From: Anaerolineae bacterium
GTDB lineage: Bacteria; Chloroflexota; Anaerolineae; B4-G1; SLSP01
Assembly: GCA_034437255.1 (NCBI GenBank)
Contig: DAOTUH010000390.1
Location: 1 to 56,035, forward strand
Length of the DNA: 56,035 nucleotides
Reading direction: 5' to 3'
In this document: piece by piece, positions 1 to 56,035 of the stretch
How the letters are laid out: every line of letters starts with the position of its first letter
How positions within the stretch are numbered: the first letter of the stretch is position 1
Made by a program: the position numbers and the translations under genes
The notes under the pieces: model-generated
Told to the model about the DNA's origin: nothing
Seen by the model: the letters and a program-made list of their open reading frames with translations, nothing else
The model's database searches: none

Positions 1-15
1 CCCCTCCAGCCAAAT

Positions 16-43
16 TTGACACATACCCTCTCCGTGTTACAGT
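16..43 (+). promoter_or_regulatory. putative sigma70-type promoter of zur-znuA (-35 TTGACA 16-21, 16-nt spacer, -10 TACAGT 38-43)
   Basis: Perfect -35 hexamer and a 4/6 -10 hexamer at proper spacing, immediately upstream of an AT-rich palindrome and of the zur start at 85. Confidence 0.4.
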
Positions 44-45
44 TG

Positions 46-68
46 TTATTGAAAAATTATTTCAATAA
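46..68. promoter_or_regulatory. Fur/Zur-box-like operator: perfect 9-bp inverted repeat TTATTGAAA-aatta-TTTCAATAA
   Basis: The arms 46-54 and 60-68 are exact reverse complements. The AT-rich TGAAA...TTTCA core resembles Zur boxes of the TGAAAATNATTTTCA type. It lies just downstream of the -10 and upstream of a Fur-family gene plus znuA. Confidence 0.5.
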
Positions 69-84
69 ATTGGATGGAGTGACG

Positions 85-507
85 ATGCGAGGATGGGAAG
101 AACGGCTGTCAGAAGCGGGGTATCGGATCACTGAACCTCGACAGGCGGTGATGACGGTGCTGCAGCAGACGGAGCGTCCGTTGAACCCCCAGGAGATCTT
201 TGATCGCGGGACGGACCTCCACGCCAAGTTGGGCCTGGTCACCGTCTACCGCACGCTGGAGCTCTTCGAGCAGTTTGACCTGGTGCGCCGCGTCCATCGC
301 GGCGAAGGGTGCCACGGCTATCTGCCCATTTCTCCGGGACACCGGCACGTGTTGGTCTGCCAGGTGTGCGGACGTGCGGTGGAGTTTGTTGGCAGCGATG
401 ATCTGGACACGCTGATCGCCCGCGTTGAGGCCCGGACGGATTTCCAGGTCGTGGATCATCTGTTACAGCTTTTCGGTCGCTGTCCAGAATGTCAGGAAGA
501 AAACTAG
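85..507 (+). CDS. zur: Fur-family metalloregulator, probably the zinc uptake regulator Zur
   Basis: Fur-family hallmarks are visible: winged helix 'RITEPRQAVMTVLQQ..PLNPQEIF', 'VTVYRTLELFEQFDLV', and metal sites 'CHGY', 'HRHVLVCQVCG' and the C-terminal 'CPEC'. The ORF track starts at 16, but the ATG at 85 has GGAG 5 nt upstream, and 16-68 is occupied by the promoter and operator. The Zur assignment rests on adjacency to znuA. Confidence 0.8.
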   Translation: MRGWEERLSEAGYRITEPRQAVMTVLQQTERPLNPQEIFDRGTDLHAKLGLVTVYRTLELFEQFDLVRRVHRGEGCHGYLPISPGHRHVLVCQVCGRAVEFVGSDDLDTLIARVEARTDFQVVDHLLQLFGRCPECQEEN

Positions 508-528
508 AGCGTGTAGGAGGCAAGGAAG

Positions 529-1431
529 ATGCAGCACAAGAGCTATTTGATAAGTCTCACATTGCTGCTAGCTATGGTGCTGGGGAGCTGTGGGTCGGCA
601 GACAATGCCGACGTTCGAGAAGGACCGCTCTCGGTCACCGTCAGCATCGTGCCGCAGGCGTACTTCGTAGAGCGCATCGGCGGGGAGCACGTCACCGTCA
701 ACGTGATGGTGGAGCCCGGCGCCAGTCCGGCGACCTACGAGCCGAAGCCCGAGCAGCTGGCGGCGCTGAGCGAGTCGGTGGCTTATTTCAGCATCGCCGA
801 CGCCAATCCAGACATGCGCATCGTCGACACGGCGGCGGACGTTGAGCGCTTGCCGATATCGGACCATGCTCATCACGACGAAGAGGCGCACGAGGAAGAG
901 CACGCGGATGAGGAGCATGAAGACGAGGAGCACGCCGAGGGCGCCCTCGATCCGCATATCTGGCTGTCGCCGGAACTGGTCAAGGTGCAGGCTCAGTCCA
1001 TCCACGACGCGCTCGTCGAGCTCGATCCGGAGCACGAGGCGGACTACGCCGTGAATCTGGAGGCCTTCCTCGCCGATCTCGACGCGCTGCAGACCGACAT
1101 CCATAAGACGCTTGCCGGGGTGGAGAATCGCGCGTTCATGGTCTTCCATCCGTCCTGGGGCTACTTCGCCGATGAGTTCAATCTGACGCAGATTCCCATT
1201 GAGGTCGGCGGGCAGGAGCCCAGCGCGCAGGAGCTGGCGGCGCTCATCGACGAGGCCCAGGAAGAGAACATCAAGGTGATCTTTGCTCAGCCGGAGTTCA
1301 GCACCAGCGCTGCGGAGACCATCGCCCAGAAAATTGGCGGCGAGGTGCTGCTCGTCAGTCCCCTGGCGCGGGATTGGCTGGCGAATCTACGGGACATCGC
1401 CGCGACCTTTGCCGACGTACTGGCGGAGTAG
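529..1431 (+). CDS. znuA: zinc ABC transporter substrate-binding lipoprotein (ZnuA/TroA family) with acidic His-rich loop
   Basis: Lipoprotein signal 'LLLAMVLGSCG'. Cluster-9 SBP motifs 'EPGASPATYEPKPEQ', 'DPHIWLSP' and 'FHPSWGYFA'. His/Asp/Glu loop 'DHAHHDEEAHEEEHADEEHEDEEH' (nt 859-942) typical of ZnuA. GGAGG lies 8 nt upstream of the ATG. Confidence 0.85.
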   Translation: MQHKSYLISLTLLLAMVLGSCGSADNADVREGPLSVTVSIVPQAYFVERIGGEHVTVNVMVEPGASPATYEPKPEQLAALSESVAYFSIADANPDMRIVDTAADVERLPISDHAHHDEEAHEEEHADEEHEDEEHAEGALDPHIWLSPELVKVQAQSIHDALVELDPEHEADYAVNLEAFLADLDALQTDIHKTLAGVENRAFMVFHPSWGYFADEFNLTQIPIEVGGQEPSAQELAALIDEAQEENIKVIFAQPEFSTSAAETIAQKIGGEVLLVSPLARDWLANLRDIAATFADVLAE

Positions 1432-1437
1432 GAGCAG

Positions 1438-1587
1438 TAACCATTTAGATTTGGGAGCACATAGGTGTAACGCACTTACGAATCGAAATAGACCGCTCTA
1501 CGGAGTTATCCAGGTATGGTTTAGCATATCCTGGCTTGTCAACTTCGGCGAAAGTGCGTTGCACCTCGGGAGACGAAACATATACTA
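1438..1587. repeat. family-A palindromic repeat element, copy 1 (core 1464-1565 closed by 14-nt inverted termini GGTGTAACGCACTT / AAGTGCGTTGCACC)
   Basis: About 150 nt align by eye at roughly 75-80% identity with 11351-11499, including both inverted termini and an internal 'CGGTTTAG / TTCGGCGAAAGTGCG' block. It sits exactly where znuC and the 5' part of znuB are missing. Confidence 0.7.
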
Positions 1588-1602
1588 ACTTGACAATGTT
1601 AA

Positions 1603-2001
1603 CTTCAAATCCCGGCGAATGAATTCGCGGCTTTCGCGCTGATCAAGAACGTGCCGGTCGATGCGGTCTATCTCGTGCTCATCTCCATGATCGCGCTGAC
1701 GGTCGTCATGCTGATGCGCGTGGTGGGGCTGATCATGGTTATCGCCATGCTGACCATTCCGGCCGCCATCAGCGGTCAGTTCACTCGTGACCTGAAGAAG
1801 ATGATGATATTTGCCAGTGGACTGGGCATGATCTTCACCACCGTTGGCCTCTGGCTTTCCTACGTCTGGAACCTCACCTCGGGCGCCTCCATCATCCTCG
1901 TTGCCGGCCTCGCCTATCTACTGAGCTTGTCTGTACGGACATTCTGGCAGCGCTCCTCCCTCAATCACGACGCCGCCACGTCCGAAGCAGCCCAGCCTTG
2001 A
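1603..2001 (+). pseudogene. znuB: 3' remnant of the zinc ABC permease gene (ZnuB/ABC-3 family), about the C-terminal third only
   Basis: The frame is open from 1603. 'FAAFALIKNVPVDAVYLVLISMIALTVVMLMRVVGLIMVIAMLTIPAAISGQF..' matches only the last TM helices of ZnuB-type permeases. There is no ATG or RBS (the ORF track uses GTG 1651), and homology begins right after the repeat element. There is no ATPase gene (znuC) in the window. Confidence 0.65.
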
Positions 2002-2069
2002 CCCGCCATGTCTAACCGGCGTTTGTCATCACACATTTTTCATTTGTAATTTGTCATTGAGGAGTCTAT

Positions 2070-2546
2070 ATGCCCATTTACGAATACTACTGCCCGCATT
2101 GCCACGGACGCTATCGACATTTCGCCCGCCAACTGAATGCGCCGCCGCCCTCGTGCCCCCGGTGCGGCGCAGAGGATGTAGAGAAGCTGGTCTCGACGGT
2201 CAACACCACACGCTCCGAGTCCGAGCGCCGGGCGGCCTTTGATAAGCGGGCGCAGGCTGCGCGGGACGCCGACGTGCAGAGAGCTGCCCAGGTCTTGCAG
2301 GAAGGCGGCGCGTTGACCGACGAGGTCGCGCCCTTTGGCATGGATCGAGACGCTTTCCGCGCGATCGTGGAGCGGCGCGCGGCGGGCGCCACCGATGCGG
2401 AGCTCGAGGACGTGATCGACGCCATGTCGCTGCCGGAGCCGCCCGAGGGCGCGGCCCATGACCACGGTGAGCACGATCATCACCATCATCACGAGCACCA
2501 TCACGGTCATCGGCGCGATGCCGAGGACCTGGGGTGGGCGAAATGA
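2070..2546 (+). CDS. FmdB-family zinc-ribbon protein with C-terminal poly-His tail
   Basis: The N-terminus 'MPIYEYYCPHCHGRY...SCPRCGAEDVEKLVS' is the CxxC...CxxC FmdB signature. The tail is 'HDHGEHDHHHHHEHHHGH' (nt about 2454-2513). A strong RBS GAGGAG lies upstream. Confidence 0.8.
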   Translation: MPIYEYYCPHCHGRYRHFARQLNAPPPSCPRCGAEDVEKLVSTVNTTRSESERRAAFDKRAQAARDADVQRAAQVLQEGGALTDEVAPFGMDRDAFRAIVERRAAGATDAELEDVIDAMSLPEPPEGAAHDHGEHDHHHHHEHHHGHRRDAEDLGWAK

Positions 2547-2618
2547 GGAAGTTGGGTTTGTTTCCAGATAGTTCCCCGGTACAATGACTCGTACACGATA
2601 AGGAGAGATACATCGAAG

Positions 2619-4028
2619 ATGTCTGAACAAAACGTCGCGGCTGTACTGTTGGCAGCCGGCGGATCGAGCCGCTTTGGCGAGCCCAAGCAGCTTCTGTCCT
2701 GGGAAGGACGCCCACTGATCGCGCACACCGCCGATATTGCCTGGGCCGCCGGCCTGGCCCCAGTGGTTACCGTCGTTGGGGCGGAGGCCGAGCGTGTTGT
2801 CCCGTTGCTGGAAAGCCGGCCCGTCCAGGTGCTGCGCAACTATCGCTGGCAAGCGGGCATGAGCACGAGCATTCACGTCGGCTTGGCGGCCCTGCCGGGG
2901 GACGTGGAAGCCGCGATCTTTTTGCCCATTGATCAGCCGCGCGTCACGCCGCGCTTTCTGCAGGCCTTGGTGGCGCGGTGGCGAGCGTCCGGCGCGGACA
3001 TTGTGGTGCCCATCGCAGATAAGCGGCGCGGCGGTCCCGTGCTCTTCGGGCGACCTCTCTTTGCGGAGCTGGCCCAGCTCACCGGTGACGTCGGCGGGCG
3101 TGCGCTCTTCGAGACCTACCGTGAGCGCCTGGCGACGCTGCCCGTTGAGGATCCCGAAATATTGACAGACGTGGACACGCCCGAGGCATACACGCGCCTT
3201 CGCGCCGAGACCAGGCAACAGGAGCCCTGGGAGAGGTTGCATGCCATCCGCGCGCTCATCGTCGATATGGACGGCGTGCTCTGGCGCGGGGAGACGCCGC
3301 TGCCGGGGCTGCACGCCTTCTTCGACCTAATTCGAGAGCGCGACTTGCGCTACACGCTGATCACCAACAACTCGAGCCGCACACCGGAGGACTACGTCGC
3401 AAAACTGGCGCGGTTCGGCCTGGAGACCCCGGCTGAGCACATCTTGAACTCCGCGCTCGCTGCCGCCGACTATCTGGCGGAGCGGGCCGATCCGGGCGCC
3501 ACCGTCTTTCCCGTGGGTGGGCCCGGCGTGCGACAGGCGCTGCGTTCGCGTGGCTTCCGTCTGGTGGCGGACGGCAGCGCGGTGGAGTACGTCGTGGTTG
3601 GCTGGGACACCGACATGACGTGGGAGACCGTGGCCCAGGCGGCGTTGTTGATCCGGGACGGCGCGGGCTTTGTCGGCACGAACCCCGACCGCTCTTATCC
3701 CAGCGAGCGCGGCCTGGTGCCCGGCGCGGGCGCGCAGTTGGCCCTTTTGGAGACGGCCACCGACGTCAAACCGACCATCGCGGGCAAGCCCGAGCCCATC
3801 CTCTACCATCAGGCGTTGGCACGTATGGACGTGACGCCCGATGAGACGCTGGTCATCGGGGATCGTCTGGATACTGACCTTCTGGGGGGCGTGCGCCAGG
3901 GCATGGCGACGGCACTGCTACTCTCCGGTGTCCACCAACGGGCCGACCTCGCCGGTTCGCCCGTGCATCCCGATCTGGTATTTGAGAACTTAGCCGCTCT
4001 CGTGGATGCATGGCCTAACTGTGATTAA
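2619..4028 (+). CDS. fusion protein: MobA/MocA-like nucleotidyltransferase (N) + HAD-IIA (NagD-like) phosphatase (C)
   Basis: N-terminal part: 'AAVLLAAGGSSRFGEPKQLL..GRPLI', the MobA-like NTP-transferase P-loop. C-terminal part: 'LIVDMDGVLWRGETPLPG', 'ITNNSSRTPEDYVAKL' and 'IGDRLDTDLLGG', the HAD motifs I-III of subfamily IIA. RBS AAGGAGAG. Confidence 0.8.
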   Translation: MSEQNVAAVLLAAGGSSRFGEPKQLLSWEGRPLIAHTADIAWAAGLAPVVTVVGAEAERVVPLLESRPVQVLRNYRWQAGMSTSIHVGLAALPGDVEAAIFLPIDQPRVTPRFLQALVARWRASGADIVVPIADKRRGGPVLFGRPLFAELAQLTGDVGGRALFETYRERLATLPVEDPEILTDVDTPEAYTRLRAETRQQEPWERLHAIRALIVDMDGVLWRGETPLPGLHAFFDLIRERDLRYTLITNNSSRTPEDYVAKLARFGLETPAEHILNSALAAADYLAERADPGATVFPVGGPGVRQALRSRGFRLVADGSAVEYVVVGWDTDMTWETVAQAALLIRDGAGFVGTNPDRSYPSERGLVPGAGAQLALLETATDVKPTIAGKPEPILYHQALARMDVTPDETLVIGDRLDTDLLGGVRQGMATALLLSGVHQRADLAGSPVHPDLVFENLAALVDAWPNCD

Positions 4029-4038
4029 TCTTGACTGC

Positions 4039-4223
4039 ACTGAAATAACCATCAACCTCACGCAAAGGCGCCAAGAACGCAAAGGAAATTCATAGGAGGG
4101 TAAATTTTATTGATCTGAGTTGGTTTTACTGTTTATAAAAATAACAGGTAGCTTAAAAATCTTGGCGACTGTCCGACCTTTGGTCGGCGGCGGCTTTGCG
4201 TGAGGCACAACCTTTTTCAGTGG
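4039..4223. mobile_element. family-B MITE-like element, copy 1 (185 bp, about 30-bp imperfect terminal inverted repeats, AT-rich core)
   Basis: The left end CACTGAAATAACCATCAACCTCACGCAAAG matches the reverse complement of the right end CACTGAAAAAGGTTGTGCCTCACGCAAAG. It aligns along its length with 25098-25274. It has no coding capacity and lies in an intergenic gap. Confidence 0.6.
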
Positions 4224-4340
4224 AGTCAATTTGATAGTCAAAAACGATTATCTGTTTAGGCTTCTGAGGGGCAACGCACTTTGTCCGTAGTTAGCGCCTC
4301 GGAAACAAGCAGAACACACTCCGATGCCTCATCACTCAGG

Positions 4341-4368
4341 TTGACAATTCACTCATTCCCATTACGAT
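4341..4368 (+). promoter_or_regulatory. putative promoter of the PHP-domain gene (-35 TTGACA 4341-4346, 16-nt spacer, -10 TACGAT 4363-4368); transcript would be nearly leaderless
   Basis: Consensus -35 and a plausible -10. The ATG at 4378 is only 9 nt after the -10, and no Shine-Dalgarno is visible. Confidence 0.35.
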
Positions 4369-4377
4369 GGATAAGAT

Positions 4378-5439
4378 ATGGAAGCTTATCGAGAGTACGT
4401 TGGCAACCTCCATGCCCATACTGTCTATTCAGATGGTACGGCCCGGCACAAACATCTGGCCGAAGCCGCAGAAACTGCCGGGCTCGATTTTGTAATCACC
4501 ACCGATCACAATGTCTGGGTCCAGGGTGTCGAAGGCTATTATGGACCTGTGCTACTTTTGGTCGGAGAAGAGGTCCATAACAATCAGCGACACCCCCCGG
4601 CCAATCACCTGTTGGTGTATGGAGCCGAGCAAGAGATGGCACCTTATGCCTTTGGCAGCCCTCAAACCCTGATCGACAAGGTAACTGCGTGCGACGGCCT
4701 TTGCTTCATCGCCCACCCTGTGGAGAAGCGCGGCCTTCTTGGGGATGGCCTGGACGCCATCCCCTGGACTTCGTGGCCCATCCATGACGTGCACGGGCTG
4801 GAGATATGGAATTACATGTCGGAGTTCAAAGGCCTGCTCTGGTTTCTCCCCGTCGCGCTTATCTATGCACTGCGACCCGATTGGGGCATCCGAGGCCCTC
4901 ATAAAGCCACGCTACGCCTCTGGGATGAGTTATTGAGTAAAGGCATGCGTCTGGCAGCCCTGGGCGGCGCCGATGCGCACGCCCAGGAATATCGACGGGG
5001 GCCTTTCAAGCGCACCCTGTTTCCGTACCGGTATCTATTTCGCTGCGTGAACACTCACGTCCTCACAGCCAGTCCCTTAACCGGTAAACTCGACAAGGAT
5101 CGGCAGTTGATCTACGAAGCGATACGAGCCGGACACACCTGGGTTGGCTACGATCTCCCCCACCCCACCCGAGGCTTCCGATTCAACATTCGCAGCGGCG
5201 CGGCGCGCGTCACTGTTGGAGAGGAGCTCAAGCGGTTGGGAGCTCTGACGCTTACGGTCGAACTGCCGGCGAAAGGTGAAATTCACCTGCGCCGAGATCG
5301 TAAGGTTATCGCAAAAGAATCGGGCACTCAGCTGACCTATACATCAGCCGAGCCGGGCATCTACCGGGTTGAGGTTTACCGTCGCTTTCGAGGTCTTAAA
5401 GTAGGTTGGATTTTCTCCAGTCCTATCTACGTGTCCTGA
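4378..5439 (+). CDS. PHP-domain (CehA/McbA-like) metal-dependent phosphoesterase
   Basis: 'GNLHAHTVYSDGT', 'AGLDFVITTDHN', 'FIAHP' and 'LGGADAHA' are the His/Asp-rich PHP motifs. Confidence 0.75.
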   Translation: MEAYREYVGNLHAHTVYSDGTARHKHLAEAAETAGLDFVITTDHNVWVQGVEGYYGPVLLLVGEEVHNNQRHPPANHLLVYGAEQEMAPYAFGSPQTLIDKVTACDGLCFIAHPVEKRGLLGDGLDAIPWTSWPIHDVHGLEIWNYMSEFKGLLWFLPVALIYALRPDWGIRGPHKATLRLWDELLSKGMRLAALGGADAHAQEYRRGPFKRTLFPYRYLFRCVNTHVLTASPLTGKLDKDRQLIYEAIRAGHTWVGYDLPHPTRGFRFNIRSGAARVTVGEELKRLGALTLTVELPAKGEIHLRRDRKVIAKESGTQLTYTSAEPGIYRVEVYRRFRGLKVGWIFSSPIYVS

Positions 5440-5454
5440 TAAGGAACCCAACAA

Positions 5455-5488
5455 CAAAAAAGACCGACGCTCGCGTCGGTCTTTTTTT
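5455..5488. terminator. bidirectional intrinsic terminator between convergent PHP and ferredoxin genes
   Basis: AAAAAA-GACCGACG-ctcg-CGTCGGTC-TTTTTTT: a perfect 8-bp GC-rich stem flanked by an A-run and a T-run, so it reads as a terminator on both strands. Confidence 0.8.
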
Positions 5489-5507
5489 AGCGTTACCGTC
5501 AAACATA

Positions 5508-5774
5508 TCAAACAAGATCCTGCCCCGGGCCCTCCATGTAGAACGCAGCATTTTCTTCAATGTTGTCCAGGTATTCGTCAGGGACCTCATCCTCCGGGAA
5601 GATTGCCTCGTTGGGGCACTCAGCGTAACAAGCACCGCAATCAATGCAGGTGTCGGGGTCGATGTAGTAATTGGGCCATTCGGGATCATCCTCGACGAAA
5701 TGGATGGAGTCCGTGGGGCAAATCGGAGCACAGTCACCTGCACGTTCACAAAGATCGGTAATCACATAAGCCAT
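5508..5774 (-). CDS. ferredoxin (iron-sulfur cluster protein)
   Basis: 'MAYVITDLCERAGDCAPICPTDSI' and 'CIDCGACYAECPNEAI' are Cys cluster motifs typical of small bacterial ferredoxins. AGGAGG RBS upstream. Confidence 0.85.
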   Translation of the reverse strand: MAYVITDLCERAGDCAPICPTDSIHFVEDDPEWPNYYIDPDTCIDCGACYAECPNEAIFPEDEVPDEYLDNIEENAAFYMEGPGQDLV

Positions 5775-5824
5775 GCTGAACCTCCTGAAAATTAAAGGTG
5801 GATACTAAATTCTTTACCGAGATC

Positions 5825-5853
5825 ATTTTACATCTGTGGACGATCACTGTCAA
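5825..5853 (-). promoter_or_regulatory. promoter of the ferredoxin gene (minus strand: -35 TTGACA 5853-5848, 17-nt spacer, -10 TAAAAT 5830-5825)
   Basis: Consensus -35, ideal spacer and a 5/6 -10, about 50 nt upstream of the ferredoxin ATG. It lies only 35 nt downstream of the P1 stop. Confidence 0.55.
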
Positions 5854-5888
5854 GAGCTATTTTCAGATGGGCCTCCGCCTGGTGTCAC

Positions 5889-8800
5889 TCAGAGCTGATC
5901 TAGCGCCGATGCAACATCCCGCAGCAACATCTCCTGATCAAAAATTCCCTTTTCTAGCAGCGCGGCCACCTGCATGTTAAGACGTTCTCGCTCTTCCAAA
6001 GTCAACTCTTTTGCCGTGACCACCACAACGGGAAGCTGGCGAGTCGCCTCATTGGAACGTAGGGTTTCCAATACCGCGAAACCGTCCATCTCCGGCATCA
6101 TCAAATCAAGCACGAGCAGATCCGGCGGCTTGTCACCAATCTTGGCGATAGCCTCCATGCCGCCAGAGGCTGCAATCACATCGTAACCCACCCCCTCAAG
6201 AATACGACGTAAGAGCTTCCGATCCTTCTCACTGTCATCCACAATCATCACATTCTGAGTCTCTTTTGTTTTCTTTGACAGGCGATCCAAGGAATCCAAT
6301 AGATCCTTCTCCAAAATAGGCTTGACCAGATAATCGGCCACCCCCAGGCTAAGACCTTTATCCCGATCGCTGACGATGGAGCACACAACAATGGGTATAT
6401 TCCGCGTCTCAGGATCGGACTTGAGCGCCTGAATCACGTCCCAGCCATCAACATCCGGCATCAGGATGTCCAACGTGATGGCGTAGGGCTGAATCCGCTT
6501 TGCCTCCTCCACCACTCGATCGGCGCGGGTCAATCCTACCACGTGATAGCTCTGCTTCTCCAAATAACGTCGGAAGAGGGTAATCACGCCTTCATCGTCG
6601 TCCACAGTAAGGACGGTGTGCTCCGCATGCACCCGTTGTTCTGGCAACGCCTCCTCAGAAGGCTCTGGCGGCGGTCCGTCAATGGGCAATGCGACGTAGA
6701 ACGTGGTTCCAAGATTCACCTCACTCTCAAACCAGATGTGACCACCATGAGCTTCTACGAATTTTTTGCTCACCGGCAGACCCAAGCCGGTGCCTCCAAA
6801 TCGCCGCGTCGAAGAGGAGTCAACCTGCTGGAACTCCCGGAAAACGTGATCCTGTTTCTCCGGTGGGATGCCAATCCCGGTATCCTCCACGGCAATCACG
6901 ACTTCGTCCCCCTGTTGGCTGGCGGAAACACTAATATGCCCCTCCTCGGTGAACTTAGCGGCATTTCCAACGAGATTGAGAACGACTTGACGGATGCGCC
7001 GTTCATCAGCCAGGATCGTGGGCAGGTCTTCCGGCACCTCCTGCTGCAATTCGATAGGTTTCTCCTTGACGAGCGCGATGGCCGTAGACATCACACCTCT
7101 GACAATCTCTTCGACATCGGTAGGCTCGAAGACGAACTCCATCTTGCCTGCCTCAATCTTGGAAAGATCCAAAACGTCATTGATGAGGTTGAGCAAGTGC
7201 TTGCCACTCTCGAAAATCGCCTGTAGATCCGTCCGCTGCATCTCGGTCAGCGGACCATCAATGCCTTTTAACATCACGCGGGAAAAGCCAATGATCGAGT
7301 TCAGCGGTGTCCGCAACTCGTGGGACATGTTAGCCAGGAATTCGCTTTTCAGACGGTCGACCTCGCGCAAACGTTCGGCGGTCTCTTGAGCCTCCTGATA
7401 GAGATTGGCGTTCTCCAAAGCGACGCCGATGTTCACGGCGGCACTTCGTAGCACGGCCTTCTCACGTTCGTCAATCATAGGGTGATCTCTCTGCCGGCCA
7501 AGTGAGATCAACCCCAGCACGTCTCCACGCACCATCAAGGGCGCGGAGAACGCCGACACGAGATCGAGTTCCTCAAGAATACGGGTGAACAGAGCATCGC
7601 CTTTATACGAGTGCCCCTCAAAATTCCACAGGATGGAACGCTCCCAGCGGATCGCCGCACCGACCCCCGGCATGCCGACGAGCTCACATCCCATGTTCCG
7701 GTCGAGATCAAGGAGCTTCCCGTCGTGGCGATATACAGCAGTGGGATACGCTTTGAACCCATCCCAGCGCCAGAACATAATCGGCATGTTGAAGTGTTCG
7801 GTGAGCAATTCGCCTACATTTTGCATCAAGTCTTCCGGTTCCAAGCTGGCTGCAGCTTCGCTCATAATCCGGTTCAAGAACAGACGGCGATCAGCCTCTT
7901 CACGGGTTGTTTCAAGCAGGAACTGGTTCTCCAGCGCCACCGACGCAGCGCGGATGATTGTATCGTAAAAGCGAAGATCTTCCGAAGAGAATTCATAGGG
8001 GGCGCGGGTATAGAGTAGCATCATGCCATAGGGTTCATCTCGCACGGCGATTTGCAACGCTACCATCCCCCGGACGCCCAATTGCCGATAGACTGCCAGA
8101 TTTGTCTGATCAAAAAGAGGATCTTGTTCGACGTCGCTGGTGAAGAAGACGCCCTTTTCCACAAACACCTCGTAGAAATTCTCCCAATAGTCTAAGGGAT
8201 AACGCTGCCCCGACTTTGCACTTGCTCCATTGCGAGCCCAACTGACGACAACATCCAAGACCTCGGGATTCTCCGGCGGATCAAGCCGTGCTACCACCAC
8301 ACGATCCAGTTCGGGTCGCCGGCTGAACCCCGCCACGGCTTCACTCAGGATTTCTTCAACAGAAACTGCCCGGCCGATATTGCGCGTGATCTCATAGAGC
8401 GCCCGCGTCTCCGTCAACGCCTCGGTCGTCTGCTGAAAGAGCAATCGGTTTTCCAGAACCAGCGCAATTTGCTCCCGCACCTCCTCAATCAAAGCCAGAT
8501 CGTCCTCTGACCAGAGCTGGCGATCTATGGTATCCTCAACCTCCAGCACACCGACCGGCTCATCTCGCAAGGCAATGGGTGCGGTCAGCGTAACCCTCTC
8601 GCCGTCCTCCCGAATAATCGGTCCATCGTGAGAGAAAGCCGGCATATCCATAGGAACAGCCTGACCGTGCAGAGGCTCAAGCCGGGAGAGATCGTAGGTA
8701 TAGCCAAGAATCTCCTCTTGGGCTCCGTAGCTGGCCCACGTTTCTCCGGTTAGGCGGCGTTGCAGCGCCTGCAAATCTCGATAGCGTTCTTCCGCTTCCG

Positions 8801-11291
8801 CGTAGAGTCTCGCATTGGCAATGGCGTTTGCCAGCTGCCCGGCCACGGTCTCTAAGATAGTCACGTCCTCTTCGTCAAACGCATACCGCTCTGTGGACTG
8901 AATGGTCATGGCGCCCAGGGGTTCTCCGCGCGAGATCAGCGGCAGTGCCATCTCTGAGCGGGTCTCCGGCAAGTAAGGATTGGCGTAGCGTTGGTCTTCC
9001 TCGGAGACTTCCATAGCGATTCGCGGCTCTTGCCGGGCCACACATTGCCCGATCATCGAGTCGCCGCCCACGGTCAAACGGTGTCCGGCTTCCAGCTGCC
9101 GACGACCCGCTTCCCCCGTGCCGGCCTCCAGAATGGCCCATTGAGCCGCGTCGTCTAGCATGAAGATACCCGCGTAGTACAGATCAAAGCTTTCTTTAAC
9201 GAGATCAACCGTCTGTGGAAGCAGCTCTTCAACATCCAACATCGCGGAGACGCTCTGGGTGACCTCTGCCGCGGTACGGAGCTGCAAGGCCCGCGCTTCC
9301 AACGCTTTCAGATGCAGATCGTTGACCAGTGCCGTTGCCACCTGTACAGCCATCGCCTGTAGCAGCTCCACATCCTCTTCACCAAAATCCAGGTCGCCCG
9401 GAGGGTTGATGGCCGTCATTGTGCCCAAGAGCTGATCCTGGTACTCGACCGGCACGACGAGAACGGCCCCGCACTCCGCCGCTTTGCGCCGGGCCTGAAC
9501 TTCGGGACTCTCCCGGGGATCAAGGACGCCTTGGGGCGAGATAGCAGGTTCGCGTCTGCGCAATACCCAGCCGCTTAGGCCATTCCAGAGTTCATCGAAT
9601 GTAATCTCTAAAGAGATCAAGTCGGCTCCCACACCGCCCCGAACGGAGTGGGTGACGTTCTCACGCAGCAGATCAAGTAAAATGATTGAAACACGGTCAG
9701 CCGGAAGGGCCATGGCAACGCTATCGGCCACCTCATCCAAGACCTCTGTCAAGTCCTCGGAGGAAATCACCGCGCTGGCAACACGGTACAACAGGTTTGT
9801 GCGGCGCAGAGATTGCGCTCTTTTTTCAAGCAGCTGCGCGTTCTGGATAGCGACCGCCGCTTGATTGACAATGGGCATCAGGAGCATGACGTCCTGCTCA
9901 TTAAAATTGCGGTCTTCAGGCTTATTGATCGCGGTAATCACGCCAAAGGCCTCATCCCGAATCAGAAGCGGCATAGTAAGGATGGATCCCGCCCCCACCT
10001 CGCGGCGACGTCGTTGCACCTCTGGGCTCTCACGGGGATCGGGCTTGCCCTTTGGGGAGAGGGCCGGTTCGCGCTCGCGAATACACCAGCCGGCTAAGCC
10101 CTCCCAAAATTCATCAAACTCAACCTGAACGACCTCGACGCCGGGCTCCAGTCCGGCAATCACAATCTCTTCGACTTTTCTGGCCTCTACGTCCATAAGT
10201 ATGATGGACACGCGATCTGTGTCCAAGACACGCCCAATGCCCTCGACAATCTCCTGCAGCAGATCGGGGAGATTCCTAAAGGAGAGCACAGCCCGTCCGG
10301 CCTCGTAGACAGCGACGGTCTGCTCCAAAGCCCGCTGCGTCTCCTCGTAAAACGTGGCGTTCTGGATAGCGTTGGCCAACTGATCGGCCATCATCTGCAT
10401 GAAGAGGGTATCTTCTTGCGCAAAGGCCCCTCGCTCCTCCGATTGGATGGTCATGGCGCCGATAACTTCATCACGACTGATAAGCGGTAACGCCATCTCG
10501 GAGTGGGTATCGGGCAGCACGGGATTATCAAAATGGAAGGCCTCTTCGCCGACGTCCAGGGCAATACGGGCTTCTCGCTGGGCAATACTCTGGCCGATCA
10601 TTGAGTCACCGCCGACGCGCAAGCGATGGCCGGCCTCAAGCATCTGTTGACCGGCTTCGCCAGTACCGGCACGCAGTTCGGCCCATATTTCGTCCTTGTC
10701 CAGCAGAAAGATCCCCACGTAATAGAGATCAAACCGCTCGCGAATCAGCTCAACAGCCCTGTCCAGCAGCTGTGGTCGCTGCAAGATGGAAGATGCTGCC
10801 TTAGCGACTTCGGATGCAGTGTACATCTGGTTAGTGTAATGACTGATGGCTTTCTGGAGAGCCTGACGAAGTTCCTCCTGCTCACGAAGCACGATCTGCT
10901 CACGCTCCCGGATAAAGCCCTTAAGGAGTACCACGGTATAATCATCGGTCTTCTCAAAGAGTCCATCCGATACGCCCTCACCGTCCAGGTGCTGTCTGCA
11001 GAAGCGACGTAACGTCGTATTCAAGCGAAGGATCGACGATTCGCTAAAGCCTTGGGCGGCGTAATAAACACCTTGGCGACGAATATCTTCATGATTGTTC
11101 TCGTCGAGTAAAAAGGCGAAGTAAGCGTCCGTAACTTCATCGGCGACAGTCGACAACTGCATTGGCAATACAGAAGAACGATTGGTGAACAGGGTCGACC
11201 GCAACGCCTCAAGTAAGCGATCATTCAGTGTTGAACGATACGCCAACCCGCGCTGTTCAATGTGTTCTCTGAGATTGTCTAAAGTCTCCAT
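5889..11291 (-). CDS. P1: 1800-aa cytoplasmic multi-GAF hybrid sensor histidine kinase (helical N-domain, at least 7 GAF-like domains including two GAF-A copies, HisKA, HATPase_c, two receiver domains)
   Basis: H-box 'FLANMSHELRTPLNSIIGFS'. N/G boxes 'NLVGNAAKFT', 'VEDTGIGI' and 'GGTGLGL'. Two REC domains ('VLTVDDDEG..LDILMPDVDG..KP' and 'VMIVDDSEKD..LDLMMPEMDG'). GAF-A copies 'FDLYYVGIFLLD...LPDTHSEMALPL' and 'FDLYYAGIFMLD...LPETRSEMALPL'. No hydrophobic TM segment is seen. Confidence 0.9.
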   Translation of the reverse strand: METLDNLREHIEQRGLAYRSTLNDRLLEALRSTLFTNRSSVLPMQLSTVADEVTDAYFAFLLDENNHEDIRRQGVYYAAQGFSESSILRLNTTLRRFCRQHLDGEGVSDGLFEKTDDYTVVLLKGFIREREQIVLREQEELRQALQKAISHYTNQMYTASEVAKAASSILQRPQLLDRAVELIRERFDLYYVGIFLLDKDEIWAELRAGTGEAGQQMLEAGHRLRVGGDSMIGQSIAQREARIALDVGEEAFHFDNPVLPDTHSEMALPLISRDEVIGAMTIQSEERGAFAQEDTLFMQMMADQLANAIQNATFYEETQRALEQTVAVYEAGRAVLSFRNLPDLLQEIVEGIGRVLDTDRVSIILMDVEARKVEEIVIAGLEPGVEVVQVEFDEFWEGLAGWCIREREPALSPKGKPDPRESPEVQRRRREVGAGSILTMPLLIRDEAFGVITAINKPEDRNFNEQDVMLLMPIVNQAAVAIQNAQLLEKRAQSLRRTNLLYRVASAVISSEDLTEVLDEVADSVAMALPADRVSIILLDLLRENVTHSVRGGVGADLISLEITFDELWNGLSGWVLRRREPAISPQGVLDPRESPEVQARRKAAECGAVLVVPVEYQDQLLGTMTAINPPGDLDFGEEDVELLQAMAVQVATALVNDLHLKALEARALQLRTAAEVTQSVSAMLDVEELLPQTVDLVKESFDLYYAGIFMLDDAAQWAILEAGTGEAGRRQLEAGHRLTVGGDSMIGQCVARQEPRIAMEVSEEDQRYANPYLPETRSEMALPLISRGEPLGAMTIQSTERYAFDEEDVTILETVAGQLANAIANARLYAEAEERYRDLQALQRRLTGETWASYGAQEEILGYTYDLSRLEPLHGQAVPMDMPAFSHDGPIIREDGERVTLTAPIALRDEPVGVLEVEDTIDRQLWSEDDLALIEEVREQIALVLENRLLFQQTTEALTETRALYEITRNIGRAVSVEEILSEAVAGFSRRPELDRVVVARLDPPENPEVLDVVVSWARNGASAKSGQRYPLDYWENFYEVFVEKGVFFTSDVEQDPLFDQTNLAVYRQLGVRGMVALQIAVRDEPYGMMLLYTRAPYEFSSEDLRFYDTIIRAASVALENQFLLETTREEADRRLFLNRIMSEAAASLEPEDLMQNVGELLTEHFNMPIMFWRWDGFKAYPTAVYRHDGKLLDLDRNMGCELVGMPGVGAAIRWERSILWNFEGHSYKGDALFTRILEELDLVSAFSAPLMVRGDVLGLISLGRQRDHPMIDEREKAVLRSAAVNIGVALENANLYQEAQETAERLREVDRLKSEFLANMSHELRTPLNSIIGFSRVMLKGIDGPLTEMQRTDLQAIFESGKHLLNLINDVLDLSKIEAGKMEFVFEPTDVEEIVRGVMSTAIALVKEKPIELQQEVPEDLPTILADERRIRQVVLNLVGNAAKFTEEGHISVSASQQGDEVVIAVEDTGIGIPPEKQDHVFREFQQVDSSSTRRFGGTGLGLPVSKKFVEAHGGHIWFESEVNLGTTFYVALPIDGPPPEPSEEALPEQRVHAEHTVLTVDDDEGVITLFRRYLEKQSYHVVGLTRADRVVEEAKRIQPYAITLDILMPDVDGWDVIQALKSDPETRNIPIVVCSIVSDRDKGLSLGVADYLVKPILEKDLLDSLDRLSKKTKETQNVMIVDDSEKDRKLLRRILEGVGYDVIAASGGMEAIAKIGDKPPDLLVLDLMMPEMDGFAVLETLRSNEATRQLPVVVVTAKELTLEERERLNMQVAALLEKGIFDQEMLLRDVASALDQL

Positions 11292-11350
11292 ACCATCTCT
11301 CCTGCATCCAAACTGTATTTATTATCTCAATAAATTATAAAACTATATAG

Positions 11351-11499
11351 GCAACCGTTTAGGTTTGTGAGCGTCCAGGTGCAACGCACTTACGGATCGA
11401 AACAAACCGCGCTACAAAGTTCTCCGAGCACGGTTTAGGAGTTCCCGGCTCGTGAATTTCGGCGAAAGTGCGTCGCACCTCAGAAGACTAAATAGATAC
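11351..11499. repeat. family-A palindromic repeat element, copy 2 (core 11378-11479), flanked by direct repeat CTATATAG (11343-11350 and 11500-11507)
   Basis: Inverted termini GGTGCAACGCACTT / AAGTGCGTCGCACC. It aligns with 1438-1587. The identical 8-bp sequence on both flanks looks like a target-site duplication. Confidence 0.7.
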
Positions 11500-11772
11500 C
11501 TATATAGAAATCCAATTCTTGGACCCTTTTTATATTTTATTTTGTGCCTTTATCAGTAGAGCAGGAGGTGTCGTGGTCATCACGGAGATAACCACAACAT
11601 CCCCCCCGGGTGCATATAACAATTGGGGAGAAGGCCAGACCTCGAAGGTCTAGTCGGGATTCTGCAGGCGAAAATGCCTCGAGATAAGCAGTTTCTGGCA
11701 GGTACGATGCCGACGCCCTCCATCCCCTATATCCATCCCCTATAAGTGATGCTCGCTTCTCATCTCGTACAA

Positions 11773-12561
11773 TTACTTCACCAAGTGGGTACCGTAGAAC
11801 TCCAGTCCCACCCCCTCACGATCTTCTTCTGTGATCTGATCCTCAACATCCAGCCAAGTAGCCAGTGGACAGAAGCCCGGGTCCGCAGCCTGCCAGGGTT
11901 GCACGAGCCGTTTGCTCTCTTCCAAGGTCAGGAAGTGATAGGGGCTGTCCATCTGGTCAAACATATCCACAAATTGCTGCATATTGGGCGTCATCTTGTC
12001 CGGGTCCTTCGTCTCGAAGGTCACAAACATTTTGCTTCCTTCTGGCGCCCAGGCGTACAGTGTCGCCATCAACTCGTGCAATTCTTCTTTAGGGAGGAAA
12101 CAGGTCACAGCGTTAAACCCGATGGCAATCTTACGATCCAGGTCAAAGAGCTCCTGAACGGCCGAAGAGTTGACGAGGGTCTCGACATCCCGGATGTCCA
12201 TTTCCAGATATCGCACGCTCTCGTTCTCGCCGATAAGCTCACGGGCGAAATTTACCGTGATCGGGTCGCTGTCTGTATAGACGACTTTAGCATCCGGCGC
12301 AATTTGATGAACGTGATCGACTGTTGGCAGACCGGAAGCGAAATCCAGGAACTGATCGAAGCCTTCGTCCGCCAGACGACGAATGGAAAGCTGCATAAAC
12401 ATGCGCAGCATGCGAACCCACTTCCGAGTCGAAGGCACCAGAGTCAGCATAAACTCGGCTGCCTGGCGATCGGCCTCGAAATTATGGCTGCCTCCCAGAA
12501 CGTAATCGTACACACGACCGGCGTTCGGAATGTTGGTATTCATCGCGGTTTTCTCAGACAT
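11773..12561 (-). CDS. SAM-dependent methyltransferase (DUF574 / Methyltransf_19-like)
   Basis: 'AGRVYDYVLGGSHNFEADR', 'FLDFASGLPT' and 'VVYTDSDPI' resemble the actinobacterial-type SAM methyltransferase family. RBS AAGGAG 7 nt upstream. Confidence 0.65.
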   Translation of the reverse strand: MSEKTAMNTNIPNAGRVYDYVLGGSHNFEADRQAAEFMLTLVPSTRKWVRMLRMFMQLSIRRLADEGFDQFLDFASGLPTVDHVHQIAPDAKVVYTDSDPITVNFARELIGENESVRYLEMDIRDVETLVNSSAVQELFDLDRKIAIGFNAVTCFLPKEELHELMATLYAWAPEGSKMFVTFETKDPDKMTPNMQQFVDMFDQMDSPYHFLTLEESKRLVQPWQAADPGFCPLATWLDVEDQITEEDREGVGLEFYGTHLVK

Positions 12562-12619
12562 ATTCTAACTCCTTTCCTTTTCGGTTGATAAGTGAATACG
12601 TGAACAGATCAAACTGAAA

Positions 12620-12634
12620 GGGGGACACGTCCCC
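12620..12634 (-). terminator. candidate terminator hairpin downstream of P2 (minus strand GGGGA-cgtg-TCCCC followed by CTTTCAGTTTG)
   Basis: A short GC stem with a U-rich-ish tail, 90 nt after the P2 stop. It is nested in a larger inverted repeat (12611-12620 / 12669-12677). This is a weak call. Confidence 0.3.
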
Positions 12635-12723
12635 AATGCCCACGGCAGCTGTTGCCCACGGCAGCTGTCTTCAGTTTTACACAAAATGAATAATGTGCAA
12701 GACGCCGCATCAGAGGCCGCCGC

Positions 12724-15678
12724 TCAGGCCTTCTCATCGCGTCCATCCCCTGACGAAGATGCATCTTCCTCATCAGGTGGCGTCAACGGGCCGGTGCCAG
12801 GCGGAATGGTCAGCGGGCCGGTATCCGGCTTGCGCTGCCGCTGCCATCCCGATCCACCCAGGTGTACCTTGGTGCGACGAGCTCGCAACGCTCGGCCCAC
12901 CTCCCGCGCGGCCGTACGCAGCACGTCCTCAACGTCTACAGCCGATTGGAGCTCCCCCGAGATCTCGCGGATCAATTGCTCGCGGCGCGCTCGCGCGGCC
13001 GTCGCCCGTAACTGCGAGCGGTTCTGGACCGCCACGGCTGCCTGAGCCGCCAAGCTCATAAGACGACGTAGTTCTGCTTCTGAAACAGCGATGGGCGCGC
13101 TATAGACGCCGTTGATGAATCCAATCCACTGTCCGCCCACGACCAGAGGCACAATAATCACCCCCCGGCCCCCAAACCGCTCTGCATAGAATACACGCAG
13201 AGACTCGCCCATACGTTGATCACTGCGAACATCTTCGACAACCGTAGGAGCGTCCGCATGGATAAGCGCCGGAGCAGAGGGATAGTCTTGCAAACTATAG
13301 CGGCTATCGACGTGCACGCCCTCTGCGGCCCAACGTGCAACGACGGTGTTTTGCTTCGGCGCCTTATCTCCTTCCCATGGCTCGCTGAACAAATCTAGCG
13401 TAGTCGCCAGGTCCGCTTCCCCGAGCACGGTATGCTCACGCATCGCCGAGAGAATCTCGCCGTAGGATTGGGCCAGGTTAAGATCGGCGCTGGCGCTAAA
13501 GAGCAGTTGCAATTCCTCAGAGCGTCGTTGGGTCTCAGCCAGCAGGTTGATATTCTCAACCACCACAGCGACCTGATTGGCCAGAGCGCTGGTAAGGTCT
13601 CTGGTATCCGGATCTAAGAACTGATCTTCTTGATGACGAATGAGGGCGATGAAGCCAATCTGGGCCACAGCCGTGCGAATTGCCACGTAGAGCACACGGC
13701 GCAGGGCATAATCGCCCGCGAGGGGCAACTCACGGAAGAATGGGATGGGCCTACCCAGCTCTGGACTCGAGATTCCTCTGAAGAAAACCTGCAAATCCGG
13801 CGGCAGCACCACCGGTTGCCGCTCTTCCAACGCCTCGCTGCCATCGGGCAGGATAATTGCCTGGGGTAAGACTTCACCTGCCTCAAAATCTTGATAGGTA
13901 AAAATGCCCACCACCATATCCAGGCCTTGCGCCAGAATCAGGGCGATTTTACAGAGTGCTCCCTCGGCGCTTGTGGTCGTGGACGCCGTCTGTAACACCA
14001 GGTTCAACAGCTCCTGCTGGCGAGCCGTACGCTGTGTCTCCTCAAACAGCCGCGCATTCTCAAGCGCAACAGCAACCTGATCGCTGACGTTTTGTATTAA
14101 CTCCATCTCCTCATCGGTCCAAATGCGGTCGGGATCGGAGAGGGCCAGAACCGCCAACGTCTCATCACGGTACCGCATGGGCTCCATCAAATAAGGATCT
14201 CCCCCATCAACAACCAACTTGTGCGCCAACGTGCCCGCTACCAAATCTTCCGGCACCGACATAGGTAGAACCGGATGCACATCCACACGGTCGTACTCAT
14301 AAGCCTGGGGACGGATACGGTTGATAACCCTGGCCCAGCCACGTCGACGTTGCTCGCGCTGCAGGGTCTCCAGCTCAGTCAAGGCAGACTGAGTTTGCTC
14401 CAGCAACCGCGCATTCTGTAGCGCAATCGACACCTGATCCGCCAGCAGTTGCAAAACCTCCACATCCTCGTCGCTGAAAGCGCTGGGTTCCGTACTCTGA
14501 ACGTCGAGAACGCCCACGACGTTCTGATCCTGATCGACCAGAGGCAATGCGATCTCCGAGTGCGTGTCCGGTAGTTCCGGCGTATTGAACCAGACTGCAT
14601 CCCCGCCAACATCAAGCGCGATGCGCGGTTCTCCGCTCATGGCCACGTCGCCCACGATGCCTTGCCGACCAATGCGCAAACGGTGACCACGCGCCAACAT
14701 GCGCCGTCCCCCCTTAGAGGACGCAGCCCGTAACACCGCCCATTCTCGCCTGTCATCGAGCAAGAAGATGCCGGCATGATAATAACCGAACTGCTCCGAG
14801 ATGGCCTGCACGGTCCTCTCCAGCAGCGACAGAACCTCGCGCACCTGAGCCGCTTCACGGCTCACCAAGGCTACCCCCTCAAGCTGCCGCCCTCGCCATT
14901 CGAGCGCGGTCGTTCGCTCCTTGACCTGACGTTCCAGACTGACAATCAAATCGTGTAGACGGTCCCCCATCTTGTTAAAGGAGCGGGCCAAGAAACCGAT
15001 CTCATCCTTGGTCTCGATGTTGATCTTGTACTGCAGATCCCCGGCCCCGATAATAGCCACACCCTCTGCAAGCACCCGCAGCGGTCGAACCACCATGCGC
15101 TGCACAAAGAATAGCAGCAAAATGACCAGCACAATCACCAACGCCGCAATGGACAACGATGGCACAATCGCCAGAAGAGGTGGATCCACGACCGTCGCCG
15201 GTTCTCCCACCACCACGTAGAGCGCCTGTTCGCTTTGGGGCAAGCGTACCTCTTCGAAGACCAGATAGACCTTGTCATAGGGAACCACGGAGCGTACCAC
15301 GGGGGAGGAGACTGTGCTGAGATCGGCCAACCCGGCCGCGTAGGTATTGTTCTTGCCGGGCACAGAATGGTAAACAACCAGGCCATTCTCCATGACGACG
15401 GCCGCAAAAGCCAGCTCAGGTTGATCTTGGACGCTATCACGGAGGTACCCACCCAGGGCGGGTAGATCATAGATGGTAGTTATGAAAGGTGTCAGCGCCT
15501 CCACGGTTTGAACGAGCTGGCGGGTAATCATCTCGCCCTTGCTCAACCGTACGTCGCGGTACTGAGCCTGATATCGCCCCCCCACATAGGCCGATACCGG
15601 CAACAAGATCAGCAGGGGCAGGAGTCCCACAATAAGTACCAGCCGCCAGCGCAAACTCAGCGATCTCTCAAACATCAT
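12724..15678 (-). CDS. P2, GAF-stub sensor paralog: TM - about 150-aa periplasmic domain - TM - HAMP - GAF-A - three further GAF-like domains - GAF stub; no output domain seen
   Basis: HAMP 'GDLQYKINIETKDEIGFLARSFNKM'. GAF-A 'FGYYHAGIFLLD..GHRLRIG..LPDTHSEIALPL..DVQS'. Tail 'ARREQLIREISGELQSAVDVEDVLRTAAREVGRAL'. The ATG at 15678 has AGGAG 5 nt upstream (the ORF track uses GTG 15696). Confidence 0.85.
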   Translation of the reverse strand: MMFERSLSLRWRLVLIVGLLPLLILLPVSAYVGGRYQAQYRDVRLSKGEMITRQLVQTVEALTPFITTIYDLPALGGYLRDSVQDQPELAFAAVVMENGLVVYHSVPGKNNTYAAGLADLSTVSSPVVRSVVPYDKVYLVFEEVRLPQSEQALYVVVGEPATVVDPPLLAIVPSLSIAALVIVLVILLLFFVQRMVVRPLRVLAEGVAIIGAGDLQYKINIETKDEIGFLARSFNKMGDRLHDLIVSLERQVKERTTALEWRGRQLEGVALVSREAAQVREVLSLLERTVQAISEQFGYYHAGIFLLDDRREWAVLRAASSKGGRRMLARGHRLRIGRQGIVGDVAMSGEPRIALDVGGDAVWFNTPELPDTHSEIALPLVDQDQNVVGVLDVQSTEPSAFSDEDVEVLQLLADQVSIALQNARLLEQTQSALTELETLQREQRRRGWARVINRIRPQAYEYDRVDVHPVLPMSVPEDLVAGTLAHKLVVDGGDPYLMEPMRYRDETLAVLALSDPDRIWTDEEMELIQNVSDQVAVALENARLFEETQRTARQQELLNLVLQTASTTTSAEGALCKIALILAQGLDMVVGIFTYQDFEAGEVLPQAIILPDGSEALEERQPVVLPPDLQVFFRGISSPELGRPIPFFRELPLAGDYALRRVLYVAIRTAVAQIGFIALIRHQEDQFLDPDTRDLTSALANQVAVVVENINLLAETQRRSEELQLLFSASADLNLAQSYGEILSAMREHTVLGEADLATTLDLFSEPWEGDKAPKQNTVVARWAAEGVHVDSRYSLQDYPSAPALIHADAPTVVEDVRSDQRMGESLRVFYAERFGGRGVIIVPLVVGGQWIGFINGVYSAPIAVSEAELRRLMSLAAQAAVAVQNRSQLRATAARARREQLIREISGELQSAVDVEDVLRTAAREVGRALRARRTKVHLGGSGWQRQRKPDTGPLTIPPGTGPLTPPDEEDASSSGDGRDEKA

Positions 15679-15789
15679 TGACTCTCCTGACCTCACTATG
15701 AGAACTCAGATTTTCAGGAAGCACTAAAGGAGATGAGGGAAGACATAGCGCCAGAAATCCGAGTTTTGATCTATCTCGTCGTGAGTCCA

Positions 15790-16893
15790 CTATTCACCTC
15801 CCAGAGCAATTGGGAAATTTCGCTCAATGCGGGCCCCTATGAGCAGCTCCAACGGCACGTCAAGATCCCAGTACCGGGCTGCGACCAGGTTAACCACCAG
15901 CACATTATACCCAGGGACCCGGTGAGACAGCGATGCCGGCTCGGTGCCACGAAAGATTTCGACGGCCAGTTCTGCAGCTTCCTGACCTTGTGCGTAACCG
16001 GACACGGCGAGCCCCCCGACAGCCCCGCCTTCGTTTGTGTTGAGCTGCAAACCGAAAACCGGGATCGACGAATTCCCCAGCGTCCACCGCAACACCGTGC
16101 GTTCCGGTATGTGATCCCCATAATCATTCACCAAATTCTTGAAGTATCCTAGCAATAACACGTCAAAGGTGCTCGCTTTTTCCAAAACGAAGGTTTGCCA
16201 GGCCTCCCAGTCATTCGTCTGATGAAGCACTGTCTCTTCGACAAGAGCGTTCTCAGCATCCAGCAACGCTGCCCGCACCTCCTCACCTTCCGAGGTGCTG
16301 GCAATCGATTCATCGCTGAGAAACAAAACCTTTTCAGGAACCTGTCCTTTCATTGCGCTGGCGAGATGCACCGTTTGGAGTGGATATGTCCTCTCCAACA
16401 CCCCGGTTACGTTGGGGCGACTGAGTCCGTGCTCCCAGGCACTGCTATTCAGGCCACAGAAAATAAAAGGCAGGGTGGGGTCAGGATAGCCCCTGATCAC
16501 CCACCGCGCGGCCTCATCATCGGCAACGATCACCACGTCTGGATTGAACTCCTTGATTTCTTGAATTGCAGCCGTTGCCCGATCTTCGATTTCAACAGAA
16601 TCTCGTAACGTCTCGGCGCGCAGAGCAAATTCGGATAACACCAAATTCTGCGAAGCCTGCGCATAATCCAACTGGGCCAGTCTCTCCAGCACACCGGTCC
16701 GAATGCGGTTAGACCAGGGGTCTTCCTCTGAATAGGTACGAACAAAGAAGAGCCGGAGGGGCTGCTCCCCGACGAACTCGGCCGTTGGGATGGACGTCGA
16801 TGTGCGTGGCTCCTCCACTCGCTGGCCACACGACGCACCAGCCAAAGCGATCAAGAGCAGTATGACCCCACACCGGTAGCAGCGAGATATCAA
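15790..16893 (-). CDS. orphan solute-binding lipoprotein, PF04392 (ABC_sub_bind)-like
   Basis: Signal/lipobox 'LLLIALAGASCG'. It aligns by eye with the periplasmic domain of P4 ('LPFIFCGLNS' vs 'IPIVFCGINF'; 'IPVFGLQ..GGAVGGLAVSGYAQGQEAAELAVEIFRGTEP' vs 'VPVYGLW..HGIVGGKLTNARSQGEAAAEKAVEILEGTP'). The TTG start has GGAGG 6 nt upstream and overlaps the P3 stop (TTGA). Confidence 0.75.
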   Translation of the reverse strand: MISRCYRCGVILLLIALAGASCGQRVEEPRTSTSIPTAEFVGEQPLRLFFVRTYSEEDPWSNRIRTGVLERLAQLDYAQASQNLVLSEFALRAETLRDSVEIEDRATAAIQEIKEFNPDVVIVADDEAARWVIRGYPDPTLPFIFCGLNSSAWEHGLSRPNVTGVLERTYPLQTVHLASAMKGQVPEKVLFLSDESIASTSEGEEVRAALLDAENALVEETVLHQTNDWEAWQTFVLEKASTFDVLLLGYFKNLVNDYGDHIPERTVLRWTLGNSSIPVFGLQLNTNEGGAVGGLAVSGYAQGQEAAELAVEIFRGTEPASLSHRVPGYNVLVVNLVAARYWDLDVPLELLIGARIERNFPIALGGE

Positions 16894-18665
16894 GTTTTGC
16901 CTCCATCGCGGTCAGATTCTCGAACATCCTCGACTTCGGCCGGCACCAACTGCAAGCGAGCACGCTCCACCTGCAAGGCACGTCCTAACTCCTCGACGGC
17001 ACTGCGCAGGATCGCATCGACTTGTACAGATGCTCGAACCCGCCCCACGATTTCACTGCGAGCGCGCTCTTGAGTAGCCCGGAGTCGCGTCTCCTCAAGC
17101 AGTCGGGCGTTTTCCAGCGCCAGACCCAGTTGCTCGGTAACGTCCTCTGCCAACCGCCGGGCCTCCTTCGACCAGGGATGTGGCGACTCAAAGATGAGCA
17201 CGCCCAACGTCCTTCGCTGGATCCGAACCGGCACTCGCAGCAGATACATGCCATCCCTTTGAATCACTTGAACTTCCTCCAGGTGAGAAGGATCCTCCGA
17301 CAACGCAAACCCCTCCGGCACCCGATCTTCCAAGTGAACCCGATTGTAGGCGTAGGCAATCTCACGCTGACGTCGCATCAATGCCTGACGCCAACCGGTG
17401 ACAACCTCTTCCTCCTGATATTGCTGCAAGCGTTCCAAGGTCCTCCGGGTTTCGCCGAGCAAGCGGGTGTTCTCAATAAACACCGCCAAGCCATCAGTAA
17501 GGATTGAAAGGACTTGAACATCTTCTTCTGTGAATGCCTCCTCCAGCTTGCTCTGAATATCCAAGAGGCCGATCAAATCTCCTCGCGAAACCAACGGCAA
17601 GATCATCTCTGAAGAGGTCTCTGGCAGATTAGGGTTCGCGTACCAAGTCCTGGTCAGTTCAACCTGACCGATAACCTGAGGGCGTAAGGTAGCCGATGCC
17701 TGCCCCACCAGGCTATCACCTCCTACCCCCAGCTTATGCCTCTCCGCGATCATCTTTTTGCCGGCCTCGGAAGAAGCAGCGCGCAACACCATCCAGCCCC
17801 CCGTATCATCCAGGAGGAAAATGCCAACGTGGTAAAAACCAAACCGTTGCGCAATAAACGTGACCGCTCTGGTCAACAATTCATCTAGATCGAAAATGCC
17901 CGCTAACACGCGATTCAACTCGGCGATAGCCTGAAACTGATTCACACGTTCGCGCAGCTGTTGCGTTCGCACAGCCACGCGCTGCTCCAGGTCGCTGCGG
18001 GCGCGCTCAAGATTTTGCGTTGCATCTTGTAGGGACCCCAGCGCCTGACGCAAACTACGCATGTTCAGAAAGGTCACGCCACCACCAGCCGACAACAACA
18101 TAATTAACGTAAATACAACAAAGTTGACTTTGCTTGCTTCCCCCGCTGTAAACGGCGGAGTGTAAAGGGAGAACCCCATTAGCAGATGCAAGATGATGAA
18201 AAATGCTAGCACACCGCCACTTAAACGTAAGCTATAATCAGGCTTCTGCAAAATTCCGGAGACCGCAACGGGCCAGAAGAAGAGCACCCACGCGGACGAA
18301 TAGATACCGTCAAAAAGCGCAGAAGCCAAAGCTATGCCCAGATAGGTGCCCCACACAAAGATCTGAACGGTCGACTGGATTTTGCCCCGTTTCACGCGAT
18401 AGAAGCAGTAAGCGGAAAACGGAATGAAAGCCAGGGTAAGCATCGTTCCAAAGATATAATCTGGATGCGGCATGAGACCGACGAGGCCCACACTCAAGAA
18501 GACCGTGAGTAGCGCAATCACGATGTCCATCGTAATGAAGAGCAAGGTGTTGAAAACTCGGCCTAGCCGCTGTATCTCCTCATCAGGATGCTCAACGCTG
18601 ATCAGTCGCTCCCAAAGTTCACGAATCCTCGACGTCGGGCGCTGATGACTTTCGAATTGCGTCAT
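16890..18665 (-). CDS. P3, GAF-stub sensor paralog: class-I polytopic membrane module (about 6 TM) - coiled coil - GAF-A - half-GAF - GAF stub
   Basis: 'FGFYHVGIFLLDD..HKLGVGGDSLVG..LPETSSEMILPL..DIQS'. Tail 'LENARLLEETRLRATQERARSEIVGRVRASVQVDAILRSAVEELGRAL'. The ATG overlaps the P4 stop (ATGA), and GAGGAGG is 5 nt upstream. Confidence 0.85.
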   Translation of the reverse strand: MTQFESHQRPTSRIRELWERLISVEHPDEEIQRLGRVFNTLLFITMDIVIALLTVFLSVGLVGLMPHPDYIFGTMLTLAFIPFSAYCFYRVKRGKIQSTVQIFVWGTYLGIALASALFDGIYSSAWVLFFWPVAVSGILQKPDYSLRLSGGVLAFFIILHLLMGFSLYTPPFTAGEASKVNFVVFTLIMLLSAGGGVTFLNMRSLRQALGSLQDATQNLERARSDLEQRVAVRTQQLRERVNQFQAIAELNRVLAGIFDLDELLTRAVTFIAQRFGFYHVGIFLLDDTGGWMVLRAASSEAGKKMIAERHKLGVGGDSLVGQASATLRPQVIGQVELTRTWYANPNLPETSSEMILPLVSRGDLIGLLDIQSKLEEAFTEEDVQVLSILTDGLAVFIENTRLLGETRRTLERLQQYQEEEVVTGWRQALMRRQREIAYAYNRVHLEDRVPEGFALSEDPSHLEEVQVIQRDGMYLLRVPVRIQRRTLGVLIFESPHPWSKEARRLAEDVTEQLGLALENARLLEETRLRATQERARSEIVGRVRASVQVDAILRSAVEELGRALQVERARLQLVPAEVEDVRESDRDGGKT

Positions 18666-20956
18666 TTCGCCTCCTCTTGATCACCAACCAGGGCCAAGCG
18701 GGCTACAGCGCGTTCGGCGCCCAACGCCTGCCCCAAATCACGCAGCGCTTGTTCCAACACCGCCTCAATTTCTAACTGAGCCCGGAGACGATCGGTAATT
18801 TCACCGACTTGCTGCTCGTGTTGGGCAAGCGCGCGGGTTTCCTCGAAAAGACGCGCGTTCTCCAAGGCCAAGCTGGCTTGATCCACGACAGATTGCACCA
18901 GCTCGCGCTCCTCATCGCTCCAGCGCGAGCCGCCGTCCTGTCGTTCCAGCTCTAATGAAGCTAACACCTGTCCTCGCAAGGAGATATCCGCTCTCAGACA
19001 GCGAGCGTCCTTCTTGGAGGACAACGTTGTACTCTCATCTACCGGAATCGGCCGGACATCCACGCCCGTGTACTGGAAGGCGACCGGTCGTGTGGTCATC
19101 CGCTCTTCCCAAACCCTACGAGACTGTTCACCGTAAACGCGCTCCAACTCTTCCAGCGCCTGCTGACTTTCTTGATATAGACGCACGTTGTCGATAGCCA
19201 ACGCCAACTGGTCTGCCATGGTCTCCAATATGGTGATATCCTCTTCATCAAAGGCCGCCGGCTGAGTTGATTGAACGTCGAGGACGCCCACCAATTCTCC
19301 TCGGACGCGGAGAGGTAAGGTCATCTCCGAACGTGTCTCAGGGAGGTCTGGGTTATTAAGCCATATAGCGTCCTCGCCCACATCAAGAGCGATACGCGAC
19401 CGGCCCGTCTGCAAGACTGAGCCCACGATGCCTACCTCTCGAGTTAGGCGGTGACCGCGCTCCAGCATCCGCCGCCCTCCCTCGGACGAGGCCGCCCGCA
19501 AGACTGCGTACGCTCCGCTTTCATCGACCAAAAAAATGCCCGCGTGGTAATAGCCAAACTGCCGCGAGATGCGCTCCACCGTCGCGGTGAGCAGGATGTT
19601 GAGATCGCGGAAGCCGGCGGCATCGCGGACGACCTCGGCCGCCATCTCCAGTTGCCAGCCGCGTTTTTCCAAATCGGCGGTTCGCTGCGCAACGCGCTCC
19701 TCCAGCGTGGCCCGGGTTGCTTCCAGCGCCCGGTTCGTCTCTCGCAGATCGGTCTCCACCTCGCGCCGTTGCCGGAGATTGACCAGCTGGACAACCACGA
19801 TGGCCAACAGTCCCGTGATGACGCCGGCCACCGGCCAGATGATGCGTCTGTACTGCTCATAGAACGTCGGGGGCCTATTCGTGATTTCGCTATCTTCCGG
19901 TAAGCGATTGACGGAAATGCCAAATCGCTCCAACTGTTGGTAGTCAAATATGTAGCGATTAGGACTGTCTTTGAGAACGGCCACCTCACTCACCGGCGTT
20001 CCCTCCAAAATCTCCACCGCCTTCTCCGCTGCAGCTTCACCCTGGGAACGAGCGTTGGTCAACTTCCCGCCGACAATACCGTGTCCCATGTAGAAATCCC
20101 ATAAGCCGTAGACGGGCACGCGGGTGTTCTCATAAATGAGTTCGATGCTCTCCTCATAGGTGTAGAAGTTTCCAGCTCGATCACGATTCAGCAACACGAG
20201 CAGGATCAAGGTATGTTCCGACACATTCCCCAGCTCCCGCAACATCCCATCTAAGACCGGATTGGTGTAGTATCGAAATTCAACCCTATCCGCATATTGA
20301 GGCGTGATCTCACGTAGCAAACGCTGGTAGACCTGGCCCGTGGTCGTGGCATCGTTCACCACCACGATCTGACGGGTGTCAGGATGAACACGCAGCATCA
20401 GATCCAGCGTATCGGTTATGTCCACGTCCTCCACCACACCGGTGAAGGTATCCTCAACGCCTGCCAACATCTCATCCTCAAAAAAGTTGATACCACAGAA
20501 AACGATGGGAATTCCTGGGAAAAGTGTCTCGTGGTATTTCAGCACAAAGTCAAAGGCGTTATTGTCACTGATTAACACAAGATCTAATGGGGCATCCCGG
20601 TATTTTCGCCAATAGAGACTGTACAGACCCTGATAGTACTCCTCGTCCGGGGCGAAGCGTTTCGTATCCATGTACTCAACATAGACTTCTGGATCCAGAT
20701 CGCTTTCAGCAAACACCTCCTGCATACCTTGCATGACCCCATCAGTCCAGCTGAGACCGCGATGATAAGAATGCAACACCAATACGTGAGGCACTGGCTC
20801 TTGGGCGACTGCATTCGGTGGCAGCACGACAGTGGCAAGCGAGGCCAGTATGATCAAAACTGCCAACCATCCCGTGCGCCAGTCTTTGGCACCCAGGCCA
20901 CACGCCTTCACGGTCTTGGCGATCATCGCTACTAGACGTTCAAGCAGAACCCACAT
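18662..20956 (-). CDS. P4, GAF-stub sensor paralog: signal/TM - fused PF04392-like solute-binding domain - TM - coiled coil - GAF-A - half-GAF - GAF stub
   Basis: The periplasmic part 'HVLVLHSYHRGLSWTDGV..IPIVFCGINF..' (nt about 19860-20795) is homologous to the free SBP at 15790-16893. GAF-A 'FGYYHAGIFLVD..LPETRSEMTLPL'. Tail 'LENARLFEETRALAQHEQQVGEITDRLRAQLEIEAVLEQALRDLGQAL'. Confidence 0.85.
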   Translation of the reverse strand: MWVLLERLVAMIAKTVKACGLGAKDWRTGWLAVLIILASLATVVLPPNAVAQEPVPHVLVLHSYHRGLSWTDGVMQGMQEVFAESDLDPEVYVEYMDTKRFAPDEEYYQGLYSLYWRKYRDAPLDLVLISDNNAFDFVLKYHETLFPGIPIVFCGINFFEDEMLAGVEDTFTGVVEDVDITDTLDLMLRVHPDTRQIVVVNDATTTGQVYQRLLREITPQYADRVEFRYYTNPVLDGMLRELGNVSEHTLILLVLLNRDRAGNFYTYEESIELIYENTRVPVYGLWDFYMGHGIVGGKLTNARSQGEAAAEKAVEILEGTPVSEVAVLKDSPNRYIFDYQQLERFGISVNRLPEDSEITNRPPTFYEQYRRIIWPVAGVITGLLAIVVVQLVNLRQRREVETDLRETNRALEATRATLEERVAQRTADLEKRGWQLEMAAEVVRDAAGFRDLNILLTATVERISRQFGYYHAGIFLVDESGAYAVLRAASSEGGRRMLERGHRLTREVGIVGSVLQTGRSRIALDVGEDAIWLNNPDLPETRSEMTLPLRVRGELVGVLDVQSTQPAAFDEEDITILETMADQLALAIDNVRLYQESQQALEELERVYGEQSRRVWEERMTTRPVAFQYTGVDVRPIPVDESTTLSSKKDARCLRADISLRGQVLASLELERQDGGSRWSDEERELVQSVVDQASLALENARLFEETRALAQHEQQVGEITDRLRAQLEIEAVLEQALRDLGQALGAERAVARLALVGDQEEAK

Positions 20957-20958
20957 TG

Positions 20959-22644
20959 CTATACCTCTTTTCCTACGCCATCATCCTCACTACCACGTTG
21001 GGGCGGCACCATACGCACCGTCGCTTGCGCGTCAAGAGCCCGACCCAACTGCTGGATCGTGCGCCTCAGTACGCCTTCGACATCAACGGCTGTGCGCAAT
21101 TCCGCCGCGATATCGCCGACCAGACGCTCATGAGCCGCCCGCTGGCGGGATGCTTCCAGCAGGCGAGCATTTTCCAGGGAGAGCACCAGGCGCTCCGCCA
21201 CACCCTCGACGAGTTCTTCCGTCTCAGCCGGCACGCCTTCCTCGGCAAAGCGCAGATTCAGCATCCCGATGACCTGTTCGCGCAACCGTAACGGAACCGT
21301 GATCTTTTCTTCTCCTGGGTCCTTGGTCTCCTGAGCTTCGCTTGGCAAGATTACACCCGAACGGTCGGAGCGATATCCTCGGACGCCACCATGACCTTCG
21401 ACGGCTGCACGCCACGCGGACCGCGTGTATTGACCCGAGGCGGCCCGCAGTTCCTGCACCGTGGCCCGCATCTCTGCAAGCAAGCGGGCGTTCTCAATGG
21501 CGACCGTCATTTGATCAGCCACGATTTGTAAAACCGCCACGTCCTTCTTGGGGAATGCGTGCAGCTTTTCACTCTGCACGTCCAGAGCACCGATGATGTC
21601 GCCACCGGCTCGCAAGGGCAAGATGGCTTCAGAACGGGTATCTTCCAGAAAAGGACTGGCGATGTAGAGAGATTCCCTATGGACGTCTTGCACGACCCTG
21701 GCCTCCCCAGTCGCTGTCACGCGGCCCACCAGTCCCTCTTGCCCCACGCGCAACCGCCAGCCTTCCGCCCTCACGTCTTCAGCCGCATGTCCGGCAGAGG
21801 TACGTAGCACCGCGTATTCACTGGACTCATCGACGAGAAAAAGGGACACATGGTAGAAATCAAATCGCTCCGCAATCAGTTCCACAATGTGCGTGAGCAG
21901 CGGATCGAGCTCAGATACCGAAGTCACGTCCCGTCCCACCTCGGCGGCTGTCTGCAGCTGCCGAGTCCGTTGTTCCAATTCACGCGTGCGCGCTTCCAGG
22001 TTCTCTCGACTTTCATGCAGTTCTTGGACTCTTTCGTGCAGGGCTTCTTCATTGCGTCGTGCGCGTTCCAAAGCGCTCGCAAAATTCCGCCAGCCCAAAA
22101 CCACCATCACCGTCATCCAGCCAAAGACAGCACTCAACAAGAAAGCATTGTCAAGCGCCACATTCGGGCGAATGGGTCGCAACACAACGTTGTAGGTAGA
22201 CTCAGCAACGTAAACGCCTAGAATCGCGAGGATGCTGAACAATCCAAAGAATACAGCCCCTCGCTCCCCCAAAAGAAAGCCAGCAATGAAAATAGCCAGA
22301 AGATAAGCCGGTGTGACACTCGAACGTATACCGCCAAAGACCAACGTTGTCCCAAATACAAATAGCCACAAGAGCAAACAGAAAAGCGTGCTCGCTATTT
22401 GCACGACGCCCTGCCTTAATAGATGCAGCAATCCCAGAAGCACCAGGACAAAGCCGCCCATAAGCATAAGCGTCAGCCACATATCGCGCGGTGTCTCATT
22501 GACAACTACGAACACAGGACCGGCTACGGCAAGGATAAACAGCGCAGACCACAGTACTGTATTCAACAGGGCTGCAACGCGTGTTTTTTCTTCTTCGCCT
22601 GGAAAAACAGGCGCAGCAAGTTGCTTCTTCAGCCAATTCGACAT
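20959..22644 (-). CDS. P5, GAF-stub sensor paralog: class-I polytopic membrane module - coiled coil - GAF-A (diverged) - half-GAF - GAF stub
   Basis: N-terminal motif 'LAAPVFPGEEEKTRVAALLNTVL', shared with P10 and P12. 'FDFYHVSLFLVDE..LEDTRSEAILPL..DVQS'. Tail 'LENARLLEASRQRAAHERLVGDIAAELRTAVDVEGVLRRTIQQLGRAL'. Confidence 0.85.
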   Translation of the reverse strand: MSNWLKKQLAAPVFPGEEEKTRVAALLNTVLWSALFILAVAGPVFVVVNETPRDMWLTLMLMGGFVLVLLGLLHLLRQGVVQIASTLFCLLLWLFVFGTTLVFGGIRSSVTPAYLLAIFIAGFLLGERGAVFFGLFSILAILGVYVAESTYNVVLRPIRPNVALDNAFLLSAVFGWMTVMVVLGWRNFASALERARRNEEALHERVQELHESRENLEARTRELEQRTRQLQTAAEVGRDVTSVSELDPLLTHIVELIAERFDFYHVSLFLVDESSEYAVLRTSAGHAAEDVRAEGWRLRVGQEGLVGRVTATGEARVVQDVHRESLYIASPFLEDTRSEAILPLRAGGDIIGALDVQSEKLHAFPKKDVAVLQIVADQMTVAIENARLLAEMRATVQELRAASGQYTRSAWRAAVEGHGGVRGYRSDRSGVILPSEAQETKDPGEEKITVPLRLREQVIGMLNLRFAEEGVPAETEELVEGVAERLVLSLENARLLEASRQRAAHERLVGDIAAELRTAVDVEGVLRRTIQQLGRALDAQATVRMVPPQRGSEDDGVGKEV

Positions 22645-22660
22645 TGTCTGCCTCTTCCTT

Positions 22661-22696
22661 ACTATGATCTAACCTATGACCTGACCTATGACCTGT
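22661..22696. repeat. 3 x 12-bp tandem repeat (ACTATGATCTAA / CCTATGACCTGA / CCTATGACCTGT) spanning the P6 stop and the P6-P5 spacer
   Basis: Read directly from the sequence. On the minus strand the unit is (A/T)CAGGTCATAGG, just 5' of the P5 RBS AAGGAAGAGG. Confidence 0.7.
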
Positions 22697-24926
22697 CCTC
22701 GGTCAAACCATCCGGTCCGGGCTCAATCTCGGTATCACCGTTCCCGTCTGTCTTTTGGGACGCGCCGACGTGCACCGATGCCTCGACAACGCCGGGGATC
22801 TTCCCCAATTCCTGCACGGCAGCCTGCAAGACGGCGTCCAGATCCAACGACTGCGTGAACCGCGCCGTCATCTCACCGAGCAGTTGCTCGCGGGCCGCAC
22901 GTCGTTGCGTGTCCGCGTAAAGCCGGGCGCTTTCCAATGCCTGACCCAATTGATCGGTCAACGTCTCCAGTAGATTTAATTCCTCCGGCGTCCATTCGGC
23001 TGTACCGTCGGCTTTGCGCCCGTCAAACACGCCAATCACTTGATCACGCACCTTGATCGGGATAGTGACAGAGGCACCTGTTTCGGAGCCCTCGCCGCTC
23101 AACAACGCTTCCTCTGTCTGCATAGCCTTTTCCATCTGTATCTCCCACAAGTCACCGGCAGGGAGGGTCCCCCGTTCGTCACTCAAGATACCTATATCCC
23201 CTTGAGCCCGGAGGAGTTCCTCCCACGCCTCCCGGCTCAACTCGCCGTAGGCGCGGTGTTCGGCTTCCAACGCCTCCTCAGACTCGGCGAAAAGGCGCGC
23301 GTTGTCGAGCGCCACGGCCACCTGATCGGCCATCGTCTGCAGCACCGTGATCACGTCCTCGTCGAAGGCGGCCGGCTGCATGCTCTGCACCGTGATTGCA
23401 CCCAGGACTTGACCACGCGACCGCAGCGGCAGCGCTCCCTCGGAGCGCGTCTCTGGAAGGAGAGGATTGTCGAAATGCACCGCTTCGTCCCCCACGTCCA
23501 ACGCGATGCGAGCCTCGCCCCGCGCCACACACTGCCCAATCATGGACTGGCCTCCTACCTTCAGCTTGTGCCGCGCGTGTAGCATCTGACGACCCGCCTC
23601 CCCCGTGCCAGCCCGGAGCACCGCCAGCTCTCCAGTCTCGTCCACCAGGAACAACCCCACGTAGTAGAGGTCAAAACGATCCCGAATGAGTTCCACTACC
23701 TGCTGAACCAGCTCATTCGGCTCCAATATCGAAGTCGCTGCTTGACTGACCTCGGCACTAAGCTCCAGGGAACGGGTCCGTCTCTGCGTGATTTCAATGC
23801 TTTCTTGCAGCGCTTTCGTCTGGCTCTGGATCGTCTCGGTCATCTTGTTGAACGAGCGACTTAACTCACCCACCTCATCCTCGGTTGTCACCTGGGCTCT
23901 CTGCTCCAGATCACCCGTAGTAACGGATTTGACTGCTTCCATCAACGAAGTGATCGGCTGGGTGATATTGTGGGAGATGGACAAACCAAGTCCCAGCCCC
24001 CCAAAAATGGCAAATCCCATAACAATCAGGACAATGCCACGCGCCCGATTGATCAAGACCCGGGTATTTTCCTTAACCATCTGAAAATCCGCGGCCACAC
24101 TGGCGGACATTGCATCCCCGGCTACCTCGATCTCTGGACCGGTAACGCTCATCTGAGTCACGAGCTCTTCTTGTTGAGTAAAGTTCTCCTGAATCAATTC
24201 CAGCCCCTGGATATAGGCCCTCACCGCTGCTTCTGCCTCATCAGCCAGCTCCTGTTGGGCAGGGTCTTCAAGGACTCCGGCTAACAAATCGAAAGCGTTT
24301 AGGGCCTCTTGATAGCGTCTCTCCGACAACCAGGCCTCATCGCCGGTGTCCAGGTACCGGAAGGTGTTGAGACGAATCTTGAGATAGTTTTCCTGTGCAT
24401 TCCCAGCGTAGTATGAACCCCCTATTCCCCCATCGTCGAATATACTATCCCGAAGCTTCTGCAACCGCAGATCGGCCAGCGAACCCTGCACATCCAAGGT
24501 ACCTTGCGAGATGGTGTTCCGTTCCTCCAGCAGATTAACCACTTGATAGAAAGTGTCGCTGTACTCCTTGACGCCGGCCTGGATATCGGCTAACAACCGG
24601 GCTCGCTCCCTAGCGGTGATCTGCTCATTGGCTTGCGCCAGCAGAGCGTTGAACTCGGCCATTTCCTCCTTGAAACGGGTCAAGTCTGCCGGGGTTTGCT
24701 GGCGGATGTAGCGCTGCGCAAATAAACGTACGGTCCAAATCTGCGAAACGATCTCATCGGCCAGACTCTGCTCCACGGCCAACTCGTCGGCCAGGTTACT
24801 GACGGTAGCCCGAATCCTACCGGCGCCTAACAGGGCCACCACCCCAATCACCATCATCAAGCCCAAGACGAGGATGTACCCCGCCACGATCTTAACCCGT
24901 ACGCTCAGGCCACGTAAGAACCTCAT
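22686..24926 (-). CDS. P6, GAF-stub sensor paralog: TM - about 280-aa all-helical periplasmic sensor (4HB/CHASE3-like) - TM - HAMP - GAF-A - half-GAF - GAF stub
   Basis: HAMP 'GDLEQRAQVTTEDEVGELSRSFNKM'. 'FDLYYVGLFLVDE..AGTGEAG..GGQSMIGQCV..LPETRSEGALPL'. Tail 'LESARLYADTQRRAAREQLLGEMTARFTQSLDLDAVLQAAVQELG'. Confidence 0.85.
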   Translation of the reverse strand: MRFLRGLSVRVKIVAGYILVLGLMMVIGVVALLGAGRIRATVSNLADELAVEQSLADEIVSQIWTVRLFAQRYIRQQTPADLTRFKEEMAEFNALLAQANEQITARERARLLADIQAGVKEYSDTFYQVVNLLEERNTISQGTLDVQGSLADLRLQKLRDSIFDDGGIGGSYYAGNAQENYLKIRLNTFRYLDTGDEAWLSERRYQEALNAFDLLAGVLEDPAQQELADEAEAAVRAYIQGLELIQENFTQQEELVTQMSVTGPEIEVAGDAMSASVAADFQMVKENTRVLINRARGIVLIVMGFAIFGGLGLGLSISHNITQPITSLMEAVKSVTTGDLEQRAQVTTEDEVGELSRSFNKMTETIQSQTKALQESIEITQRRTRSLELSAEVSQAATSILEPNELVQQVVELIRDRFDLYYVGLFLVDETGELAVLRAGTGEAGRQMLHARHKLKVGGQSMIGQCVARGEARIALDVGDEAVHFDNPLLPETRSEGALPLRSRGQVLGAITVQSMQPAAFDEDVITVLQTMADQVAVALDNARLFAESEEALEAEHRAYGELSREAWEELLRAQGDIGILSDERGTLPAGDLWEIQMEKAMQTEEALLSGEGSETGASVTIPIKVRDQVIGVFDGRKADGTAEWTPEELNLLETLTDQLGQALESARLYADTQRRAAREQLLGEMTARFTQSLDLDAVLQAAVQELGKIPGVVEASVHVGASQKTDGNGDTEIEPGPDGLTEDRS

Positions 24927-25097
24927 CTCATTTCTGCTCCTTCTTGCCCGCGACTAAGGACTCGTAAAAATATAACTTCCCGCGCGATTGCTGGGTAACA
25001 TGTAACGAGTCATTTCGCACTTGAGATAGACGAGTCTGAATCGTTTTTCTGATTTTATGCTTCTAAATAAATCACGCAGTCGGGAAATTATTGGCTC

Positions 25098-25274
25098 TAC
25101 TATAATAAGCATCAACCTCACGCAAAGGCGCCAAAAACGCTAAGGAAATTAAAATGATGGTAAATTTTATTGATCTAAGTTGGCTCTGATATTCAGAAAA
25201 GTAATAAATAACTTAAAAATATTGGTGTCTGTCCGGCCTTTGCGTCTTGGCGTGAGGCCCAACCTTTTTCAGTA
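25098..25274. mobile_element. family-B MITE-like element, copy 2
   Basis: It aligns with 4039-4223, with the same 'CAACCTCACGCAAAGGCGCCAA' left end and 'GCGTGAGGC(C/A)CAACCTTTTTCAGT' right end. It lies in the 415-bp gap upstream of P6. Confidence 0.6.
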
Positions 25275-25341
25275 AAGCCATTATTTATTAACAGACCCTA
25301 AGGTTGCACGCCACGGCATGCAACCTATTCGCTCAAGCAGT

Positions 25342-26517
25342 CTACTCCGCAGCCTCCACCAGAGCCTCAGGCGCGCTCTCGTGATAGACAATCTGCCAGG
25401 ACTTAAGTACGTTCTCTTGGGTCACAGGCAGCGCACTCAAAACTACATAAGCCGGCGCAGATTTGCCAAGCAGGGCATAAGCCGCCAGTTTCGCTTCTGT
25501 AACGCCTTGATCGTAGGGCCGCTGGGCTCCGACCCCAACAATCATCTCTCCCTTGGCCATAGCGATGGCTACATTCAAACCCAGGTCGATGGTCGTGATA
25601 GCCAAATCCTCACGACCGGCGGCCCGAGCCGTCGCCATCACTCCCTCAGCAGGAACATCCCACGGTGCCCATATCCCATCCAAGGTCGGATGCTCAGCCA
25701 ACATCGCAGCAGCAGCTTCCTCCCCATCCACCACGTAGTCCGGACCACTCATGCCCTGTTCTTCCACAATCTTAATCTCCGGATAATTGGCTTGAAGGGT
25801 CTCCTTAAAAGCCAAATACCGTTGATGTGTGACGAAGAAATCGGCCTGATGGAAGACGATCCCAATTTCCCCCGTGCCCTCCAGATGTTCGGCCAGCAGG
25901 TGCGCAGACGCAATGCCATTACCATAACTGTCTGCTGAAACGATGCTGACATAGTCCTCACCATGCTCCAGTTCCATCCCCGAAGGCAACATATCCATGA
26001 AGACTACGTTGACGCCTTGGTCCGCGGCTTCCTTAAATACTTCGGCTGGCGCCAGCGGAAACGCCACGATGATGTCCGGTTCCTCCGCCAGGACCGTTCG
26101 GATGTTGGCCACCTGCTTCTCTGCTTCAAAATTCGCTTCGGTTATGCTGACGACCTCGATCCCCATCACCTCGAACTGGGTCTGCAACCCAGCCATCTGA
26201 GCTTCGGACCAGTCATTCTCACCATAGTGCATCACGATCGCTGCCTTAGCACCCATATCGCGAATTTGCTGCAGCTCCGCATCCGTAAGCACAATCTGAC
26301 TGGAAGCAGTCGGTGCTTCGCCGTTAGGCCCGGTTGAGAAGACCTTACCACGTAGTCCCGCTAAACCCGCCGCGGGATCTCCCCTTTCGGCGGACTGATC
26401 TGGCTCCCCGGTGGGGGTGGATTGCTGAGTTACCTCTGGCGTACTGCAGCCGGTCACCACCAACCCAATAAGTAAAACAAAAGACACAGCCAGCCAAAGC
26501 ATGTGATGCGATTTCAT
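25342..26517 (-). CDS. orphan sugar-type periplasmic binding lipoprotein (RbsB/Peripla_BP_4-like)
   Basis: Lipoprotein signal 'MKSHHMLWLAVSFVLLIGLVVTGCS'. Type-I PBP pattern ('KAAIVMHYGENDW', 'PDIIVAFPLAP', 'VNVVFMD', 'GEIGIVFH'). The ATG at 26517 has GGAGG upstream (the ORF track extends to 26616). Confidence 0.7.
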   Translation of the reverse strand: MKSHHMLWLAVSFVLLIGLVVTGCSTPEVTQQSTPTGEPDQSAERGDPAAGLAGLRGKVFSTGPNGEAPTASSQIVLTDAELQQIRDMGAKAAIVMHYGENDWSEAQMAGLQTQFEVMGIEVVSITEANFEAEKQVANIRTVLAEEPDIIVAFPLAPAEVFKEAADQGVNVVFMDMLPSGMELEHGEDYVSIVSADSYGNGIASAHLLAEHLEGTGEIGIVFHQADFFVTHQRYLAFKETLQANYPEIKIVEEQGMSGPDYVVDGEEAAAAMLAEHPTLDGIWAPWDVPAEGVMATARAAGREDLAITTIDLGLNVAIAMAKGEMIVGVGAQRPYDQGVTEAKLAAYALLGKSAPAYVVLSALPVTQENVLKSWQIVYHESAPEALVEAAE

Positions 26518-26726
26518 TTCTATCCTCCTCACAAAGTGTACCCTCATTGGGCAAACGAAGCAGTTCCAGGGTGGCTCAGACGCCATAGGCGGATCACAGT
26601 CATGTTTACCACCCACATCAACCCCAACGTCGTTTGCCTTGATCGCGTCTAAGCACGTTCTGGGGTAGCAAGGATGGTTTCAGTAGCCAATTTGTTTCGA
26701 AATCCCGCATTCCAAATGGAAACGGA

Positions 26727-29162
26727 TCAACCACCTTCATTTGCATGGTCCTCTTTGGCTCGCAAACTAACGACTACCCTGCCTAACTCTAACGACTGGC
26801 GTATCTCACTGGCTGCCGCTCTTAGTATCGTTTCCACATTCAATGTCTCACGCATGTGGGCTGCGATCTCGCCGCTGAGCCGTTCACGCGCCGCGCGGCG
26901 TTGGGTATCTTCGTAGAGTCGGGCGCTCTCCAACGCGACGTTCAACTGCTCCGTCACCGTCTCCATCAATGCAATCTCTTCCTCAGACCAAGCTTCATCT
27001 CCGTCTGATTTGCACAGCTTGACCGCCCCCACAACGTTCCCACGAATCTTAACCGGAAGCGCCAACGTCGTCCCGTCCTGCTGCACCCTTTGCCCTTCCC
27101 GGCTCGCTCGCTCCATCACCTCCGGCGAACGTCCCTCGACGGGTCGCGTGCCCTGCACGTTGCTGGCGAACCCCAGATGTGCCCGCCTGCGCACTGCTTC
27201 CAGCCAGGCTTGTCGACTGAGATCCCCATACGCACGTCGCTCCGCTTCCAGGCTCTCCTGCGCCTGCTGGAAGAGCCGGGCGTTGCTGATCGCCATCCCC
27301 ACCTGATCGGCCAGGATTTGCATGACGGCCGCGTCCTCGTTCGTAAACGCGCCCGGCTCCTTGCTTTGCACGTCCAGGGCACCAATGATCTCGCCCCGTG
27401 CGCGCAGTGGCAACGTCATCGCCGAACGAGTCTCCGGTAGATCTGGATTGTCGAAGAAGACGGCGTCCTCGCCCACATCCAGCGCGATGCGGGGCTCGCC
27501 TCGCGCCGTAACGTAGCCCACGGTACCTTTTTCGCCGACCTTCAGCCGGTGCCCCCGCTCCAGCATCCGCTGCCCGCCCACGCTAGAGGCTGCCTGCAAC
27601 ACGGCCCACTCACCGGTCTTGTCGATCAAAAAGAGGCCAGAATGATAAAAACCAAACCGCACACTGATCAGCCGCACCACGCGAGCGAGCAACTCGTCGA
27701 GATCCAGCTCCGAGGCCGCATCGTGCGAGACCTCCGCCGTGGCCTCCAGATACTGGGCACGTTCCTCCAGATCCCGGGTCCGGGCCTCCACGCGCTCCTC
27801 CAGGGAACCGATCAGACCTCGCAGGCGTGCCGCCATATCGTTGAAAGCGGCGGCTAACTGGCCCAGCTCATCCTCCGAGCGCACCGGGACTTGATAATCC
27901 AAATCGCCGGCTGCAATCCGCTCCACACCGTCTATCAACCCATCCAAGGGCCGCCCGGCCACGTTCTGCACACCAAAGTAGACAATCGCCGCCGTCAGCA
28001 AGGTTCCCAGTATCGCCGTCAGTCCGATGCGTCGCACCAACCGTCGAGTCGCCTCCTCCACCTCTGAGACGGGGCTGAAAACAACGGCTCGTAGATCCGA
28101 AGACGTCGAGGGATCGGACCACGCGATCGGCTCCCGGGCGAAGTAGAAATCTCTCTGATCCAACGTCAGGATCGTTTCTTCTTCCTCCAACGACGCGGCT
28201 ACCGTTGCCCCATCGTCATCCTCCAGGCTGGTGATCAACAGCTGTCCGCCTTGAGCCAACCCCACGTTCAACCCCAGTTGATCCGCCATCAAACTCATCA
28301 TCGCGACATCAAATTCCTGCTCCACCAGCGCCACCCCCACCGCCACGGTCTCGGCCTCCCAGGTCTCGGGGTCGGGCACCGGAACTTTTACCGGATACCA
28401 CGTCTGCAGCACCGGAACACCCTCCCTGACGATCACGTCCGAGCGCGGTGGCGCGTCCCGGTCCCAGGTATTGGAGAAGTACTCATACTCTATGGCCTCC
28501 TCCACGGAGGTGAAGCCCTGTTCAACGTAGAACTGGGCCGGCGGCGCAGAGTAGGCTGCGCTGATATCGAAGTAACCGGGCGCCGGGGCGCTAAACGTCT
28601 CCACGTCAATGCTGTACATCACGCGTGCCCCCAGATCGACCTTCTCGGTGAAACGGCTGAGCACGATGCGCTCCTCGTCCAGGCGCAGCGCCAGCACCGG
28701 CCTCGCGTCAACCACCACCTCAAAGGGCGAGATCAGATAGAAGCTGATCGAGGTCAGCTCGTTGAGCCGTTGCGCCGACCGCAACAGCTGCACGAGATTG
28801 AGCTGGGCCTGGAAAGCGTAAATCTGACTGGAGGGTTCGATAGGCTCACCGGCCTGCATAAATTCCTCTGCAAAAGAAGAAGCCGGATCTGCATAATAAG
28901 GCCCGAAATTGGTCAGGAGCTGGAGCTCCTCAACCATAGGCTCACTCTCTTCCATGCTCCTGGTGGTCTCCGCCGCGTTTTGTTCCATCTCCGTGATGCG
29001 CCGGGCGAAGATTTGCGACATGCGAGCCAGATCTTCTTGCTTCACCGCTTCCAGGTCGTTGGAACTGGAGGTACCCACCACAAAGGAGACGCCCGCGGCG
29101 AACAGCAAGAATATCACGCCTACGACGACCGTTAATTTTTGACCAATGCCCCACTTAGCCAT
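26727..29162 (-). CDS. P7, GAF-stub sensor paralog: TM - about 340-aa periplasmic domain of unclear family - TM - HAMP - GAF-A - half-GAF - GAF stub
   Basis: HAMP 'GDLDYQVPVRSEDELGQLAAAFNDM'. 'FGFYHSGLFLIDK..AASSVGG..LPETRSAMTLPL'. Tail 'LESARLYEDTQRRAARERLSGEIAAHMRETLNVETILRAAASEIRQSL'. Confidence 0.85.
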   Translation of the reverse strand: MAKWGIGQKLTVVVGVIFLLFAAGVSFVVGTSSSNDLEAVKQEDLARMSQIFARRITEMEQNAAETTRSMEESEPMVEELQLLTNFGPYYADPASSFAEEFMQAGEPIEPSSQIYAFQAQLNLVQLLRSAQRLNELTSISFYLISPFEVVVDARPVLALRLDEERIVLSRFTEKVDLGARVMYSIDVETFSAPAPGYFDISAAYSAPPAQFYVEQGFTSVEEAIEYEYFSNTWDRDAPPRSDVIVREGVPVLQTWYPVKVPVPDPETWEAETVAVGVALVEQEFDVAMMSLMADQLGLNVGLAQGGQLLITSLEDDDGATVAASLEEEETILTLDQRDFYFAREPIAWSDPSTSSDLRAVVFSPVSEVEEATRRLVRRIGLTAILGTLLTAAIVYFGVQNVAGRPLDGLIDGVERIAAGDLDYQVPVRSEDELGQLAAAFNDMAARLRGLIGSLEERVEARTRDLEERAQYLEATAEVSHDAASELDLDELLARVVRLISVRFGFYHSGLFLIDKTGEWAVLQAASSVGGQRMLERGHRLKVGEKGTVGYVTARGEPRIALDVGEDAVFFDNPDLPETRSAMTLPLRARGEIIGALDVQSKEPGAFTNEDAAVMQILADQVGMAISNARLFQQAQESLEAERRAYGDLSRQAWLEAVRRRAHLGFASNVQGTRPVEGRSPEVMERASREGQRVQQDGTTLALPVKIRGNVVGAVKLCKSDGDEAWSEEEIALMETVTEQLNVALESARLYEDTQRRAARERLSGEIAAHMRETLNVETILRAAASEIRQSLELGRVVVSLRAKEDHANEGG

Positions 29163-29234
29163 AACCAGCCTCTTTACATCTCCCTGCGCTCAGACCATGC
29201 ATGAAATCTCCAAACGTTCAGGTAGAGCATTTGT

Positions 29235-30959
29235 TCACTCTCCCGCCCACTGCTTGACCAGCTCATCGTAGGCAATCGTCCTCGGCCGTTCAGCAGTCCG
29301 CGTCGGCTTAGGTGCTCCGGGCGCAGACAACCATGTCTCAGGATCAAGCAAAGGATTGAGGTCTGGAGAGTACGTCGCCATCCGCATGTTGCCCATCGCC
29401 TCGTCCATCTGTCGGGCGATGGCGTCCATGGCCTGTTGCGGCGTGATCTCGCCCTCAATCGCCCGCGCGATATTGGGCCACCAAAACCCAGCCAACTTGG
29501 GATAGTTGGGCACATTGGGCCCCGTGTCTGTCCATTTGCTCTCCTCGCTGGAACGATAGAACTCGATCAACCCACCCCACTGCGCCTTGCGCGCTGTGAG
29601 ATAATCCGAGAAGATCGTGGAGCGCCGCACCGGTGTGCCGCCTTCCAGGAACTTCTCCAGCGACACCGTCTTAGAGACACAGAATTGGGCCCACAGCCAC
29701 GCCATGCCCCGCCGCTGCCCCTTGACGTTCCGGGGAATCGTCCAGCTTCCCGCGTCCTGATACCCAACCTTCATGCCCGCGTCCCAGTAACGTCCATGGG
29801 GCGTCGGGGCCACGCGCCAGAGCGGATTACCGTCCTCGTCAACCACCGGGTTGCCCGGCTCGTGAAAGGACTCGTCGGAAAGCCAGGTGATATACTGGAA
29901 GATGCGCTGTGCGATATCACCGCGCGAGCCCTTCGGACCGGCGTCCACCCAGCGCCAATCCTTGGCCTCGGGCGGCGCGTACTTGTCCAACCACTCGATG
30001 TACTTGGACAGCGCGTAGACGGCAGCCGGACCGTTGGCCGCGCCCCCGCGCTCGACGGACGCGCCCACGGGAATTCTGTCTTCCACGCGGATGCCCCACT
30101 CATCGACGGGCAAGCCGTTGGGCAATCCTCGGTCCCCCACCCCGGCGATGGAGAGCCAGGCGTCGGTGAAGCGCCATCCCAGGGACGGCGATTTCTTGCC
30201 GTAGTCCAGGTGCCCGTAGACCATCTGCCCATTGATCTCGCGACCGGTGAAGAATTCCGCGATGTCCTCGTAGGCAGCCCAGTTGAGGGGCACGCCCAGC
30301 TCGTAGCCGTATTCCTCTTCAAAATCGGCCTTGATCTCCGGGTCGGTGAACCAATCGTAGCGGAACCAGTAGAGATTGGCGAACTGCTGGTCGGGCAGCT
30401 GCAGTTGGTTGCCATCGTAATCCTGTCCAAATTCGAGATTCAGGAAGTCGTCCAGATCCAGATCGGGATTTGTGAACCGCTCCCCCTCGCCCGCCATGTA
30501 CTCGCTCAGATTGACCACGCCCTGACTGCGCAGATGGGTGCCCACCAGATCGGCATCGTTGACGTATATGTCGTACAGGATGCGCCCCGTGCTCTGCTGC
30601 TCCACCATGCGCTCGACGACGGTGCCCTCGCCCACGATCTCGTGTTCCACGTGAATGCCCGTGATCTCCTCGAAGGCCTGCGCCAGCACCTCGCTCTCCC
30701 AGTAGTGCGTGTTGATGTCCTCCGCCACGGACGTGATGCTGCGCCCCCGGAACGGCGCGGCGGTCTCGGCGAACCAACGCAGCTCGGCCACACGCTCGCG
30801 CCGTGAGAGTGCCGACACGTCGAACTCATCGGCCCACTTTTGCACAGCCGCTTCTATATCCTCCGGCAACTCACCGGATTGGGCCCTCGCTGGCGCCGTG
30901 GGCACCAACAGCGAGAGGCATACGAAAAGGATCAGGCCTTTCGTCAGTGACGGCATCAT
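29235..30959 (-). CDS. orphan extracellular solute-binding protein (family 1, sugar/oligosaccharide-type, 574 aa)
   Basis: Signal peptide 'LILFVCLSLLVPTAPARA'. A Trp/Tyr-rich SBP_bac_1-like sequence ('ANLYWFRYDWFTDPEIKADFEEEYGYELGVPLNWAAYEDIAEFF'). The ATG overlaps the P8 stop (ATGA). No permease or ATPase gene is nearby. Confidence 0.65.
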   Translation of the reverse strand: MMPSLTKGLILFVCLSLLVPTAPARAQSGELPEDIEAAVQKWADEFDVSALSRRERVAELRWFAETAAPFRGRSITSVAEDINTHYWESEVLAQAFEEITGIHVEHEIVGEGTVVERMVEQQSTGRILYDIYVNDADLVGTHLRSQGVVNLSEYMAGEGERFTNPDLDLDDFLNLEFGQDYDGNQLQLPDQQFANLYWFRYDWFTDPEIKADFEEEYGYELGVPLNWAAYEDIAEFFTGREINGQMVYGHLDYGKKSPSLGWRFTDAWLSIAGVGDRGLPNGLPVDEWGIRVEDRIPVGASVERGGAANGPAAVYALSKYIEWLDKYAPPEAKDWRWVDAGPKGSRGDIAQRIFQYITWLSDESFHEPGNPVVDEDGNPLWRVAPTPHGRYWDAGMKVGYQDAGSWTIPRNVKGQRRGMAWLWAQFCVSKTVSLEKFLEGGTPVRRSTIFSDYLTARKAQWGGLIEFYRSSEESKWTDTGPNVPNYPKLAGFWWPNIARAIEGEITPQQAMDAIARQMDEAMGNMRMATYSPDLNPLLDPETWLSAPGAPKPTRTAERPRTIAYDELVKQWAGE

Positions 30960-33900
30960 ACGTCGCCCTCCTCCAAGGCTGAGAGCATAATCCGCACTTC
31001 GGCCTCCTCCAGATTCAATGCCGCGCGCATCTCACGGGCAGCAACCTGGAGCACCGCTTCCACGTCCAGCGACTCGCGTATTCGGGAGGTGATCTCGCCG
31101 GTCAACCGCTCACGAGCGGCGCGGCGCTGGGTGTCCTCGTACAGCCGGGCACTTTCCAGGGTCCGGCCCAACTCCTCGCTCAACGCGTCGAGCAGCTTCT
31201 TCTCCTCGATTGTCCACTTCTGGTCCGTACCATCCTTGCGGAAACGGAGTGTGCCGATGGCTTGATCCCTCACTTTAATTGGCACGTCCAGCACCGCCCC
31301 ATCGCCCTCGGTCTGCACACGCTCGTTCTTCTCGGCGGCCTTCATGATTTCAGGCTGCGGCGTCTCCTCAATGGGAACCACCTCCTGGTTCACGTACCGG
31401 TATCCCCACTCGGTCCGACCTCGCAGCAACTTCTGCCACGCCTCGCCGCTCAGCTGACCGTAGGCCCGCCGCTCCGCTGCCAGCGCTTCCTGGGCTTCAG
31501 CGAAGAGGCGTGCGTTGTCCAACGCCACTGCCAGTTGATCGGCCATGGTCTGCAAGACAGCAATGGTGGCTTCGTCGAAGGCGCCGGGACGCGTGCTCTG
31601 CACCGTCAACGCTCCGACGACCTGGCCACGGGAACGCAACGGCAGGGCTGCCTCGGAGCGGGTCTCCGGCAGCTCGGGCGTTGCCAGGCGCACCGCGTCT
31701 TCCTTCGCCACTTGGGCAATACGTGCCTCTCCGTGGGCGACGCTCCAGCCAATCATCGACGTGCCGCCGACTTCCAGGCGGTGACCGCGACCCAACATCG
31801 CCCGGCCGGCCTCACCGGTCCCGGCCTCCAATACAGCCCATTTCCCGGCTTCGCCCACCAGGAACAACCCAACGTAATAGAGGTCGAACCGCTTGCGGAT
31901 CAGCTCCACGGATTGTTGAATTAACTCTTCTACATCCAGGATCGAGGTCGCAGCCCGGCCCACGTCAGCAGCGGCTTTCAAGCCGCGCGTGCGCTCGGCC
32001 ACCATCTCTTCCAACTCCGTGGCCTGGCTGGAAAGCAACCGTTCCCGCTCTTCATAGTAGTCAATCCTGCTTCTCAGCTCTTCCGGCGATACCTGGAGAT
32101 CAGCAAGAATCCTGCCGTACATCCCAGAAAGCTCGCTGGCTTCTTCAGGGGTCATGAGCACGTCCCGCTCCATGGTCCGGTGAGCCGCTGCCGCTCCAAT
32201 GGACCCGGCTAGCACGCGCTCCACCTCTCCGTAGAATTCAGCCAGCTCGGCCACGGAGATCTGTGCCTTTTCCTCGATTCCCACGGCATCCAGGCTAAAC
32301 TCAATGATATTTGCCACTTGGACATCGTTGAAGTACTGGCTGAGCAACCCCTCCAACACGTCGCATTTGCTAGCTATATCAATGTGAGCTTCACCATAGG
32401 CAAGGAGCCGCAAGGTAGGACCGGCGACCAGCGCATCAACGAAGGCGTCGGCTAGTTCCCGCTCCTCTTCGCTCTGCTCAAAGTAGAGGGAGCCCAACAC
32501 GTATAGTCCGACGTTAAACGTCATCGTCCAGAAGAGCGTATGCGTCAACGGTGATAATCCCACCAGGCCAAAGAGCTGCTCCGGTCGGAGAAACTGGATC
32601 CCCAGAGGCCCCTGTTCCAATAGCGACATCGATAACCAGCCGCTCTTGACCAGGGACGGTAACAATAAAGTATAAGTCCAGGTCAGGAAACCGGCGCTCA
32701 GACCCAAGATGGATCCGGTCTTGTTCCCTCGGCGCCAGAAGATGCCGCCCAAAATAGCCGGAGCAAATTGAAGCGCGGCGGCGAAGGAAATCAGCCCCAT
32801 ATTGACCAGGGTATAGGATTCGCCAATCAGCCGTTCGATGAGATAGCCCAAGAACAAAACAAAGGCGATGACGACCCAGCGGACCTGCAGCAGATTACGC
32901 CGCAGAAAGTCCAGCCCTTTCAACCATTCCAGGGACGGCAGCACAAGATGGTTGACGATCATCGTAGCCGTCGTCATCCCACTGACCATCACCATGCCCG
33001 TGGCTGCCGAGAAACCACCGATGAACGCCATCAGGGCCAACCAGGGCCGGTTTTGGCTCAGCGGCAGCTCCAGCACGAAGGTATCGGCTTCCTGTATTGG
33101 CTGGCCCTGTAGCAGTCCACCCACCGCGATGGGGATGACGAAGATGTTGATCAAAAGCAGGTACAGCGGCAGGAGCCACATGGCGGTACGGATGTGATTC
33201 TCATCGGAGTTCTCCACCACTGCCACGTGAAACTGGCGTGGCAAAAACACAATCGCAGACATAGCTAGAACCAGATACGTCATCCAGGTAAGATACGCTG
33301 AAATATCCTCTCCCGCTCTGCCCATAAGTCCCTGGAAAGGACTTTCCGATAGGCGTTGGAAGATGTCCCCAAATCCATCGTACATGATGTATGTCACAAA
33401 GACGCCCACGGCCAAAAAGGCCACCAGCTTCACGATGCCTTGCACCGCCAGAGCTACGATCATGCCTGGCTGCCGTTCTGTGGGATCCAGGCGCCGTGCG
33501 CCAAAGGCAATCGTGAAGGCCGTCATGGTAGCGACCACGGCAAGGCCGATGGGGCCTTCGCCCCAGGCGCCACCCGCGCCCCCGGCAGCGACCATCGTGG
33601 TGAACGTGGAGGTCACCGACTTCAACTGGAGCGCAATATACGGCGTGATCCCCACCAGGGCGATGATCGTCGCGATGGCGGCTAGGGCCGGTGATTTCTC
33701 ATAGCGGGCCGAGATAAAGTCCGCGATGCTGGTGATGCGATGGGCGGCCTTGATTCGCACCAGCTTGCGCAGCACGAGCCACCACAGGGCGATCATCATC
33801 GTCGGTCCCAGGTAAATCGTCAAGAAGAGCGCACCGGAGCTGGCAGCGTTGCCCACACTGCCATAGTAGGTCCAGGAGGTGCAATAGACGGCCAGCGCCA

Positions 33901-34030
33901 GTACGTACACCAGCGGGCTCCCGGCCAATCGCCGCGCGTGGAGTGAGCCGCGCTCCACCCACTGCGCGATCAGAAACAGAAAGCCTATGTACAGCACAAG
34001 CGCTGCAATAATCGTAGCCACACTAAGCAT
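30956..34030 (-). CDS. P8, GAF-stub sensor paralog: SLC5/sodium:solute-symporter-like 12-13 TM domain - helical linker - coiled coil - GAF-A - half-GAF - GAF stub
   Basis: The first 510 aa or so are polytopic with an SSF-like pattern ('ITSIADFISARYEKSPALAAIATIIALVGITPYIALQLKSV', 'FLPRQFHV', 'GGFSAATGMV'). Then 'FDLYYVGLFLVGE..AGTGEAG..LPETRSEAALPL'. Tail 'LESARLYEDTQRRAARERLTGEITSRIRESLDVEAVLQVAAREMRAAL'. Confidence 0.85.
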   Translation of the reverse strand: MLSVATIIAALVLYIGFLFLIAQWVERGSLHARRLAGSPLVYVLALAVYCTSWTYYGSVGNAASSGALFLTIYLGPTMMIALWWLVLRKLVRIKAAHRITSIADFISARYEKSPALAAIATIIALVGITPYIALQLKSVTSTFTTMVAAGGAGGAWGEGPIGLAVVATMTAFTIAFGARRLDPTERQPGMIVALAVQGIVKLVAFLAVGVFVTYIMYDGFGDIFQRLSESPFQGLMGRAGEDISAYLTWMTYLVLAMSAIVFLPRQFHVAVVENSDENHIRTAMWLLPLYLLLINIFVIPIAVGGLLQGQPIQEADTFVLELPLSQNRPWLALMAFIGGFSAATGMVMVSGMTTATMIVNHLVLPSLEWLKGLDFLRRNLLQVRWVVIAFVLFLGYLIERLIGESYTLVNMGLISFAAALQFAPAILGGIFWRRGNKTGSILGLSAGFLTWTYTLLLPSLVKSGWLSMSLLEQGPLGIQFLRPEQLFGLVGLSPLTHTLFWTMTFNVGLYVLGSLYFEQSEEERELADAFVDALVAGPTLRLLAYGEAHIDIASKCDVLEGLLSQYFNDVQVANIIEFSLDAVGIEEKAQISVAELAEFYGEVERVLAGSIGAAAAHRTMERDVLMTPEEASELSGMYGRILADLQVSPEELRSRIDYYEERERLLSSQATELEEMVAERTRGLKAAADVGRAATSILDVEELIQQSVELIRKRFDLYYVGLFLVGEAGKWAVLEAGTGEAGRAMLGRGHRLEVGGTSMIGWSVAHGEARIAQVAKEDAVRLATPELPETRSEAALPLRSRGQVVGALTVQSTRPGAFDEATIAVLQTMADQLAVALDNARLFAEAQEALAAERRAYGQLSGEAWQKLLRGRTEWGYRYVNQEVVPIEETPQPEIMKAAEKNERVQTEGDGAVLDVPIKVRDQAIGTLRFRKDGTDQKWTIEEKKLLDALSEELGRTLESARLYEDTQRRAARERLTGEITSRIRESLDVEAVLQVAAREMRAALNLEEAEVRIMLSALEEGDV

Positions 34031-34289
34031 CGCTCACCTCTCCGCCTTTCCCACCATCCTTCCCTTCCTCCATTTCCGATGTATCAGCAGGAACCGACGT
34101 GGAACTTCGGGCCACAAGAAACAACAAGATAATGATCCCCGCCCAGGGAAGGTACAAGGATCGCATCACGGGATCGGGACGCGCTACGGCGAACATGACT
34201 AATAACGGTCGCGTGAACAGGATCAAACAGAGGCCGAAGAGCAAGATGTGAAACTCCGATCGTCCTAACAACGTCCTTAGCCTTTTCAT
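34023..34289 (-). CDS. small (88 aa) two-TM membrane protein, translationally coupled to P8
   Basis: Two hydrophobic spans ('FHILLFGLCLILFTRPLLVMFAV' and 'LYLPWAGIIILLFLVA') and an acidic tail. It starts 7 nt after the P9 stop, and its stop overlaps the P8 start by 8 nt. The position is analogous to small DUF485/YjcH-type partners of SSF transporters, but no sequence similarity is claimed. Confidence 0.5.
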   Translation of the reverse strand: MKRLRTLLGRSEFHILLFGLCLILFTRPLLVMFAVARPDPVMRSLYLPWAGIIILLFLVARSSTSVPADTSEMEEGKDGGKGGEVSDA

Positions 34290-34296
34290 CTTCAGA

Positions 34297-36981
34297 TCAC
34301 TCCTCTGCTTCCATCCGCACTTCTATCTCAGCAATGCCCAATCGCTCTCCCATCTCACGAAGGGCCGTACGGAGTATGACATCCATGTCCAACTTCTCGC
34401 GCATACGAGATGTGATTTCACCTAACATCTGCTCACGAGCGGCGCGGCGCTGGGTGTCCTCGTAGAGACGCGCGCTCTCCAGTGCGCGCCCCAACTCTTC
34501 TGTCAGCGCCTCCAACAGCACTTGCTCTTCGGCGATCCAAGCCTGTCCTGGTTCCGCTTTGCTGAAATTCAGCACGCCAACAACGCGATCACGCACTCGG
34601 AGAGGCACAGCCAACGTCGCCATATCTGACGCATCCTCTACGAAGCCCTGTACACTTTGCTCTCTGTTGACGGCGCGATGCATCTCAGGCGTCCAATTAT
34701 CGTCTTGGGCCGGCACAGTGGTTGTACCCTGATAGTCATAGCCCCAATTGGAACGAGCTTGCAGGATCTTGGCCCATGCTTGACGGCTCAACTCTCCATA
34801 GGCGCGGCGCTCTGCCTCTAGCGAGGCCTGCGCTTCCGTGAACAATCTTGCGTTATCCAATGCCACAGCAATTTGATCTGCCATCGTCTGCAACAACGTG
34901 ATAGTATCACGATCAAAGGCATTGGGCACAGTGCTCTGAATCGTGAGTGCACCGCGCACCTGACCACGAGAACGCAAAGGGAGTGCTCCCTCAGAACGCG
35001 TCTCAGGCAAATGAGGATTATCAAAGCGCACAGCCTCATCGCCGACATCCAGTGCAATTCGCGCCTCTGCATATTTGATGCATTGGCCGATCATGGAGTC
35101 CCCGCCCACCCGTAGTCTATGTTCTTCAGCCAGCATTTTACGTCCTGCTTCACCGGTTCCTGCTCGCAAGACAGCCCAATTCCCCTCGACCAGGAAAAGT
35201 CCTACGTAATAGAGGCCAAAGCGCTCACGAATCAAAACCACCGCTTCACGGATCAAACGATCGCGCTCCAAGATCGAGGCAATGGTGTGGCTTACCTCGC
35301 CCGCAGTCTCTAGATACGCCGATCGTTCTTCTAGCTCACGGGTCCGATCAGCGACACGTTCCTCAAGACTGCCAATGAATTCCCGCAGCTGGCGAGTCAT
35401 GCTGTTAAAAGCACCCGCCAAGGCGCCAATCTCGTCTTCCCGTTCTGTCTCTACAGTGATGAGTTCCTGATCCCCAGATGCGATCTGTTGAGCCGTATCA
35501 GCCAGTCTCGCCAGTGGAACTGTGATCGTGTTGGTAAGAATGATAGAGACAATAACTACCCCTAACACCGCTCCAACCGCAATCCCCGCATCTAGCAGCA
35601 ACAACCGGCTGACGCCGCGAAAGGCCTCGCTGGCATCCTGTTCTGCCACCAATGCGACCCGGAAATCCGGTAGCCAATGATAAACTCCTACCACAGCAAC
35701 GTCCCGGTAATTTTTGTACTGTCCGCTACCCTTCGTTTTCTGTCCAATCGCCATGGTGGTTGCTTCAGAACGAATGTAAGCTATACTCTCTGCCTCGAAC
35801 CTTGACGTCGTAAGCAGGGCGTAGTTAGATCCTACTAGATAAGTCTCACCCGTCTCACCCAGCCCGGCGCGCTCAAGCATAATGCTACTGAGAGCATCCA
35901 TATCCGCCCGGCCTGCCAGAACTGCGACTGGTTCATTCTCTTGGTTGGTCAAGGGACGGGCTGCCAACACCAAGGTCTCCTCAAGTGATGGTGAATAAGA
36001 AGGGGGATGCACATAAGGGCCTTGTAGTCCTTCTTGAAAGAACGTGTCACGGGCGTAAACTTTGCCCTGTTGTGTCGGGTCCGTGGATATAAAGACTTGT
36101 CCGTCGAGATCCATCACAAACATCTCTTCGAAGAGTCCCATCTGTTCGATAGCCCATTGAAGATGTTCCTGGATACTTTCGTACGTCGATTGGCTCGCTG
36201 ACGCTGAACCTATAATCTCTTCAAGTTGATCTGGAAGTTGAGAACTGGTAGCTACAACATCAAGATTCACCACCAGATCATCCAACCAGGCTTGAATCTC
36301 CGCTTGTTTGAGTGTGGCAACGGATTCAAGCTGGTTCTCTACCTGTTGTCGGATCTGATCACGGGCCACTAAGAACGCGCTGCCTCCAATAACCAAGGCC
36401 AATAACAGTACCAAGGGCACGTACGTAATCAGCAAGCGGGAGCGAATGGTACGCAGACGACCGCGAGCAATCACATACTGCCAGACAATAAACAAAGTTA
36501 AGAGGCCTAGGACGGAGAGATAGGCAATAAGCTGCCCTCCGGTATCCGCCAAAACACGACGAGGCAACGGTGCTAACCAGTTAACTAACACGACAAAAAC
36601 TAGATACCCCACCGCGGCACCTAACCCGACAACCCAGCGATGCGGTAGCAACAGAGCCCCTACAAACAGCAACAGCACAGCCACCAATGCAGTTAATATC
36701 GGATCTTGAACCCAGAGCAGTTCGTCGACACCGATTCCCAAAAATGTAGCCAGCAATATCCAATAGGCAGCTCGGTCGAGAGTCTCTTGCCGGAGAGCTT
36801 GCCAGGCCAATATCAAACAGCCAAGAGCCAGCAAAATAAAGCCGGCATCGGCCAAGATATACCAGGCCTGCGTCCTATAATAATCTCTCACATCGGCAGC
36901 AAGCCCGACAATAGCAACCACTAAGCCGATCAGAATGATCCGCCTCATGACCAGAGCGCGCTGCTTGAGCTGTTCAGACAT
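34297..36981 (-). CDS. P9, GAF-stub sensor paralog: about 7 TM - Cache-like periplasmic domain - TM - HAMP - GAF-A - half-GAF - GAF stub
   Basis: Cache-like segment 'FVMDLDGQVFISTDP..YVHPPSYSPSLEETLVLAARPL..ETYLVGSNYALLT..VVGVYHWLPDFRVALVAEQDASEAF'. HAMP 'GDQELITVETEREDEIGALAGAFNSM'. 'FGLYYVGLFLVEG..AGTGEAG..LPETRSEGALPL'. Tail 'LESARLYEDTQRRAAREQMLGEITSRMREKLDMDVILRTALREMGERL'. Confidence 0.85.
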   Translation of the reverse strand: MSEQLKQRALVMRRIILIGLVVAIVGLAADVRDYYRTQAWYILADAGFILLALGCLILAWQALRQETLDRAAYWILLATFLGIGVDELLWVQDPILTALVAVLLLFVGALLLPHRWVVGLGAAVGYLVFVVLVNWLAPLPRRVLADTGGQLIAYLSVLGLLTLFIVWQYVIARGRLRTIRSRLLITYVPLVLLLALVIGGSAFLVARDQIRQQVENQLESVATLKQAEIQAWLDDLVVNLDVVATSSQLPDQLEEIIGSASASQSTYESIQEHLQWAIEQMGLFEEMFVMDLDGQVFISTDPTQQGKVYARDTFFQEGLQGPYVHPPSYSPSLEETLVLAARPLTNQENEPVAVLAGRADMDALSSIMLERAGLGETGETYLVGSNYALLTTSRFEAESIAYIRSEATTMAIGQKTKGSGQYKNYRDVAVVGVYHWLPDFRVALVAEQDASEAFRGVSRLLLLDAGIAVGAVLGVVIVSIILTNTITVPLARLADTAQQIASGDQELITVETEREDEIGALAGAFNSMTRQLREFIGSLEERVADRTRELEERSAYLETAGEVSHTIASILERDRLIREAVVLIRERFGLYYVGLFLVEGNWAVLRAGTGEAGRKMLAEEHRLRVGGDSMIGQCIKYAEARIALDVGDEAVRFDNPHLPETRSEGALPLRSRGQVRGALTIQSTVPNAFDRDTITLLQTMADQIAVALDNARLFTEAQASLEAERRAYGELSRQAWAKILQARSNWGYDYQGTTTVPAQDDNWTPEMHRAVNREQSVQGFVEDASDMATLAVPLRVRDRVVGVLNFSKAEPGQAWIAEEQVLLEALTEELGRALESARLYEDTQRRAAREQMLGEITSRMREKLDMDVILRTALREMGERLGIAEIEVRMEAEE

Positions 36982-37015
36982 ATTTATCTCCGCTTGACAA
37001 TGGCTCTAGTAGAGA

Positions 37016-38005
37016 TTATGGTTGTGAACCTTCCACGAACTCATTCGTATAGACAGCCGTCATATCCACACCCTCTTCGATCAATCCTCTATCAAAAAGA
37101 ATGTCGTGCATTTCTTGCCAAACCTCCTCACGCATCTGACCGATGGCGCCTTCTCCGGTATCGATGAGGGGAATGCTGATTTCGACAGACTCATACTCAA
37201 TCTCGCGTTCCGTCTCAGGCGCAAATGCCATGACCGCGTCTGCGGCTAGTCCGGGGTTTTCGATAGCTTCTTGCCATCCTTTGAGGGTTGCTCGCACAAA
37301 ACGCTGCACCACATCAGGATTTTCCTCGATAAACGTGTCCGTAGTGAAGAGCACGTCCCCATAGAAGGGTACACCGTACTCACCCGGCCAAATGGCCTGA
37401 ACTGAAATACCGTTACGTTCGGCGTAAGGAATGTCGTTGATAGCGTAACCTGGGCAGACCTCAGCGGCCTCCCAGCACTCCAACACATCCCAACTCGGCA
37501 TATCGATCTCGTTGATTTGCTCGCGATCTATATCCAACGCGCCCACAATGGCCTCATAAAGATAGGTTCCTTGCCCTGGGGAAAGCGCTACGGTATGACC
37601 GGGAAAATCATGGGGACTCTGAATACCCGTCTCTTGCGGTGTTATGTACACCAGTGGGACGATCTTATAAATCACGGCGACGGCTTTCACAGGCTCTCCC
37701 TCACCGCGATGGATAATTAACTCTTCCGGCGCACCAAGCGCAAAGTCGTTTTCGCCGTTCAACACATATTCTGTAGTCACCTGCCGATCCATATCAAGGG
37801 GCTCGATGGTGACATCCAGATTCTCTTCGGCATAGTAGCCCTCTTGATCCGCCACGTAGATGCCTGCGAACTGGCCTTGATGGGCCCACTTAAGGCGAAT
37901 GGAAATCTGGTCCGGCTCCGGTGGAGCCGCCGTACATGCTCCTAAGAGAATTATACCTATGACGAGCACCAGCTGAGTCACGATCTGTCTGCGTCTACTT
38001 AACAT
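37016..38005 (-). CDS. orphan NMT1/THI5-like (SsuA/TauA-type) solute-binding lipoprotein
   Basis: Lipobox 'ILLGAC'. 'ISIRLKWAHQGQFAGIYVADQEGYYAEENLDVTIEP' is the typical NMT1/SsuA N-terminal pattern. The ATG at 38005 has AGGAGG 5 nt upstream (the ORF track uses GTG 38029). Confidence 0.7.
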   Translation of the reverse strand: MLSRRRQIVTQLVLVIGIILLGACTAAPPEPDQISIRLKWAHQGQFAGIYVADQEGYYAEENLDVTIEPLDMDRQVTTEYVLNGENDFALGAPEELIIHRGEGEPVKAVAVIYKIVPLVYITPQETGIQSPHDFPGHTVALSPGQGTYLYEAIVGALDIDREQINEIDMPSWDVLECWEAAEVCPGYAINDIPYAERNGISVQAIWPGEYGVPFYGDVLFTTDTFIEENPDVVQRFVRATLKGWQEAIENPGLAADAVMAFAPETEREIEYESVEISIPLIDTGEGAIGQMREEVWQEMHDILFDRGLIEEGVDMTAVYTNEFVEGSQP

Positions 38006-38049
38006 TTCTACCTCCTGTATCTTCTTCACTGTTGTACTACGTCCAAAAT

Positions 38050-39753
38050 CTAACGATCTTCAACGTCACGCATACGTAGCTTGATCTGACCAATCTCCAA
38101 AGCATCTCCGATCTCTTGTAACGCAGTCTGCATAACCGTTTCCATGTCCAACGTCTCTCGCATCCGTGACGCGACCTCGCCGATAAGCTGCTCACGGGCG
38201 GCGCGACGCTGGGTGTCCTCGTAGAGACGGGCACTTTCTAGCGCCTGGCTCAACTGTCCCGTCAACGTCTCCAATAGCTCAATCTCCTCTGCTTTCCATT
38301 CTCCCTCGCCAGCAGGTTTACTACCGTCGATCACACCTACGACCTCGCCTCGCACCTTGATGGGAATCGCCACTCTCTCACCCTCATCATCTAGGGTGAT
38401 CTGCCCCGTATAGAGCGCCTTCCGCATCTCTGGACGCCACAAGTCGCCAGCGGGCACAGTGGTATCCGCGTAACTGAGAAAGCCCAAATCCAACCTTTTC
38501 TCGATCAGCTCTTGCCACGCCTCGCGACTTAACTCACCGTAGGCCCGCCGCTCTGCTTCCAGACTCTCTTGCACTTGCCCGAGGAGGCGCGCATTACTGA
38601 TAGCCATCGCCACCTGGTCCGCCAAGGCTTGCAAAACGTCTACATCCTCCTCACTGAACGCTTCGGGCATCTTGCTCTGCACATCCAAAGCGCCTATGAT
38701 TTCACCACGCGCTCGCAACGGTAACGCCAGCTCCGATCGTGTCTCTGGCAAGTCGGGATTATCGAAATAGACCGCATCTGCGCCGGTGTCCACAGCAATG
38801 CGTGCCACCCCTTGACCGGTGACATAGCCTACAACGCCTTCTTTTCCAACCCGAAGACGATGCCCTCGCGCTAGCATGTGTTGTCCGCCCTCGCTGGACG
38901 CAGCCTGCAACTCCGCCCATTCTCCGGCAGCATCGATCAGGAGGATACCGGTGTGATAGAAGCCGAACCGCTCGCTGATGAGACTCACCACACGCCCAAT
39001 AAGATCTTGAGGATCCAGCACCGAGGTCGCATCGCGGGCCACGCTCGTCGTGGCTTCTAGATAGCGCGAGCGGCGTTCCAGCTCTTGCGTACGGTCCTCA
39101 AGGGTACGACGACTTCTTTCCAAATCGCGGTTTCTCTCGCGTAAGGCCTGGGCGGTATCTCGCGCTCGTGTAAAGCCCTCTGAGATGCTCAGGAGAGCAA
39201 ATCGAACCGCAAGAACAATCAAACTCAGGTTGATAACAAACTGCAACCAGTCTGACCATACAGCACCCCGTACCTCGTAGCTCAAAAATCCTCTATTTTC
39301 CAGGACGAAGAGAATCAACGTGATTAGAACGCTGACAACGGCAAATCCAATGGCGGCTCCCTGACCAAGCAGCAGCCCGGCCAGCAACACGACAAACACA
39401 TAGCCCATGATAGCGGCGCTTCTGATCCCGTTGAAGCTATAAAGGTCGAAGGTAAAAAGCGCCAGCAAGCCCAGGACCAGGAGCAGGCTGGAGAGCTGTA
39501 ACCGCTTCTTATTAAGAAGCCATTTGAGTACTCCCGCCAGAATAAAACCGGCCACCCCAAAAATAAAATTGATCGCCAAAAGGCGAAGGTCAAACACCGT
39601 AAATAAAAAGGGCACGACCACTGAAAACAACAAGACCGTCAACAAGATAGCGTTGAGCAAGCGCGCGACGCGTCTATCCTCATCCCGTTCAAATGCCGGA
39701 GGCGTGAGAAAGTGTCTGATCTTGGCCCACTTCGTCTTCGTTTCCTCTTCCAT
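38050..39753 (-). CDS. P10, GAF-stub sensor paralog: class-I polytopic membrane module - coiled coil - GAF-A - half-GAF - GAF stub
   Basis: 'FLTPPAFERDEDRRVARLLNAILL'. 'FGFYHTGILLIDA..AASSEGG..LPETRSELALPL'. Tail 'LESARLYEDTQRRAAREQLIGEVASRMRETLDMETVMQTALQEIGDAL'. The ATG at 39753 overlaps the P11 TGA by 1 nt (TGATG). Confidence 0.85.
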   Translation of the reverse strand: MEEETKTKWAKIRHFLTPPAFERDEDRRVARLLNAILLTVLLFSVVVPFLFTVFDLRLLAINFIFGVAGFILAGVLKWLLNKKRLQLSSLLLVLGLLALFTFDLYSFNGIRSAAIMGYVFVVLLAGLLLGQGAAIGFAVVSVLITLILFVLENRGFLSYEVRGAVWSDWLQFVINLSLIVLAVRFALLSISEGFTRARDTAQALRERNRDLERSRRTLEDRTQELERRSRYLEATTSVARDATSVLDPQDLIGRVVSLISERFGFYHTGILLIDAAGEWAELQAASSEGGQHMLARGHRLRVGKEGVVGYVTGQGVARIAVDTGADAVYFDNPDLPETRSELALPLRARGEIIGALDVQSKMPEAFSEEDVDVLQALADQVAMAISNARLLGQVQESLEAERRAYGELSREAWQELIEKRLDLGFLSYADTTVPAGDLWRPEMRKALYTGQITLDDEGERVAIPIKVRGEVVGVIDGSKPAGEGEWKAEEIELLETLTGQLSQALESARLYEDTQRRAAREQLIGEVASRMRETLDMETVMQTALQEIGDALEIGQIKLRMRDVEDR

Positions 39754-41486
39754 CACTCGATATCCTTAGCCATATCCTCATCCGGTTTGCCTAAACGAAT
39801 AACCACGTCGTTCAACGCCAATGCCTGCTTGACCTCACTCGCCGCCGCCTTCAACACCCTCTCCAGATCGAGGGACTCACGGAAACGGGCGGCGGCCTCA
39901 CCGATAAGCCGCTCACGGGCGGCGCGGCGCTGCGTATCCTGATAGAGACGGGCGTTCTCTAAAGCCGTGCTTAATTGGTCAGATAGCGTCTCCATCAGCT
40001 CGACTTGTTCCGGTGTCCATTCGCCGTCGTCCTTTGGTTTATGCGCATCAAGCACGCCAATCACTTGCCCTCGGACTTTGAGAGGAACGGCGAGTACACT
40101 GTCTTCCCCATCTGTATCTTCAATCGAACGATTCTCCGCAAGCGCACGTTTCATCCACGCATGCCACACGTCCTCTGAGACCAGGACGTCCTGGGGGTCG
40201 TAGATTGCTCTCAAGCCTGTTTGAGTGCTAAGCAATTCACGCCATGATTCACGGCTGATCTCGCCGTAAGCCCGTCGCATGGCCTCCAGAGAAACTTCGG
40301 ATTCGGCAAGCAACCGAGCGTTCTCAATGGCCACCGCTACCTGATCTGCTAACGTCTGCAGAATCGTTACATCCTCCTGGGTGAAGACCACAGACTGCTT
40401 GCTCTGAACGTCCAGCGCACCAATGACCTCGCCCAGCACTTGAAGTGGCAACGCCATCTCGGAGCGGGTCTCTGGAAGATCAGGGTTATCGAAGTAAGCC
40501 GCATCTTCTCCCACATCCAGGGCAATACGGGGTTCGCCCCGCCCCGTGACGTAACCGACGATGCCCGTCGCTCCCACCTTCAACCGGTGACCACGAGCCA
40601 GCATTTGACGCCCGCCCTCGGACGAGGTCGCTCGCAGTTCCGCATACATGCCTGTGTCGTCGAGGAGAAAGATACCGGTATGATAGAAGCCAAAGCGATC
40701 TGAGATAAGGTTCACCGCCTGCGTCAACAGCTGCTCAATATCTCGAATCTCCGCCGCTTCCCGTGCGACCTCAGCAGCGGCTGCCAGCTGGGCGTTTCGG
40801 GACGCAAGCCCGGCCGTCCGCTCCCGCACCTGCGCCTCGAGTTGAGCCCGCTGCTCTTCCAATTCCTCAGCCAAGCGACGGCTCTGTCCCAAAGCATTGG
40901 CAAGACGCGGAAGCAGATAGTCCAGGGAGATCACCAATAAGCTTCCCAACATGAGCAAGATAATGGTGCCGCTCAACCAAGCAACCCAATCGGTGGTGTT
41001 AGCCTGCTGTGCCACCGAAATTGAGAGGCGACCGGAGGAAAACATCCAGCCGAAGGCGATCATGGTGAGGATGGTCAGTACCAATCCACCAATGCCTGCC
41101 CGCCGTCCAAAGAAGAGCGCGGCAAGCATAGGAAAGGTCAGCAGGAATATCCGACCATCGCCACTCAATCCTGCTTCAATCAAACCCAAAACACCCAAAC
41201 CATAAATCAGAAATAGGAGCATTCCAGCTTGAACAGCGTAAGAGATTCGGCGCCAGAACGTGATGACGAGAATCACTCCGTAACCGCCAACATAGAAGGG
41301 TATCAGCGCTACTTTATCTTCCACGAAAGCATTGTAGGAACTGCTTACAACAGCAAGACCCCCGACGATAACCAAAAACCACAACACACCACGCACCAAC
41401 TCCTGGCGCCAGGTCTGGATGCCCGCCACGGAGGAACTCCCGGCACGGACTTCCAGACTCTCTTTATCGACATTCGATATGCTCAT
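39753..41486 (-). CDS. P11, GAF-stub sensor paralog: class-II polytopic membrane module - coiled coil - GAF-A - half-GAF - GAF stub
   Basis: Class-II motif 'GLSGDGRIFLLTFPMLAALFFGRRAG'. 'FGFYHTGIFLLDD..ATSSEGG..LPETRSEMALPL'. Tail 'LENARLYQDTQRRAARERLIGEAAARFRESLDLERVLKAAASEVKQAL'. Confidence 0.85.
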   Translation of the reverse strand: MSISNVDKESLEVRAGSSSVAGIQTWRQELVRGVLWFLVIVGGLAVVSSSYNAFVEDKVALIPFYVGGYGVILVITFWRRISYAVQAGMLLFLIYGLGVLGLIEAGLSGDGRIFLLTFPMLAALFFGRRAGIGGLVLTILTMIAFGWMFSSGRLSISVAQQANTTDWVAWLSGTIILLMLGSLLVISLDYLLPRLANALGQSRRLAEELEEQRAQLEAQVRERTAGLASRNAQLAAAAEVAREAAEIRDIEQLLTQAVNLISDRFGFYHTGIFLLDDTGMYAELRATSSEGGRQMLARGHRLKVGATGIVGYVTGRGEPRIALDVGEDAAYFDNPDLPETRSEMALPLQVLGEVIGALDVQSKQSVVFTQEDVTILQTLADQVAVAIENARLLAESEVSLEAMRRAYGEISRESWRELLSTQTGLRAIYDPQDVLVSEDVWHAWMKRALAENRSIEDTDGEDSVLAVPLKVRGQVIGVLDAHKPKDDGEWTPEQVELMETLSDQLSTALENARLYQDTQRRAARERLIGEAAARFRESLDLERVLKAAASEVKQALALNDVVIRLGKPDEDMAKDIE

Positions 41487-41507
41487 AGCTCCAAACTCCG
41501 CATCCGT

Positions 41508-43169
41508 TTATTGTTCTCCTGTACCCAATCGCACATCTAGCGCTGTCAATCCCAATGCCTTGCCGATCTCCTCGGCAGCATTATTGAGCACCGTCTCCAC
41601 ATCCAACGTCTCTCGCATCCGTGACGCGACCTCGCCGATAAGCTGCTCACGGGCGGCGCGACGCTGGGTGTCCTCGTAGAGGCGGGCGCTCTCCAGTGCC
41701 AGGCTCAACTGCTCCACAAGGTTGATCATCAGCGATTTCTCGTCCGCGGTCCAATCGAGCGCTTCATCGGGCTTGTGGGCTACCAGCGTCCCGATGGCGT
41801 GCCCGCGAACCCGGATTGGCAAGGAAAGCGCCGGCAAGTCCCCATGATCGCCTTGAGCTTGCGACGTCGCGTCTTCCACAGGTCGCACGTTACCCTGATC
41901 GTAGACAAAGCCCTGGGCAAGGTGCCGGTGCAGGAGCTCGGCCCACGCCTCGTGGCTGAGTTCGCCGTAGGCCCGGCGTTCCGCTTCCAAAGATTGCTGC
42001 GCCTGCTCAAAGAGACGGGCGTTGCTGATCGCCACGGCGATCTGATCCCCCAGGATCTTCAAGATGGCGATGTCTTCCTCGCCAAAAACTCCAGGTTCTC
42101 GACTCTGGACGTCCAAAACTCCGATAACCTCCCCCCGAGCTCCCAGCGGTAGCAGGATCTCCGAGCGCGTCCCGGCGAGTACAGAATGGTCAGCGTTGAC
42201 CGTCTCAGCGACATCAAGAAGCACTCGGCTTTGTCCCCGTACGACAACAGTACTCACCACCGTATCAGCGTCTACCGGCACGCCATATCCATCTTCGACC
42301 AACTCTCGCCCCATGGCGGACGACGCAGCACGTAGTATGAGGTTTCTGCGCGCTCCATCCAGGAGGAAGATACCGGCATGGTGATAGTCAAAACGCTGGC
42401 TCACCAGGGAGACCACGCGGGTAAGTAGCGTTTCCAAATCGAGCGTCGATATAGCATCGCGGGTCACGCCGGCGACCGTTTCCAGGAAGTGCGTGCGGCG
42501 CTCCAGATCGTGCGCCTGCTCTCGGAACGCATCGCGACTGATCTCCAGCTCCCGGTTCCGTTCCTGGAGCACCCGCTCGGCGTCTTGCAAGCGCTTCACG
42601 GTATTGTTGATGGTTCGCAGGACAAAGCCCCCGATCACCGACATGATAGAGATCACACCGAGGAAAATCATCAGCTCGCCAAAGGGGGCGTTAGAGCCCA
42701 GAAGGTCTGGGAGCATCTCAATTCGCGCAAGGATGTAGAGCACAACTGCCGCCAGCACGCTCAAGCCGCCAAAGACAAAGGCACCCATCCCGCCCAACAA
42801 CAAACCAGCTAGGAAGATCACGATCAAGTATCCACCGGAGATGGGATTGTCTAGGCCACCAAATGCATAGAGCGAGGCAGTAAAGATCAGAAACAACGTC
42901 GAGAGAAATATGATACCTGCCAGATCGGCCTGGCCTCGCCGAAGCAAAACCCACACCGCCCCGGAGATCAAAGTGAAGATGCTGACCAATCCCACGCCCA
43001 TGATGCGGGCACTGGGATCGTCCGCAGTGATAACGAGCGGCACCATGATCACGATGCCCAACACAACCCCTGATACAATAAGAATCGCCAGCAACCGGGC
43101 GTTGCGCGTCTTGATCTCATCGTCCTCAAATGTCGGCGGCGTCAGCAAATTCTTGATTTGGGTTAACAT
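41508..43169 (-). CDS. P12, GAF-stub sensor paralog: class-I polytopic membrane module - coiled coil - degenerate GAF-A - half-GAF - GAF stub
   Basis: 'LLTPPTFEDDEIKTRNARLLAILI'. Its GAF-A has lost family-invariant residues ('FDYHHAGIFLLD', 'DGYGVPVD', 'ADHSVLAGTRSEILLPL'). The tail 'LESARLYEDTQRRAAREQLIGEVASRMRETLDVETVL' is nearly identical to P10. Confidence 0.85.
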   Translation of the reverse strand: MLTQIKNLLTPPTFEDDEIKTRNARLLAILIVSGVVLGIVIMVPLVITADDPSARIMGVGLVSIFTLISGAVWVLLRRGQADLAGIIFLSTLFLIFTASLYAFGGLDNPISGGYLIVIFLAGLLLGGMGAFVFGGLSVLAAVVLYILARIEMLPDLLGSNAPFGELMIFLGVISIMSVIGGFVLRTINNTVKRLQDAERVLQERNRELEISRDAFREQAHDLERRTHFLETVAGVTRDAISTLDLETLLTRVVSLVSQRFDYHHAGIFLLDGARRNLILRAASSAMGRELVEDGYGVPVDADTVVSTVVVRGQSRVLLDVAETVNADHSVLAGTRSEILLPLGARGEVIGVLDVQSREPGVFGEEDIAILKILGDQIAVAISNARLFEQAQQSLEAERRAYGELSHEAWAELLHRHLAQGFVYDQGNVRPVEDATSQAQGDHGDLPALSLPIRVRGHAIGTLVAHKPDEALDWTADEKSLMINLVEQLSLALESARLYEDTQRRAAREQLIGEVASRMRETLDVETVLNNAAEEIGKALGLTALDVRLGTGEQ

Positions 43170-43181
43170 AAGCGCACCTCC

Positions 43182-45044
43182 CTACTCCGCACCGTCGCCC
43201 GATTCGAGACGGACTATCACGTTACGCAACCCCAACGATTCACCGATTTCGCGCACGGTAGTCTCCAATACCGCGTCAACGACCGGTATCTCACGCATCC
43301 GCGCCGTGATCTCACCAATCAAACGTTCATGGGCCACACGCTGTTGGGCTTCCTCAAACAGACGCGCACTATCCAACGTAGGGCCTATCTGATTTACCAA
43401 AGTTTGTACCAGTGCTATTTCCTCATCCGTCCACAGACCGGTCTCGGGCGGCTTACGGAAGTGGAGAACGCCGACATGCTGCTCGCGCACTTTCACGGGA
43501 ACCGCCAAGATGCCGGATTCCGCCTCTGGATCTATGGATTGCACCGGTTCTCCCGTCTGTAACGCGGTTCGCATCTCGTCGTACCACGTGGACGTCTCAG
43601 AGAGACCTTCCTTGGCACTATAGCGATAGCCGGTGCGGTGCGCCCGGATGATCTCCTGCCACGCCTCCCGGCTGAACTCACCATAAAGTCGCTGCACCTC
43701 TTGCAGACGCTCGCGCGCTTCTTGATAGAGGCGAGCATTGTCCAGCGCCAGCGCGATCTGATCCGCCAAGCTCTGGAAGACTGTGACGTTCTCCTCGGTG
43801 AAAGCATCGGGCTCCCTGCTCTGCACGTCCAGAATGCCGATGGTTTCGCCACGAACGCGAAGTGGAAGCGCGACCTCCGAACGAGTTTCCGGCAGATCCG
43901 GGTTATCGAAGTACGAGACGTCTCCGCCGGTGTCCAACGCCACGTACGGCTCTCCTATCTGCATAACACGCCCCACGATGCCCTCACCGAGACCCAGACG
44001 ATGCCTTTGTTCCAACATCCGCTGTCCGCCTGGGCTCGATGCTGTTTTCAACACTGCGTGTGTCCGTGGTTCATTGATGAGAAACAGGCCTGCATGGTAA
44101 AACCCAAACCGCTCGCTGATCAACTGTACCACGTATTCTTGCAGCCGCTCCGGATCCAAGATAGTCGTTGCCATGCGTCCCACGTCCGCCGAGATCCGCA
44201 TCTGCTCCGCCAGGGACTCCAGCGCGACTGTACGCTCGGAGATGCGTTGCTCCAGGGTACCGTAGAGCGTCTGCAGCTCAATCGCCATCTGGTTAAAAGC
44301 CTCGGCCAGCTGCCTCGGCTCCCCGCCCATCTCCATCTCTATCCGATGATCCAACTCGCCAACGGCGAAACTTTCTGCCCCTTTCAGTAAACGAGTCGAT
44401 GCATATTCAAAGGTTTGAATCGTTGAGTAGGCTATAACCACCACAATCAGAAAAGCCACACCTGCCCCAATCAGAACCGAGCGAAAGACGTACCGGTTCG
44501 CCTGGACTGTGGCCTCCAGCGCCTCGGTCTGCGCCCGATTCGAAGCGGCGACCAGTTCATCCAAGGACGCTGAGATACGCGTGATCTCATTTCCCAGCGC
44601 GATGACCCGGGTACGTCGAATCTCTTCCCATTCCCCATCGACGGCGGCCTCAATAAGGTACTCGGTGAGGTTCTGCAGATTGTAGACGGCACCTACGAGC
44701 GCCGAATCTACGTCGTCATCGAACACACGCCTCAAATCCTCATAGCGCGCGTTCATAGTTGTCAAGCGTGCGCGCACCCGATCGCGGAAGTCCTCTCGAT
44801 CCTCCAACAAGATAGCCTCATCAATGGCCAGAACGAGGTCCAGACGGGTTCTGGAAAGCGCCTCCGCCGCCAATGTGCGCTGCGTCTGCAATCTGAGCGC
44901 TTCGTTGGCGTCCGAGATTCGCTGGAGTTGATACACAATATAACCTGTCAGTATCACGAGGAGTAAAGAAAAGATACTGAAGCCCACGATCAATCGAGCA
45001 CGGAGTGAAAGGCCTCCCCGCCGGGGTATCGCTCGTCGTTCCAT
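43182..45044 (-). CDS. P13, GAF-stub sensor paralog: TM - helical (4HB-like) periplasmic domain - TM - HAMP - GAF-A - half-GAF - GAF stub
   Basis: HAMP 'GELDHRIEMEMGGEPRQLAEAFNQM'. 'FGFYHAGLFLINE..TASSPGG..LPETRSEVALPL'. Tail 'LDSARLFEEAQQRVAHERLIGEITARMREIPVVDAVLETTVREIGESL'. Confidence 0.85.
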   Translation of the reverse strand: MERRAIPRRGGLSLRARLIVGFSIFSLLLVILTGYIVYQLQRISDANEALRLQTQRTLAAEALSRTRLDLVLAIDEAILLEDREDFRDRVRARLTTMNARYEDLRRVFDDDVDSALVGAVYNLQNLTEYLIEAAVDGEWEEIRRTRVIALGNEITRISASLDELVAASNRAQTEALEATVQANRYVFRSVLIGAGVAFLIVVVIAYSTIQTFEYASTRLLKGAESFAVGELDHRIEMEMGGEPRQLAEAFNQMAIELQTLYGTLEQRISERTVALESLAEQMRISADVGRMATTILDPERLQEYVVQLISERFGFYHAGLFLINEPRTHAVLKTASSPGGQRMLEQRHRLGLGEGIVGRVMQIGEPYVALDTGGDVSYFDNPDLPETRSEVALPLRVRGETIGILDVQSREPDAFTEENVTVFQSLADQIALALDNARLYQEARERLQEVQRLYGEFSREAWQEIIRAHRTGYRYSAKEGLSETSTWYDEMRTALQTGEPVQSIDPEAESGILAVPVKVREQHVGVLHFRKPPETGLWTDEEIALVQTLVNQIGPTLDSARLFEEAQQRVAHERLIGEITARMREIPVVDAVLETTVREIGESLGLRNVIVRLESGDGAE

Positions 45045-45048
45045 ACCA

Positions 45049-46770
45049 TCAGCCTCCGATCACCGGAGATTCTTCATCCACCAGCTGCAAAACAACCTCA
45101 TCCAAGGCCAGGTGCTGACCGAGCTCTCGAACCGTCGCTGCAAGCACGTCGTCAAGATTGAGTGAGGCTCGCATTTGGGTCGTCACTTCACTGACCAGCT
45201 GCTCCTGTGCCGCACGGCGTCGTGTCTCCTGATAAAGCCGGGCATTCTCCAACGCCAACCCAATCTGCTCACCCAGCTGCATCAATAATTCACGCTCATC
45301 CGTGCTCCAAGAGCCACTCTCTGCCGCTTTGCGAGCGTTGATTACTCCCACAATTTGTCCTCGCACCCGGACAGGTACAGCTACGACCGTGCCTTTTTCT
45401 TCAGCCATTGCCGTCTCGCCTGTGCGCATAACTCGGAGCGAGTACTTGTCAATGATGTCCTCAGCTACGTTCAGACCCAACTGATCGCGCGTGAACCCCA
45501 AGCCCTTCTCTCTTTTAAGCAGGTCTTGCCAGCCCGCGCGGCTTACCTCACCATACGCCCGACGTTCCGCCTCCAGGCGCCTCTCTATCTCTCGCACCAA
45601 CTGCACGTTGCTGATAACCAGGGCGATCTGATCAACCAGCGTCTGCAACACCAACACGTCCTCTTCCCCAAACGCATCGATGTGTTTCGATTGTACATCC
45701 AGTACACCGATAACGCGCTCCCGAGTCTGCAGCGGCAAAGCAACCTCAGAACGGGTCTCCGGCAGTTCAGGATTGTCGAAGTGGACAGCATCCTCACCGA
45801 CATCGCGGGCGATGCGCGCCTCGCCATGTCTCGCAACGTAGCCAACTACCCCCGTCTCCCCCACGCGCAGGCGGTGCCCCTGTGCCAACATACGTTGGCC
45901 TCCCTCAGATGAAGCTGCGCGCAATTCTGCGTACTCCTCCGTGGCATCGAGGAAAAAGACCCCGGCGTGATAATAACCAAAGCGTCTGGAGATCAAGTTG
46001 ACGACCCGACGCAGCAACCGATCCAAATCACGAATGGCAGAGGTTTCCCGCGCCACCTGGGCAGCCGTCGCCAACTGAACGGACCGCCGTTCCAGGGCCT
46101 CTGTGCGCTCTTCGACCAGCTTGTGCAGTTGGTTCTGGCGCAAATTCAGGTGTTGGGTCAGCTCCTGGCTTTTACCCAGCGCGTCGGACAGTTTCAAGAG
46201 AAGATAGCTCTGTGCCAGATTAGCCAGGACACCCAAGATCACCACCAGGGTGCCTCCGCTCAACCAGGCCAGTGGATCTATCACATTGGCCTGGACCGAA
46301 GGCGGGACGACCAGACGCCCGGTCGCGTAGGCCCATCCAAAGACACCCAACACCTCCGCCACCACCACCAGCACGCCAATCCCGGCCACTCGGCCCCAGA
46401 ATACACTGGTGAAAAAGGCAAACGCCAGCATAAAGACATGGCCCTCACCACTAAGTCCAAAATAGTAATAGTTGAGACAGCCAAGCCCGAAGAGAATAAC
46501 CAAAAAAGTACCTGTCTGCAAAGCGTATGTGCTCTTCTTCCAGAAGGCGACGACTAAGAAGAAGAGATACGCGCCCACATAGAAAGGAATAACCGCCAGG
46601 TTCTGGTTTACGTAGTCATAGACGCCGCTGACAACGACCGCTATCCCTCCCAGAACAACCAAAAGGTTCAAAATCACGTGAATCAGTTGCCGCCGGAAGG
46701 TTTCGACGTTTTCAACCGAGGAGTCCCGATCTTGCACTTCTTCTACGCTGACTCGTTCATCTTCAGCCAT
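45049..46770 (-). CDS. P14, GAF-stub sensor paralog: class-II polytopic membrane module - coiled coil - GAF-A - half-GAF - GAF stub
   Basis: 'GLSGEGHVFMLAFAFFTSVFWGRVAG'. 'FGYYHAGVFFLDA..AASSEGG..LPETRSEVALPL'. Tail 'LENARLYQETRRRAAQEQLVSEVTTQMRASLNLDDVLAATVRELGQHL'. The ATG at 46770 has GGAG 6 nt upstream (the ORF track uses TTG 46776). Confidence 0.85.
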   Translation of the reverse strand: MAEDERVSVEEVQDRDSSVENVETFRRQLIHVILNLLVVLGGIAVVVSGVYDYVNQNLAVIPFYVGAYLFFLVVAFWKKSTYALQTGTFLVILFGLGCLNYYYFGLSGEGHVFMLAFAFFTSVFWGRVAGIGVLVVVAEVLGVFGWAYATGRLVVPPSVQANVIDPLAWLSGGTLVVILGVLANLAQSYLLLKLSDALGKSQELTQHLNLRQNQLHKLVEERTEALERRSVQLATAAQVARETSAIRDLDRLLRRVVNLISRRFGYYHAGVFFLDATEEYAELRAASSEGGQRMLAQGHRLRVGETGVVGYVARHGEARIARDVGEDAVHFDNPELPETRSEVALPLQTRERVIGVLDVQSKHIDAFGEEDVLVLQTLVDQIALVISNVQLVREIERRLEAERRAYGEVSRAGWQDLLKREKGLGFTRDQLGLNVAEDIIDKYSLRVMRTGETAMAEEKGTVVAVPVRVRGQIVGVINARKAAESGSWSTDERELLMQLGEQIGLALENARLYQETRRRAAQEQLVSEVTTQMRASLNLDDVLAATVRELGQHLALDEVVLQLVDEESPVIGG

Positions 46771-46802
46771 ACCCAACTCCTAAACTAAATGCCCAGGCGT
46801 CG

Positions 46803-49800
46803 TTAGCTTTCCTCATCAAGTCCACCGGAATCCACCAACCGGACGGTAACTTTCTCCAGATCCAACGCCTGATAGATTGCATCGGCGGCTGTGCGTAAGA
46901 CCGTCTCCACATCGAGCCGTTCTCGCACCCGCCCCGTGACGTCCCCCAGCAGGTGCTCGCGCGCGGCTGCGCGCTGGCTCTCCTCAAACAGGCGCAGGTT
47001 CTCCGCCGTCGACGCCATGCGTTCGGTCAACAGTTTCGCCATCTCGATTTCGTCGGCGGTCCAACTGCGCCCGGCGCTCTTCAAGGCCACCGCGCCAATG
47101 GGCTGGCCCCGGACGAGAGCGGGAATCACCAAAATCTCCTCCGCGACCTCGCCATCCTGTCCGTCCCGTGCCAGCACCACAACCGCTCGTTGGCGCACGG
47201 CCTGTTGTATGGACGCCTGCAGCTCATCGTCCACCACGATGTCACCGGAACGTTCCAGTTGATAGATGAGCTCTGGCTGCGTTTGGAGGTACTCCTCCCA
47301 TGCCTGCTGAATGTAGCGCCGTTGCATCGTCTCCATCTCTGCCAGCGCGGATTGCGTTTGCTCCAATAAGCGGGCGTTCTCGATAGCCGTCGCGATCTGA
47401 CCGACCATGGTCTGGAAGGCCGTGACATCCTCTTCGGTGAAAGCCGCGACATCCGTAGAATGGACCGTCAACGCCCCGATGGGTTTGCCCCGGCTGAGCA
47501 ACGGCAGAGCCATCTCCGAGCGCGTTTCCGGTAACAGCGGGTGATCCAACCCTCGCGTGCTTTTGGTGACGTCAGTCACGATGTGCGGTTGCCCATCCGA
47601 GATGCAAACCCCGACCAACGAGTTGTCGTTCACGGGAAGCTGGTAACCTTCATCCAGCATCTTTCGCCCCGACACACCCGTGCCGCCACGCAGGACAGCC
47701 CACCGTCCAGACCGGCGGGACCATTCACCGCGCTCACTGATTAAGAAGAGCCCCACGTAGTAAAGATCGAAGCGCTCGCGCACAAGATCCACCACACGCT
47801 GCAGCAACGTATCGACGTCCAGAATGCCAGTGACAGTATAAGCCACATCGGCGGCGATTTGAAGCTGATTGCTGCGGCGTTCCAACGCGAGCATCGCTTC
47901 CTTGAGGGGGGTGATATTGCGGGAGACGCCAAAGACGCCCACAATCTCGCCCTCTCTATCTCGCATGGGCAGCTTCGACGTCGAGACCCACGCCACTGTA
48001 CCGTTGGGCCACGTCTCTTTCTCCTCCTTCTCCAGAATCGGCTCGCCGGTGCGGATAATCTCTTGTTCGTCTTCGTAAGCTTCGCGGGCGTGCTTTTCCG
48101 TGAAGAAGTCGAAGTCGGTCTTGCCGATGATTTCCTCCCGGCTTTCCACGCCGAACCAGTCCAGCAGTGCCTGACTCACCTCAATAAAGCGGCTCTCGCG
48201 ATCCTTGAAGAAAATGTGGTCCAACGTGTTCTCCAGGAGAACGTGGAGCAAATACTCTTGATAAGCAAGGGCTTCTTCTGCTTCTCGACGCTCGGCGATC
48301 TCCCGCTGCGCCTGTTCGTAGAGCCGGGCATTGGCAATCGCGTTTCCCAGCTGATCGGCCAAGAGCTGCAATGTGGTGATATCCATCTCGCCAAAGGCCC
48401 TGGGTTCCGTGCTCTGAATGGTCAAGGCGCCGATGGCTTCTCCACGGCTGACCAGAGGCAACGCCATCTCCGAACGAGTATCTGGCAGCCAGGGATTATC
48501 AAACCGCGAGGCCTCCTGGCCCACGTCCAGTGCAACGTGAGCCTCCTTTTCCGCCACAGACCGGCCGATCATGGACTCGGCCCCCACACGCAACTTGTGC
48601 TGGCGAGCGACCATCTCGCGGCCCGCCTCTCCTGTGCCGGCTTGGAGCACGGCCCACTCGCCCGAATCATCGACCAGGAACAAGCCGGCATAGTAGAGAT
48701 CGAACTGCTCACGGACCAACTCGACAACGCGCTGAATCAGGGTCTCGGTCTTCAGGAGCGAGCCGGTCGCTTGGGCGACCTCTGCCGCCGTCTGAATACG
48801 CGCGGCACGTCGTTCGGCTCGCTCCACAAGCTGACTTCCATACAGAGCCCTGCTGATATCCCGCTGAAGAATGTCGTAAATCTCTCCACGCTGCGGACGG
48901 GCATCGAAGAGCACAAACCCAAGTTGGTGCTCGCGGAAATACAGTGGCTCAACGTGCAAACTGAATCGCTGAGACGGTAGCAGATCCGAAGGCACCAATT
49001 TCTGGGAAGGGAAACGTATCTCTTCGGATATAAGATGCTGCCCGTTCGCGTAGGCCAGAAGCAAGCGGGCTCCCGTCGTCGGCGCCAAGGGATTCTCATA
49101 CAGCGAAAGATAACAACCGGGGATATCCAGACGTTCCATGGCTTCGGTGAGGCGCCGCATCATCTCATCCACAGCCAGTGAGATGCTAAGCGTCTGGCCA
49201 ATTTGGGCTAGCAGCGTCCGCAAACCCACCTCCCGGAAACGTCGATCCGCCTGTACCCGGGCGGCCCACTCGCCAACTTTGACGCGACCTCGCTGCCAGA
49301 GCTCTTCTGCGCGCATCAGCGACCGCACCGTGTCCAAGGCCACCAGCAGCTCCCGGCGCATCGCAGAGAGCACATCTTGCCAACACGCGATGTTGACGTC
49401 GTTCTCAGCGCTGGCGCGAAGTATTTCCTCCAAACAAGCCAAAAACTCGTCACTGGATGTCGCATTGATGTCCACAATCAGTGCGTCCAGCAGTTTCGTG
49501 AGCCTTCCATCCTCATCCTGCCCCGACAACGCCGGCGTTACATCGCGCATCGCCGCCAGAACCTGGGTGACGACCGCATCAGACACCACGAAGTCAGAGT
49601 CAGACTCGGAAACAGAGACCTTCGACAGATCCGGAGAGGCTACCAGTTCAACACTACGTGCTTCACAGCCACAGGACTCGCGCACCACGAGATGAGGCGG
49701 CACTTTGATAATCTCCGGCAGTGATTCTTCACCCTCGAGCTCTCTGATGAGCAGCTGAGCCGCCCGGCGACCCATCTCGGCCCAGGGCTGATCGACGGAT

Positions 49801-50552
49801 GTCAACGGAGGTGTAGCAAAACGGGCTTCGGGACGATTATCGAACCCTACCACCGCCACGTCACGAGGAATGTATAAACCTCTGGCTGGTAACCCTTCAA
49901 CCACGTCCATGGCTAACTGATCGTTGGCCGCTACCACCCCATCAAAGGAAACCTTTCGTTCCTCTATCAGCAGTCGCAAAGCCTTTAAACCTGTGCCCCG
50001 CGCAAAGTCACCAGGAGCAACGAGTTCAGGATCGACTTCCAATCCATGATCGCGCAGTGCGTGCCGATATCCACGGTAGCGTGCCTCAGCCTCGATGTGA
50101 CCCTCCGGCCCACGAATAAACGCGAGTCTTTCACAACCATGCACGTCCAGGAGGTGTGTCACAGCATCATAGGTACCCTGGTAGTTATCAATGAGCACGT
50201 TAGGCATACCCGGCAAGTGCGATGAGATGTTCACCTTAGGAATTCCAGCGTACGTCTTCAATAACGCCAGAACTTCTTCGTGATTCACGTAGTGAGCCAG
50301 TATTCCTCCCCAGATCACGAGACCATCGAGTCGTTCAGCACTTGCCAGCTTGTAGAGGACATTGCACTGCGCCAGATGCTCTTCTGGGATACGCAGCGGT
50401 TCTGCTCGAAAACTGATCAAATTGACGTCGTGCTCACGGGCAACCGTATCCACGCCCCTCCAAAGCGCGCGACACGTTGGATCCTCAGCTCCGTAGATCA
50501 ACAGGCCAATCGTAGGGCGTGTGAGTGCTGTCGTGTTGGATGGTTCCATCAT
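46803..50552 (-). CDS. P15, soluble GAF-stub sensor paralog: LacI-type periplasmic-binding-protein fold (no HTH) - helical region - GAF-A - PAS - GAF-A - half-GAF - GAF stub
   Basis: The N-terminal part 'IGLLIYGAEDP..LDGLVIWGG..NVLIDNYQGTYDAVTHLLDVHGCERLAFIRGPEGHIEAEARYRGYRHAL..AANDQLAMDVV..VVGFDN' is a LacI/GalR ligand-binding core lacking the DNA-binding headpiece. PAS 'FFKDRESRFIEVSQA..GKTDFDFF..WVSTSKLPMRDREGEIVGVFGVSRNIT'. Two GAF-A copies (LPDTRSE and LPETRSE). No TM segment. The start ATG at 50552 follows AGGAG by 9 nt and sits 1 nt after the P16 stop (the ORF track extends to 50630). Confidence 0.85.
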   Translation of the reverse strand: MMEPSNTTALTRPTIGLLIYGAEDPTCRALWRGVDTVAREHDVNLISFRAEPLRIPEEHLAQCNVLYKLASAERLDGLVIWGGILAHYVNHEEVLALLKTYAGIPKVNISSHLPGMPNVLIDNYQGTYDAVTHLLDVHGCERLAFIRGPEGHIEAEARYRGYRHALRDHGLEVDPELVAPGDFARGTGLKALRLLIEERKVSFDGVVAANDQLAMDVVEGLPARGLYIPRDVAVVGFDNRPEARFATPPLTSVDQPWAEMGRRAAQLLIRELEGEESLPEIIKVPPHLVVRESCGCEARSVELVASPDLSKVSVSESDSDFVVSDAVVTQVLAAMRDVTPALSGQDEDGRLTKLLDALIVDINATSSDEFLACLEEILRASAENDVNIACWQDVLSAMRRELLVALDTVRSLMRAEELWQRGRVKVGEWAARVQADRRFREVGLRTLLAQIGQTLSISLAVDEMMRRLTEAMERLDIPGCYLSLYENPLAPTTGARLLLAYANGQHLISEEIRFPSQKLVPSDLLPSQRFSLHVEPLYFREHQLGFVLFDARPQRGEIYDILQRDISRALYGSQLVERAERRAARIQTAAEVAQATGSLLKTETLIQRVVELVREQFDLYYAGLFLVDDSGEWAVLQAGTGEAGREMVARQHKLRVGAESMIGRSVAEKEAHVALDVGQEASRFDNPWLPDTRSEMALPLVSRGEAIGALTIQSTEPRAFGEMDITTLQLLADQLGNAIANARLYEQAQREIAERREAEEALAYQEYLLHVLLENTLDHIFFKDRESRFIEVSQALLDWFGVESREEIIGKTDFDFFTEKHAREAYEDEQEIIRTGEPILEKEEKETWPNGTVAWVSTSKLPMRDREGEIVGVFGVSRNITPLKEAMLALERRSNQLQIAADVAYTVTGILDVDTLLQRVVDLVRERFDLYYVGLFLISERGEWSRRSGRWAVLRGGTGVSGRKMLDEGYQLPVNDNSLVGVCISDGQPHIVTDVTKSTRGLDHPLLPETRSEMALPLLSRGKPIGALTVHSTDVAAFTEEDVTAFQTMVGQIATAIENARLLEQTQSALAEMETMQRRYIQQAWEEYLQTQPELIYQLERSGDIVVDDELQASIQQAVRQRAVVVLARDGQDGEVAEEILVIPALVRGQPIGAVALKSAGRSWTADEIEMAKLLTERMASTAENLRLFEESQRAAAREHLLGDVTGRVRERLDVETVLRTAADAIYQALDLEKVTVRLVDSGGLDEES

Positions 50553-50553
50553 C

Positions 50554-52446
50554 TTATTGTGCTCCTTCATCCGATCGCTGCGGCGCCGCTCTCGTCTGTG
50601 TGCCGAGCTGCAGGTAGGCACTCCCGCCAAGCGTCTCCACCAAGGATTTCGCCGTAATCTGAAGCAGCGATCTCATATCCGACGCTTGCCGCATCCGATC
50701 TGTAACGTCGTGGGCTGCTTGCTCACGAGCCACGCGCCGCTGCGTCGCCTCTAGCAAACGAATGTTCTCCAGCACCACCGCTGCCGTCGCCACCAACGCA
50801 GTGTAGAGTTGTCGTTCGCTCACGCCAAAGGGGTGCACGGTGTAATACGTGACCACCAGCTGCGCAATGGTTCGCCTGCCCAACCGCACCGGAACGATGG
50901 CCAGGCTGCGCGCCGCGGACTGGTGCATCAACTGCGCCAGCTGCTTGTGATACATCTCTGGAACGTGACTGGCCGGCAGCTCACTCATATTCTCTATAAA
51001 TAAGGGGCTCTCTGACGCCACCAGCAGCTCTCGCAAGTATAGCGTCTCCGGAAGGGTGGGTCGGGCGCCATCTTCTTCAGGAAAAGAGATGTCGTCGCCC
51101 CGCAACTCTGCTGCCACAGTGATATCGTTGGTCTCAGCGTCTAGGGTACAGATAAAACCGCGCCTGGGACTATACTCCCGGACCATCTCCAAGATCACAC
51201 CGTAGACATCGCGCACTTGACGGGCAACCGCCATACGCTGCGCCATCCGGTAGAAAGGACTGGTCGCCTCAAGGATCCCAACCTCCTGAGCAAAGCGCCG
51301 CGCGTTTTCCACCATCACGGCCAGCTGACTGGCAAGATACTCCAAAGAACGCACGTCATCTTCGTCAAAGGCATTTTCTTCCGTACTCTGCACGTCCAAC
51401 ACCCCGATGACTTGTCCGGCGATCCCCAGGGGCAGCGTCGCCTCCGAACGGGTGGCCGGCAGCAAGGGATTATCAAAATGCACGGCGTCTTCACCCACGT
51501 CCAGGGAAATGCGGGGCTTGCCGTGCTCCACCACCCATCCGACCATGCCTTCACCCCGAACCAATTGATGCTCCTCGGCCAGCATCTGCTGCCCGCCTTC
51601 TGACGACGCGGCCTTCAGCACGGCGGTGTCGCCGGTTTCTGAGACCAGAAAGAGGCCCGTGTGGTAGAAGCCAAACTTCTCAGAGATCAAACGCACAGCC
51701 CGATACAACAACTGCTCCAAATCAAAAATCGAACTGATGATCCGCACGACTTCTGCGCCCGCTTCCAAATGCCAGGCGCGTCGCTGCATGGCGTAGTTGG
51801 CCTCTTGAAGCGTCAAAGCGCGACGATCCAGCTCCTCTTGTTGCTCGCGGAGATCTGTTGAGCGCTGAAAGAATTCTTCTAGCTGTCGCGATAGGCGCCT
51901 GAACAAGGCCCCGGCCGAGGCCACCAGAAGCCCACCGCTCAACGTGAAGACCATCACCCCGCTGAGCAGGTTCAACCAGGGTCGTGGGACCTCAGAGAGT
52001 ATACCCGGCCCCGCGACTTGGCCCCTCATGATCGCCCAGGCGATGCCCAACAACGTCAGCATATCAAGGCCCAGAGCGTAAAACCCCGCCCGCTGGCCGA
52101 TCAAAATGGTCATCATGACCGGTAGAGCCAGCAGAAAGACTCGCCCATCAGCACCCCAGCCGGAAAAGACAAGATCGGACAGGCCCAAAATGTAGATCAA
52201 CGCCAACATCAACCATTTTTTCAACGGGTAGTAGGGCTTGTGACCAAAGTGCAAGGCCAGCATACTCCCATAGGCCACGACATAGACCGCAATCAAACCA
52301 AAGTTCTGCTGTGAAAAGGCGGTGTATACACCAAATGCCAAAGCGCCGGCCCCGCCATACACCGCGGCCCGAAATGCCTGATCAATCACGCGTTGTCGCA
52401 GCCGCTCTGTAACCGTCTGATAGGAACGTCCCTGCTTTTCGCTCAC
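50554..52446 (-). CDS. P16, GAF-stub sensor paralog: class-II polytopic membrane module - coiled coil - GAF-A - complete second GAF - GAF stub
   Basis: 'GWGADGRVFLLALPVMMTILIGQRAG'. 'FGFYHTGLFLVSE..AASSEGG..LPATRSEATLPL'. Tail 'LENIRLLEATQRRVAREQAAHDVTDRMRQASDMRSLLQITAKSLVETL'. The GTG start has GGAGG 5 nt upstream. Confidence 0.85.
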   Translation of the reverse strand: MSEKQGRSYQTVTERLRQRVIDQAFRAAVYGGAGALAFGVYTAFSQQNFGLIAVYVVAYGSMLALHFGHKPYYPLKKWLMLALIYILGLSDLVFSGWGADGRVFLLALPVMMTILIGQRAGFYALGLDMLTLLGIAWAIMRGQVAGPGILSEVPRPWLNLLSGVMVFTLSGGLLVASAGALFRRLSRQLEEFFQRSTDLREQQEELDRRALTLQEANYAMQRRAWHLEAGAEVVRIISSIFDLEQLLYRAVRLISEKFGFYHTGLFLVSETGDTAVLKAASSEGGQQMLAEEHQLVRGEGMVGWVVEHGKPRISLDVGEDAVHFDNPLLPATRSEATLPLGIAGQVIGVLDVQSTEENAFDEDDVRSLEYLASQLAVMVENARRFAQEVGILEATSPFYRMAQRMAVARQVRDVYGVILEMVREYSPRRGFICTLDAETNDITVAAELRGDDISFPEEDGARPTLPETLYLRELLVASESPLFIENMSELPASHVPEMYHKQLAQLMHQSAARSLAIVPVRLGRRTIAQLVVTYYTVHPFGVSERQLYTALVATAAVVLENIRLLEATQRRVAREQAAHDVTDRMRQASDMRSLLQITAKSLVETLGGSAYLQLGTQTRAAPQRSDEGAQ

Positions 52447-52469
52447 ACCAACCTCCGACTTATCACGTG

Positions 52470-54785
52470 TTACGCTTGTGCATCGGTCCGGCTGACAGAC
52501 ATCGATGAATTCGTCACAGCATCATAAAGGGGAATCGAGAAAATAAACTGACTTCCCATCCCTACTTCGCTCTCCACCCAGATTTGACCACCGTGCATCT
52601 CGACAAACTCCTTGCTCAACGCCAATCCCAAACCTACGCCCGACGAGTGCCTGGTGCGGTTAATGCCCTTTTCAAAACGCGCAAAGATTCTCTCACGCTC
52701 CTGCTTGGGAATGCCAATGCCTGTGTCTTTCACGCTCACGTAGGCCTGCTCATCATCTGACCAGGTTCGCAACGTAATCTGCCCTTTCTCAGTAAACTTC
52801 GCCGCATTGCTCAACAAGCGGACCAAAACCTGGCGCAAACGATCGGAATCAGCGTAAACCCAGGGCAACTCCGGTTCGATCTTCTTGACCAACACAATAT
52901 CTTTCCCGCGTACCAACGCATCGGCGGTGGGCATTACACTATCGATCACTTCCCCTAGCGCCACAGGTTGCAGTTGCAACGCCATAAGTCCGGCTTGAAT
53001 TTGCGCGATGGTCAAAACATCATTGATCAAAGAGAGCAGACGCTGGCTGTTTTCATAAATGCGTGTGATATCCTCTTCCTGCTGCGTGGAGAGCGCGCCA
53101 TCCAGCCCCTTGAGCATCAAACGAGAAAACCCGATGATGGAATTCAGCGGTTCCCGCAGTGCGTGAGACATATTGGCCAGAAAACGGGACTTGAAGACCT
53201 CGGCTTCTTCCAACTGCTGCGCTGCCCGGCGCTCCCGCTCGTATGCGCGCGCGTTTTCCAGCGCGATAGCAATCTGGTTGGCCAGATGCATCAATGTCTC
53301 TAGGTTGTCCTCGGGCGAACTCTCGTGGCCCGTGGTGACGATAGACATCACACCTAACACCTGTTCCTCCATGCGCAACGGAACGGCAATATGCGAGAGT
53401 GTTCGTCGATACCAAGACTGCTCCGTCACCAACAGCTGCCGCTTGATCTGCGGCTCCGCCTTGCGCAGAGCGCGCTCCGTCATCGTCCCGTCGCCAGGAT
53501 ATAACGTCTCAGGCCAATCCGCATCTGAGGGGTGCACCGCATGCCGGCGCGCCGTTCCTCCACCCGGTTCAACCAGGTAGATCACCACCGAATCATACAT
53601 AAACCGTTCGCTGATGAGCTCCGCTACTCGATTCAATAGCTCGCTCGGATCGCGGATAGATGTCACAGCCTGACTCACTTCCAGGCTGGCCTTCAGCTGC
53701 AAAGCGCGCCACTGGATCTGATAGTTAGCTTTTTGCAGGCGCTTGGTGCGCTCGACGACTTTCGCCTCCAGATCATCATAAAGTGACTTCAAATCCGCCG
53801 CCATCTGATTAAAGACATAGGTCAAGATGCCGATCTCGTCTCGCGACGTGACCGCAACGTGCTGCGCTAAGTCACCATCGGCCATCGCCAGCGCCGACTC
53901 TGTGAGGCGCACCACCGGTCGCGTGATCTGGCGTATCACGACAGCAGCAATGGCCGTCGTACCCAGCGCCACGGCCAGGATAACCGCGATGAGCGTCGCT
54001 ACGATTTGGTCATTGGACGCCAACGCTTCCACTTGCGCCTGTTCGACCAGCACACCGATTCCTGATATTACCGGCACGTAAGTCCCTACCACAGAGATAT
54101 TTTTGTGATTGGTATAGAGCCCACCGTCCCCTTCTTCACTTGTCAGCAAGGAAAGAGCCATCTCATCTCCCAACGAGTGGGTTAAATCTCGCTCCGTGCC
54201 TTGAACCAGATAAATGTGCCCTGTCTCGCCGATCCCCAGGTCGGTTTTCGCCCACTGTCCTATAATCTGCGGTCGATAACAAAGTATCACTTCTCCCTCA
54301 TCCCAAACAAACCGCAACGCAAGAGGTGACGCAGTGTTCAGTGAGGAAATATCCGTCATAACCGGAACGTCTGTTGTACATTCTCCCCGTGACCAAAGGA
54401 CGTGAGAATCTGCTGCTAATGCTGTAGCACCGACAAGATCAAAGGAATGCCGCTGAGAACGCTCCCAGGCGGCCAAAGAAGGGGTGGAGATACCATTATC
54501 GGTGTTGATTAACGTTTCAATAATCGCCCCACTATCCTCTATCCATCCACGACGTAGCGTTTCCGCCTGTAACATCGCAATTGCCCGCAACTTTTGTACC
54601 ACGGCTGCTTGCACGTTCTGTCGATTCTGAAAAGAAGCATACCAGCCAATCAAAGCCAACGGTAAAATCGTCAATATCAGAAAAGCTGTCAGCAGGGTAC
54701 GCCCTAGCCCTCCACGCATGCCCGTGGTGGGCACCACCCGGTTGCGGGGTTGAGCTTCATGCTCGTTCCCTAATGGGGTTCCCAT
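52470..54785 (-). CDS. P17: membrane sensor histidine kinase (TM - Cache-like periplasmic domain - TM - HAMP - GAF of a different type - HisKA - HATPase_c)
   Basis: H-box 'FLANMSHALREPLNSIIGFS'. 'LLSNAAKFT', 'VKDTGIGI' and 'SGVGLGLALS'. HAMP 'GDLAQHVAVTSRDEIGILTYVFNQM'. The start overlaps the upstream receiver gene by 16 nt. Confidence 0.9.
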   Translation of the reverse strand: MGTPLGNEHEAQPRNRVVPTTGMRGGLGRTLLTAFLILTILPLALIGWYASFQNRQNVQAAVVQKLRAIAMLQAETLRRGWIEDSGAIIETLINTDNGISTPSLAAWERSQRHSFDLVGATALAADSHVLWSRGECTTDVPVMTDISSLNTASPLALRFVWDEGEVILCYRPQIIGQWAKTDLGIGETGHIYLVQGTERDLTHSLGDEMALSLLTSEEGDGGLYTNHKNISVVGTYVPVISGIGVLVEQAQVEALASNDQIVATLIAVILAVALGTTAIAAVVIRQITRPVVRLTESALAMADGDLAQHVAVTSRDEIGILTYVFNQMAADLKSLYDDLEAKVVERTKRLQKANYQIQWRALQLKASLEVSQAVTSIRDPSELLNRVAELISERFMYDSVVIYLVEPGGGTARRHAVHPSDADWPETLYPGDGTMTERALRKAEPQIKRQLLVTEQSWYRRTLSHIAVPLRMEEQVLGVMSIVTTGHESSPEDNLETLMHLANQIAIALENARAYERERRAAQQLEEAEVFKSRFLANMSHALREPLNSIIGFSRLMLKGLDGALSTQQEEDITRIYENSQRLLSLINDVLTIAQIQAGLMALQLQPVALGEVIDSVMPTADALVRGKDIVLVKKIEPELPWVYADSDRLRQVLVRLLSNAAKFTEKGQITLRTWSDDEQAYVSVKDTGIGIPKQERERIFARFEKGINRTRHSSGVGLGLALSKEFVEMHGGQIWVESEVGMGSQFIFSIPLYDAVTNSSMSVSRTDAQA

Positions 54786-55189
54786 ACCTCCTCACCCATG
54801 AGCACCCGCCGCACTTGCTCGGGAAAACGATCTGGATCCAACGGTTTCCCGATAAATCCGTCAAACCCGGCTGTGCGTGCGCGCTCCATCGAATCCACAT
54901 CCGAATCAGCCGTGACCGCCACAATGGGCACACCATCAAAGACCGGATGTGATCGTAGCCTCTCCAAAGACTGGTATCCGTCCGCCTCTGGAAGCATAAG
55001 GTCCATGAGGATCAGATCGATATTTCCTAATGTCTCGGCGAACTCAAGTACCTTCCATCCAGAGGCTTTCCATTCACACTTGCTGACACCCAAGAAGGCC
55101 AGCAGACGGGTCATAAGAAGGAAATTGTTGAAATTGTCTTCAACAATCAGGATTTTAGCTTCTTCAGGAGCTACACTTGGCTGTGTCAT
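54770..55189 (-). CDS. single-domain CheY-like response regulator (receiver only)
   Basis: 'KILIVEDNFNN', 'DLILMDLMLPEADG', 'PIVAVTA' and 'GFIGKP'. At 139 aa there is no room for an output domain. Confidence 0.9.
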   Translation of the reverse strand: MTQPSVAPEEAKILIVEDNFNNFLLMTRLLAFLGVSKCEWKASGWKVLEFAETLGNIDLILMDLMLPEADGYQSLERLRSHPVFDGVPIVAVTADSDVDSMERARTAGFDGFIGKPLDPDRFPEQVRRVLMGEEVWEPH

Positions 55190-55217
55190 TCTATTACCTA
55201 CCTCATCATATATGCCA

Positions 55218-55592
55218 TCAACGCTTGGCGGTCAGGAACTTCTCGACCTGAGTCGGTAAAGCATCCACATCAATAGGTTTGGGAATGTAGCCATCGCACC
55301 CAGCTTCCAAAGTTTTCTCACGGTCGCCATGCATGACATTCGCCGTCATGGCGATGATCGGGATATTTTGCAACTCTGGCTTCTCTCGCATAAGTCGCGT
55401 CAGCTCATACCCATCGACTTCAGGGAGATTCATATCCATCAAGACCAAGTCTGGCTGCTCATGCATCGCCAGCTCAATGCCCGTCTTACCGTCCTCCGCC
55501 TCAAGGACCTCATACCCTTCTACCATCAAGATCCTCCTCACTAAGAGGCGGTTATCGGCGTTATCTTCTATGTAGAGGATTTTTGCGTTCAT
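55218..55592 (-). CDS. single-domain CheY-like response regulator (receiver only)
   Basis: 'KILYIEDNADN', 'DLVLMDMNLPEVDG', 'PIIAMTA' and 'GYIPKP'. The ATG at 55592 is preceded by AAGGAAG. The 62-codon extension in the ORF track (to 55778) runs through AT-rich non-coding-looking DNA. Confidence 0.85.
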   Translation of the reverse strand: MNAKILYIEDNADNRLLVRRILMVEGYEVLEAEDGKTGIELAMHEQPDLVLMDMNLPEVDGYELTRLMREKPELQNIPIIAMTANVMHGDREKTLEAGCDGYIPKPIDVDALPTQVEKFLTAKR

Positions 55593-55668
55593 GCTCACTT
55601 CCTTAATAGAATGGTCACACCCGATCGAAACAGCGTAAAATATCGTCGGCTTGTGATTTCTGACCAAT

Positions 55669-55677
55669 ATTATACCA
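55669..55677 (-). promoter_or_regulatory. candidate extended -10 promoter (minus strand TGgTATAAT) heading the receiver-kinase-sensor array
   Basis: The minus strand reads ..ATTGTGGTATAATATTGG... TATAAT is at 55674-55669 with TG at 55677-55676, about 75 nt upstream of the first receiver ATG. It lies in the only long AT-rich gap at the 5' end of the array. No good -35 is present. Confidence 0.35.
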
Positions 55678-56035
55678 CAATTTGGAATTCTACCCAGATC
55701 AATGACCATAACCGTTTGGTTAAGGGCCCATAAAAACTCCCACGGCAAGAAAAAGTGCAGGGCTTGAGTATAAGGCATTACCTAGAATCAGCAAACAGGA
55801 TAAACAGGGAGCATAACACCTCTATTGTAGAAGGATCGCCGTAGCCGTCAAGAGAAGAATTTTACTAAAATAAAACTTGACGTTTTCTAATTCTAACTTT
55901 GACTCACCTGAAATAACTAGCAGAAATCGGAATAGTGACAAATGGCACCTCAGTTTTAGCGTTGGTAGACGGATGTTATACTGACCAATAATTCTTCAAC
56001 AATACAGTAAACTGGAGGTGCTAGATGACTGCTAA

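Follow-up and report, generated by a model that had tools for sequence, protein, structure and literature searches.

The window analysed here, a 56,035-nucleotide stretch of an Anaerolineae bacterium (GCA_034437255.1, contig DAOTUH010000390.1, positions 1 to 56,035 of the forward strand), carries an array of 16 sensor genes (P1 to P16), in which a differing input part is joined to a GAF domain, referred to here as GAF-A, and to a common tail. The features are given below in coordinate order; types I and II of GAF-A are described further on, and P10 is the reference protein for residue numbers and for the predicted structure.

5889..11291, minus strand: P1, soluble hybrid histidine kinase of 1800 aa (Pfam, our own HMM map and NCBIfam)
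8784..9278, minus strand: GAF-A of P1, second copy, type I; LPETRSE at 8952-8972
10329..10823, minus strand: GAF-A of P1, first copy, type I; LPDTHSE at 10497-10517
14383..14880, minus strand: GAF-A of P2, type II; LPDTHSE at 14554-14574; gene 12724-15696, HAMP input, extra GAFs
17439..17933, minus strand: GAF-A of P3, type II; LPETSSE at 17607-17627; gene 16890-18665, five TM segments
19157..19648, minus strand: GAF-A of P4, type II; motif at 19325-19345; gene 18662-20956, periplasmic ABC_sub_bind-like input
21460..21954, minus strand: GAF-A of P5, diverged type II; LEDTRSE at 21628-21648; gene 20959-22644
23271..23765, minus strand: GAF-A of P6, type I; motif at 23439-23459; gene 22686-24926, 4HB_MCP-HAMP input
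27252..27746, minus strand: GAF-A of P7, type II; LPETRSA at 27420-27440; gene 26727-29162, HAMP input
31484..31978, minus strand: GAF-A of P8, type I; motif at 31652-31672; gene 30956-34030, N-terminal solute-symporter-like membrane part
34822..35310, minus strand: GAF-A of P9, type I; motif at 34990-35010; gene 34297-36981, dCache-HAMP input
38053..38598, minus strand: common C-terminal module of P10, as the example for P3-P15 (alignments, model, fold search and alignment to 6OAP)
38563..39057, minus strand: GAF-A of P10, type II; motif at 38731-38751; gene 38050-39756, six TM segments
40290..40784, minus strand: GAF-A of P11, type II; motif at 40458-40478; gene 39753-41486, MASE11 input
41991..42482, minus strand: GAF-A of P12, diverged type II; LAGTRSE at 42159-42179; gene 41508-43169
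43707..44198, minus strand: GAF-A of P13, type II; motif at 43875-43895; gene 43182-45044, HAMP input
45577..46071, minus strand: GAF-A of P14, type II; motif at 45745-45765; gene 45049-46776, MASE11 input
46803-50630, minus strand: P15 gene; soluble, LacI-type binding-protein domain, PAS
47346..47861, minus strand: GAF-A of P15, second copy, type I; motif at 47514-47534
48300..48794, minus strand: GAF-A of P15, first copy, type I; LPDTRSE at 48468-48488
51277..51765, minus strand: GAF-A of P16, type II; LPATRSE at 51442-51462; gene 50554-52446, MASE11 input, atypical tail
52470..54785, minus strand: P17, membrane HAMP-GAF-HisKA-HATPase kinase at the upstream array end
55218..55778, minus strand: receiver-only protein of 186 aa at the head of the array

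All 16 array proteins matched Pfam GAF profiles (PF01590, PF13185 or PF13492) above cut-off. Their inputs are diverse by Pfam, and 15 of them (P2 to P16) have no output domain: HisKA/DHp and HATPase domains were detected by Pfam only in P1 and P17, and the alignment of the receptor tail helices contains no conserved His. The common C-terminal module consists of a long helix, a reduced GAF domain (GAF-B), another long helix, and helix 1 and strand 1 of a third GAF, which is cut off at that point with no output domain after it. P1, at one end of the array, comprises seven GAF stretches (two of them type I GAF-A) followed by HisKA, HATPase and two receivers, and our HMM map places a tail-like segment in it as well. 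At the opposite end lie P17, whose GAF (67 bits) falls outside the GAF-A type and lacks the motif, and the receiver. The shared kinase and the synteny are conserved; a hybrid kinase with GAF-A is found at the array end in both G043 and G015, and the G043 array likewise has a receiver-only counterpart at its head.

A sequence-only reading of this DNA had reported 18 LPETRSE-type sites on the minus strand, and all 18 coordinate pairs do translate to the motif or to a one-residue variant. The strict pattern, LP[ED]T[RH]SE, is present at 13 sites; the other five (P3, P5, P7, P12 and P16, spelled out above) deviate by one residue. A six-frame regex scan of the window recovered the same 13 strict matches and none on the plus strand; by chance, given the amino-acid composition of the six frames, 0.0013 matches would be expected, and 200 shuffles of the window yielded none. 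A genome-wide set of 17,710 ORFs (100 aa or longer) contains the strict motif 13 times, every time inside the window, and 18 of the genome's 21 GAF-A copies that score above 200 bits with our own HMMs are located there. The 18 coding 36-mers are all distinct from one another, and synonymous choice differs in 905 of their 1456 same-residue codon pairs, which indicates protein-level conservation in old paralogs and not recent copying. The repetition of the motif reflects the tandem arrangement of 16 such paralogous sensor genes in the window; it is very probably a family signature multiplied by paralogy.

The motif is not special to this locus. The same reading had cautioned that it might be a generic feature of a large GAF subfamily, and this proved to be the case: GAF-A matched 49,501 representative proteins at E<=1e-3, 23,760 at E<=1e-10 and 7,631 at E<=1e-30. 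Among 311 near-full-length copies scoring at least 150 bits (148 representatives), 226 carry the looser pattern P.T.SE..hPh and 88 the strict one; the looser pattern occurs in 60 of 132 copies at 100-150 bits and in 6 of 195 below 100 bits. It was also present at 75 of the best 80 species-representative loci, all 80 of which belong to Chloroflexota. This GAF sensor type is greatly expanded in Anaerolineae bacteria, and the subfamily is found in ordinary histidine kinases too.

Within GAF-A, the motif is the most conserved stretch; of the 21 columns that are at least 90% conserved across 42 GAF-A domains, 7 fall within its 12 residues. Column identity averages 54% over GAF-A and 40% over the tail, and the inputs are unalignable, in agreement with the earlier observation of diverse inputs set against a conserved motif: receptors that otherwise differ widely have GAF-A as their best-conserved part. 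Of the 311 high-scoring copies, 303 keep T339, 306 E342, 300 Q360 and 282 N333, whereas among 195 low-scoring, generic GAFs E342 is found in 36, T339 in 50 and Q360 in 32. In the same generic GAFs, P346 is present in 191 and S341 in 124. E342, D358 and Q360 are invariant in an 88-sequence alignment of P10. On these alignments, the subfamily-specific residues are N333, T339 and E342, then D/T358 and Q360 one strand further on and, on strand 1, H/Y268 and F272. S341 and P346 belong to the general GAF scaffold or core, as, by strand alternation, L345 and L347 probably do; hydrophobic or generic scaffold positions make up half of the motif.

The proposed division of GAF-A into two subtypes is correct as listed and is backed by the tree, in which a single branch parts them with support of 90/92. 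Type I (FDLYY..AGTGEAG..SMIGQ) comprises seven copies (P1 twice, P6, P8, P9 and P15 twice), and the remaining 11 copies are type II, with P5 and P12 as diverged members. Type II carries His268 and Asp358; type I carries Tyr268 and Thr358. The 268-358 pairing in the window is therefore H-D in 11 copies and Y-T in 7. In the wider family it is H-D in 160, Y-T in 85, Y-D in 30, Y-S in 16 and H-T in none, counts that overstate the number of events because kin are not independent; in the window, the covariation amounts to a single tree branch.

The best solved match to the profile of 42 GAF-A domains was free methionine-R-sulfoxide reductase (fRMsr; 3MMH; E 1.1e-13, nearly full length), and the best single-sequence match of GAF-A was Ta0848, a type II fRMsr (4MN7). 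In the profile alignment, RSEIVVPL..GVLDADS of fRMsr pairs with RSE.aLPL..GvLDVQS of GAF-A, and FGWFWVGFY pairs with fglYhvglF; identity between the two is low. The substrate-binding and catalytic residues of fRMsr are given in a preprint as Trp66, Tyr70, Glu132, Asp149, Asp151 and Cys125. The six active-site positions align, with matching spacings, with H/Y268, F272, N333, E342, D/T358 and Q360. The Glu is kept as E342 (306 of 311), the first Asp (Asp141) is kept in type II and replaced by Thr in type I, and the second (Asp143) is Gln; the Trp position is His or Tyr and the Tyr position is Phe or Tyr. The hallmark of fRMsr is described as a catalytic Cys in an H[IV]xCD motif plus two resolving Cys. 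All three cysteines are missing in GAF-A, where they pair with N333, approximately residue 292 and V309, and the P10 GAF-A has no Cys at all. This absence argues that GAF-A is a binding domain or switch and not a reductase. Relative to fRMsr, GAF-A has insertions of six residues at helix 2 and of two residues (E338-T339) in the loop; the pocket may therefore be reshaped or filled.

The AF2 model of P10 (pLDDT 86) shows a GAF fold, with a six-stranded sheet flanked by helices, in which the motif forms the loop after a short helix (328-331) and strand 341-349. Residues 268 and 272 lie on strand 1, 342 on strand 5, and 358 and 360 on strand 6. With the sheet order 3-2-1-6-5-4 given for GAF domains in a PDE6 paper, these strands would be neighbours. 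Foldseek with this model retrieved many solved GAFs at E<=1e-7; the best single-domain matches were the EI-Ntr GAF (3CI6, 3TRC), fRMsr (3MMH) and Lcd1 (5W10), with target-normalised TM scores of 0.78-0.83.

Because the active-site positions of fRMsr align with GAF-A's conserved polar residues, a place in a pocket is favoured over one in the core or an interface, and it is likely that these residues sit at the pocket, with side-chain orientation and the cavity itself read solely from homology and strand alternation. The sequence-only reading had named a location in the hydrophobic core or dimer interface as evidence against a pocket; by homology the polar residues fall on the pocket side, but S341 and P346 are generic scaffold or core. 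We place real small-molecule binding by GAF-A slightly below an even prospect. The suggestion of one common ligand is weakened, since the subtypes differ at pocket-aligned positions, and His/Asp versus Tyr/Thr fits two pocket chemistries better; if GAF-A binds ligands, the alignments suggest that there are probably two kinds rather than one. A nucleotide, which had been offered as an example, appears less likely than an amine-bearing metabolite, since two of the residues at pocket positions are acidic and the closest relatives (fRMsr and the EI-Ntr GAF) are binders of free amino acids. An amino-acid-like ligand in particular is a tentative and rather doubtful proposal.

One alternative is that GAF-A binds nothing and serves as a relay and dimerisation unit, its motif being conserved for the sake of folding and of a buried hydrogen-bond network by which the register of the flanking helices is fixed. 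The generic character of S341 and P346 and the hydrophobic L336, P337, L345 and L347 agree with this, as does the placement of GAF-A in mid-pathway, with HAMP or membrane helices before it and the long C-terminal helices after it, and a contact internal to the domain might be all that lies behind the strict pairing of His with Asp and of Tyr with Thr. NarX and NarQ offer a precedent: their chain is described as sensor, TM, HAMP, signalling helix, GAF-like domain and output helices, so that the GAF-like domain has the same chain position as GAF-A, and it "probably acts as a transmitter". However, that domain shows less conservation than the remainder of its protein and is not known to bind a ligand, whereas GAF-A is the most conserved part of its receptors and has a polar signature. 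Moreover, each of the six fRMsr active-site positions is matched by a subfamily-specific conserved residue, and these residues are polar; two buried acidic residues without a partner would also be costly. We regard a ligand-free relay as somewhat unlikely. It is improbable that the motif serves to couple receptors to the kinase like to like, as might be supposed from receptors without an output of their own, from P1's pair of GAF-A domains and its tail-like segment, and from the GAF-A hybrid kinases that close the G043 and G015 arrays. GAFs are described as dimerising generally through their first and last helices, but here it is strands and a loop, on the pocket side in relatives, that bear the conserved polar residues, and ordinary kinases, for which no such partner is needed, contain GAF-A too.

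Binding of a cyclic nucleotide second messenger has a similarly small likelihood. The GAFs that bind cNMPs (Lcd1, 5W10; PDE2, PDE5 and PDE6; CyaB2) share the fold of GAF-A, and the tandem GAF arrangement matches 1MC0 (E 3.8e-9). The cAMP-binding Lcd1 GAF is a full-length match (E 2.3e-11) whose loop before strand 5, ..TGFETKT.., aligns with ..DLPETRS.., so that T339 pairs with its Thr. From the PDE loop pattern, this may be the position of Thr174 in PDE6. In the GAF-A of PDE6, Thr174, two residues after Tyr172, is described as contacting cGMP. The genome also encodes class III cyclases (eight matches, all over the family cut-off). Yet fRMsr is a better profile match than Lcd1, and S341 is followed by Glu in 306 of 311 copies but by Ile in Lcd1. 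E342 and D358 stand where cNMP GAFs carry hydrophobic residues, and such an acidic pocket would repel phosphate. The signature of cNMP-binding GAFs is NKFDE, and inspection by eye of one sequence, the P10 GAF-A, showed no N-K pair.

Other GAF systems help to place the fRMsr-like pocket that we favour. Both GAF-A and fRMsr (MsrC/YebR; 3MMH, 1VHM, 1F5M) have RSE..[LV]P[LV] and G.LD..S, but fRMsr is a free enzyme and GAF-A is a domain inside receptors and kinases. The GAF of EI-Ntr (PtsP) is described as cytoplasmic, sensing free glutamine and controlling a phosphoryl-transfer enzyme. Its structures (3CI6, 3TRC) are the top Foldseek single-domain matches (TM 0.79-0.83, target-normalised) and profile matches (E 1.7e-11 and 8.5e-11), and it has an LPET stretch in common with GAF-A (YLPETGEE in 3CI6). 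It differs in an insertion after LPET, in lacking the set of E342, D358 and Q360 on alignment, and in its position, N-terminal to a PEP-utilising enzyme rather than within a membrane receptor. In the Agrobacterium VirA linker, a cytoplasmic GAF-like domain modelled on fRMsr 3MMH is described as perceiving phenols and integrating this signal with periplasmic inputs, partly via a binding protein. The same logic is proposed here for GAF-A, namely, a second signal perceived by the cytoplasmic GAF-like domain of a membrane sensor; the likeness is one of logic, and VirA, unlike the receptors, has its own kinase and receiver. Bilin-binding GAFs of phytochromes and cyanobacteriochromes are described as holding the chromophore through a conserved Cys, and the 18 GAF-A domains of the window have no such Cys column; the matches of phytochrome-class chains are confined to the C-terminal third of the GAF-A profile. 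In haem-binding GAFs of the DevS/DosS type, a proximal His ligates the haem; DevS chains match only profile positions 68-163 (E ~2e-5).

We propose the following working model. Each receptor gene places a different input module on the same cassette of GAF-A, reduced GAF-B and truncated-GAF tail, and in every receptor dimer GAF-A would act as a cytoplasmic checkpoint. The pocket, polar and acidic, may hold a small cytoplasmic molecule, probably an amine-bearing one such as an amino acid, or else an internal hydrogen-bond network in its stead. The state of the pocket would set how a signal arriving from the variable input travels along the helices to the common tail. From there, the signal would reach the shared hybrid kinase P1, itself a carrier of two GAF-A domains, a connection drawn solely from gene neighbourhood. 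We are evenly divided on the explanation as a whole, that is, a family signature, a paralogous receptor array, an fRMsr-like pocket and gating by GAF-A.

GAF domains are among the commonest bacterial sensor modules, and few have known ligands. A very large, lineage-expanded GAF subtype is now defined by a precise residue signature, one tied to the active-site positions of a solved enzyme relative and occurring in two strictly covarying pocket versions. What the output-less Anaerolineae receptors sense inside the cell can thus be reduced to a direct binding experiment. A ligand, if found, would explain the joint gating of a kinase-less receptor array and its shared kinase; if the pocket is empty, the motif is a mere fold signature of a paralog family, which would be an ordinary finding.

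The array resembles other kinase-less GAF receptor arrays of Anaerolineae, of which we found no published description, in its tandem output-less receptors, truncated-GAF tail and single soluble hybrid kinase. In those arrays, a receiver-fused threonine-synthase-like enzyme and an exporter are also part of the system. It can be envisioned, as a highly speculative and very improbable scheme, that GAF-A descends, without its cysteines, from the amino-acid pocket of fRMsr and forms a common metabolite gate on every receptor and on the kinase. A many-receptors-one-kinase phosphorelay would then control the enzyme and the exporter, the product or substrate of the enzyme would be the GAF-A ligand, closing a metabolic feedback loop, and the two pocket versions would read two metabolites. 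The array of the window differs from the others in two respects: the threonine-synthase-like receiver of this genome is on another contig, and a methyltransferase gene takes the place of the ParA gene.

All 18 motif copies listed by the sequence-only reading were correctly placed: on the minus strand, 18/18 coordinate pairs translate to LP[ED]T[RH]SE or to a one-residue variant within GAF-A, the GAF domain shared by the array proteins. The exact motif is present in 13/18 copies, and the variants are LPETSSE (P3), LEDTRSE (P5), LPETRSA (P7), LAGTRSE (P12), and LPATRSE (P16). A six-frame scan of the window returned the same 13 exact matches and 0 on the plus strand; 0.0013 matches are expected from amino acid composition, and 0/200 shuffles of the window contained one. 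Genome-wide, the strict motif occurred 13 times in 17,710 ORFs with a length of 100 aa or more, with 13/13 occurrences inside the window. Since the coding 36-mers of the 18 copies are all distinct and 905/1456 (62%) of the codon pairs for the same residue use different codons, the copies are old and have been kept by protein-level selection and do not stem from recent duplication or gene conversion. The proposed division of GAF-A into type I (7 copies) and type II (11 copies) also held, with the membership as originally listed and a single tree branch separating the types (support, 90/92). Because the paralogs are ~50% identical and so many codon pairs differ, synonymous sites are saturated, and pocket and surface were therefore compared by column conservation instead of dN/dS.

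The motif is the signature of a large subfamily of GAF domains that has expanded in this lineage. Matches to the GAF-A domain of receptor P10 (169 aa) among representative proteins numbered 49,501 at E<=1e-3, 23,760 at 1e-10, and 7,631 at 1e-30, and many of the matched representatives are giants that carry 6 to 14 GAF copies each. From 148 representatives among the matches listed, 638 near-full-length GAF copies were taken and binned by bit score against our own GAF-A HMM; P.T.SE..hPh was present in 226/311 copies at >=150 bits, 60/132 at 100 to 150 bits, and 6/195 below 100 bits, and the strict form was present in 88/311 copies of the highest bin. In a scan of species-representative genomes, 845/860 pattern matches were confirmed; the best 80 of these 845 were from Chloroflexota in 80/80 cases (Anaerolineae, Anaerolineales, Thermoflexales, and so on), 75 with the loose motif and 36 with the strict motif. 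Ordinary kinases contain GAF-A as well, on contigs C452 and C377 of the same genome and in other genomes; therefore, the earlier caveat that the motif may be generic to a large GAF subfamily was justified. The existing name of this subfamily is just "GAF domain-containing protein."

Comparison of the 311 high-scoring copies with the 195 low-scoring generic GAFs gave the following counts (P10 numbering).

Residue counts in high-scoring GAF-A copies and generic GAFs
P346: 311/311 high-scoring, 191/195 generic
E342: 306/311 high-scoring, 36/195 generic
T339: 303/311 high-scoring, 50/195 generic
Q360: 300/311 high-scoring, 32/195 generic
N333: 282/311 high-scoring
H299: 267/311 high-scoring
S341: 250/311 high-scoring, 124/195 generic
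R340: 241/311 high-scoring, 71/195 generic

Because these counts differ between the two groups, the motif is a composite of the general GAF scaffold (.RS....P.) and subfamily-specific polar residues (N..LP.T..E), followed by [DT].Q on the next strand. The residue after LP, given as E or D in the sequence-only reading, is not fixed among relatives (E, D, Q, L, N, and A were seen); the 88-sequence P10 alignment shows no variation at E342, D358, or Q360.

The AF2 model of P10 (88 sequences; pLDDT 86) is a canonical GAF, in which the motif forms the loop after a short helix (residues 328 to 331) and the strand at residues 341 to 349. The best single-domain Foldseek matches were the EI-Ntr GAF (3CI6 and 3TRC), free methionine-R-sulfoxide reductase (fRMsr; 3MMH), and the cAMP-binding GAF of Lcd1 (5W10). 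A profile of 42 GAF-A domains had 3MMH as its best solved match (E 1.1e-13, nearly full length), pairing FGWFWVGFY with fglYhvglF, HIACSSLS--RSEIVVPL with fldnpeLpetRSEiaLPL, and GVLDADS with GvLDVQS. An excerpt from a preprint on Msr enzymes assigns substrate binding and catalysis in yeast fRMsr to Cys125 (in H[I/V]xCD), Trp66, Tyr70, Glu132, Asp149, and Asp151, and the aligned GAF-A columns are spaced in agreement with these residues.

Positions of fRMsr residues in GAF-A
Trp: H or Y268
Tyr: F272
Catalytic Cys: N333
Glu: E342
First Asp: D or T358
Second Asp: Q360
Two resolving Cys: approximately residue 292, and V309

Thus, six of six fRMsr active-site positions coincide with the most conserved polar positions of GAF-A, whereas the cysteines that make fRMsr an enzyme are gone. 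Separately, 4/7 type I copies (8784-9278, 23271-23765, 34822-35310, and 47346-47861) carry a cysteine in an ..IGQC.. or ..VGVC.. stretch, three residues past the position aligned with the second cysteine of fRMsr; the number of type II copies with a cysteine there is 0.

In the model, residues 268 and 272 are on strand 1, 342 is on strand 5, and 358 and 360 are on strand 6. According to a section of a paper on PDE6, the GAF sheet has the order 3-2-1-6-5-4, with the ligand sandwiched by the sheet on one side and helices 3 and 4 on the other; strands 1, 5, and 6 are therefore neighbors. From their spacing, we infer that 268/272, 342, and 358/360 share one strand face, and the face with L343, L345, and L347 would lie against helices 1 and 5. 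The motif probably identifies the pocket side of a GAF type found throughout the family. A complex prediction with two GAF-A copies folded together scored 0.09, the mark being 0.42.

The four stretches that define the types (YH/YY, SSEGG/GTGEAG, VVGYV/SMIGQ, and LD.QS/LT.QS) all lie on fRMsr active-site elements. Within the window, residues 268 and 358 covary strictly, as His-Asp in 11 copies and Tyr-Thr in 7; among the 311 broad copies, which are related sequences and not 311 independent events, the pairs were His-Asp (160), Tyr-Thr (85), Tyr-Asp (30), Tyr-Ser (16), His-Thr (0), and His-Ser (0). The absence of one class of pair across diverse multi-GAF proteins points to 268 and 358 as a coupled pair. 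The pocket map derived from fRMsr and the two covarying pocket versions are the additions of this analysis.

It had been proposed that the conserved motif reflects one common ligand or partner of GAF-A, for example, a nucleotide second messenger. This interpretation is partly supported. The pocket-side location survives; however, a single common ligand is not supported, since the types differ at 268/358, and judged from these residues, two pocket chemistries would be a better fit than a ligand shared by all 18 copies. Nor is a nucleotide supported: Glu342 and Asp358 would make the putative pocket acidic and thereby more suitable for an amine than for a phosphate. Because the genome encodes cyclases, a lack of these enzymes could not serve as an argument against a cyclic nucleotide, which may still be the ligand. 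The ligand of fRMsr is free methionine sulfoxide. Lcd1, which binds cAMP, has Ile where GAF-A has Glu342. The EI-Ntr GAF, which binds glutamine according to an excerpt on that protein, has LPET in common with GAF-A.

A serious rival explanation is that GAF-A is a self-contained hydrogen-bond switch. An excerpt on NarX and NarQ describes their GAF-like domain as a probable transmitter, with lower conservation than the full protein; in contrast, GAF-A is the best-conserved part of its receptors (mean column identity of 54%, versus 40% for the common C-terminal tail). Because of this difference and the polar signature, the conservation pattern would favor a specific function of GAF-A over mere relay.

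The assembly comprises 5.17 Mb in 612 contigs, of which the window is C390. From 55778 to 5889 on the minus strand, it encodes, in this order, a receiver-only protein, the HAMP-GAF histidine kinase P17, and the sixteen paralogs P16 to P1, among which genes for periplasmic binding proteins are scattered.

15790-16893: periplasmic binding protein, ABC_sub_bind, downstream of P3
25342-26616: periplasmic binding protein, Peripla_BP_4, downstream of P7
37016-38029: periplasmic binding protein, NMT1/THI5-like, downstream of P10
11773-12561: SAM-dependent methyltransferase (Methyltransf_19), flanked by P2 (the last receptor) and P1 (the hybrid kinase)

Each binding-protein gene lies directly downstream of its receptor gene, the first overlapping P3 by 4 bases, and these proteins are probably ligand-delivery partners of the adjoining receptors. 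The inputs of P2 to P16 are MASE11, other multipass membrane parts, HAMP, dCache, a four-helix bundle, a binding-protein-like periplasmic part, a solute-symporter-like part, and a LacI-type binding domain; no output domain was recognized in these receptors by Pfam or NCBIfam. P8 (30956-34030) has a membrane part of 10 hydrophobic segments that shows weak similarity to the monocarboxylate symporter MctP, followed by GAF-A and the common tail, and looks like a transporter-receptor hybrid. A 574-aa ORF (29235-30959) that overlaps the end of P8 by 4 bases had no Pfam or NCBIfam match.

The tail, 180 residues after GAF-A, is common to P3 to P15 (model pLDDT 88). In a fold search, the GAF match was confined to tail residues 39 to 126 (Z 7 to 9), tandem-GAF and phytochrome chains aligned over residues 28 to 182, and the last 50 residues aligned with the linker and first helix of the next GAF in 6OAP. 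On these alignments, the tail consists of a reduced GAF-B, a long helix, and a third GAF that breaks off after its first helix and strand. A circularly permuted domain was considered and rejected: residues 39 to 126 align to the later part of a GAF, and the chains align through residues 28 to 182, so the tail ends in the beginning of another, truncated GAF. The same stop point was found in 13/13 canonical receptors (P3 to P15; for example, P10, 38053-38598) and in 16 relatives from two other genomes, and a short, variable, acidic stretch follows the stub. P16 (50554-52446) has MASE11 and a type II GAF-A without the canonical tail; 298 residues follow its motif, and its match to the tail HMM is partial. 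P1 (5889-11291) is a soluble hybrid kinase of 1800 aa with two GAF-A copies; between the second copy and the kinase core (residues 826 to 1303), the reduced-GAF unit of the tail occurs three times at a spacing of ~174 residues. Residues 1 to 157 matched none of the profiles run, and a search of residues 1 to 170 with the GAF-A HMM for the remainder of a cut-off GAF gave no GAF-like match (best E 0.76).

The array context is real. Matches to the P10 tail were found in 18/201 genomes sampled from the phylum, in each case in tandem on one contig; literature searches on the receptor array or the motif found no paper on either. Arrays in two other genomes (G043 and G015) have the same receptor kinds and terminate in genes for a hybrid kinase, for a receiver-fused enzyme resembling threonine synthase, and for an EamA exporter; NMT1 and Peripla_BP_6 genes are present in the G015 array too. 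The best match to the fused enzyme adjoins the array in 5/5 further array-bearing genomes, and the enzyme is next to a receptor array in 7/7 other genomes examined, usually followed by the exporter. In the genome of the window, it is on a separate 5-kb contig, adjoining a receiver-kinase gene. Its best NCBIfam match is a threonine synthase model, at 261 bits, under the 303-bit cutoff.

Threonine-synthase-like PLP enzyme with C-terminal receiver
Locus L005 (contig C562, genome of the window): 1483-3213
Locus L004: 13542-15245
Locus L001: 1001-2668

No ParA gene accompanying the array was found in the genome of the window, where the sole ParA-like match (35% identical) is on contig C337; in G043, a ParA-like ATPase occupies the place equivalent to that of the methyltransferase gene. 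At 1-1431 on the plus strand of the window, a gene for a Fur-family regulator precedes one for a ZnuA-type zinc-binding protein, and these genes appear unrelated to the array.

Follow-up and report, generated by a model that had tools for sequence, protein, structure and literature searches.

The window analysed here, a 56,035-nucleotide stretch of an Anaerolineae bacterium contig, carries a 50-kb operon-like block on its minus strand (5889–55592) in which 15 sensor genes are accompanied by kinases and receivers (Table 1). We consider there to be about an even chance that this block is one conserved Anaerolineae signalling unit, and infer that its receptors, which lack a kinase of their own, contact a shared phosphorelay. 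An earlier note on this DNA had described 15 consecutive minus-strand sensor genes (12724–52446) without an output. All of these open reading frames are present, but four separate genes for secreted or solute-binding proteins are interleaved among them, and the array is not output-less, as it sits within a bracket formed by two receivers and a kinase at its head and a chassis-bearing multi-GAF hybrid kinase at its end.

Table 1 Genes of the minus-strand block in the window, from head to end
Feature	Position	Strand	Content and evidence
Head receiver 1	55218..55592	-	Single-domain REC; Pfam Response_reg E 1e-28
Head receiver 2	54770..55189	-	Single-domain REC, 139 aa; Pfam Response_reg E 2.5e-20
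Head histidine kinase P17	52470..54785	-	TM, HAMP, GAF, HisKA, HATPase_c (Pfam)
P16	50554..52446	-	MASE11, GAF-A, full-size second GAF, tail; Pfam MASE11 E 3.7e-20
P15	46803..50630	-	Cytoplasmic LacI-type ligand-binding domain, extra GAF-A-type domain, PAS, full chassis (Pfam)
P14	45049..46776	-	MASE11 module, chassis (Pfam, chassis HMM)
P13	43182..45044	-	TarH-like periplasmic domain, HAMP, chassis (Pfam, chassis HMM)
P12	41508..43169	-	Class-I polytopic module (no Pfam family), chassis
P11	39753..41486	-	MASE11 module, chassis; Pfam MASE11 E 1.2e-25
P10	38050..39756	-	Class-I polytopic module, chassis; protein modelled with AlphaFold
Orphan NMT1/THI5-type solute-binding protein	37016..38029	-	N-terminal hydrophobic segment; Pfam NMT1 E 4.6e-44
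P9	34297..36981	-	Polytopic segment, dCache_1, HAMP, chassis (Pfam, TM prediction)
P8	30956..34030	-	SLC5/MctP-like transporter-like module, chassis; 11 TM segments
574-aa protein	29235..30959	-	N-terminal hydrophobic segment, no family match
P7	26727..29162	-	Periplasmic domain, HAMP, chassis (Pfam, chassis HMM)
Orphan Peripla_BP_4 (sugar-type) binding protein	25342..26616	-	Downstream of P7; Pfam E 2.2e-36
P6	22686..24926	-	4HB_MCP-like domain, HAMP, chassis (Pfam, chassis HMM)
P5	20959..22644	-	Class-I polytopic module, chassis (Pfam, chassis HMM)
P4	18662..20956	-	TM, fused PF04392 binding domain, TM, chassis; Pfam ABC_sub_bind E 1.5e-06
P3	16890..18665	-	Polytopic module, chassis (Pfam, chassis HMM, TM prediction)
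Orphan PF04392 binding protein	15790..16893	-	Pfam E 2.2e-11
P2	12724..15696	-	TM, HAMP, chassis core, two more GAFs, tail, Pro/Gly-rich acidic extension
Methyltransf_19 SAM-dependent methyltransferase	11773..12561	-	Between array and end kinase; Pfam E 1.3e-53
End kinase P1	5889..11291	-	Soluble 1800-aa hybrid kinase: 7 GAFs, HisKA, HATPase_c, two REC

The array genes are co-directional and tightly packed, with 4-bp overlaps and short gaps, and head receiver 2 overlaps the start of the head kinase by 16 bp. The P15 open reading frame overlaps P16 by 77 bp, and its true start probably lies further downstream. The open reading frame of head receiver 1 reaches 55778, with the REC domain beginning at MNAKILYIEDN. 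Neither RNA features (Rfam and tRNA scans) nor a ParA-like gene were detected in the window.

The C-terminal ~340–380 residues can be aligned throughout across all 15 sensor proteins and form a shared chassis consisting of a signalling helix, a highly conserved GAF domain (GAF-A), a long helix, a reduced second GAF (GAF-B) and a conserved tail. A hidden Markov model of this chassis, built from 13 of the 15 proteins, scores its source proteins at 424–532 bits (E 1e-130 to 1e-163), and their similarity is therefore far beyond chance. GAF matches (PF01590, PF13185 or PF13492) above the gathering score were obtained for every protein (57–148 bits), and the chassis motifs quoted in the earlier note occur in the 15 translations. 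An AlphaFold model of the chassis (pLDDT 83) reached TM-scores of 0.75–0.83 against solved GAFs, normalised to the target, with Foldseek matches to the tandem GAFs of PDE2A, PDE5 and CyaB2 and to GAF-PHY modules, and a model of GAF-B plus tail gave weak, partial GAF matches and no other fold. What had been noted as a short beta-rich segment does exist, but is actually the C-terminal half of the reduced second GAF (GAF_3 positions 54–128). The chassis is homologous throughout the 15 proteins, with P2, P15 and P16 as variants: in P2 two additional GAFs precede the tail (four GAF stretches in Pfam, chassis model matching in pieces), P15 carries an additional GAF-A-type domain besides its full chassis (456 bits at residues 909–1274 with the chassis model), and P16, with a full-size second GAF, is matched in two pieces. 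Whatever the input, the most conserved segments are the GAF-A motifs and the tail core ALESARLYeeTQRRA, a pattern that would fit a common partner or a common ligand.

The tail is not a new element and, contrary to the earlier note, its quoted motif is not directly followed by the stop codon. Some 25–45 further residues intervene, comprising a helix of 16 residues, a short stretch resembling a strand and an acidic terminus. The tail represents the alpha1-beta1 stub from the N terminus of a further GAF and is homologous to helix alpha1 and strand beta1; its profile aligns with residues ~10–53 of solved GAFs in a PDB sequence search and also matches GAF-GAF junctions of poly-GAF proteins, and in the end kinase of the window the equivalent segment runs on into a complete GAF. 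The isolated tail had no significant Pfam match. A profile of GAF-B plus tail, searched against 1.84 billion representatives, returned 70,797 matches that include every GAF-GAF junction of poly-GAF giants and is too generic to delimit the family; this search was still useful for identifying the tail. Coevolution analysis suggests that the tail forms a self-contained helical hairpin, as all strong tail couplings in mean-field direct coupling analysis (DCA) lie within the tail and the best pair linking it to the rest ranks 125th. The same analysis pairs the N-terminal strand of GAF-B (position 210) with the final strand of that domain (position 261), a coupling ranked 6th. We also considered that the tail circularly permutes or complements GAF-B, and rejected this: DCA shows a self-complete GAF-B sheet and a tail coupled only within itself, AlphaFold leaves the terminal strand unpaired and the last 15 residues as coil, and in the end kinase the same reduced GAF-B precedes a complete GAF.

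The claim that none of the 15 proteins has an output domain held in all searches, which covered HisKA, HATPase, GGDEF, EAL, HD, cyclase, PP2C, STAS, HTH and REC. There were no Pfam matches to GGDEF, EAL, HD-GYP, Guanylate_cyc, PP2C, STAS or HTH up to an E-value of 0.01, and no NCBIfam output model reached its curated cut-off, sub-threshold matches covering only GAF and HAMP parts. The profile, PDB and structure searches (Pfam, NCBIfam, PDB, two AlphaFold models, Foldseek) returned GAF folds only, with no kinase, cyclase, phosphodiesterase, methyl-accepting chemotaxis protein (MCP) or DNA-binding domain. The proteins are not sensor histidine kinases, having no HisKA or HATPase_c match and no H-box pattern, nor are they MCPs, for MCPsignal (PF00015) is absent and MCP-type domains occur as inputs only. 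Their likeness to cyclic-nucleotide-binding tandem GAFs is one of fold, with neither an NKFDE-like motif (regular-expression search) nor a catalytic domain. In an alignment to 3mmh the cysteine positions of free methionine-R-sulfoxide reductase (fRMsr) carry other residues, and at no position of the chassis is cysteine as frequent as 30%. A phytochrome or cyanobacteriochrome assignment fails for want of a conserved bilin-binding cysteine in the chassis, and phytochrome-type PDB matches cover only the generic C-terminal half of the GAF and the alpha1-beta1 junction. The architecture had been thought undescribed, and our searches of family databases and the literature found no curated family or paper describing it.

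The inputs upstream of the chassis are diverse and largely as the earlier note had read them. HAMP-linked inputs were seen in P2, P6, P7, P9 and P13, including 4HB_MCP in P6, TarH in P13 and dCache in P9; the fused PF04392 domain of P4 was found by Pfam together with two TM segments; and P15 combines Peripla_BP_1/3 and PAS matches (Pfam) with no predicted TM segment, consistent with a cytoplasmic ligand-binding protein. The SLC5-like call for P8 is backed by an NCBIfam match to MctP that is sub-threshold only (E 3.9e-12). The second class of polytopic modules (P11, P14, P16) corresponds to MASE11 (PF20969; 90.8, 54.3 and 73 bits, respectively, cut-off 27.3), a described family (bioRxiv 10.1101/2021.11.05.467447). 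In class I (P3, P5, P10, P12), P5, P10 and P12 are mutually similar but P3 is not significantly similar to them (BLAST). A homologue search with the class-I membrane module alone gave no matches, probably owing to hydrophobic-sequence filtering; a local phmmer search without the bias filter showed it to be widespread in the family and, wherever the open reading frame is complete, invariably joined to the chassis. Chassis similarity among the 15 does not track input class (BLAST comparison), and exchange of modules between inputs and chassis would fit the sequences. Two of the orphan binding-protein genes have homologues at other loci. The NMT1/THI5-type gene lies 20 bp downstream of P10, with homologues inside the arrays of 10 other loci, and the orphan PF04392 gene overlaps the P3 end by 4 bp and has homologues in 12 others, while the P4-type PF04392 fusion recurs as the 'CS' genes of other loci. 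The gene for the 574-aa protein, which has no Pfam, NCBIfam or PDB match, overlaps the P8 end by 4 bp and is conserved in one other locus (L011).

Both flanking proteins, P1 and P17, match HisKA and HATPase_c strongly and are kinases, as the earlier note had held. The GAF of the head kinase P17 is only 26–32% identical to the receptors' GAF-A, and homologous head kinases occur in L015, L021, L040, L044 and L058. The end kinase P1, with no predicted TM segment, contains a GAF-A-type domain (residues 147–330) and a full chassis (661–1000) that score 242 and 329 bits with the chassis model, and its GAF-A is 52–59% identical to that of the receptors. All six end kinases of other loci have a GAF-A-type domain too, and across the end kinases these domains score 209–420 bits. 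At L069:4303-8889, dCache, HAMP and chassis are fused in a single protein with HisKA, HATPase and two RECs. The N-terminal 146 residues of P1 were rejected as a conserved docking domain, being found only in L056. A role of the Methyltransf_19 protein as a CheR-like adaptation enzyme is not supported, with a homologue in one of 79 loci (L056), and its gene is probably not a core part of the system.

Such arrays and their brackets recur in other genomes, which answers a check proposed in the earlier note. The chassis family has more than 4,400 database matches and is very common in Anaerolineae rather than a peculiarity of this genome. Among the 79 best genome loci, surveyed as 21-kb views of longer arrays, all but one are labelled Chloroflexota or a lineage within it, with Thermoflexus and Anaerolinea among the labels. 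These loci contain 397 chassis open reading frames, all co-directional and up to nine per 21 kb, and 368 of the 389 complete ones have the tail at their end (~95% stop within 60 residues of it). The REC-REC(-kinase) head of the window is found in at least 18 other loci; in many arrays there is no head kinase and the receptors directly follow REC-REC. A closing hybrid kinase is visible in only 6 of the 79 because the loci are partial views. A ParA/MinD-like ATPase gene lies co-directionally within the arrays of 22 of the 79 loci, and the genes that accompany the arrays differ from one genome to the next (methyltransferase, ParA-like ATPase, PALP-REC, a SpoIIAA-like gene by L004), with no DNA-binding or effector protein conserved near the arrays. 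P10 orthologues in other metagenome-assembled genomes (MAGs) are 67–69% identical; each of the paralogues is closer to such orthologues (67–69%) than to any paralogue at home (60% or less), and the battery is therefore old and maintained. Three other assemblies of the locus lack the P8 gene and have a recombinant junction inside the tail-coding core, where the shared identical core measures 34 bp; assembly collapse is an unlikely cause, as this falls below the k=127 that appears in the name of the ENA contig.

We hypothesise that a ligand bound at the head of a receptor would send a signal down the helical spine through the tandem GAFs, and that the co-encoded phosphorelay would receive it through contact between proteins. 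As main candidate for the partner we propose the soluble multi-GAF hybrid kinase at the array end, since a GAF-A/chassis module of the same kind is part of it and might let it pair with the receptors via homologous GAF and coiled-coil surfaces, and the two single-domain receivers at the head may be the diffusible output. Synteny and shared modules are no proof of receptor-kinase contact, and of the two outputs envisaged in the earlier note, contact and ligand binding by GAF-A, both remain live mechanisms. A more elaborate version, possible but well short of an even chance, is a GAF-based counterpart of the chemoreceptor array, in which dozens of kinase-less transmembrane receptors would be docked by homotypic GAF-A/chassis contacts on the soluble hybrid kinase. 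The resulting membrane-associated supercomplex, positioned by the ParA-like protein in many genomes, would convert nutrient cues into phosphorylation of the two CheY-like receivers.

Alternatively, GAF-A may be a pocket for one common intracellular small molecule, such as a nucleotide messenger or metabolite. The receptors would then integrate the external cue with this ligand, or bind it under the control of the signal, and the GAF-A copies of the end kinase would let that protein detect it as well. We regard this as rather unlikely, though compatible with the signalling unit proposed above. GAF-A is the most conserved region in 362 chassis from other genomes, its conserved strand, loop and helix residues (FGFYH.G, GHRL.VG, NP.LPETRSE.ALPL, LDVQS) include those lining the pockets of other GAFs, two histidines (His50 and His81) are conserved, it aligns with the fRMsr/Lcd1 branch of small-molecule-binding GAFs and keeps RSE..PL and LD..S, and its type is present twice each in the end kinase and P15. 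However, known ligand motifs (NKFDE, Cys triad, bilin cysteine) are absent, conservation alone cannot tell a pocket from a protein interface, and the succession of sensor, HAMP or signalling helix and GAF belongs to a transducer and not to a primary sensor. By analogy with GAF-fold fRMsr, whose structures rank with the best single-domain matches in the Foldseek and sequence searches, GAF-A could even be a cryptic enzyme, yet the replacement of all three catalytic cysteine positions and the absence of a conserved cysteine make this highly improbable.

A different concern is whether the two-component neighbours are only loosely linked to the receptors, which would then act on partners encoded elsewhere, such as transporters, metabolic enzymes or motility machinery. 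The optional head kinase, with only REC-REC consistent as head, and the differing neighbour genes are in line with this, but tight co-directional packing, the recurrence of the REC-REC head and GAF-A-bearing end kinase across genomes, and the existence of a chassis-kinase fusion make it unlikely. That the receptors are decayed, truncated histidine kinases without present function is suggested by the resemblance of the chassis to a multi-GAF hybrid kinase reduced to its sensory half, with the break behind beta1 of the following GAF; this is effectively refuted by conservation, as 15 intact frames here and 397 in the surveyed loci share the end point and conserved tail, the relatives in databases are numerous and orthologues are kept across MAGs.

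Compared with known systems, the best structural matches of the chassis are the tandem GAFs of PDE2A, PDE5, PDE10 and CyaB2 (1mc0, 3lfv, 1ykd), in which a long helix likewise joins two GAFs. However, a catalytic domain follows those modules, which bind cyclic nucleotides via an NKFDE-type pocket; the chassis has neither such a domain nor the motif, its GAF-B is reduced, and a membrane sensor precedes it. Multi-GAF hybrid kinases (the 1800-aa kinase of the window, the L069 fusion) share GAF-A, GAF-B and their junction (209–420 bits) as well as HAMP and dCache inputs, whereas the 15 receptors end behind the alpha1-beta1 element of the following GAF and lack HisKA, HATPase_c and REC. Like MCP arrays, the system has many paralogous receptors with a conserved cytoplasmic end, periplasmic inputs of the 4HB_MCP, TarH, dCache and HAMP types, and a kinase and CheY-like single-domain receivers alongside. 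ParC and PpfA are co-encoded with chemotaxis clusters, and a ParA-like ATPase is similarly often co-encoded at other loci of this family. In contrast to MCP systems, there is no MCPsignal domain and no CheA, CheW, CheR or CheB gene, the cytoplasmic part is GAF-based and the methyltransferase of the window is not conserved. LuxP-LuxQ and TorT-TorS are sensor kinases that depend on solute-binding proteins; here, too, orphan binding-protein genes adjoin membrane sensors without ABC permease genes, and in P4 and the 'CS' genes the binding domain is fused into the sensor, but the sensor partner has no kinase domain. In multikinase networks, RetS and LadS act on GacS, keeping kinase-like domains and interacting through the DHp. 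The concept of sensors that work by binding another kinase, and not through an output of their own, is the same, but the shared module here is a GAF and there is no DHp.

Sediments, microbial mats, digesters and wastewater all harbour Anaerolineae in abundance, yet the physiology of these bacteria is poorly understood. The chassis family appears to provide a major share of their sensory apparatus, with 15 genes here and thousands of database members whose annotation goes no further than 'GAF domain-containing protein'. Convergence of the receptors on a shared kinase, if real, would be a second case, after chemotaxis, of many modular receptors feeding one kinase, achieved with a different fold, and also an example of a sensory repertoire growing by recombination at a constant chassis. 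This convergence is directly testable, as chassis and kinase are soluble and relatives are labelled Thermoflexus and Anaerolinea. Should the GAF-based array be true, it would represent an Anaerolineae-specific class of multi-receptor signalling machine that had so far gone unrecognised.

The 15 minus-strand receptor ORFs (P2–P16) that the earlier note had placed at 12724–52446 are all present, and their last ~340–380 residues align end to end as a constant chassis composed of a signalling helix, a GAF domain (GAF-A), a long helix, a reduced second GAF domain (GAF-B) and a tail. The genes form a co-directional array as described, but are not strictly consecutive, since four genes for secreted or solute-binding proteins are interleaved. 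An HMM of the chassis, trained on 13 of the 15 receptors, scored 424–532 bits on these and 407 and 300 bits on the variants P2 and P16, respectively. Pairwise chassis identity is 31–60% within the 13 core members and 21–27% for P2. Spacing is operon-like, with four junctions being 4-bp overlaps, most other gaps ≤41 bp, and the widest gaps inside the array 266 and 415 bp. The longest P15 ORF runs 77 bp into the end of P16 (window 50554–50630); the actual start probably lies downstream of 50630, since public gene calls give P15 a length of 1216 or 1249 aa. Two details of the chassis required correction: the short beta-rich segment exists but was assigned by Pfam to the C-terminal half of the reduced second GAF, and the quoted tail motif does not directly precede the stop codon, from which it is separated by ~25–45 residues.

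Pfam searches bore out the predicted inputs upstream of the chassis, including HAMP domains in P2, P6, P7, P9 and P13 (together with 4HB_MCP_1 in P6, TarH in P13 and dCache_1 in P9), a fused PF04392 domain in P4, Peripla_BP_1/3 plus PAS in P15, and MASE11, a domain described in bioRxiv 10.1101/2021.11.05.467447, as the class II input of P11, P14 and P16. The SLC5-like input of P8 matched the SLC5-type permease MctP in NCBIfam (E 3.9e-12), but below the family threshold. The polytopic class-I membrane module has no Pfam family and is a candidate new MASE-type domain; it is the commonest input of the wider chassis family (136–149 of ~500 chassis-bearing sequences in a local pool), and complete ORFs in that pool that carry it always carry the chassis. 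A simple hydropathy scan placed transmembrane segments in 14 of the 15 receptors and in neither P15 nor the 1800-aa kinase at the array end. The interleaved 574-aa protein matches nothing in Pfam, NCBIfam or the PDB and is conserved beside receptors in L011, a chassis-bearing locus from elsewhere.

Features of the array and its neighbours (window coordinates unless a locus from another genome or assembly is named)
Feature	Position	Strand	Remarks
Class-I module	N-terminal ~215–230 aa of genes 16890–18665, 20959–22644, 38050–39756, 41508–43169	-	P3, P5, P10, P12
PF04392 binding-protein gene, interleaved	15790–16893	-	Pfam
Peripla_BP_4 gene, interleaved	25342–26616	-	Pfam
574-aa protein gene, interleaved	29235–30959	-	N-terminal hydrophobic segment; 4-bp overlap with P8 end
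NMT1 gene, interleaved	37016–38029	-	Pfam
Head kinase, HAMP-GAF-HisKA-HATPase	52470–54785	-	Upstream of P16
Head receiver, single-domain	54770–55189	-	Upstream of P16
Head receiver, single-domain	55218–55592	-	Upstream of P16
End kinase, soluble 7-GAF hybrid kinase with two receivers	Downstream of P2	-	Pfam, hydropathy scan
Methyltransf_19 SAM-dependent methyltransferase	11773–12561	-	Between array and end kinase
ParA/MinD-like ATPase, examples	L005:17214–17987, L070:7468–8250, L071:12979–13764, L046:4139–4927	co-directional	18 further loci

None of the 15 receptors carries an output domain, in agreement with the first reading of their translations. Pfam and NCBIfam searches returned no kinase, cyclase, GGDEF/EAL/HD, phosphatase, STAS, HTH, REC or MCPsignal domain in them, and both flanking kinases score clearly in the same searches. 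The isolated last 76 residues had zero Pfam matches even at E=10. The P10 chassis as modelled by AlphaFold (pLDDT 83) begins with a helix and a complete GAF, continues through a 50-residue helix into a small GAF-like domain, and finishes with two helices of 47 and 16 residues; the PDB entries that match it best are tandem GAFs (PDE2A, PDE5, CyaB2) and phytochrome GAF-PHY modules. When GAF-B plus tail was modelled separately (pLDDT 80), only weak, partial GAF matches resulted, with E 0.02 or worse. The H-box, the NKFDE motif and a conserved cysteine are absent from the receptor sequences, and alignment with free methionine-R-sulfoxide reductase (fRMsr) revealed substitutions at all three catalytic Cys positions. 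The chassis lacks the defining features of histidine kinases, MCPs, cNMP-binding GAF tandems, fRMsr and bilin-binding GAFs, and in these comparisons the conserved region matched no catalytic, DNA-binding or phosphotransfer domain already known.

The origin of the tail is suggested by profile comparisons. The first half of a GAF-B plus tail profile aligns with the C-terminal half of solved GAF domains, and its last ~45 positions align with residues ~10–53 of cyanobacteriochrome and phytochrome GAFs (8w26, 6oap, 8k9o, 2lb5), which correspond to helix alpha1 and strand beta1. When this profile was searched against 1.84 billion representatives, poly-GAF giants came out on top, matched 10–20 times each at GAF-GAF junctions. 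The 1800-aa end kinase also has the full chassis, at residues 661–1000, where the 'tail' continues into a complete GAF. Judged from these alignments, each receptor resembles the sensory half of a multi-GAF hybrid kinase, with the chain ending after beta1 of the following GAF. Mean-field direct coupling analysis (DCA) of 503 chassis sequences (Meff 437) recovered the known GAF-A strand pairings 50-69/70 and 50-140. It coupled the N-terminal strand of GAF-B with the last strand of the same domain (210-261, rank 6), and the strong tail couplings are all intra-tail (311-335, 316/317-338, 330-339 and 333-342), the top tail-to-rest pair appearing only at rank 125. These pairings led us to reject completion of the reduced GAF-B by the tail stub through circular permutation. 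The most plausible reading of the tail is a self-contained helical hairpin, and a four-helix cap in a dimer is possible because DCA does not distinguish intra-chain from inter-chain contacts.

The end kinase contains two GAF-A-type domains that are 52–59% identical to GAF-A of P6, P8 and P9, which is inside the receptor-receptor range; identity between the head kinase GAF and receptor GAF-A is merely 26–32%. Elsewhere in the window, a Fur-family regulator gene followed by a ZnuA-type metal-binding protein gene (16–1431, plus strand) looks like a Zur/zinc-uptake pair unrelated to the array, and a 469-aa ORF (2619–4028, plus strand), located where the window is richest in GC (65%), fuses a MobA-like nucleotidyltransferase domain to a HAD-family phosphatase domain.

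The chassis is widespread: a search with that of P10 returned more than 4,400 proteins at E 1e-10 or better among at most 8,000 candidates listed, the named ones being 'GAF domain-containing protein' from Anaerolineae MAGs, and a one-genome-per-species scan gave at least 590 matches. Layout was assessed in the 79 best loci of these by ORF calling plus HMM search. All but one (78/79) carry the label Chloroflexota or that of one of its lineages, mostly Anaerolineae, Anaerolineales or Thermoflexales; the exception, L067, is labelled Propionivibrio and is probably mis-binned since its layout equals that of L061, L062 and L068. The 397 chassis ORFs in these loci share one strand, reach up to 9 per 21 kb, and number three or more in 65 loci. 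The median distance from the end of the tail to the stop codon is 11 residues (≤60 residues in 368 of 389 complete ORFs), the exceptions having extra GAFs or being apparent fusions of two receptors; L069:4303–8889 encodes a dCache-HAMP-chassis-HisKA-HATPase-REC-REC protein, in which chassis and kinase are naturally fused.

The overall layout is conserved, running from two receivers, with or without a kinase, through receptors plus binding proteins to a GAF-A-bearing hybrid kinase. At least 18 of the 79 loci start with REC(~130 aa)-REC(~150 aa), sometimes followed by the kinase, and binding-protein genes are interleaved with or fused into receptors in many. A hybrid kinase ends the array in all six loci with a visible end kinase, each with a GAF-A-type domain (6/6, 209–420 bits). 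A ParA/MinD-like ATPase (AAA_31) gene lies inside 22 of the 79 arrays, often just before the end kinase, and is absent from the 56,035-nt window. The methyltransferase is not conserved (1/79); the sole other locus with one between array and end kinase is L056, whose end kinase also has in common with that of the window an unusual N-terminal domain of ~140 residues. In L070 and L071, a fusion of a PLP-dependent enzyme (PALP) to a receiver directly follows the end hybrid kinase (L070:11057–12751, L071:16730–18406) and might serve the relay in those genomes as an enzymatic output. At L004:21652–21713 and upstream, the array is followed by a small ORF lacking an assignment and a SpoIIAA-like (STAS) gene, a hint that partner switching may be involved in that lineage.

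In pairwise comparison, chassis similarity does not track input class: the nearest chassis to that of P10 (class I) are those of P7 (HAMP type, 60%) and P11 (MASE11, 55%), and the nearest to P8 (transporter-like) is that of P9 (dCache, 59%). P10 orthologues in other MAGs are 67–69% identical. These values indicate that the paralogues are old and individually maintained, and that input modules were exchanged at some point. P8 is missing from three other assemblies of the locus, L001 to L003 (a JGI contig, GCA_964457985.1 and an ENA contig named with k=127), in all of which P9 ends with the tail of P8. The DNA comparison covered the JGI contig (L001:15195–15415 against window 31059–34519), where the gene is a P9/P8 chimera whose two parts meet within 34 bp that P9 and P8 have in common, TACGAGGACACCCAGCGCCGCGCCGCTCGTGAGC, encoding YEDTQRRAARE. 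This is the expected product of unequal recombination at the conserved tail core, and the P8-less form is likely a natural deletion allele produced by recombination of neighbouring paralogues. Assembly collapse is unlikely because the repeat is shorter than the k-mer of the ENA assembler.

We propose that ligands are bound directly or via the adjacent binding proteins, and that the signal would pass through HAMP or the signalling helix and then the tandem GAFs. It would be read through contact with one or more shared kinases, the likeliest being the soluble end kinase, which carries the same module, with the two head receivers as output. We consider this sequence of steps about as likely as not. 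The main rival, which is less probable and not exclusive of the relay, has receptors and kinase alike binding one common small ligand through the highly conserved GAF-A. That the receptors act on unlinked partners is somewhat less probable again, and we give very little credence to their being pseudogenes or to the chassis being a cryptic enzyme.

The earlier note's impression that the architecture is undescribed held: NCBIfam and Pfam contain no curated family for the chassis or tail, and a literature search found no paper on such arrays. The chassis resembles tandem GAF regulatory modules in fold and is by descent the sensory half of multi-GAF hybrid kinases, and the receptor battery resembles chemoreceptors feeding one kinase in its logic. 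What is new here is GAF-based sensors without a kinase, organised as a conserved battery, which may, we suggest tentatively, represent a new type of multi-receptor signalling complex.

Follow-up and report, generated by a model that had tools for sequence, protein, structure and literature searches.

Solute-binding proteins as probable ligand catchers for kinase-less GAF receptors in a gene array of an Anaerolineae-type bacterium

Sensors of the BvgS/EvgS type carry fused periplasmic binding (Venus-flytrap) domains. Receptors stimulated by solute-binding proteins (SBPs) have been reviewed (PMC8050422) and include LuxP-LuxQ, XylFII-LytS, and ChvE-VirA, in which SBPs of the Peripla_BP_4 type stimulate membrane histidine kinases (Table 1 in PMC8050422), while a dual role in transport and sensing has been reported for ChvE and GltB (PMC8050422). 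A family-1 SBP takes part in signalling in Ruminiclostridium cellulolyticum, namely CuaD with its two-component system (PMC10384115), and GlnH-GlnX-PknG was described for Corynebacterium and Mycobacterium (PMC9769921). SBP-based signalling as such is already known; what is unusual in the locus analysed here is that the sensors possess neither a kinase nor another output enzyme.

Organization of the array

The stretch of DNA analysed (56,035 bp, referred to as the window) stems from an Anaerolineae-type bacterium and forms a single co-directional gene array. At its head, a response regulator precedes a membrane kinase; 15 paralogous receptors come next, then a methyltransferase, and finally a hybrid kinase that is soluble and carries seven GAF domains. 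The receptors combine varied input modules with a common ending of HAMP or coil, GAF-GAF, and a conserved tail, without a kinase core. Features referred to in the text are, in array order:

55218-55778: single-domain response regulator accompanying the head kinase
52470-54785, minus strand: membrane HAMP-GAF-HisKA-HATPase kinase at the array head
43182-45044: HAMP-bearing paralog
37016-38029, minus strand: NMT1/SsuA-like lipoprotein SBP, proposed partner of P9 (PF09084, E = 4.6e-44; lipobox LGAC)
34297-36981, minus strand: P9, kinase-less HAMP-bearing paralog with six TM helices, dCache_1, TM, HAMP, GAF-GAF, and tail (Pfam and hydropathy)
29235-30959, minus strand: 574-aa family-1 (MalE-like) SBP with type-I signal peptide, proposed partner of P7
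26727-29162, minus strand: P7, HAMP-bearing paralog with TM, periplasmic domain of about 345 aa (P7N), TM, HAMP, GAF-GAF, and tail
25342-26517, minus strand: RbsB-like (Peripla_BP_4) lipoprotein SBP, proposed partner of P6 (PF13407, E = 2.2e-36; lipobox VTGC)
25116-25257, no strand: MITE-like insertion of about 140 bp with terminal inverted repeats GGCGCCTTTGCGTGAGG
22686-24926, minus strand: P6, HAMP-bearing paralog with TM, helical periplasmic domain of about 260 aa (P6N, 4HB/HBM-like), TM, HAMP, GAF-GAF, and tail
18662-20956, minus strand: P4, PF04392-type domain fused to GAF-GAF (PF04392, E = 1.5e-6)
15790-16893, minus strand: PF04392 (ABC_sub_bind) SBP, candidate partner of P2 (E = 2.2e-11)
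12724-15696, minus strand: P2, HAMP-bearing paralog with TM, periplasmic domain of about 140 aa, TM, HAMP, and four GAF domains (Pfam and hydropathy)
5889-11291, minus strand: P1, soluble hybrid kinase with seven GAF domains, HisKA, HATPase, and two REC domains (domain search)
1651-2001, plus strand: remnant of an ABC-3 (ZnuB-like) permease, last residues only (about 115; E = 1.7e-24)

All four SBP genes are intact and located on the minus strand, and gene positions together with Pfam placed each of them directly upstream of a HAMP-bearing paralog, as had been predicted from the sequence alone, with exactly the expected gaps of 34 bp (P9), 72 bp (P7), 415 bp (P6), and 93 bp (P2). Direct Pfam matches bore out the proposed NMT1/SsuA-like, RbsB-like, and PF04392 families. 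Among receptors with a real extracytoplasmic domain plus HAMP, four of five are preceded by an exported SBP gene. Since Pfam likewise returned 15 kinase-less GAF-GAF paralogs, five of them with HAMP, the hypergeometric chance given in the original prediction (about 0.004) is right: 5/1365 or 0.0037 for all four SBP-downstream positions falling in the HAMP class, and 15/2380 or 0.006 if the two GAF-bearing kinases are also counted. This test is post hoc, and by our tally HAMP is present in roughly one in two paralogs of the loci sampled, which would suit an adjacency arising by chance or simply because genes are shuffled within a large array of paralogs. Apart from the in-window probability of 0.004-0.006, such an origin is opposed by the cross-genome data, which are the stronger evidence: in other arrays, a HAMP sensor comes after every one of about seven independent SBP types, and orthologous pairs were kept while the surrounding genes were shuffled, so that we regard chance as highly improbable. 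Further SBP types ahead of HAMP sensors include Peripla_BP_6 in L002 and Peripla_BP_4 in L016, and in none of the other arrays compared did an SBP precede a HAMP-less multi-TM paralog.

The original prediction also stated that no ABC permease or ATPase occurs anywhere in the window. This holds for intact genes, none of which were found by the Pfam scan; however, the ZnuB-like remnant is present, with upstream stop codons marking a decayed gene. This relic of metal uptake adjoins ZnuA (529-1431) and a Fur-family gene and has no connection with the four SBPs. Next to sensor-linked SBPs, no ABC permease or ATPase was detected at any locus examined. Since promoter and terminator scans of the window gave chance-level results, it is the short gaps alone that point to co-transcription.

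Co-inheritance of SBPs and sensor domains

Though the 574-aa SBP gave no Pfam match at E <= 0.01, it could be assigned to family 1, as originally proposed, because its homologues (65-87% identical across phyla, annotated as 'glycerol transport system SBP') carry PF01547/PF13416 and its AF2 model (pLDDT 89) agrees with MalE-like sugar SBPs (TM about 0.8; best PDB folds 5iai, 6dtq, and 1eu8). Its clade shares at most 20% identity with any solved SBP and is about 170 residues longer. The periplasmic domain of its neighbour, P7N, matches no Pfam model and yielded a poor structural model (pLDDT <50), but is a conserved domain with the invariant motifs TNLGPYYADP and QTWYPVK. Matches to it comprised only 39 clusters among 1.84 billion representatives, and 33 full-length members of the family displayed HAMP (32), HATPase_c (21, counted as kinases), GAF (10), SpoIIE (2), or MCP (1) domains.

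In 19 out of 19 loci from Chloroflexota and Thermodesulfobacteriota (the window, L002, L003, L006, L008, L012, L013, L015-L022, and L028-L031), a family-1 SBP gene immediately precedes that of a P7N-type sensor, with gaps of 4-142 bp except for L015, in which a restriction-modification gene is inserted between the two. Most of these sensors end in GAF-GAF, those of L015 and L022 in HisKA-HATPase, and that of L021 is a hybrid kinase. Divergence of the SBP and of P7N is correlated (r = 0.92), a value that is descriptive only, without an independent control. In addition, a Leptospiraceae genome encodes an SBP of the same clade directly ahead of a dCache_2-HAMP-SpoIIE sensor, and one in Pseudoalteromonas precedes a kinase, there with a 256-aa SBP_bac_3-like ORF in between. 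Our literature search revealed no paper describing the pair of 574-aa SBP and P7N.

Two of the SBP genes are also tied to the gene on their other side, as the start of the family-1 SBP overlaps the stop of P8 (30956-30959) and that of the PF04392 SBP the stop of the multi-TM paralog P3 (16890-16893) by 4 bp each, suggesting translational coupling and hence that each SBP might partner the upstream rather than the downstream paralog. Yet the gene on that side is a different one in nearly all related loci (SSS-GAF protein, dCache protein, 4HB-HAMP protein, PAS/GAF giant, or unrelated genes) and even in the near-identical contig L001 in the case of the family-1 SBP, whereas the downstream sensor domain stays constant while its output varies among GAF-GAF, HisKA-HATPase, hybrid kinase, and STAS. 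Moreover, P3 has no sizeable extracytoplasmic loop according to hydropathy. Partnership with the upstream gene is thus very unlikely, and the downstream sensor remains the preferred partner.

For P6, the topology was deduced from hydropathy; HAMP is present, and 4HB_MCP_1 (E = 2.4e-5) and HBM (E = 0.001) matched below Pfam cutoffs. In a second array (L024/L025), 54 bp separate an RbsB-like orthologue with 77% identity from the P6 orthologue downstream, and in L026, outside any array, a 69%-identical SBP is followed after 8 bp by a P6N-HAMP-STAS protein. Compared to the 54 bp in L024, the 415-bp gap of the window is widened by the MITE-like insertion, whose predicted presence was substantiated by its inverted repeats and a second copy with the same termini (4056-4205).

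A 64%-identical RbsB-like relative resides inside a normal ABC operon (L027), and all four SBP families are best known from ABC importers. The SBPs might therefore be ordinary transport components with permease and ATPase encoded elsewhere, present in the array merely through regulation by it or through operon history, and with an absent or secondary role in signalling. This is opposed by the association of the family-1 SBP with one sensor domain in all 19 loci, which span two phyla and several outputs and in none of which it adjoins ABC genes, and by the RbsB-like SBP likewise travelling with P6N; a regulator that merely neighboured its target operon should have the permease genes beside it as well. 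We consider a pure transport function unlikely, while a dual role in transport and sensing, by analogy to ChvE or GltB, would be compatible with SBPs acting as ligand catchers for the downstream sensors.

A P9-type dCache sensor is preceded by an NMT1 SBP in seven of ten loci, with SBP orthologues in L003, L008, L012, L013, L016, and L018; as NMT1 is missing in the other three (L017, L019, and L029), this sensor is not always adjoined by its SBP. For the NMT1 gene of the window, the internal start at 38005 given in the original prediction is as plausible as 38029. In L008 and L018, the P9-type sensor is a full kinase with adjoining response regulators. P9 aligns end to end with the dCache-HAMP-GAF-GAF-HisKA-HATPase kinase of L008 (35% identity) until the start of the DHp domain, where a conserved tail of about 50 residues takes the place of the kinase core. 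The original description of the sensors as output-less calls for a nuance on account of this replacement in P9. Altogether, the predicted conservation of SBP-sensor adjacency in related genomes was found for three of the four pairs (family-1/P7, Peripla_BP_4/P6, and NMT1/P9), in which SBP and sensor domain are co-inherited.

P2 had no orthologue in any locus fetched for comparison. PF04392 genes precede HAMP sensors in L006 (four genes) and L020, dCache-HAMP-GAF sensors being among them in both. The SBP of the window has a hydrophobic N-terminus with a non-canonical lipobox and shares about 21% identity with P4, whose own PF04392 domain sits between TM helices 28-46 and 376-394, confirming the proposed direct fusion of an SBP to a sensor. 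The fusion shows the PF04392 fold in use as sensor input within the paralog family, and by analogy the PF04392 SBP and P2 are a candidate pair.

Proposed signalling and comparison with known systems

Most likely, the four SBPs serve as ligand catchers for the downstream membrane sensor rather than for a transporter; the comparative evidence supports the originally proposed SBP-dependent sensing for family-1/P7, Peripla_BP_4/P6, and NMT1/P9. Outside the cell, each SBP would bind its ligand; judging from family membership, the 574-aa protein would take a polyol or sugar and the RbsB-like SBP a monosaccharide. Once loaded, the SBP would dock onto the downstream-encoded receptor at its extracytoplasmic domain, from which TM2 and HAMP would carry the signal to the GAF-GAF module. 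As a best guess, the kinase-less modules may then modulate P1 and/or the head kinase via GAF-GAF contacts, both GAF-rich, co-encoded kinases being candidate receivers; the GAF units of P1 are close paralogs of the array GAF-GAF module (E about 1e-45).

As in LuxP-LuxQ, XylFII-LytS, and ChvE-VirA, the gene of an exported class-I sugar-type SBP adjoins, usually upstream, that of a two-TM sensor with a dCache-like or four-helix-bundle extracytoplasmic domain, and as for LuxP and XylFII there are no adjoining transporter genes. In contrast, the receptors of the window are HAMP-GAF-GAF proteins without a HisKA/HATPase core, four proposed SBP-sensor pairs are present in one putative operon, and the sensor domains of LuxQ, LytS, and VirA are unlike P6N and P7N. 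In architecture, the RbsB-like SBP and P6 come closest to TorT-TorS, where a class-I periplasmic binding protein acts together with an elongated helical sensor domain (stacked four-helix bundles, HBM-like), though TorS is a hybrid kinase and P6N matches HBM and 4HB_MCP_1 only below cutoff. GltB-GtrS of P. aeruginosa and CuaD likewise tie a MalE-like family-1 SBP to a sensor kinase, instead of or besides a transporter, but differ from the longer 574-aa clade and its P7N partner lacking a Pfam model. P4 resembles BvgS/EvgS in having an SBP-fold domain built into the receptor between two TM helices, with a different SBP family, no kinase core, and no HAMP detected by Pfam. The closest logical analogue of a putative route from SBP via kinase-less receptor to P1 is GlnH-GlnX-PknG, in which a lipoprotein SBP, a TM transducer without catalytic output, and a soluble kinase are encoded in the same operon. 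While GlnX is almost without a cytoplasmic domain and PknG belongs to the Ser/Thr kinases, the transducers of the window carry HAMP-GAF-GAF and may signal to a GAF-rich histidine kinase.

Organization of the array and its solute-binding protein genes

A single minus-strand array (5889-55778) fills nearly the entire window. Its fifteen paralogs end in a common GAF-GAF module and are very diverse in their N-terminal inputs, which include MASE11 and other blocks of 5-6 TM helices, four-helix bundles, dCache_1, and a fused PF04392 domain. Scans for promoters and terminators remained at chance level. The following features were annotated:

16-507, +, Fur/Zur-family regulator
529-1431, +, ZnuA, a fifth solute-binding protein (SBP) without a working transporter nearby
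1651-2001, +, remnant of a ZnuB-like ABC-3 permease (last ~115 codons), preceded by stop codons; ZnuC is absent
4056-4205 and 25116-25257, MITE-like element of ~140 bp in two copies, AT-rich inside and bounded by terminal inverted repeats GGCGCCTTTGCGTGAGG
5889-11291, -, P1, a soluble hybrid kinase of 1800 aa with seven GAF domains, HisKA, HATPase_c, and two receiver domains
11773-12561, -, PF04672 SAM-dependent methyltransferase between P2 and P1
30956-34030, -, P8, a paralog in which GAF-GAF is fused to an SLC5/SSS transporter-like domain (at least 10 TM helices), recalling transporter-sensors of the CbrA type
46803-50630, -, paralog with a cytoplasmic LacI-type binding domain (Peripla_BP_3/1, without TM helix) fused to GAF-PAS-GAF
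52470-54785, -, membrane HAMP-GAF-HisKA-HATPase kinase (head kinase)
55218-55778, -, single-domain response regulator, first in transcription order

A related array (L024) holds another, different methyltransferase (2296-2868); modification of receptors by such enzymes would be adaptation-like.

Four SBP genes of four different families had been predicted in this array, and all of them proved to be real and intact. Pfam assigned three, namely NMT1 (PF09084, E=4.6e-44), the RbsB-like SBP (Peripla_BP_4, PF13407, E=2.2e-36), and PF04392 (E=2.2e-11), while the fourth, a 574-aa protein, gave no Pfam match at E<=0.01 and only weak matches to sugar-binding proteins among PDB sequences. Its database relatives are 65-87% identical, are spread across phyla, and in some cases carry PF01547/PF13416. 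An AF2 model based on 61 homologues (pLDDT 89) matched the folds of 5iai, MalE3 (6dtq), and TMBP (1eu8) with target TM-scores of ~0.8 at an identity of at most 20%, so that this fold match, together with the Pfam labels of the homologues, identifies the protein correctly as SBP family 1. Export, also predicted, was found for all four by a check for signal peptides and lipoboxes: a type-I signal peptide occurs in the family-1 SBP as well as in its orthologues, lipoboxes mark NMT1 and the RbsB-like SBP, and the N-terminus of the PF04392 SBP is hydrophobic, its lipobox being non-canonical.

Each SBP gene is directly followed by a HAMP-bearing paralog, namely P9 after NMT1, P7 after the family-1 SBP, P6 after the RbsB-like SBP, and P2 after PF04392, with intergenic distances of 34, 72, 415, and 93 bp, as originally given. 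The presumed MITE-like insertion in the 415-bp gap was recognized by its terminal inverted repeats; it is the copy at 25116-25257 that enlarges this gap, which amounts to 54 bp in L024.

The claim that ABC permeases and ATPases are missing altogether had to be narrowed: there is no intact ABC gene in the window, but the ZnuB-like fragment is a decayed one. The stretch from Fur to the ZnuB-like remnant (16-2001) is a decayed zinc-uptake operon, and the fragment is unconnected with the four SBPs. A cognate permease or ATPase was found neither in the 56-kb window nor in the flanks of sensor-linked SBPs in related loci.

Conservation of SBP-sensor pairs in other genomes

Related loci were gathered via homologues of two of the SBPs and by scanning collections of genomes and metagenomes with an aligned set of P7 N-terminal domains (P7N), and were annotated using phmmer with window queries and Pfam. 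Among them were loci of Anaerolineales, Anaerolineae, Caldilineaceae, and other Chloroflexota MAGs. Two near-identical contigs belong to JGI metagenome 3300012009. Loss of SBP-sensor adjacency in related genomes had been named as a possible refutation. Adjacency was kept for the family-1 SBP and P7 in every case and for the RbsB-like SBP and P6 in three independent contexts, but NMT1 and P9 are only frequently, not obligately, joined.

In 19 of 19 loci holding P7N, the window counted, the family-1 SBP gene lies directly upstream of it, with gaps of 4-142 bp and the sole exception of L015, where a restriction-modification gene is inserted between the two. This holds whatever the output: P7N is joined to HAMP-GAF-GAF in arrays, to HAMP-HisKA-HATPase in L015 (an Anaerolineaceae MAG) and L022 (a Thermodesulfobacteriota genome; profile E=3e-111), and L021 has it in a hybrid kinase. 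It could be argued that the four SBPs are transport components with ABC partners elsewhere in the genome; we regard this as unlikely, since it does not account for the presence, at 19 loci, of an SBP but never a permease beside one specific sensor domain. Service in both transport and signalling is compatible with signalling as the main explanation.

The same clade of family-1 SBPs (at least 66% identical) also occurs in a Leptospiraceae genome and in Pseudoalteromonas denitrificans (L023 8001-11914; L009 8001-12066). In the former, it lies directly upstream of a dCache_2-HAMP-SpoIIE phosphatase sensor; in the latter, it is followed by a 256-aa SBP_bac_3-like ORF and then a kinase. As neither locus contains ABC genes, the name 'glycerol transport system substrate-binding protein', under which JGI lists many relatives of the 574-aa protein, may mislead.

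For the RbsB-like SBP, a 77%-identical homolog was found 54 bp upstream of a P6 orthologue (E=9e-132 for P6N, the extracytoplasmic domain of P6) in a different array (L024/L025), where its upstream neighbor is unlike that of the window. At a non-array locus (L026, P6N E=3e-75), a 69%-identical homolog precedes a P6N-HAMP-STAS protein by 8 bp. A metagenome scan with this SBP revealed no relatives. One further relative, 64% identical, belongs to a classical ABC operon (L027), showing that relatives of this SBP can be true transport SBPs and that the proposed signalling form was therefore recruited from them.

NMT1 precedes a P9-type dCache sensor in 7 of 10 loci (window, L003, L008, L012, L013, L016, and L018), the sensor of L008 and L018 being a full histidine kinase, with response regulators next in line. 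In the other three (L017, L019, and L029), no NMT1 gene stands in front of the sensor, hence the association is frequent but not obligate. For the putative pair of PF04392 and P2, no orthologues were present among the loci collected, and identity between the PF04392 SBP of the window and the other PF04392 SBPs is a mere 20-23%. The pair is backed indirectly by L020, where a PF04392 SBP precedes a dCache-HAMP-GAF sensor, and by L006 (14297-18674), where four tandem PF04392 paralogs lie upstream of one dCache_1-HAMP-GAF sensor, which points to possible input from several SBPs to a single receptor. Further indirect backing is given by P4, another receptor of the window, in which a PF04392-type fold is fused into the receptor itself.

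Throughout the sampled arrays, the gene after an SBP gene or cluster always encodes a HAMP sensor that has an extracytoplasmic domain; a HAMP-less multi-TM paralog never takes this place. Pairing of each SBP with the paralog upstream of it would draw on two 4-bp gene overlaps, yet the gene upstream is variable, even in the near-identical contig L001, and genes upstream of the family-1 SBP vary among genomes, so that we consider such pairing very improbable. Chance adjacency is very unlikely in view of the statistic for the window itself and of the independent pair types that other arrays contain. Recounting gave 15 kinase-less paralogs, five of them with HAMP, as predicted, and the hypergeometric calculation was reproduced (0.0037), rising to 0.006 when the two GAF-bearing kinases are included.

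Sensor domains and kinase-less output of the receptors

P9, P7, P6, and P2 display an extracytoplasmic stretch of ~250 aa (dCache_1), ~345 aa, ~260 aa, and ~140 aa, respectively, followed by a TM helix and HAMP; the receptors have two or 6+1 TM helices. The ~345 aa of P7N matched no Pfam model, and a profile search found no relative among PDB sequences. P7N is well conserved, with the invariant motifs TNLGPYYADP and QTWYPVK, and HAMP nearly always comes after it. Searched exhaustively, 1.84 billion representatives contained only 39 clusters, in at least two phyla. Among 33 full-length members, 32 carried HAMP, 21 HATPase_c, 10 GAF, two SpoIIE, and one an MCP signalling domain. Cluster search and domain tally thus characterize P7N as a rare but genuine extracytoplasmic sensor domain, of which the kinase-less form is the minority. 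When the periplasmic domain of P7 was used in a word-index search for homologues, no match resulted; we treat this as an artefact because true orthologues exist. In a full-length structure model of P7 based on the paralog alignment, the periplasmic domain had a pLDDT <50. A comparison of P7N as a divergent dCache with the P9 dCache alignment by hhalign (probability 0.3%) gave no support for this assignment. P6N showed weak, sub-cutoff similarity to HBM (19 bits, cutoff 29.8), the type of the TorS sensor with its two stacked four-helix bundles, and to 4HB_MCP_1 (24.4 bits, cutoff 27), and had no relative among PDB sequences.

On the cytoplasmic side, Pfam detected neither HisKA nor HATPase_c in P2, P6, P7, and P9; orthologues elsewhere have the kinase core. 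The paralog C-termini align at 30-60% identity and comprise GAF1 (motif LPETRSE..LPL..RG..IG.LDVQS), then another, smaller GAF-like domain, and finally a tail of ~50 residues, ARLYEDTQRRAAREQLIGE..R.RE.LD.E.VL, conserved at the C-terminus of all 15 kinase-less paralogs (e.g., 26727-26880 and 34297-34450). AF2 modelled HAMP and GAF1 confidently, GAF2 moderately, and the tail poorly. In an end-to-end alignment of P9 with its kinase orthologue in L008, the tail starts exactly where the DHp/H-box of the kinase begins; the paralogs are therefore kinase-type receptors with a replaced catalytic core. The tail resembles the beginning of another GAF domain and may be a docking element. In L001 (7302-10004, corresponding to window 30956-36981), P8 is missing, and a 900-aa gene joins the first ~850 residues of P9 to the last ~50 residues of P8, reflecting either a recombination deletion between the conserved tails of these two paralogs or an assembly collapse.

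Giant multi-GAF proteins were present in every array examined, at least some of them kinases (P1 in the window; L003, L006, L008, L016, and L020). P1's GAF units and the receptor module are closely related paralogs (E~1e-45).

Probable SBP-stimulated receptors and comparison with known systems

Exported SBPs, HAMP receptors, the lack of intact transporter genes in the window or beside sensor-linked SBPs, and co-inheritance independent of the output constitute the genomic signature of SBP-stimulated receptors. The original proposal of SBP-dependent sensing is supported and likely, with export and receptor topology found for all four pairs and co-inheritance for three; docking of SBP and receptor is its conjectural part. 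The ligand-loaded SBP would dock on the extracytoplasmic domain of its receptor; judging from family membership, the family-1 SBP might bind a polyol or sugar and the RbsB-like SBP a monosaccharide. The kinase-less receptors, in turn, might act in trans on multi-GAF kinases via GAF-GAF contacts, as a working model. A broader, tentative reading, which we put forward as a possibility rather than an expectation, combines the family-1 SBP clade (535-600 aa) as a dedicated signalling SBP, with P7N as its usual partner, and the array as a many-input hub, in which about 15 kinase-less receptors, four of them SBP-fed, converge on the seven-GAF hybrid kinase by GAF-GAF docking. If true, the hub would represent a modular wiring of many senses into one phosphorelay.

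SBP-dependent sensing as such is an established kind. Activation of receptors by SBPs is thought to be widespread, though few systems have been identified (PMC8050422); the same review reports SBPs of thirteen families, with sbp genes associated with signalling rather than transporter genes, and lists dCache-like, four-helix-bundle, and HBM-like receptor domains. The NMT1 and PF04392 families are not mentioned anywhere in its text, and both are candidates for new signalling SBPs. Also new, as candidate pairs, is the four-fold use of such sensing by kinase-less HAMP-GAF-GAF receptors in one operon. The third novelty is the strictly syntenic module of a probably mis-annotated family-1 SBP clade and the undescribed sensor domain P7N. 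Literature on MASE11, GlpV/K17321, PF04392, and kinase-less GAF receptors yielded no description of the present system. The family-1 SBP/P7N module can be used directly for predicting interfaces from paired alignments and for fixing the probably misleading 'glycerol transport' label. Moreover, the same sensor domains occur on kinases in some genomes and on kinase-less GAF-GAF proteins in others, a natural series by which signalling by receptors without an output domain becomes directly testable.

With systems of the LuxPQ, TorTS, and XylFII-LytS kind, the window shares an exported SBP encoded beside its putative receptor, no permease or ATPase gene nearby, and an extracytoplasmic domain followed by HAMP. 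In contrast to two-component histidine kinases, which carry HisKA and HATPase_c in the receptor, P2, P6, P7, and P9 have neither. For a possible relay from SBP via kinase-less receptor to kinase, GlnH-GlnX-PknG is the closest precedent in logic: there, an SBP together with a transmembrane protein that is non-catalytic governs a soluble kinase of the same operon (PMC9769921).

Follow-up and report, generated by a model that had tools for sequence, protein, structure and literature searches.

A conserved, co-directional cluster of GAF sensor genes in Anaerolineae as a probable set of giant signalling operons

Introduction

A contig of 56,035 nucleotides from an Anaerolineae bacterium, considered here over its full length (the window), contains a long succession of signalling genes on a single strand. 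Two questions are raised by this locus, namely, whether these genes are transcribed together and how sensors lacking an output domain of their own would signal. A preliminary description of the region, based on the DNA letters alone, had proposed a possible giant operon of 17 genes headed by two CheY-like receivers and a kinase, P17, with the hint that the sensors feed into, or are regulated with, the P17/CheY-like phosphorelay. Long operons are known, such as the ~26 kb fla/che operon of B. subtilis and giant polyketide synthase operons, and lengths of 29-50 kb are matched among the longest known examples. In the literature on Anaerolineae two-component and GAF signalling and on the longest operons, no published description of the system considered here was found.

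Results

Examination of the window and of related genomes revealed that position 26727, at which the proposed operon had been made to end, is an arbitrary limit, as the conserved unit runs on to a hybrid kinase with seven GAF domains at 5889 (Table 1). The cluster thus comprises ~25 genes in ~50 kb, all on one strand, of which the 29-kb block originally described is the promoter-proximal part. In order, the cluster encodes REC1, REC2, and the head kinase, followed by 15 kinase-less GAF sensors together with four solute-binding partners, a methyltransferase and, finally, the hybrid kinase. Because the genes lying 5' of REC1 differ between genomes, REC1 was taken as the 5' boundary of the cluster.

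Table 1. Positions of genes, putative control elements and repeats in the window.
Feature	Position	Strand	Remarks
Promoter-like TTGACG-16-TACAAT	55824..55851	-	putative function; 10/12 matches; also in same-genus G002
Palindrome TAACC-N4-GGTTA	55709..55722	-	candidate operator; begins 46 nt 5' of extended -10
Extended -10, TGGTATAAT	55669..55677	-	putative promoter element, from conserved motif
REC1, single-domain receiver, 124 aa	55218..55592	-	Pfam Response_reg E=1e-28
REC2, single-domain receiver, 139 aa	54770..55189	-	invariant CEWKASGW insertion, VW tail
Head histidine kinase P17, HAMP-GAF-HisKA-HATPase, 771 aa	52470..54785	-	start overlaps REC2 by 16 nt
Sensor S1, MASE11-GAF + tail module	50554..52446	-
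Sensor S2, LacI-type periplasmic-binding-like domain, GAF, PAS, GAF, tail module	46803..50552	-
Sensor S3, MASE11-GAF + tail module	45049..46776	-
Sensor S4, HAMP-GAF + tail module	43182..45044	-
Sensor S5, membrane N-terminus, GAF, tail module	41508..43169	-
Sensor S6, MASE11-GAF + tail module	39753..41486	-
Sensor S7, membrane N-terminus, GAF, tail module	38050..39756	-	protein used for structure model
NMT1/SsuA-like solute-binding protein	37016..38029	-	adjoins S8
Sensor S8, dCache-HAMP-GAF + tail module	34297..36981	-
88-aa membrane ORF	34023..34289	-	8-nt overlap with S9 start; without family match
Sensor S9, sodium/solute-symporter-like membrane domain, GAF, tail module	30956..34030	-	MctP/symporter matches of membrane domain weak, under family cut-offs
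X574, 574-aa secreted protein, probable solute-binding partner of S10	29235..30959	-	signal-peptide-like N-terminus; without family match
Sensor S10, HAMP-GAF + tail module	26727..29162	-	closes the tight block
Repeat C, ~90 nt, ~42 copies	26617..26706		S10-PBP4 gap
PBP4, sugar-type periplasmic binding protein (Peripla_BP_4)	25342..26517	-	best start ATG 26517 behind GAGGAGG
11-bp hairpin, separate from repeat A	~25301-25326		just past PBP4 stop
MITE-like repeat A, ~182 nt, ~117 copies, 19-nt inverted ends	25091..25272		415-nt PBP4-S11 gap
Sensor S11, 4HB/HAMP-GAF + tail module	22686..24926	-
Sensor S12	20959..22644	-
Sensor S13, ABC_sub_bind-like domain, GAF, tail module	18662..20956	-
Sensor S14	16890..18665	-
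ABC_sub_bind solute-binding protein	15790..16893	-	conserved partner of S15
Sensor S15, HAMP + three GAF	12724..15696	-
SAM-dependent methyltransferase (Methyltransf_19)	11773..12561	-	accessory
MITE-like repeat B, ~151 nt, ~106 copies	11350..11500		481-nt gap before hybrid kinase
Tail hybrid kinase, seven GAF, HisKA, HATPase, two REC, 1800 aa	5889..11291	-	3' end of conserved cluster
Ferredoxin, next gene past cluster	5508-5774		own promoter TTGACA-17-TAAAAT
Clean bidirectional intrinsic terminator	5462..5481		after ferredoxin

Between the REC1 start at 55592 and the stop at 26727, a recount yielded 16 genes rather than 17, all on the minus strand. The successive distances, with overlaps given as negative values, are 28, -16, 23, 1, 26, 4, 12, 21, -4, 20, 34, 7, -8, -4, and 72 nt. 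As such, the earlier list was reproduced in all but one value, the S6/S7 junction being a 4-nt GTGA overlap (-4 and not -1), and none of the 15 junctions exceeds 72 nt, as had been claimed. A Shine-Dalgarno-like motif precedes 15 of the 16 starts. Two of these distances (7 and -8) rest on the 88-aa ORF, a predicted two-helix membrane protein, while the NMT1-type gene could begin at either 38029 (GTG, gap of 20 nt) or 38005 (ATG, gap of 44 nt). Short gaps are compatible with promoters inside upstream coding regions. Past the block, the stretch previously termed equally compact (P6 to P2) indeed presents distances of 41, 2, -4, -4, and 93 nt. When a crude ORF caller was applied to the whole genome, 55% of same-strand gaps were found to be no longer than 72 nt, such that the chance of 15 such junctions is 0.55^15 or ~1e-4 per start; since gaps of this size are already so common, the run is only mildly improbable by count. 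The same crude caller placed the longest directon of the assembly on this contig, with the largest tight-run fragment comprising 10 genes (tied for most) over 20.5 kb (the longest span).

Further down the cluster, junctions are not uniformly short, with gaps of ~210, 415, 162, and 481 nt being found in this genome. These large gaps are AT-rich and contain promoter-like hexamers at chance level, and three of them (~210, 415, and 481 nt) hold strongly folding, dispersed repeats. The MITE-like elements are short, non-coding and multicopy, with terminal inverted repeats of 19-29 nt, and repeat B is predicted to fold at -66.6 kcal/mol (z = -6.3). The repeats were considered as the full cause of the large gaps and rejected as such; ~120, 233, and 330 nt remain upon their removal and hence they explain only part of the spacing. 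Because the larger gaps hold dispersed MITE-like repeats, several transcripts are likely in this genome and a single transcript over the whole cluster is unlikely. Of the giant operon originally proposed, what stands is a conserved, co-directional and tight block headed by two receivers, whereas the whole cluster is gapped here.

Terminators were sought with a purpose-written scan for hairpins followed by a T-tract, given that a standard scan yielded only weak matches at or near the shuffle level and missed the clean terminator at 5462-5481. No terminator was detected at any junction of the cluster, with the one imperfect candidate (41381-41422) lying within the S6 coding region. Likewise, junction terminators were not found in the nine clusters scanned. 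G073, a complete genome, has a clean terminator 5' of REC1 that follows a tRNA-like sequence, and another located 6 nt past the last gene, with none at the internal junctions. Still, as only 2.5% of the genes in this genome are followed by a canonical terminator and Rho-dependent sites escape prediction, missing terminators are weak and nearly uninformative evidence. The earlier statement that the stretch lacks an internal terminator thus stands for the junctions, yet carries little weight. Rfam and tRNA scans of the window returned no match.

Across both strands of the window, TGNTATAAT occurs once, as the TGGTATAAT to which the preliminary description had drawn attention, and 26 of 27 related genomes contain an exact TGnTATAAT at a distance of 32-226 nt 5' of REC1. 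The motif is kept even though the REC1 upstream flanks do not align between families. Genome-wide, intergenic DNA shows a 12-fold enrichment of this motif, which occurs ahead of only ~2% of genes. Of 16 genomes of family f1 that were examined, 13 contain a TTAACYnAAYRGTTA-like motif 36-46 nt 5' of the -10, two of the copies having diverged in the 3' half-site. The possibility of a palindrome regulon was rejected, since only the REC1 copy among the five matches genome-wide adjoins an extended -10. The conservation of the extended -10 and of the palindrome suggests that the two serve as promoter and operator.

To place the cluster in a wider context, eight other Anaerolineae genomes, representing four families, were mapped. 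In all of these, the cluster lies on one strand and is headed by a REC1 orthologue, such that co-directionality holds without exception in nine genomes. The largest gap in the whole cluster is 65 nt in G002 (20 genes, 36 kb), 95 nt in G009 (20 genes, 40 kb), and 71 nt in G045 (21 genes, 45 kb), values that may be underestimated, as automated start calling in the relatives favours early starts. Reciprocal best hits revealed the head (REC1-REC2-HK-S1) and the tail (S14, ABC-binding protein, S15, methyltransferase, hybrid kinase) to be collinear between genomes, and the middle to be reshuffled between genera. The ABC-binding protein/S15 and X574/S10 pairs are adjacent wherever both orthologues were found, with X574 adjoining the S10 orthologue in G018 and G023 (76-84% identity). 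The NMT1/SsuA-like protein lies just 5' of the S8 orthologue in G023 and in G002, where one short ORF intervenes. Among accessory genes, the methyltransferase was found in G002 and G009 only; G073 has a ParA-like ATPase in its place. Hybrid kinase orthologues close the cluster in G002, G009, G018, and G023 and are followed by one or two more genes in G045, G073, and G133, while the G013 contig ends before that point. In a set of 31 relatives, an orthologue of the head kinase N-terminal region is present as a single copy in 28 and REC2 in 27, always just 5' of the head kinase; neither was found in G014, G027, and G029, genomes that gave only weak matches to the sensor tail module.

Such conservation could also be explained were the cluster kept for shared regulation or assembly, with each sensor, or small group of sensors, relying on its own promoter in the end of the preceding gene and no transcript of 29 kb or more being made. 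We consider this possible, although unlikely. The sensors share a mean paralogue identity of 35-60% and their order in the middle is reshuffled between genera, hence the modules can work in any order, and the pairs of solute-binding protein and sensor act as movable two-gene units. Moreover, another exact extended -10 is present in G018, 83 nt 5' of the S15-like gene, gaps of 100-170 nt appear at varying places in G018, G013, and G023, and repeat insertions are tolerated inside the cluster of this genome. Against separate promoters, the array strand contains a single exact TGnTATAAT, namely, that of REC1, in five of six clusters, although promoters of other types may be present, and relaxed sigma-70-like matches within the array are no more frequent than chance would predict (8 vs. 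9.7 and 8.0 expected). In addition, most junctions are no longer than 35 nt or overlap (16 of 24 here and 14 of 19 in G002), and the co-directionality noted above is unbroken.

Local tandem duplication, by which the sensors would merely have arisen side by side, functionally unconnected to the receivers and kinases and not selected for joint transcription, was also weighed, given that all 15 sensors share one ~350-aa module, arranged head to tail. This appears highly improbable. The paralogues are old, with orthologues in other genera and families, while unrelated head and tail genes are held at both ends of the cluster across families. Furthermore, detection of REC2 and of the head kinase goes along with that of the array, all strong tail-module copies of this genome are within this one cluster and, among the genomes examined, neither arrays without linked receivers or hybrid kinase nor dispersed sensors were seen.

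At the protein level, the kinases contain HisKA and HATPase_c domains, while REC1 and REC2 keep the phospho-acceptor Asp, Thr, and Lys, in line with a receiver carrying an acidic pocket, Asp, Thr/Ser, and Lys. Each sensor joins a different input module to a shared C-terminal stalk comprising a GAF domain, a long helix, a small alpha/beta domain and a second long helix. In an AlphaFold2 model of S7 (pLDDT 90), this stalk takes the form of a tandem-GAF-like regulatory module that lacks a catalytic domain, and Foldseek matched it to 1mc0, 3lfv, 1ykd, and phytochromes (E about 1e-9 to 1e-10). As such, the stalk contains a GAF domain, a connecting helix and a second GAF-like domain. No fused catalytic output was detected in Pfam searches or in the model, with the proteins ending 5-25 residues past the last helices. 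Nor does the window encode an Hpt domain or a DNA-binding or enzymatic output. A response-regulator enzyme output was sought in the window and not found; in this genome, a PLP-enzyme-REC fusion is encoded on contig C562, whereas in other families such a fusion comes after the hybrid kinase.

Under one reading of the preliminary description, the sensors without an output would signal specifically to P17 and the pair of CheY-like receivers. P17 overlaps REC2 by 16 nt and is directly followed by S1 in five genomes, and a P17 orthologue is present in all 28 relatives with strong tail-module matches and in none of the three without. This wiring is nonetheless considered doubtful. The GAF domain of P17 is 25-32% identical to those of the sensors, as compared to 38-60% between the first GAF of the tail hybrid kinase and every sensor GAF. 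In addition, family f4 (G073 and G133) possesses REC1, REC2, 5-12 sensors, and a hybrid kinase but no P17. Finally, P17 already contains a membrane sensor and a HAMP domain and is, therefore, a complete sensor kinase alone. Whether the hybrid kinase bears a universal docking domain was also considered; the candidate, a unique 150-aa N-terminus, was dismissed, being conserved only in G002 and G009.

Discussion

Judging from gene arrangement and motif conservation, the cluster very probably corresponds to one or a few giant operons behind one conserved promoter. Transcription would start at the extended -10 before REC1, with the palindrome upstream serving as operator, and would read through the tight and often overlapping genes, which are probably also translationally coupled. 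In this genome, REC1 to S10 (16 genes) would most likely form one very long transcript, with the gaps after S10, after PBP4 and before the hybrid kinase probably dividing the remainder among two or three additional units. Relatives that lack such large gaps may transcribe the entire cluster as one operon of 36-45 kb. Through co-expression, numerous alternative input proteins would be produced in coordination with a small phosphorylation core that they share. Our best joint explanation, held with some confidence though not firmly, is thus a conserved Anaerolineales signalling cluster, co-transcribed from the REC1 promoter and built around a shared kinase/receiver core.

Comparison with known systems helps to define what is unusual here. 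As in very long operons, a large number of genes on one strand, separated by short gaps or overlapping, lie behind one upstream promoter, here a putative one; the cluster differs in that its content is almost entirely signalling receptors, its transcription as a single unit is putative and its run is broken by repeats in this genome. The cluster also resembles chemosensory pathways, in that receptors with varied inputs (HAMP, dCache, 4HB, binding-protein partners) share one common cytoplasmic module, adjoin a few kinases and single-domain receivers and, in some lineages, are accompanied by an accessory methyltransferase or ParA-like ATPase. Yet, the shared module is GAF-based, the kinases are of the HisKA type and the methyltransferase belongs to PF04672 and not to the CheR family, and no MCPsignal, CheW, or CheA domain was detected by Pfam in any cluster protein scanned, such that the cluster is not a chemosensory array. 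The stalk is similar in fold to the tandem-GAF modules of PDE2A/PDE5, the cyanobacterial cyclase CyaB2, and phytochromes (1mc0, 3lfv, 1ykd, 4o01); those modules are fused to a catalytic output, whereas in the cluster sensors only a short helix follows the second long one before the chain stops. Finally, HisKA/HATPase kinases, intact receivers and solute-binding proteins beside membrane sensors recall hybrid histidine-kinase phosphorelays, although here there is no Hpt domain or output regulator, and 15 separate kinase-less sensors replace the fused inputs.

The kinase-less GAF receptors raise the question of how an output-less sensor signals, with the hybrid kinase, the head kinase, REC1, and REC2 being the candidate partners. 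The sensors probably dock on a kinase, the tail hybrid kinase being a likelier partner than the head kinase, and phosphoryl groups would end on REC1 and REC2. A more specific version, in which a dozen or more kinase-less membrane receptors, differing in input domain or solute-binding partner, physically share one giant multi-GAF hybrid kinase via the GAF stalk, much as CheA is shared by chemoreceptors, and assemble together, being produced from a single mRNA of 36-54 kb, is offered only tentatively. If true, this shared-kinase arrangement would be a receptor system of a previously undescribed kind, would rank among the longest signalling operons and would represent a new way to funnel a multitude of signals into a single phosphorylation output.

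Were transcription of the cluster to yield one or a few giant RNAs, it would likewise be among the longest signalling operons known. If so, it would offer a clear case in which genes are clustered because many interchangeable receptors are made together with a small kinase/receiver core common to them. The conserved putative promoter and its palindrome would, moreover, provide a handle on the switching of a sensory repertoire in these abundant and mostly uncultured filamentous bacteria.

Gene content of the cluster

In the assembly considered here (612 contigs, Anaerolineales), the window comprises an entire contig, and every sizeable gene from 55592 down to 5889 is carried on the minus strand. 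Pfam assignments for the encoded proteins, together with the other features considered below, are listed in the table. The input parts of the fifteen sensors (S1-S15) include MASE11, dCache and 4HB/HAMP domains, binding-protein folds of LacI or ABC type and a membrane domain resembling symporters. By contrast with these variable regions, a C-terminal module of ~350 aa is common to all fifteen (35-60% identity), and every strong copy of it in this genome lies within this one cluster. The sensor encoded at 30956-34030, with an N-terminus like that of sodium/solute symporters (weak MctP match), has its start overlapped by 8 nt by a small membrane ORF, similar versions of which were not detected in eight other mapped clusters (blastp, E<=1e-10). 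A literature search did not find a description of this system.

Features of the cluster and its surroundings
Feature	Coordinates	Size	Description
Contig-end repeat	55895-56035		99% identical to parts of contigs C148 and C78
Core of contig-end repeat	55896-55931	33-38 nt	33 copies, many <~200 nt from a contig end
Palindrome	55709-55722		TAACY-N4-RGTTA
Extended -10	55669-55677		TGGTATAAT
REC1	55218-55592 (-)		Single-domain receiver
REC2	54770-55189 (-)		Single-domain receiver
P17 (head kinase)	52470-54785 (-)		HAMP-GAF-HisKA-HATPase
Sensors S1-S15			Variable input part and GAF; no recognised output domain
S7	38050-39756		Sensor
Membrane ORF	34023-34289	88 aa	Two helices
Symporter-like sensor	30956-34030		Sensor
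X574	29235-30959	574 aa	Probable free-standing extracytoplasmic binding protein; secreted, no family
S10	26727-29162		Sensor
Other free-standing extracytoplasmic binding proteins			NMT1/SsuA, Peripla_BP_4 and ABC_sub_bind types
Methyltransferase			PF04672
Hybrid kinase	5889-11291 (-)	1800 aa	Seven GAF stretches, HisKA, HATPase, two receivers
Ferredoxin	5508-5774	88 aa	Near-consensus TTGACA-17-TAAAAT promoter of its own
Terminator	5462-5481		Perfect, bidirectional
Third dispersed repeat	26617-26706	~90 nt	~42 copies, 70-88% identity
MITE-like repeat	25091-25272; 4031-4221	~182 nt	19-nt inverted ends; ~117 copies, 75-90% identity
Second MITE-like repeat	11350-11500; 1439-1585	~151 nt	~106 copies, identity up to 96%

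Conservation and limits of the cluster

Four queries were run against 30 relatives: the tail module of the sensors, the N-terminus of the head kinase, and the two receivers. The head kinase is present as a single copy in 28 of the 31 genomes and REC2 in 27. Both went undetected in the same three (G014, G027 and G029), where tail module matches are only weak. In the fourth genome without REC2, which is 88% complete, the kinase match and the array lie on separate contigs, such that an assembly gap is possible.

Wherever contigs permit, the sensors are preceded on their own strand by the receivers and kinase. Each of eight mapped clusters occupies one strand, in the order REC1, REC2, the kinase (when present), sensors, a methyltransferase or ParA-like ATPase in some, and the hybrid kinase. 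Largest gaps of 65, 95 and 71 nt were seen in the clusters of G002 (20 genes, 36 kb), G009 (20 genes, 40 kb) and G045 (21 genes, 45 kb), respectively, values possibly underestimated given how the start-codon heuristic prefers early starts. Whether these gap-free clusters are single operons could fall either way. In other families, the methyltransferase is replaced by a ParA/MinD-like ATPase, and the G045 cluster also includes FIST-domain, Peripla_BP_6 and PAS-GAF-STAS proteins (as seen at L016:13784-14572 in G073 and L021:16900-18039 in G045).

Reciprocal best hits revealed the head (REC1, REC2, head kinase, S1) and the tail (S14, ABC-binding protein, S15, methyltransferase, hybrid kinase) to be collinear between genomes, and the middle of the array to be reshuffled and variable in gene number. 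The pairs ABC-binding protein/S15 and X574/S10 are adjacent wherever both orthologues were found, and in G002 and G023 the NMT1-type gene is just 5' of the S8 orthologue. Because the genes upstream of REC1 vary by genome (xanthine-dehydrogenase-like, YfhO-like or a tRNA-like sequence), REC1 marks the 5' boundary. In the complete genome G073, clean terminators bracket the cluster: one precedes REC1, after a tRNA-like sequence, and the other sits 6 nt past the last gene; none was found at internal junctions. The conserved unit thus exceeds the 55592-26727 stretch that a preliminary description had read as a possible giant operon, the lower limit of which is a repeat-bearing spacer rather than the end of the unit.

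Spacing, terminators and dispersed repeats

Within that stretch, 16 genes rather than 17 were counted. The junction distances reported earlier were right apart from three small corrections; at S6/S7, the overlap is 4 nt and not 1 nt. The start of the NMT1-type gene is ambiguous, and Shine-Dalgarno-like motifs precede 15 of the 16 starts. A scan for hairpins followed by T-tracts bore out the lack of terminators at any junction, with one imperfect candidate falling within the S6 coding region. Since canonical intrinsic terminators follow only 2.5% of genes in this genome, such absence is nearly uninformative. Likewise, a crude ORF call across the genome puts 55% of gaps between same-strand genes at <=72 nt, so that 15 in a row is, by count, only mildly improbable. 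In the same call, the longest directon of the assembly is on this contig, and the largest fragment of the tight run is joint top by gene count and longest by span. The first clean terminator, absent from the output of the standard scan, lies behind the ferredoxin gene that comes after the cluster.

Larger gaps follow S10 (~210 nt to the binding-protein gene, taking as start the ATG at 26517 behind GAGGAGG), separate that binding-protein gene from S11 (415 nt) and precede the hybrid kinase (481 nt, from the methyltransferase). They contain one dispersed repeat each, namely, the ~90-, ~182- and ~151-nt elements, respectively. The downstream ATG is favored because the ~90-nt repeat abuts the start of the longer ORF. 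Two of the three carry inverted ends (19-29 nt) and form long hairpins (z = -3.5 and -6.3), the latter value being that of the ~151-nt repeat, a single hairpin of -66.6 kcal/mol. As AT-rich spacers of ~120, ~233 and ~330 nt persist once the repeats are removed, these elements enlarge the gaps without fully creating them. Several matches to the ~182-nt repeat begin or stop <~100 nt from a contig end, and the contig-end repeat probably breaks the assembly.

A conserved promoter motif upstream of REC1

The extended -10 element described earlier was confirmed and is the sole TGNTATAAT within the window. Among 27 genomes, which belong to three families between which the flanks do not align, 26 have an exact TGnTATAAT 32-226 nt 5' of REC1. 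This motif is unique on the array strand in five of six clusters (46-58 kb each); G018 has a second, before an S15-like gene. Genome-wide, the motif occurs 146 times. Because it is 12-fold enriched in intergenic regions and precedes only ~2% of genes, its retention before REC1 is not a generic upstream property. Moreover, the palindrome TAACY-N4-RGTTA begins 36-46 nt 5' of the -10 element in 13 of 16 family f1 genomes examined, two copies having diverged in the 3' half-site. Of five such sites in the present genome, only that upstream of REC1 adjoins an extended -10; it is a good candidate for an operator or activator site.

The cluster is conserved, co-directional and tightly spaced; a promoter motif, likewise conserved, stands before its first gene, and no internal break is conserved. 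This arrangement suggests that its genes are co-transcribed and translationally coupled. In this organism, a single transcript from REC1 to S10 (28.9 kb) is about an even call, and one covering the whole 50 kb is unlikely. The leading alternative is a supra-operon in which promoters hide within coding regions.

Relation of the sensors to the kinases

Both receivers retain the acidic pocket, acceptor Asp, Thr and Lys. The mean column identity of REC2 (78%; 27 genomes, three families) is far above that of the sensors; its helix 1 is followed by an insertion, CEWKASGW, that is invariant, and its GEEVWE tail is likewise conserved. These features point to a conserved surface for a partner.

The C-terminal 369 residues of S7 were modeled with confidence using 107 homologues (pLDDT 90), yielding a long helix, GAF domain, 52-residue helix, small alpha/beta domain, 46-residue helix and short helix. 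Foldseek grouped the model with tandem-GAF regulatory modules of PDE2A, PDE5, CyaB2 and phytochromes. Whereas those modules drive a fused catalytic domain via helices, the sensor chain just ends.

The gene order had been read as a hint that the sensors feed into, or are regulated with, the P17/CheY-like phosphorelay. However, the GAF domain of P17 is only 25-32% identical to those of the sensors, as compared to 38-60% for the first GAF of the hybrid kinase, which is as close to each sensor as the sensors are among themselves. In addition, homology links the sensor tails to the junctions between GAF domains in the hybrid kinase, and family f4 genomes have REC1, REC2, sensors and the hybrid kinase but no head kinase. 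The nearest relative of the sensors thus appears to be the tail kinase and not P17; if the sensors do act on the hybrid kinase, P17 would be an extra complete sensor kinase paired with REC2.

No gene for a final output lies within the window. In other families, a PLP-enzyme-REC fusion follows the hybrid kinase, accompanied by either an exporter or a protein of PAS-GAF-STAS type. The orthologue in the present genome, 57% identical, is unlinked to the array in this assembly (C562:1616-4602), beside a REC-histidine-kinase gene. The sensors are probably coupled to a kinase; that, as relatives of the hybrid kinase without a kinase part of their own, they modulate it through heteromeric contacts is a reading with about equal chances of being right or wrong.
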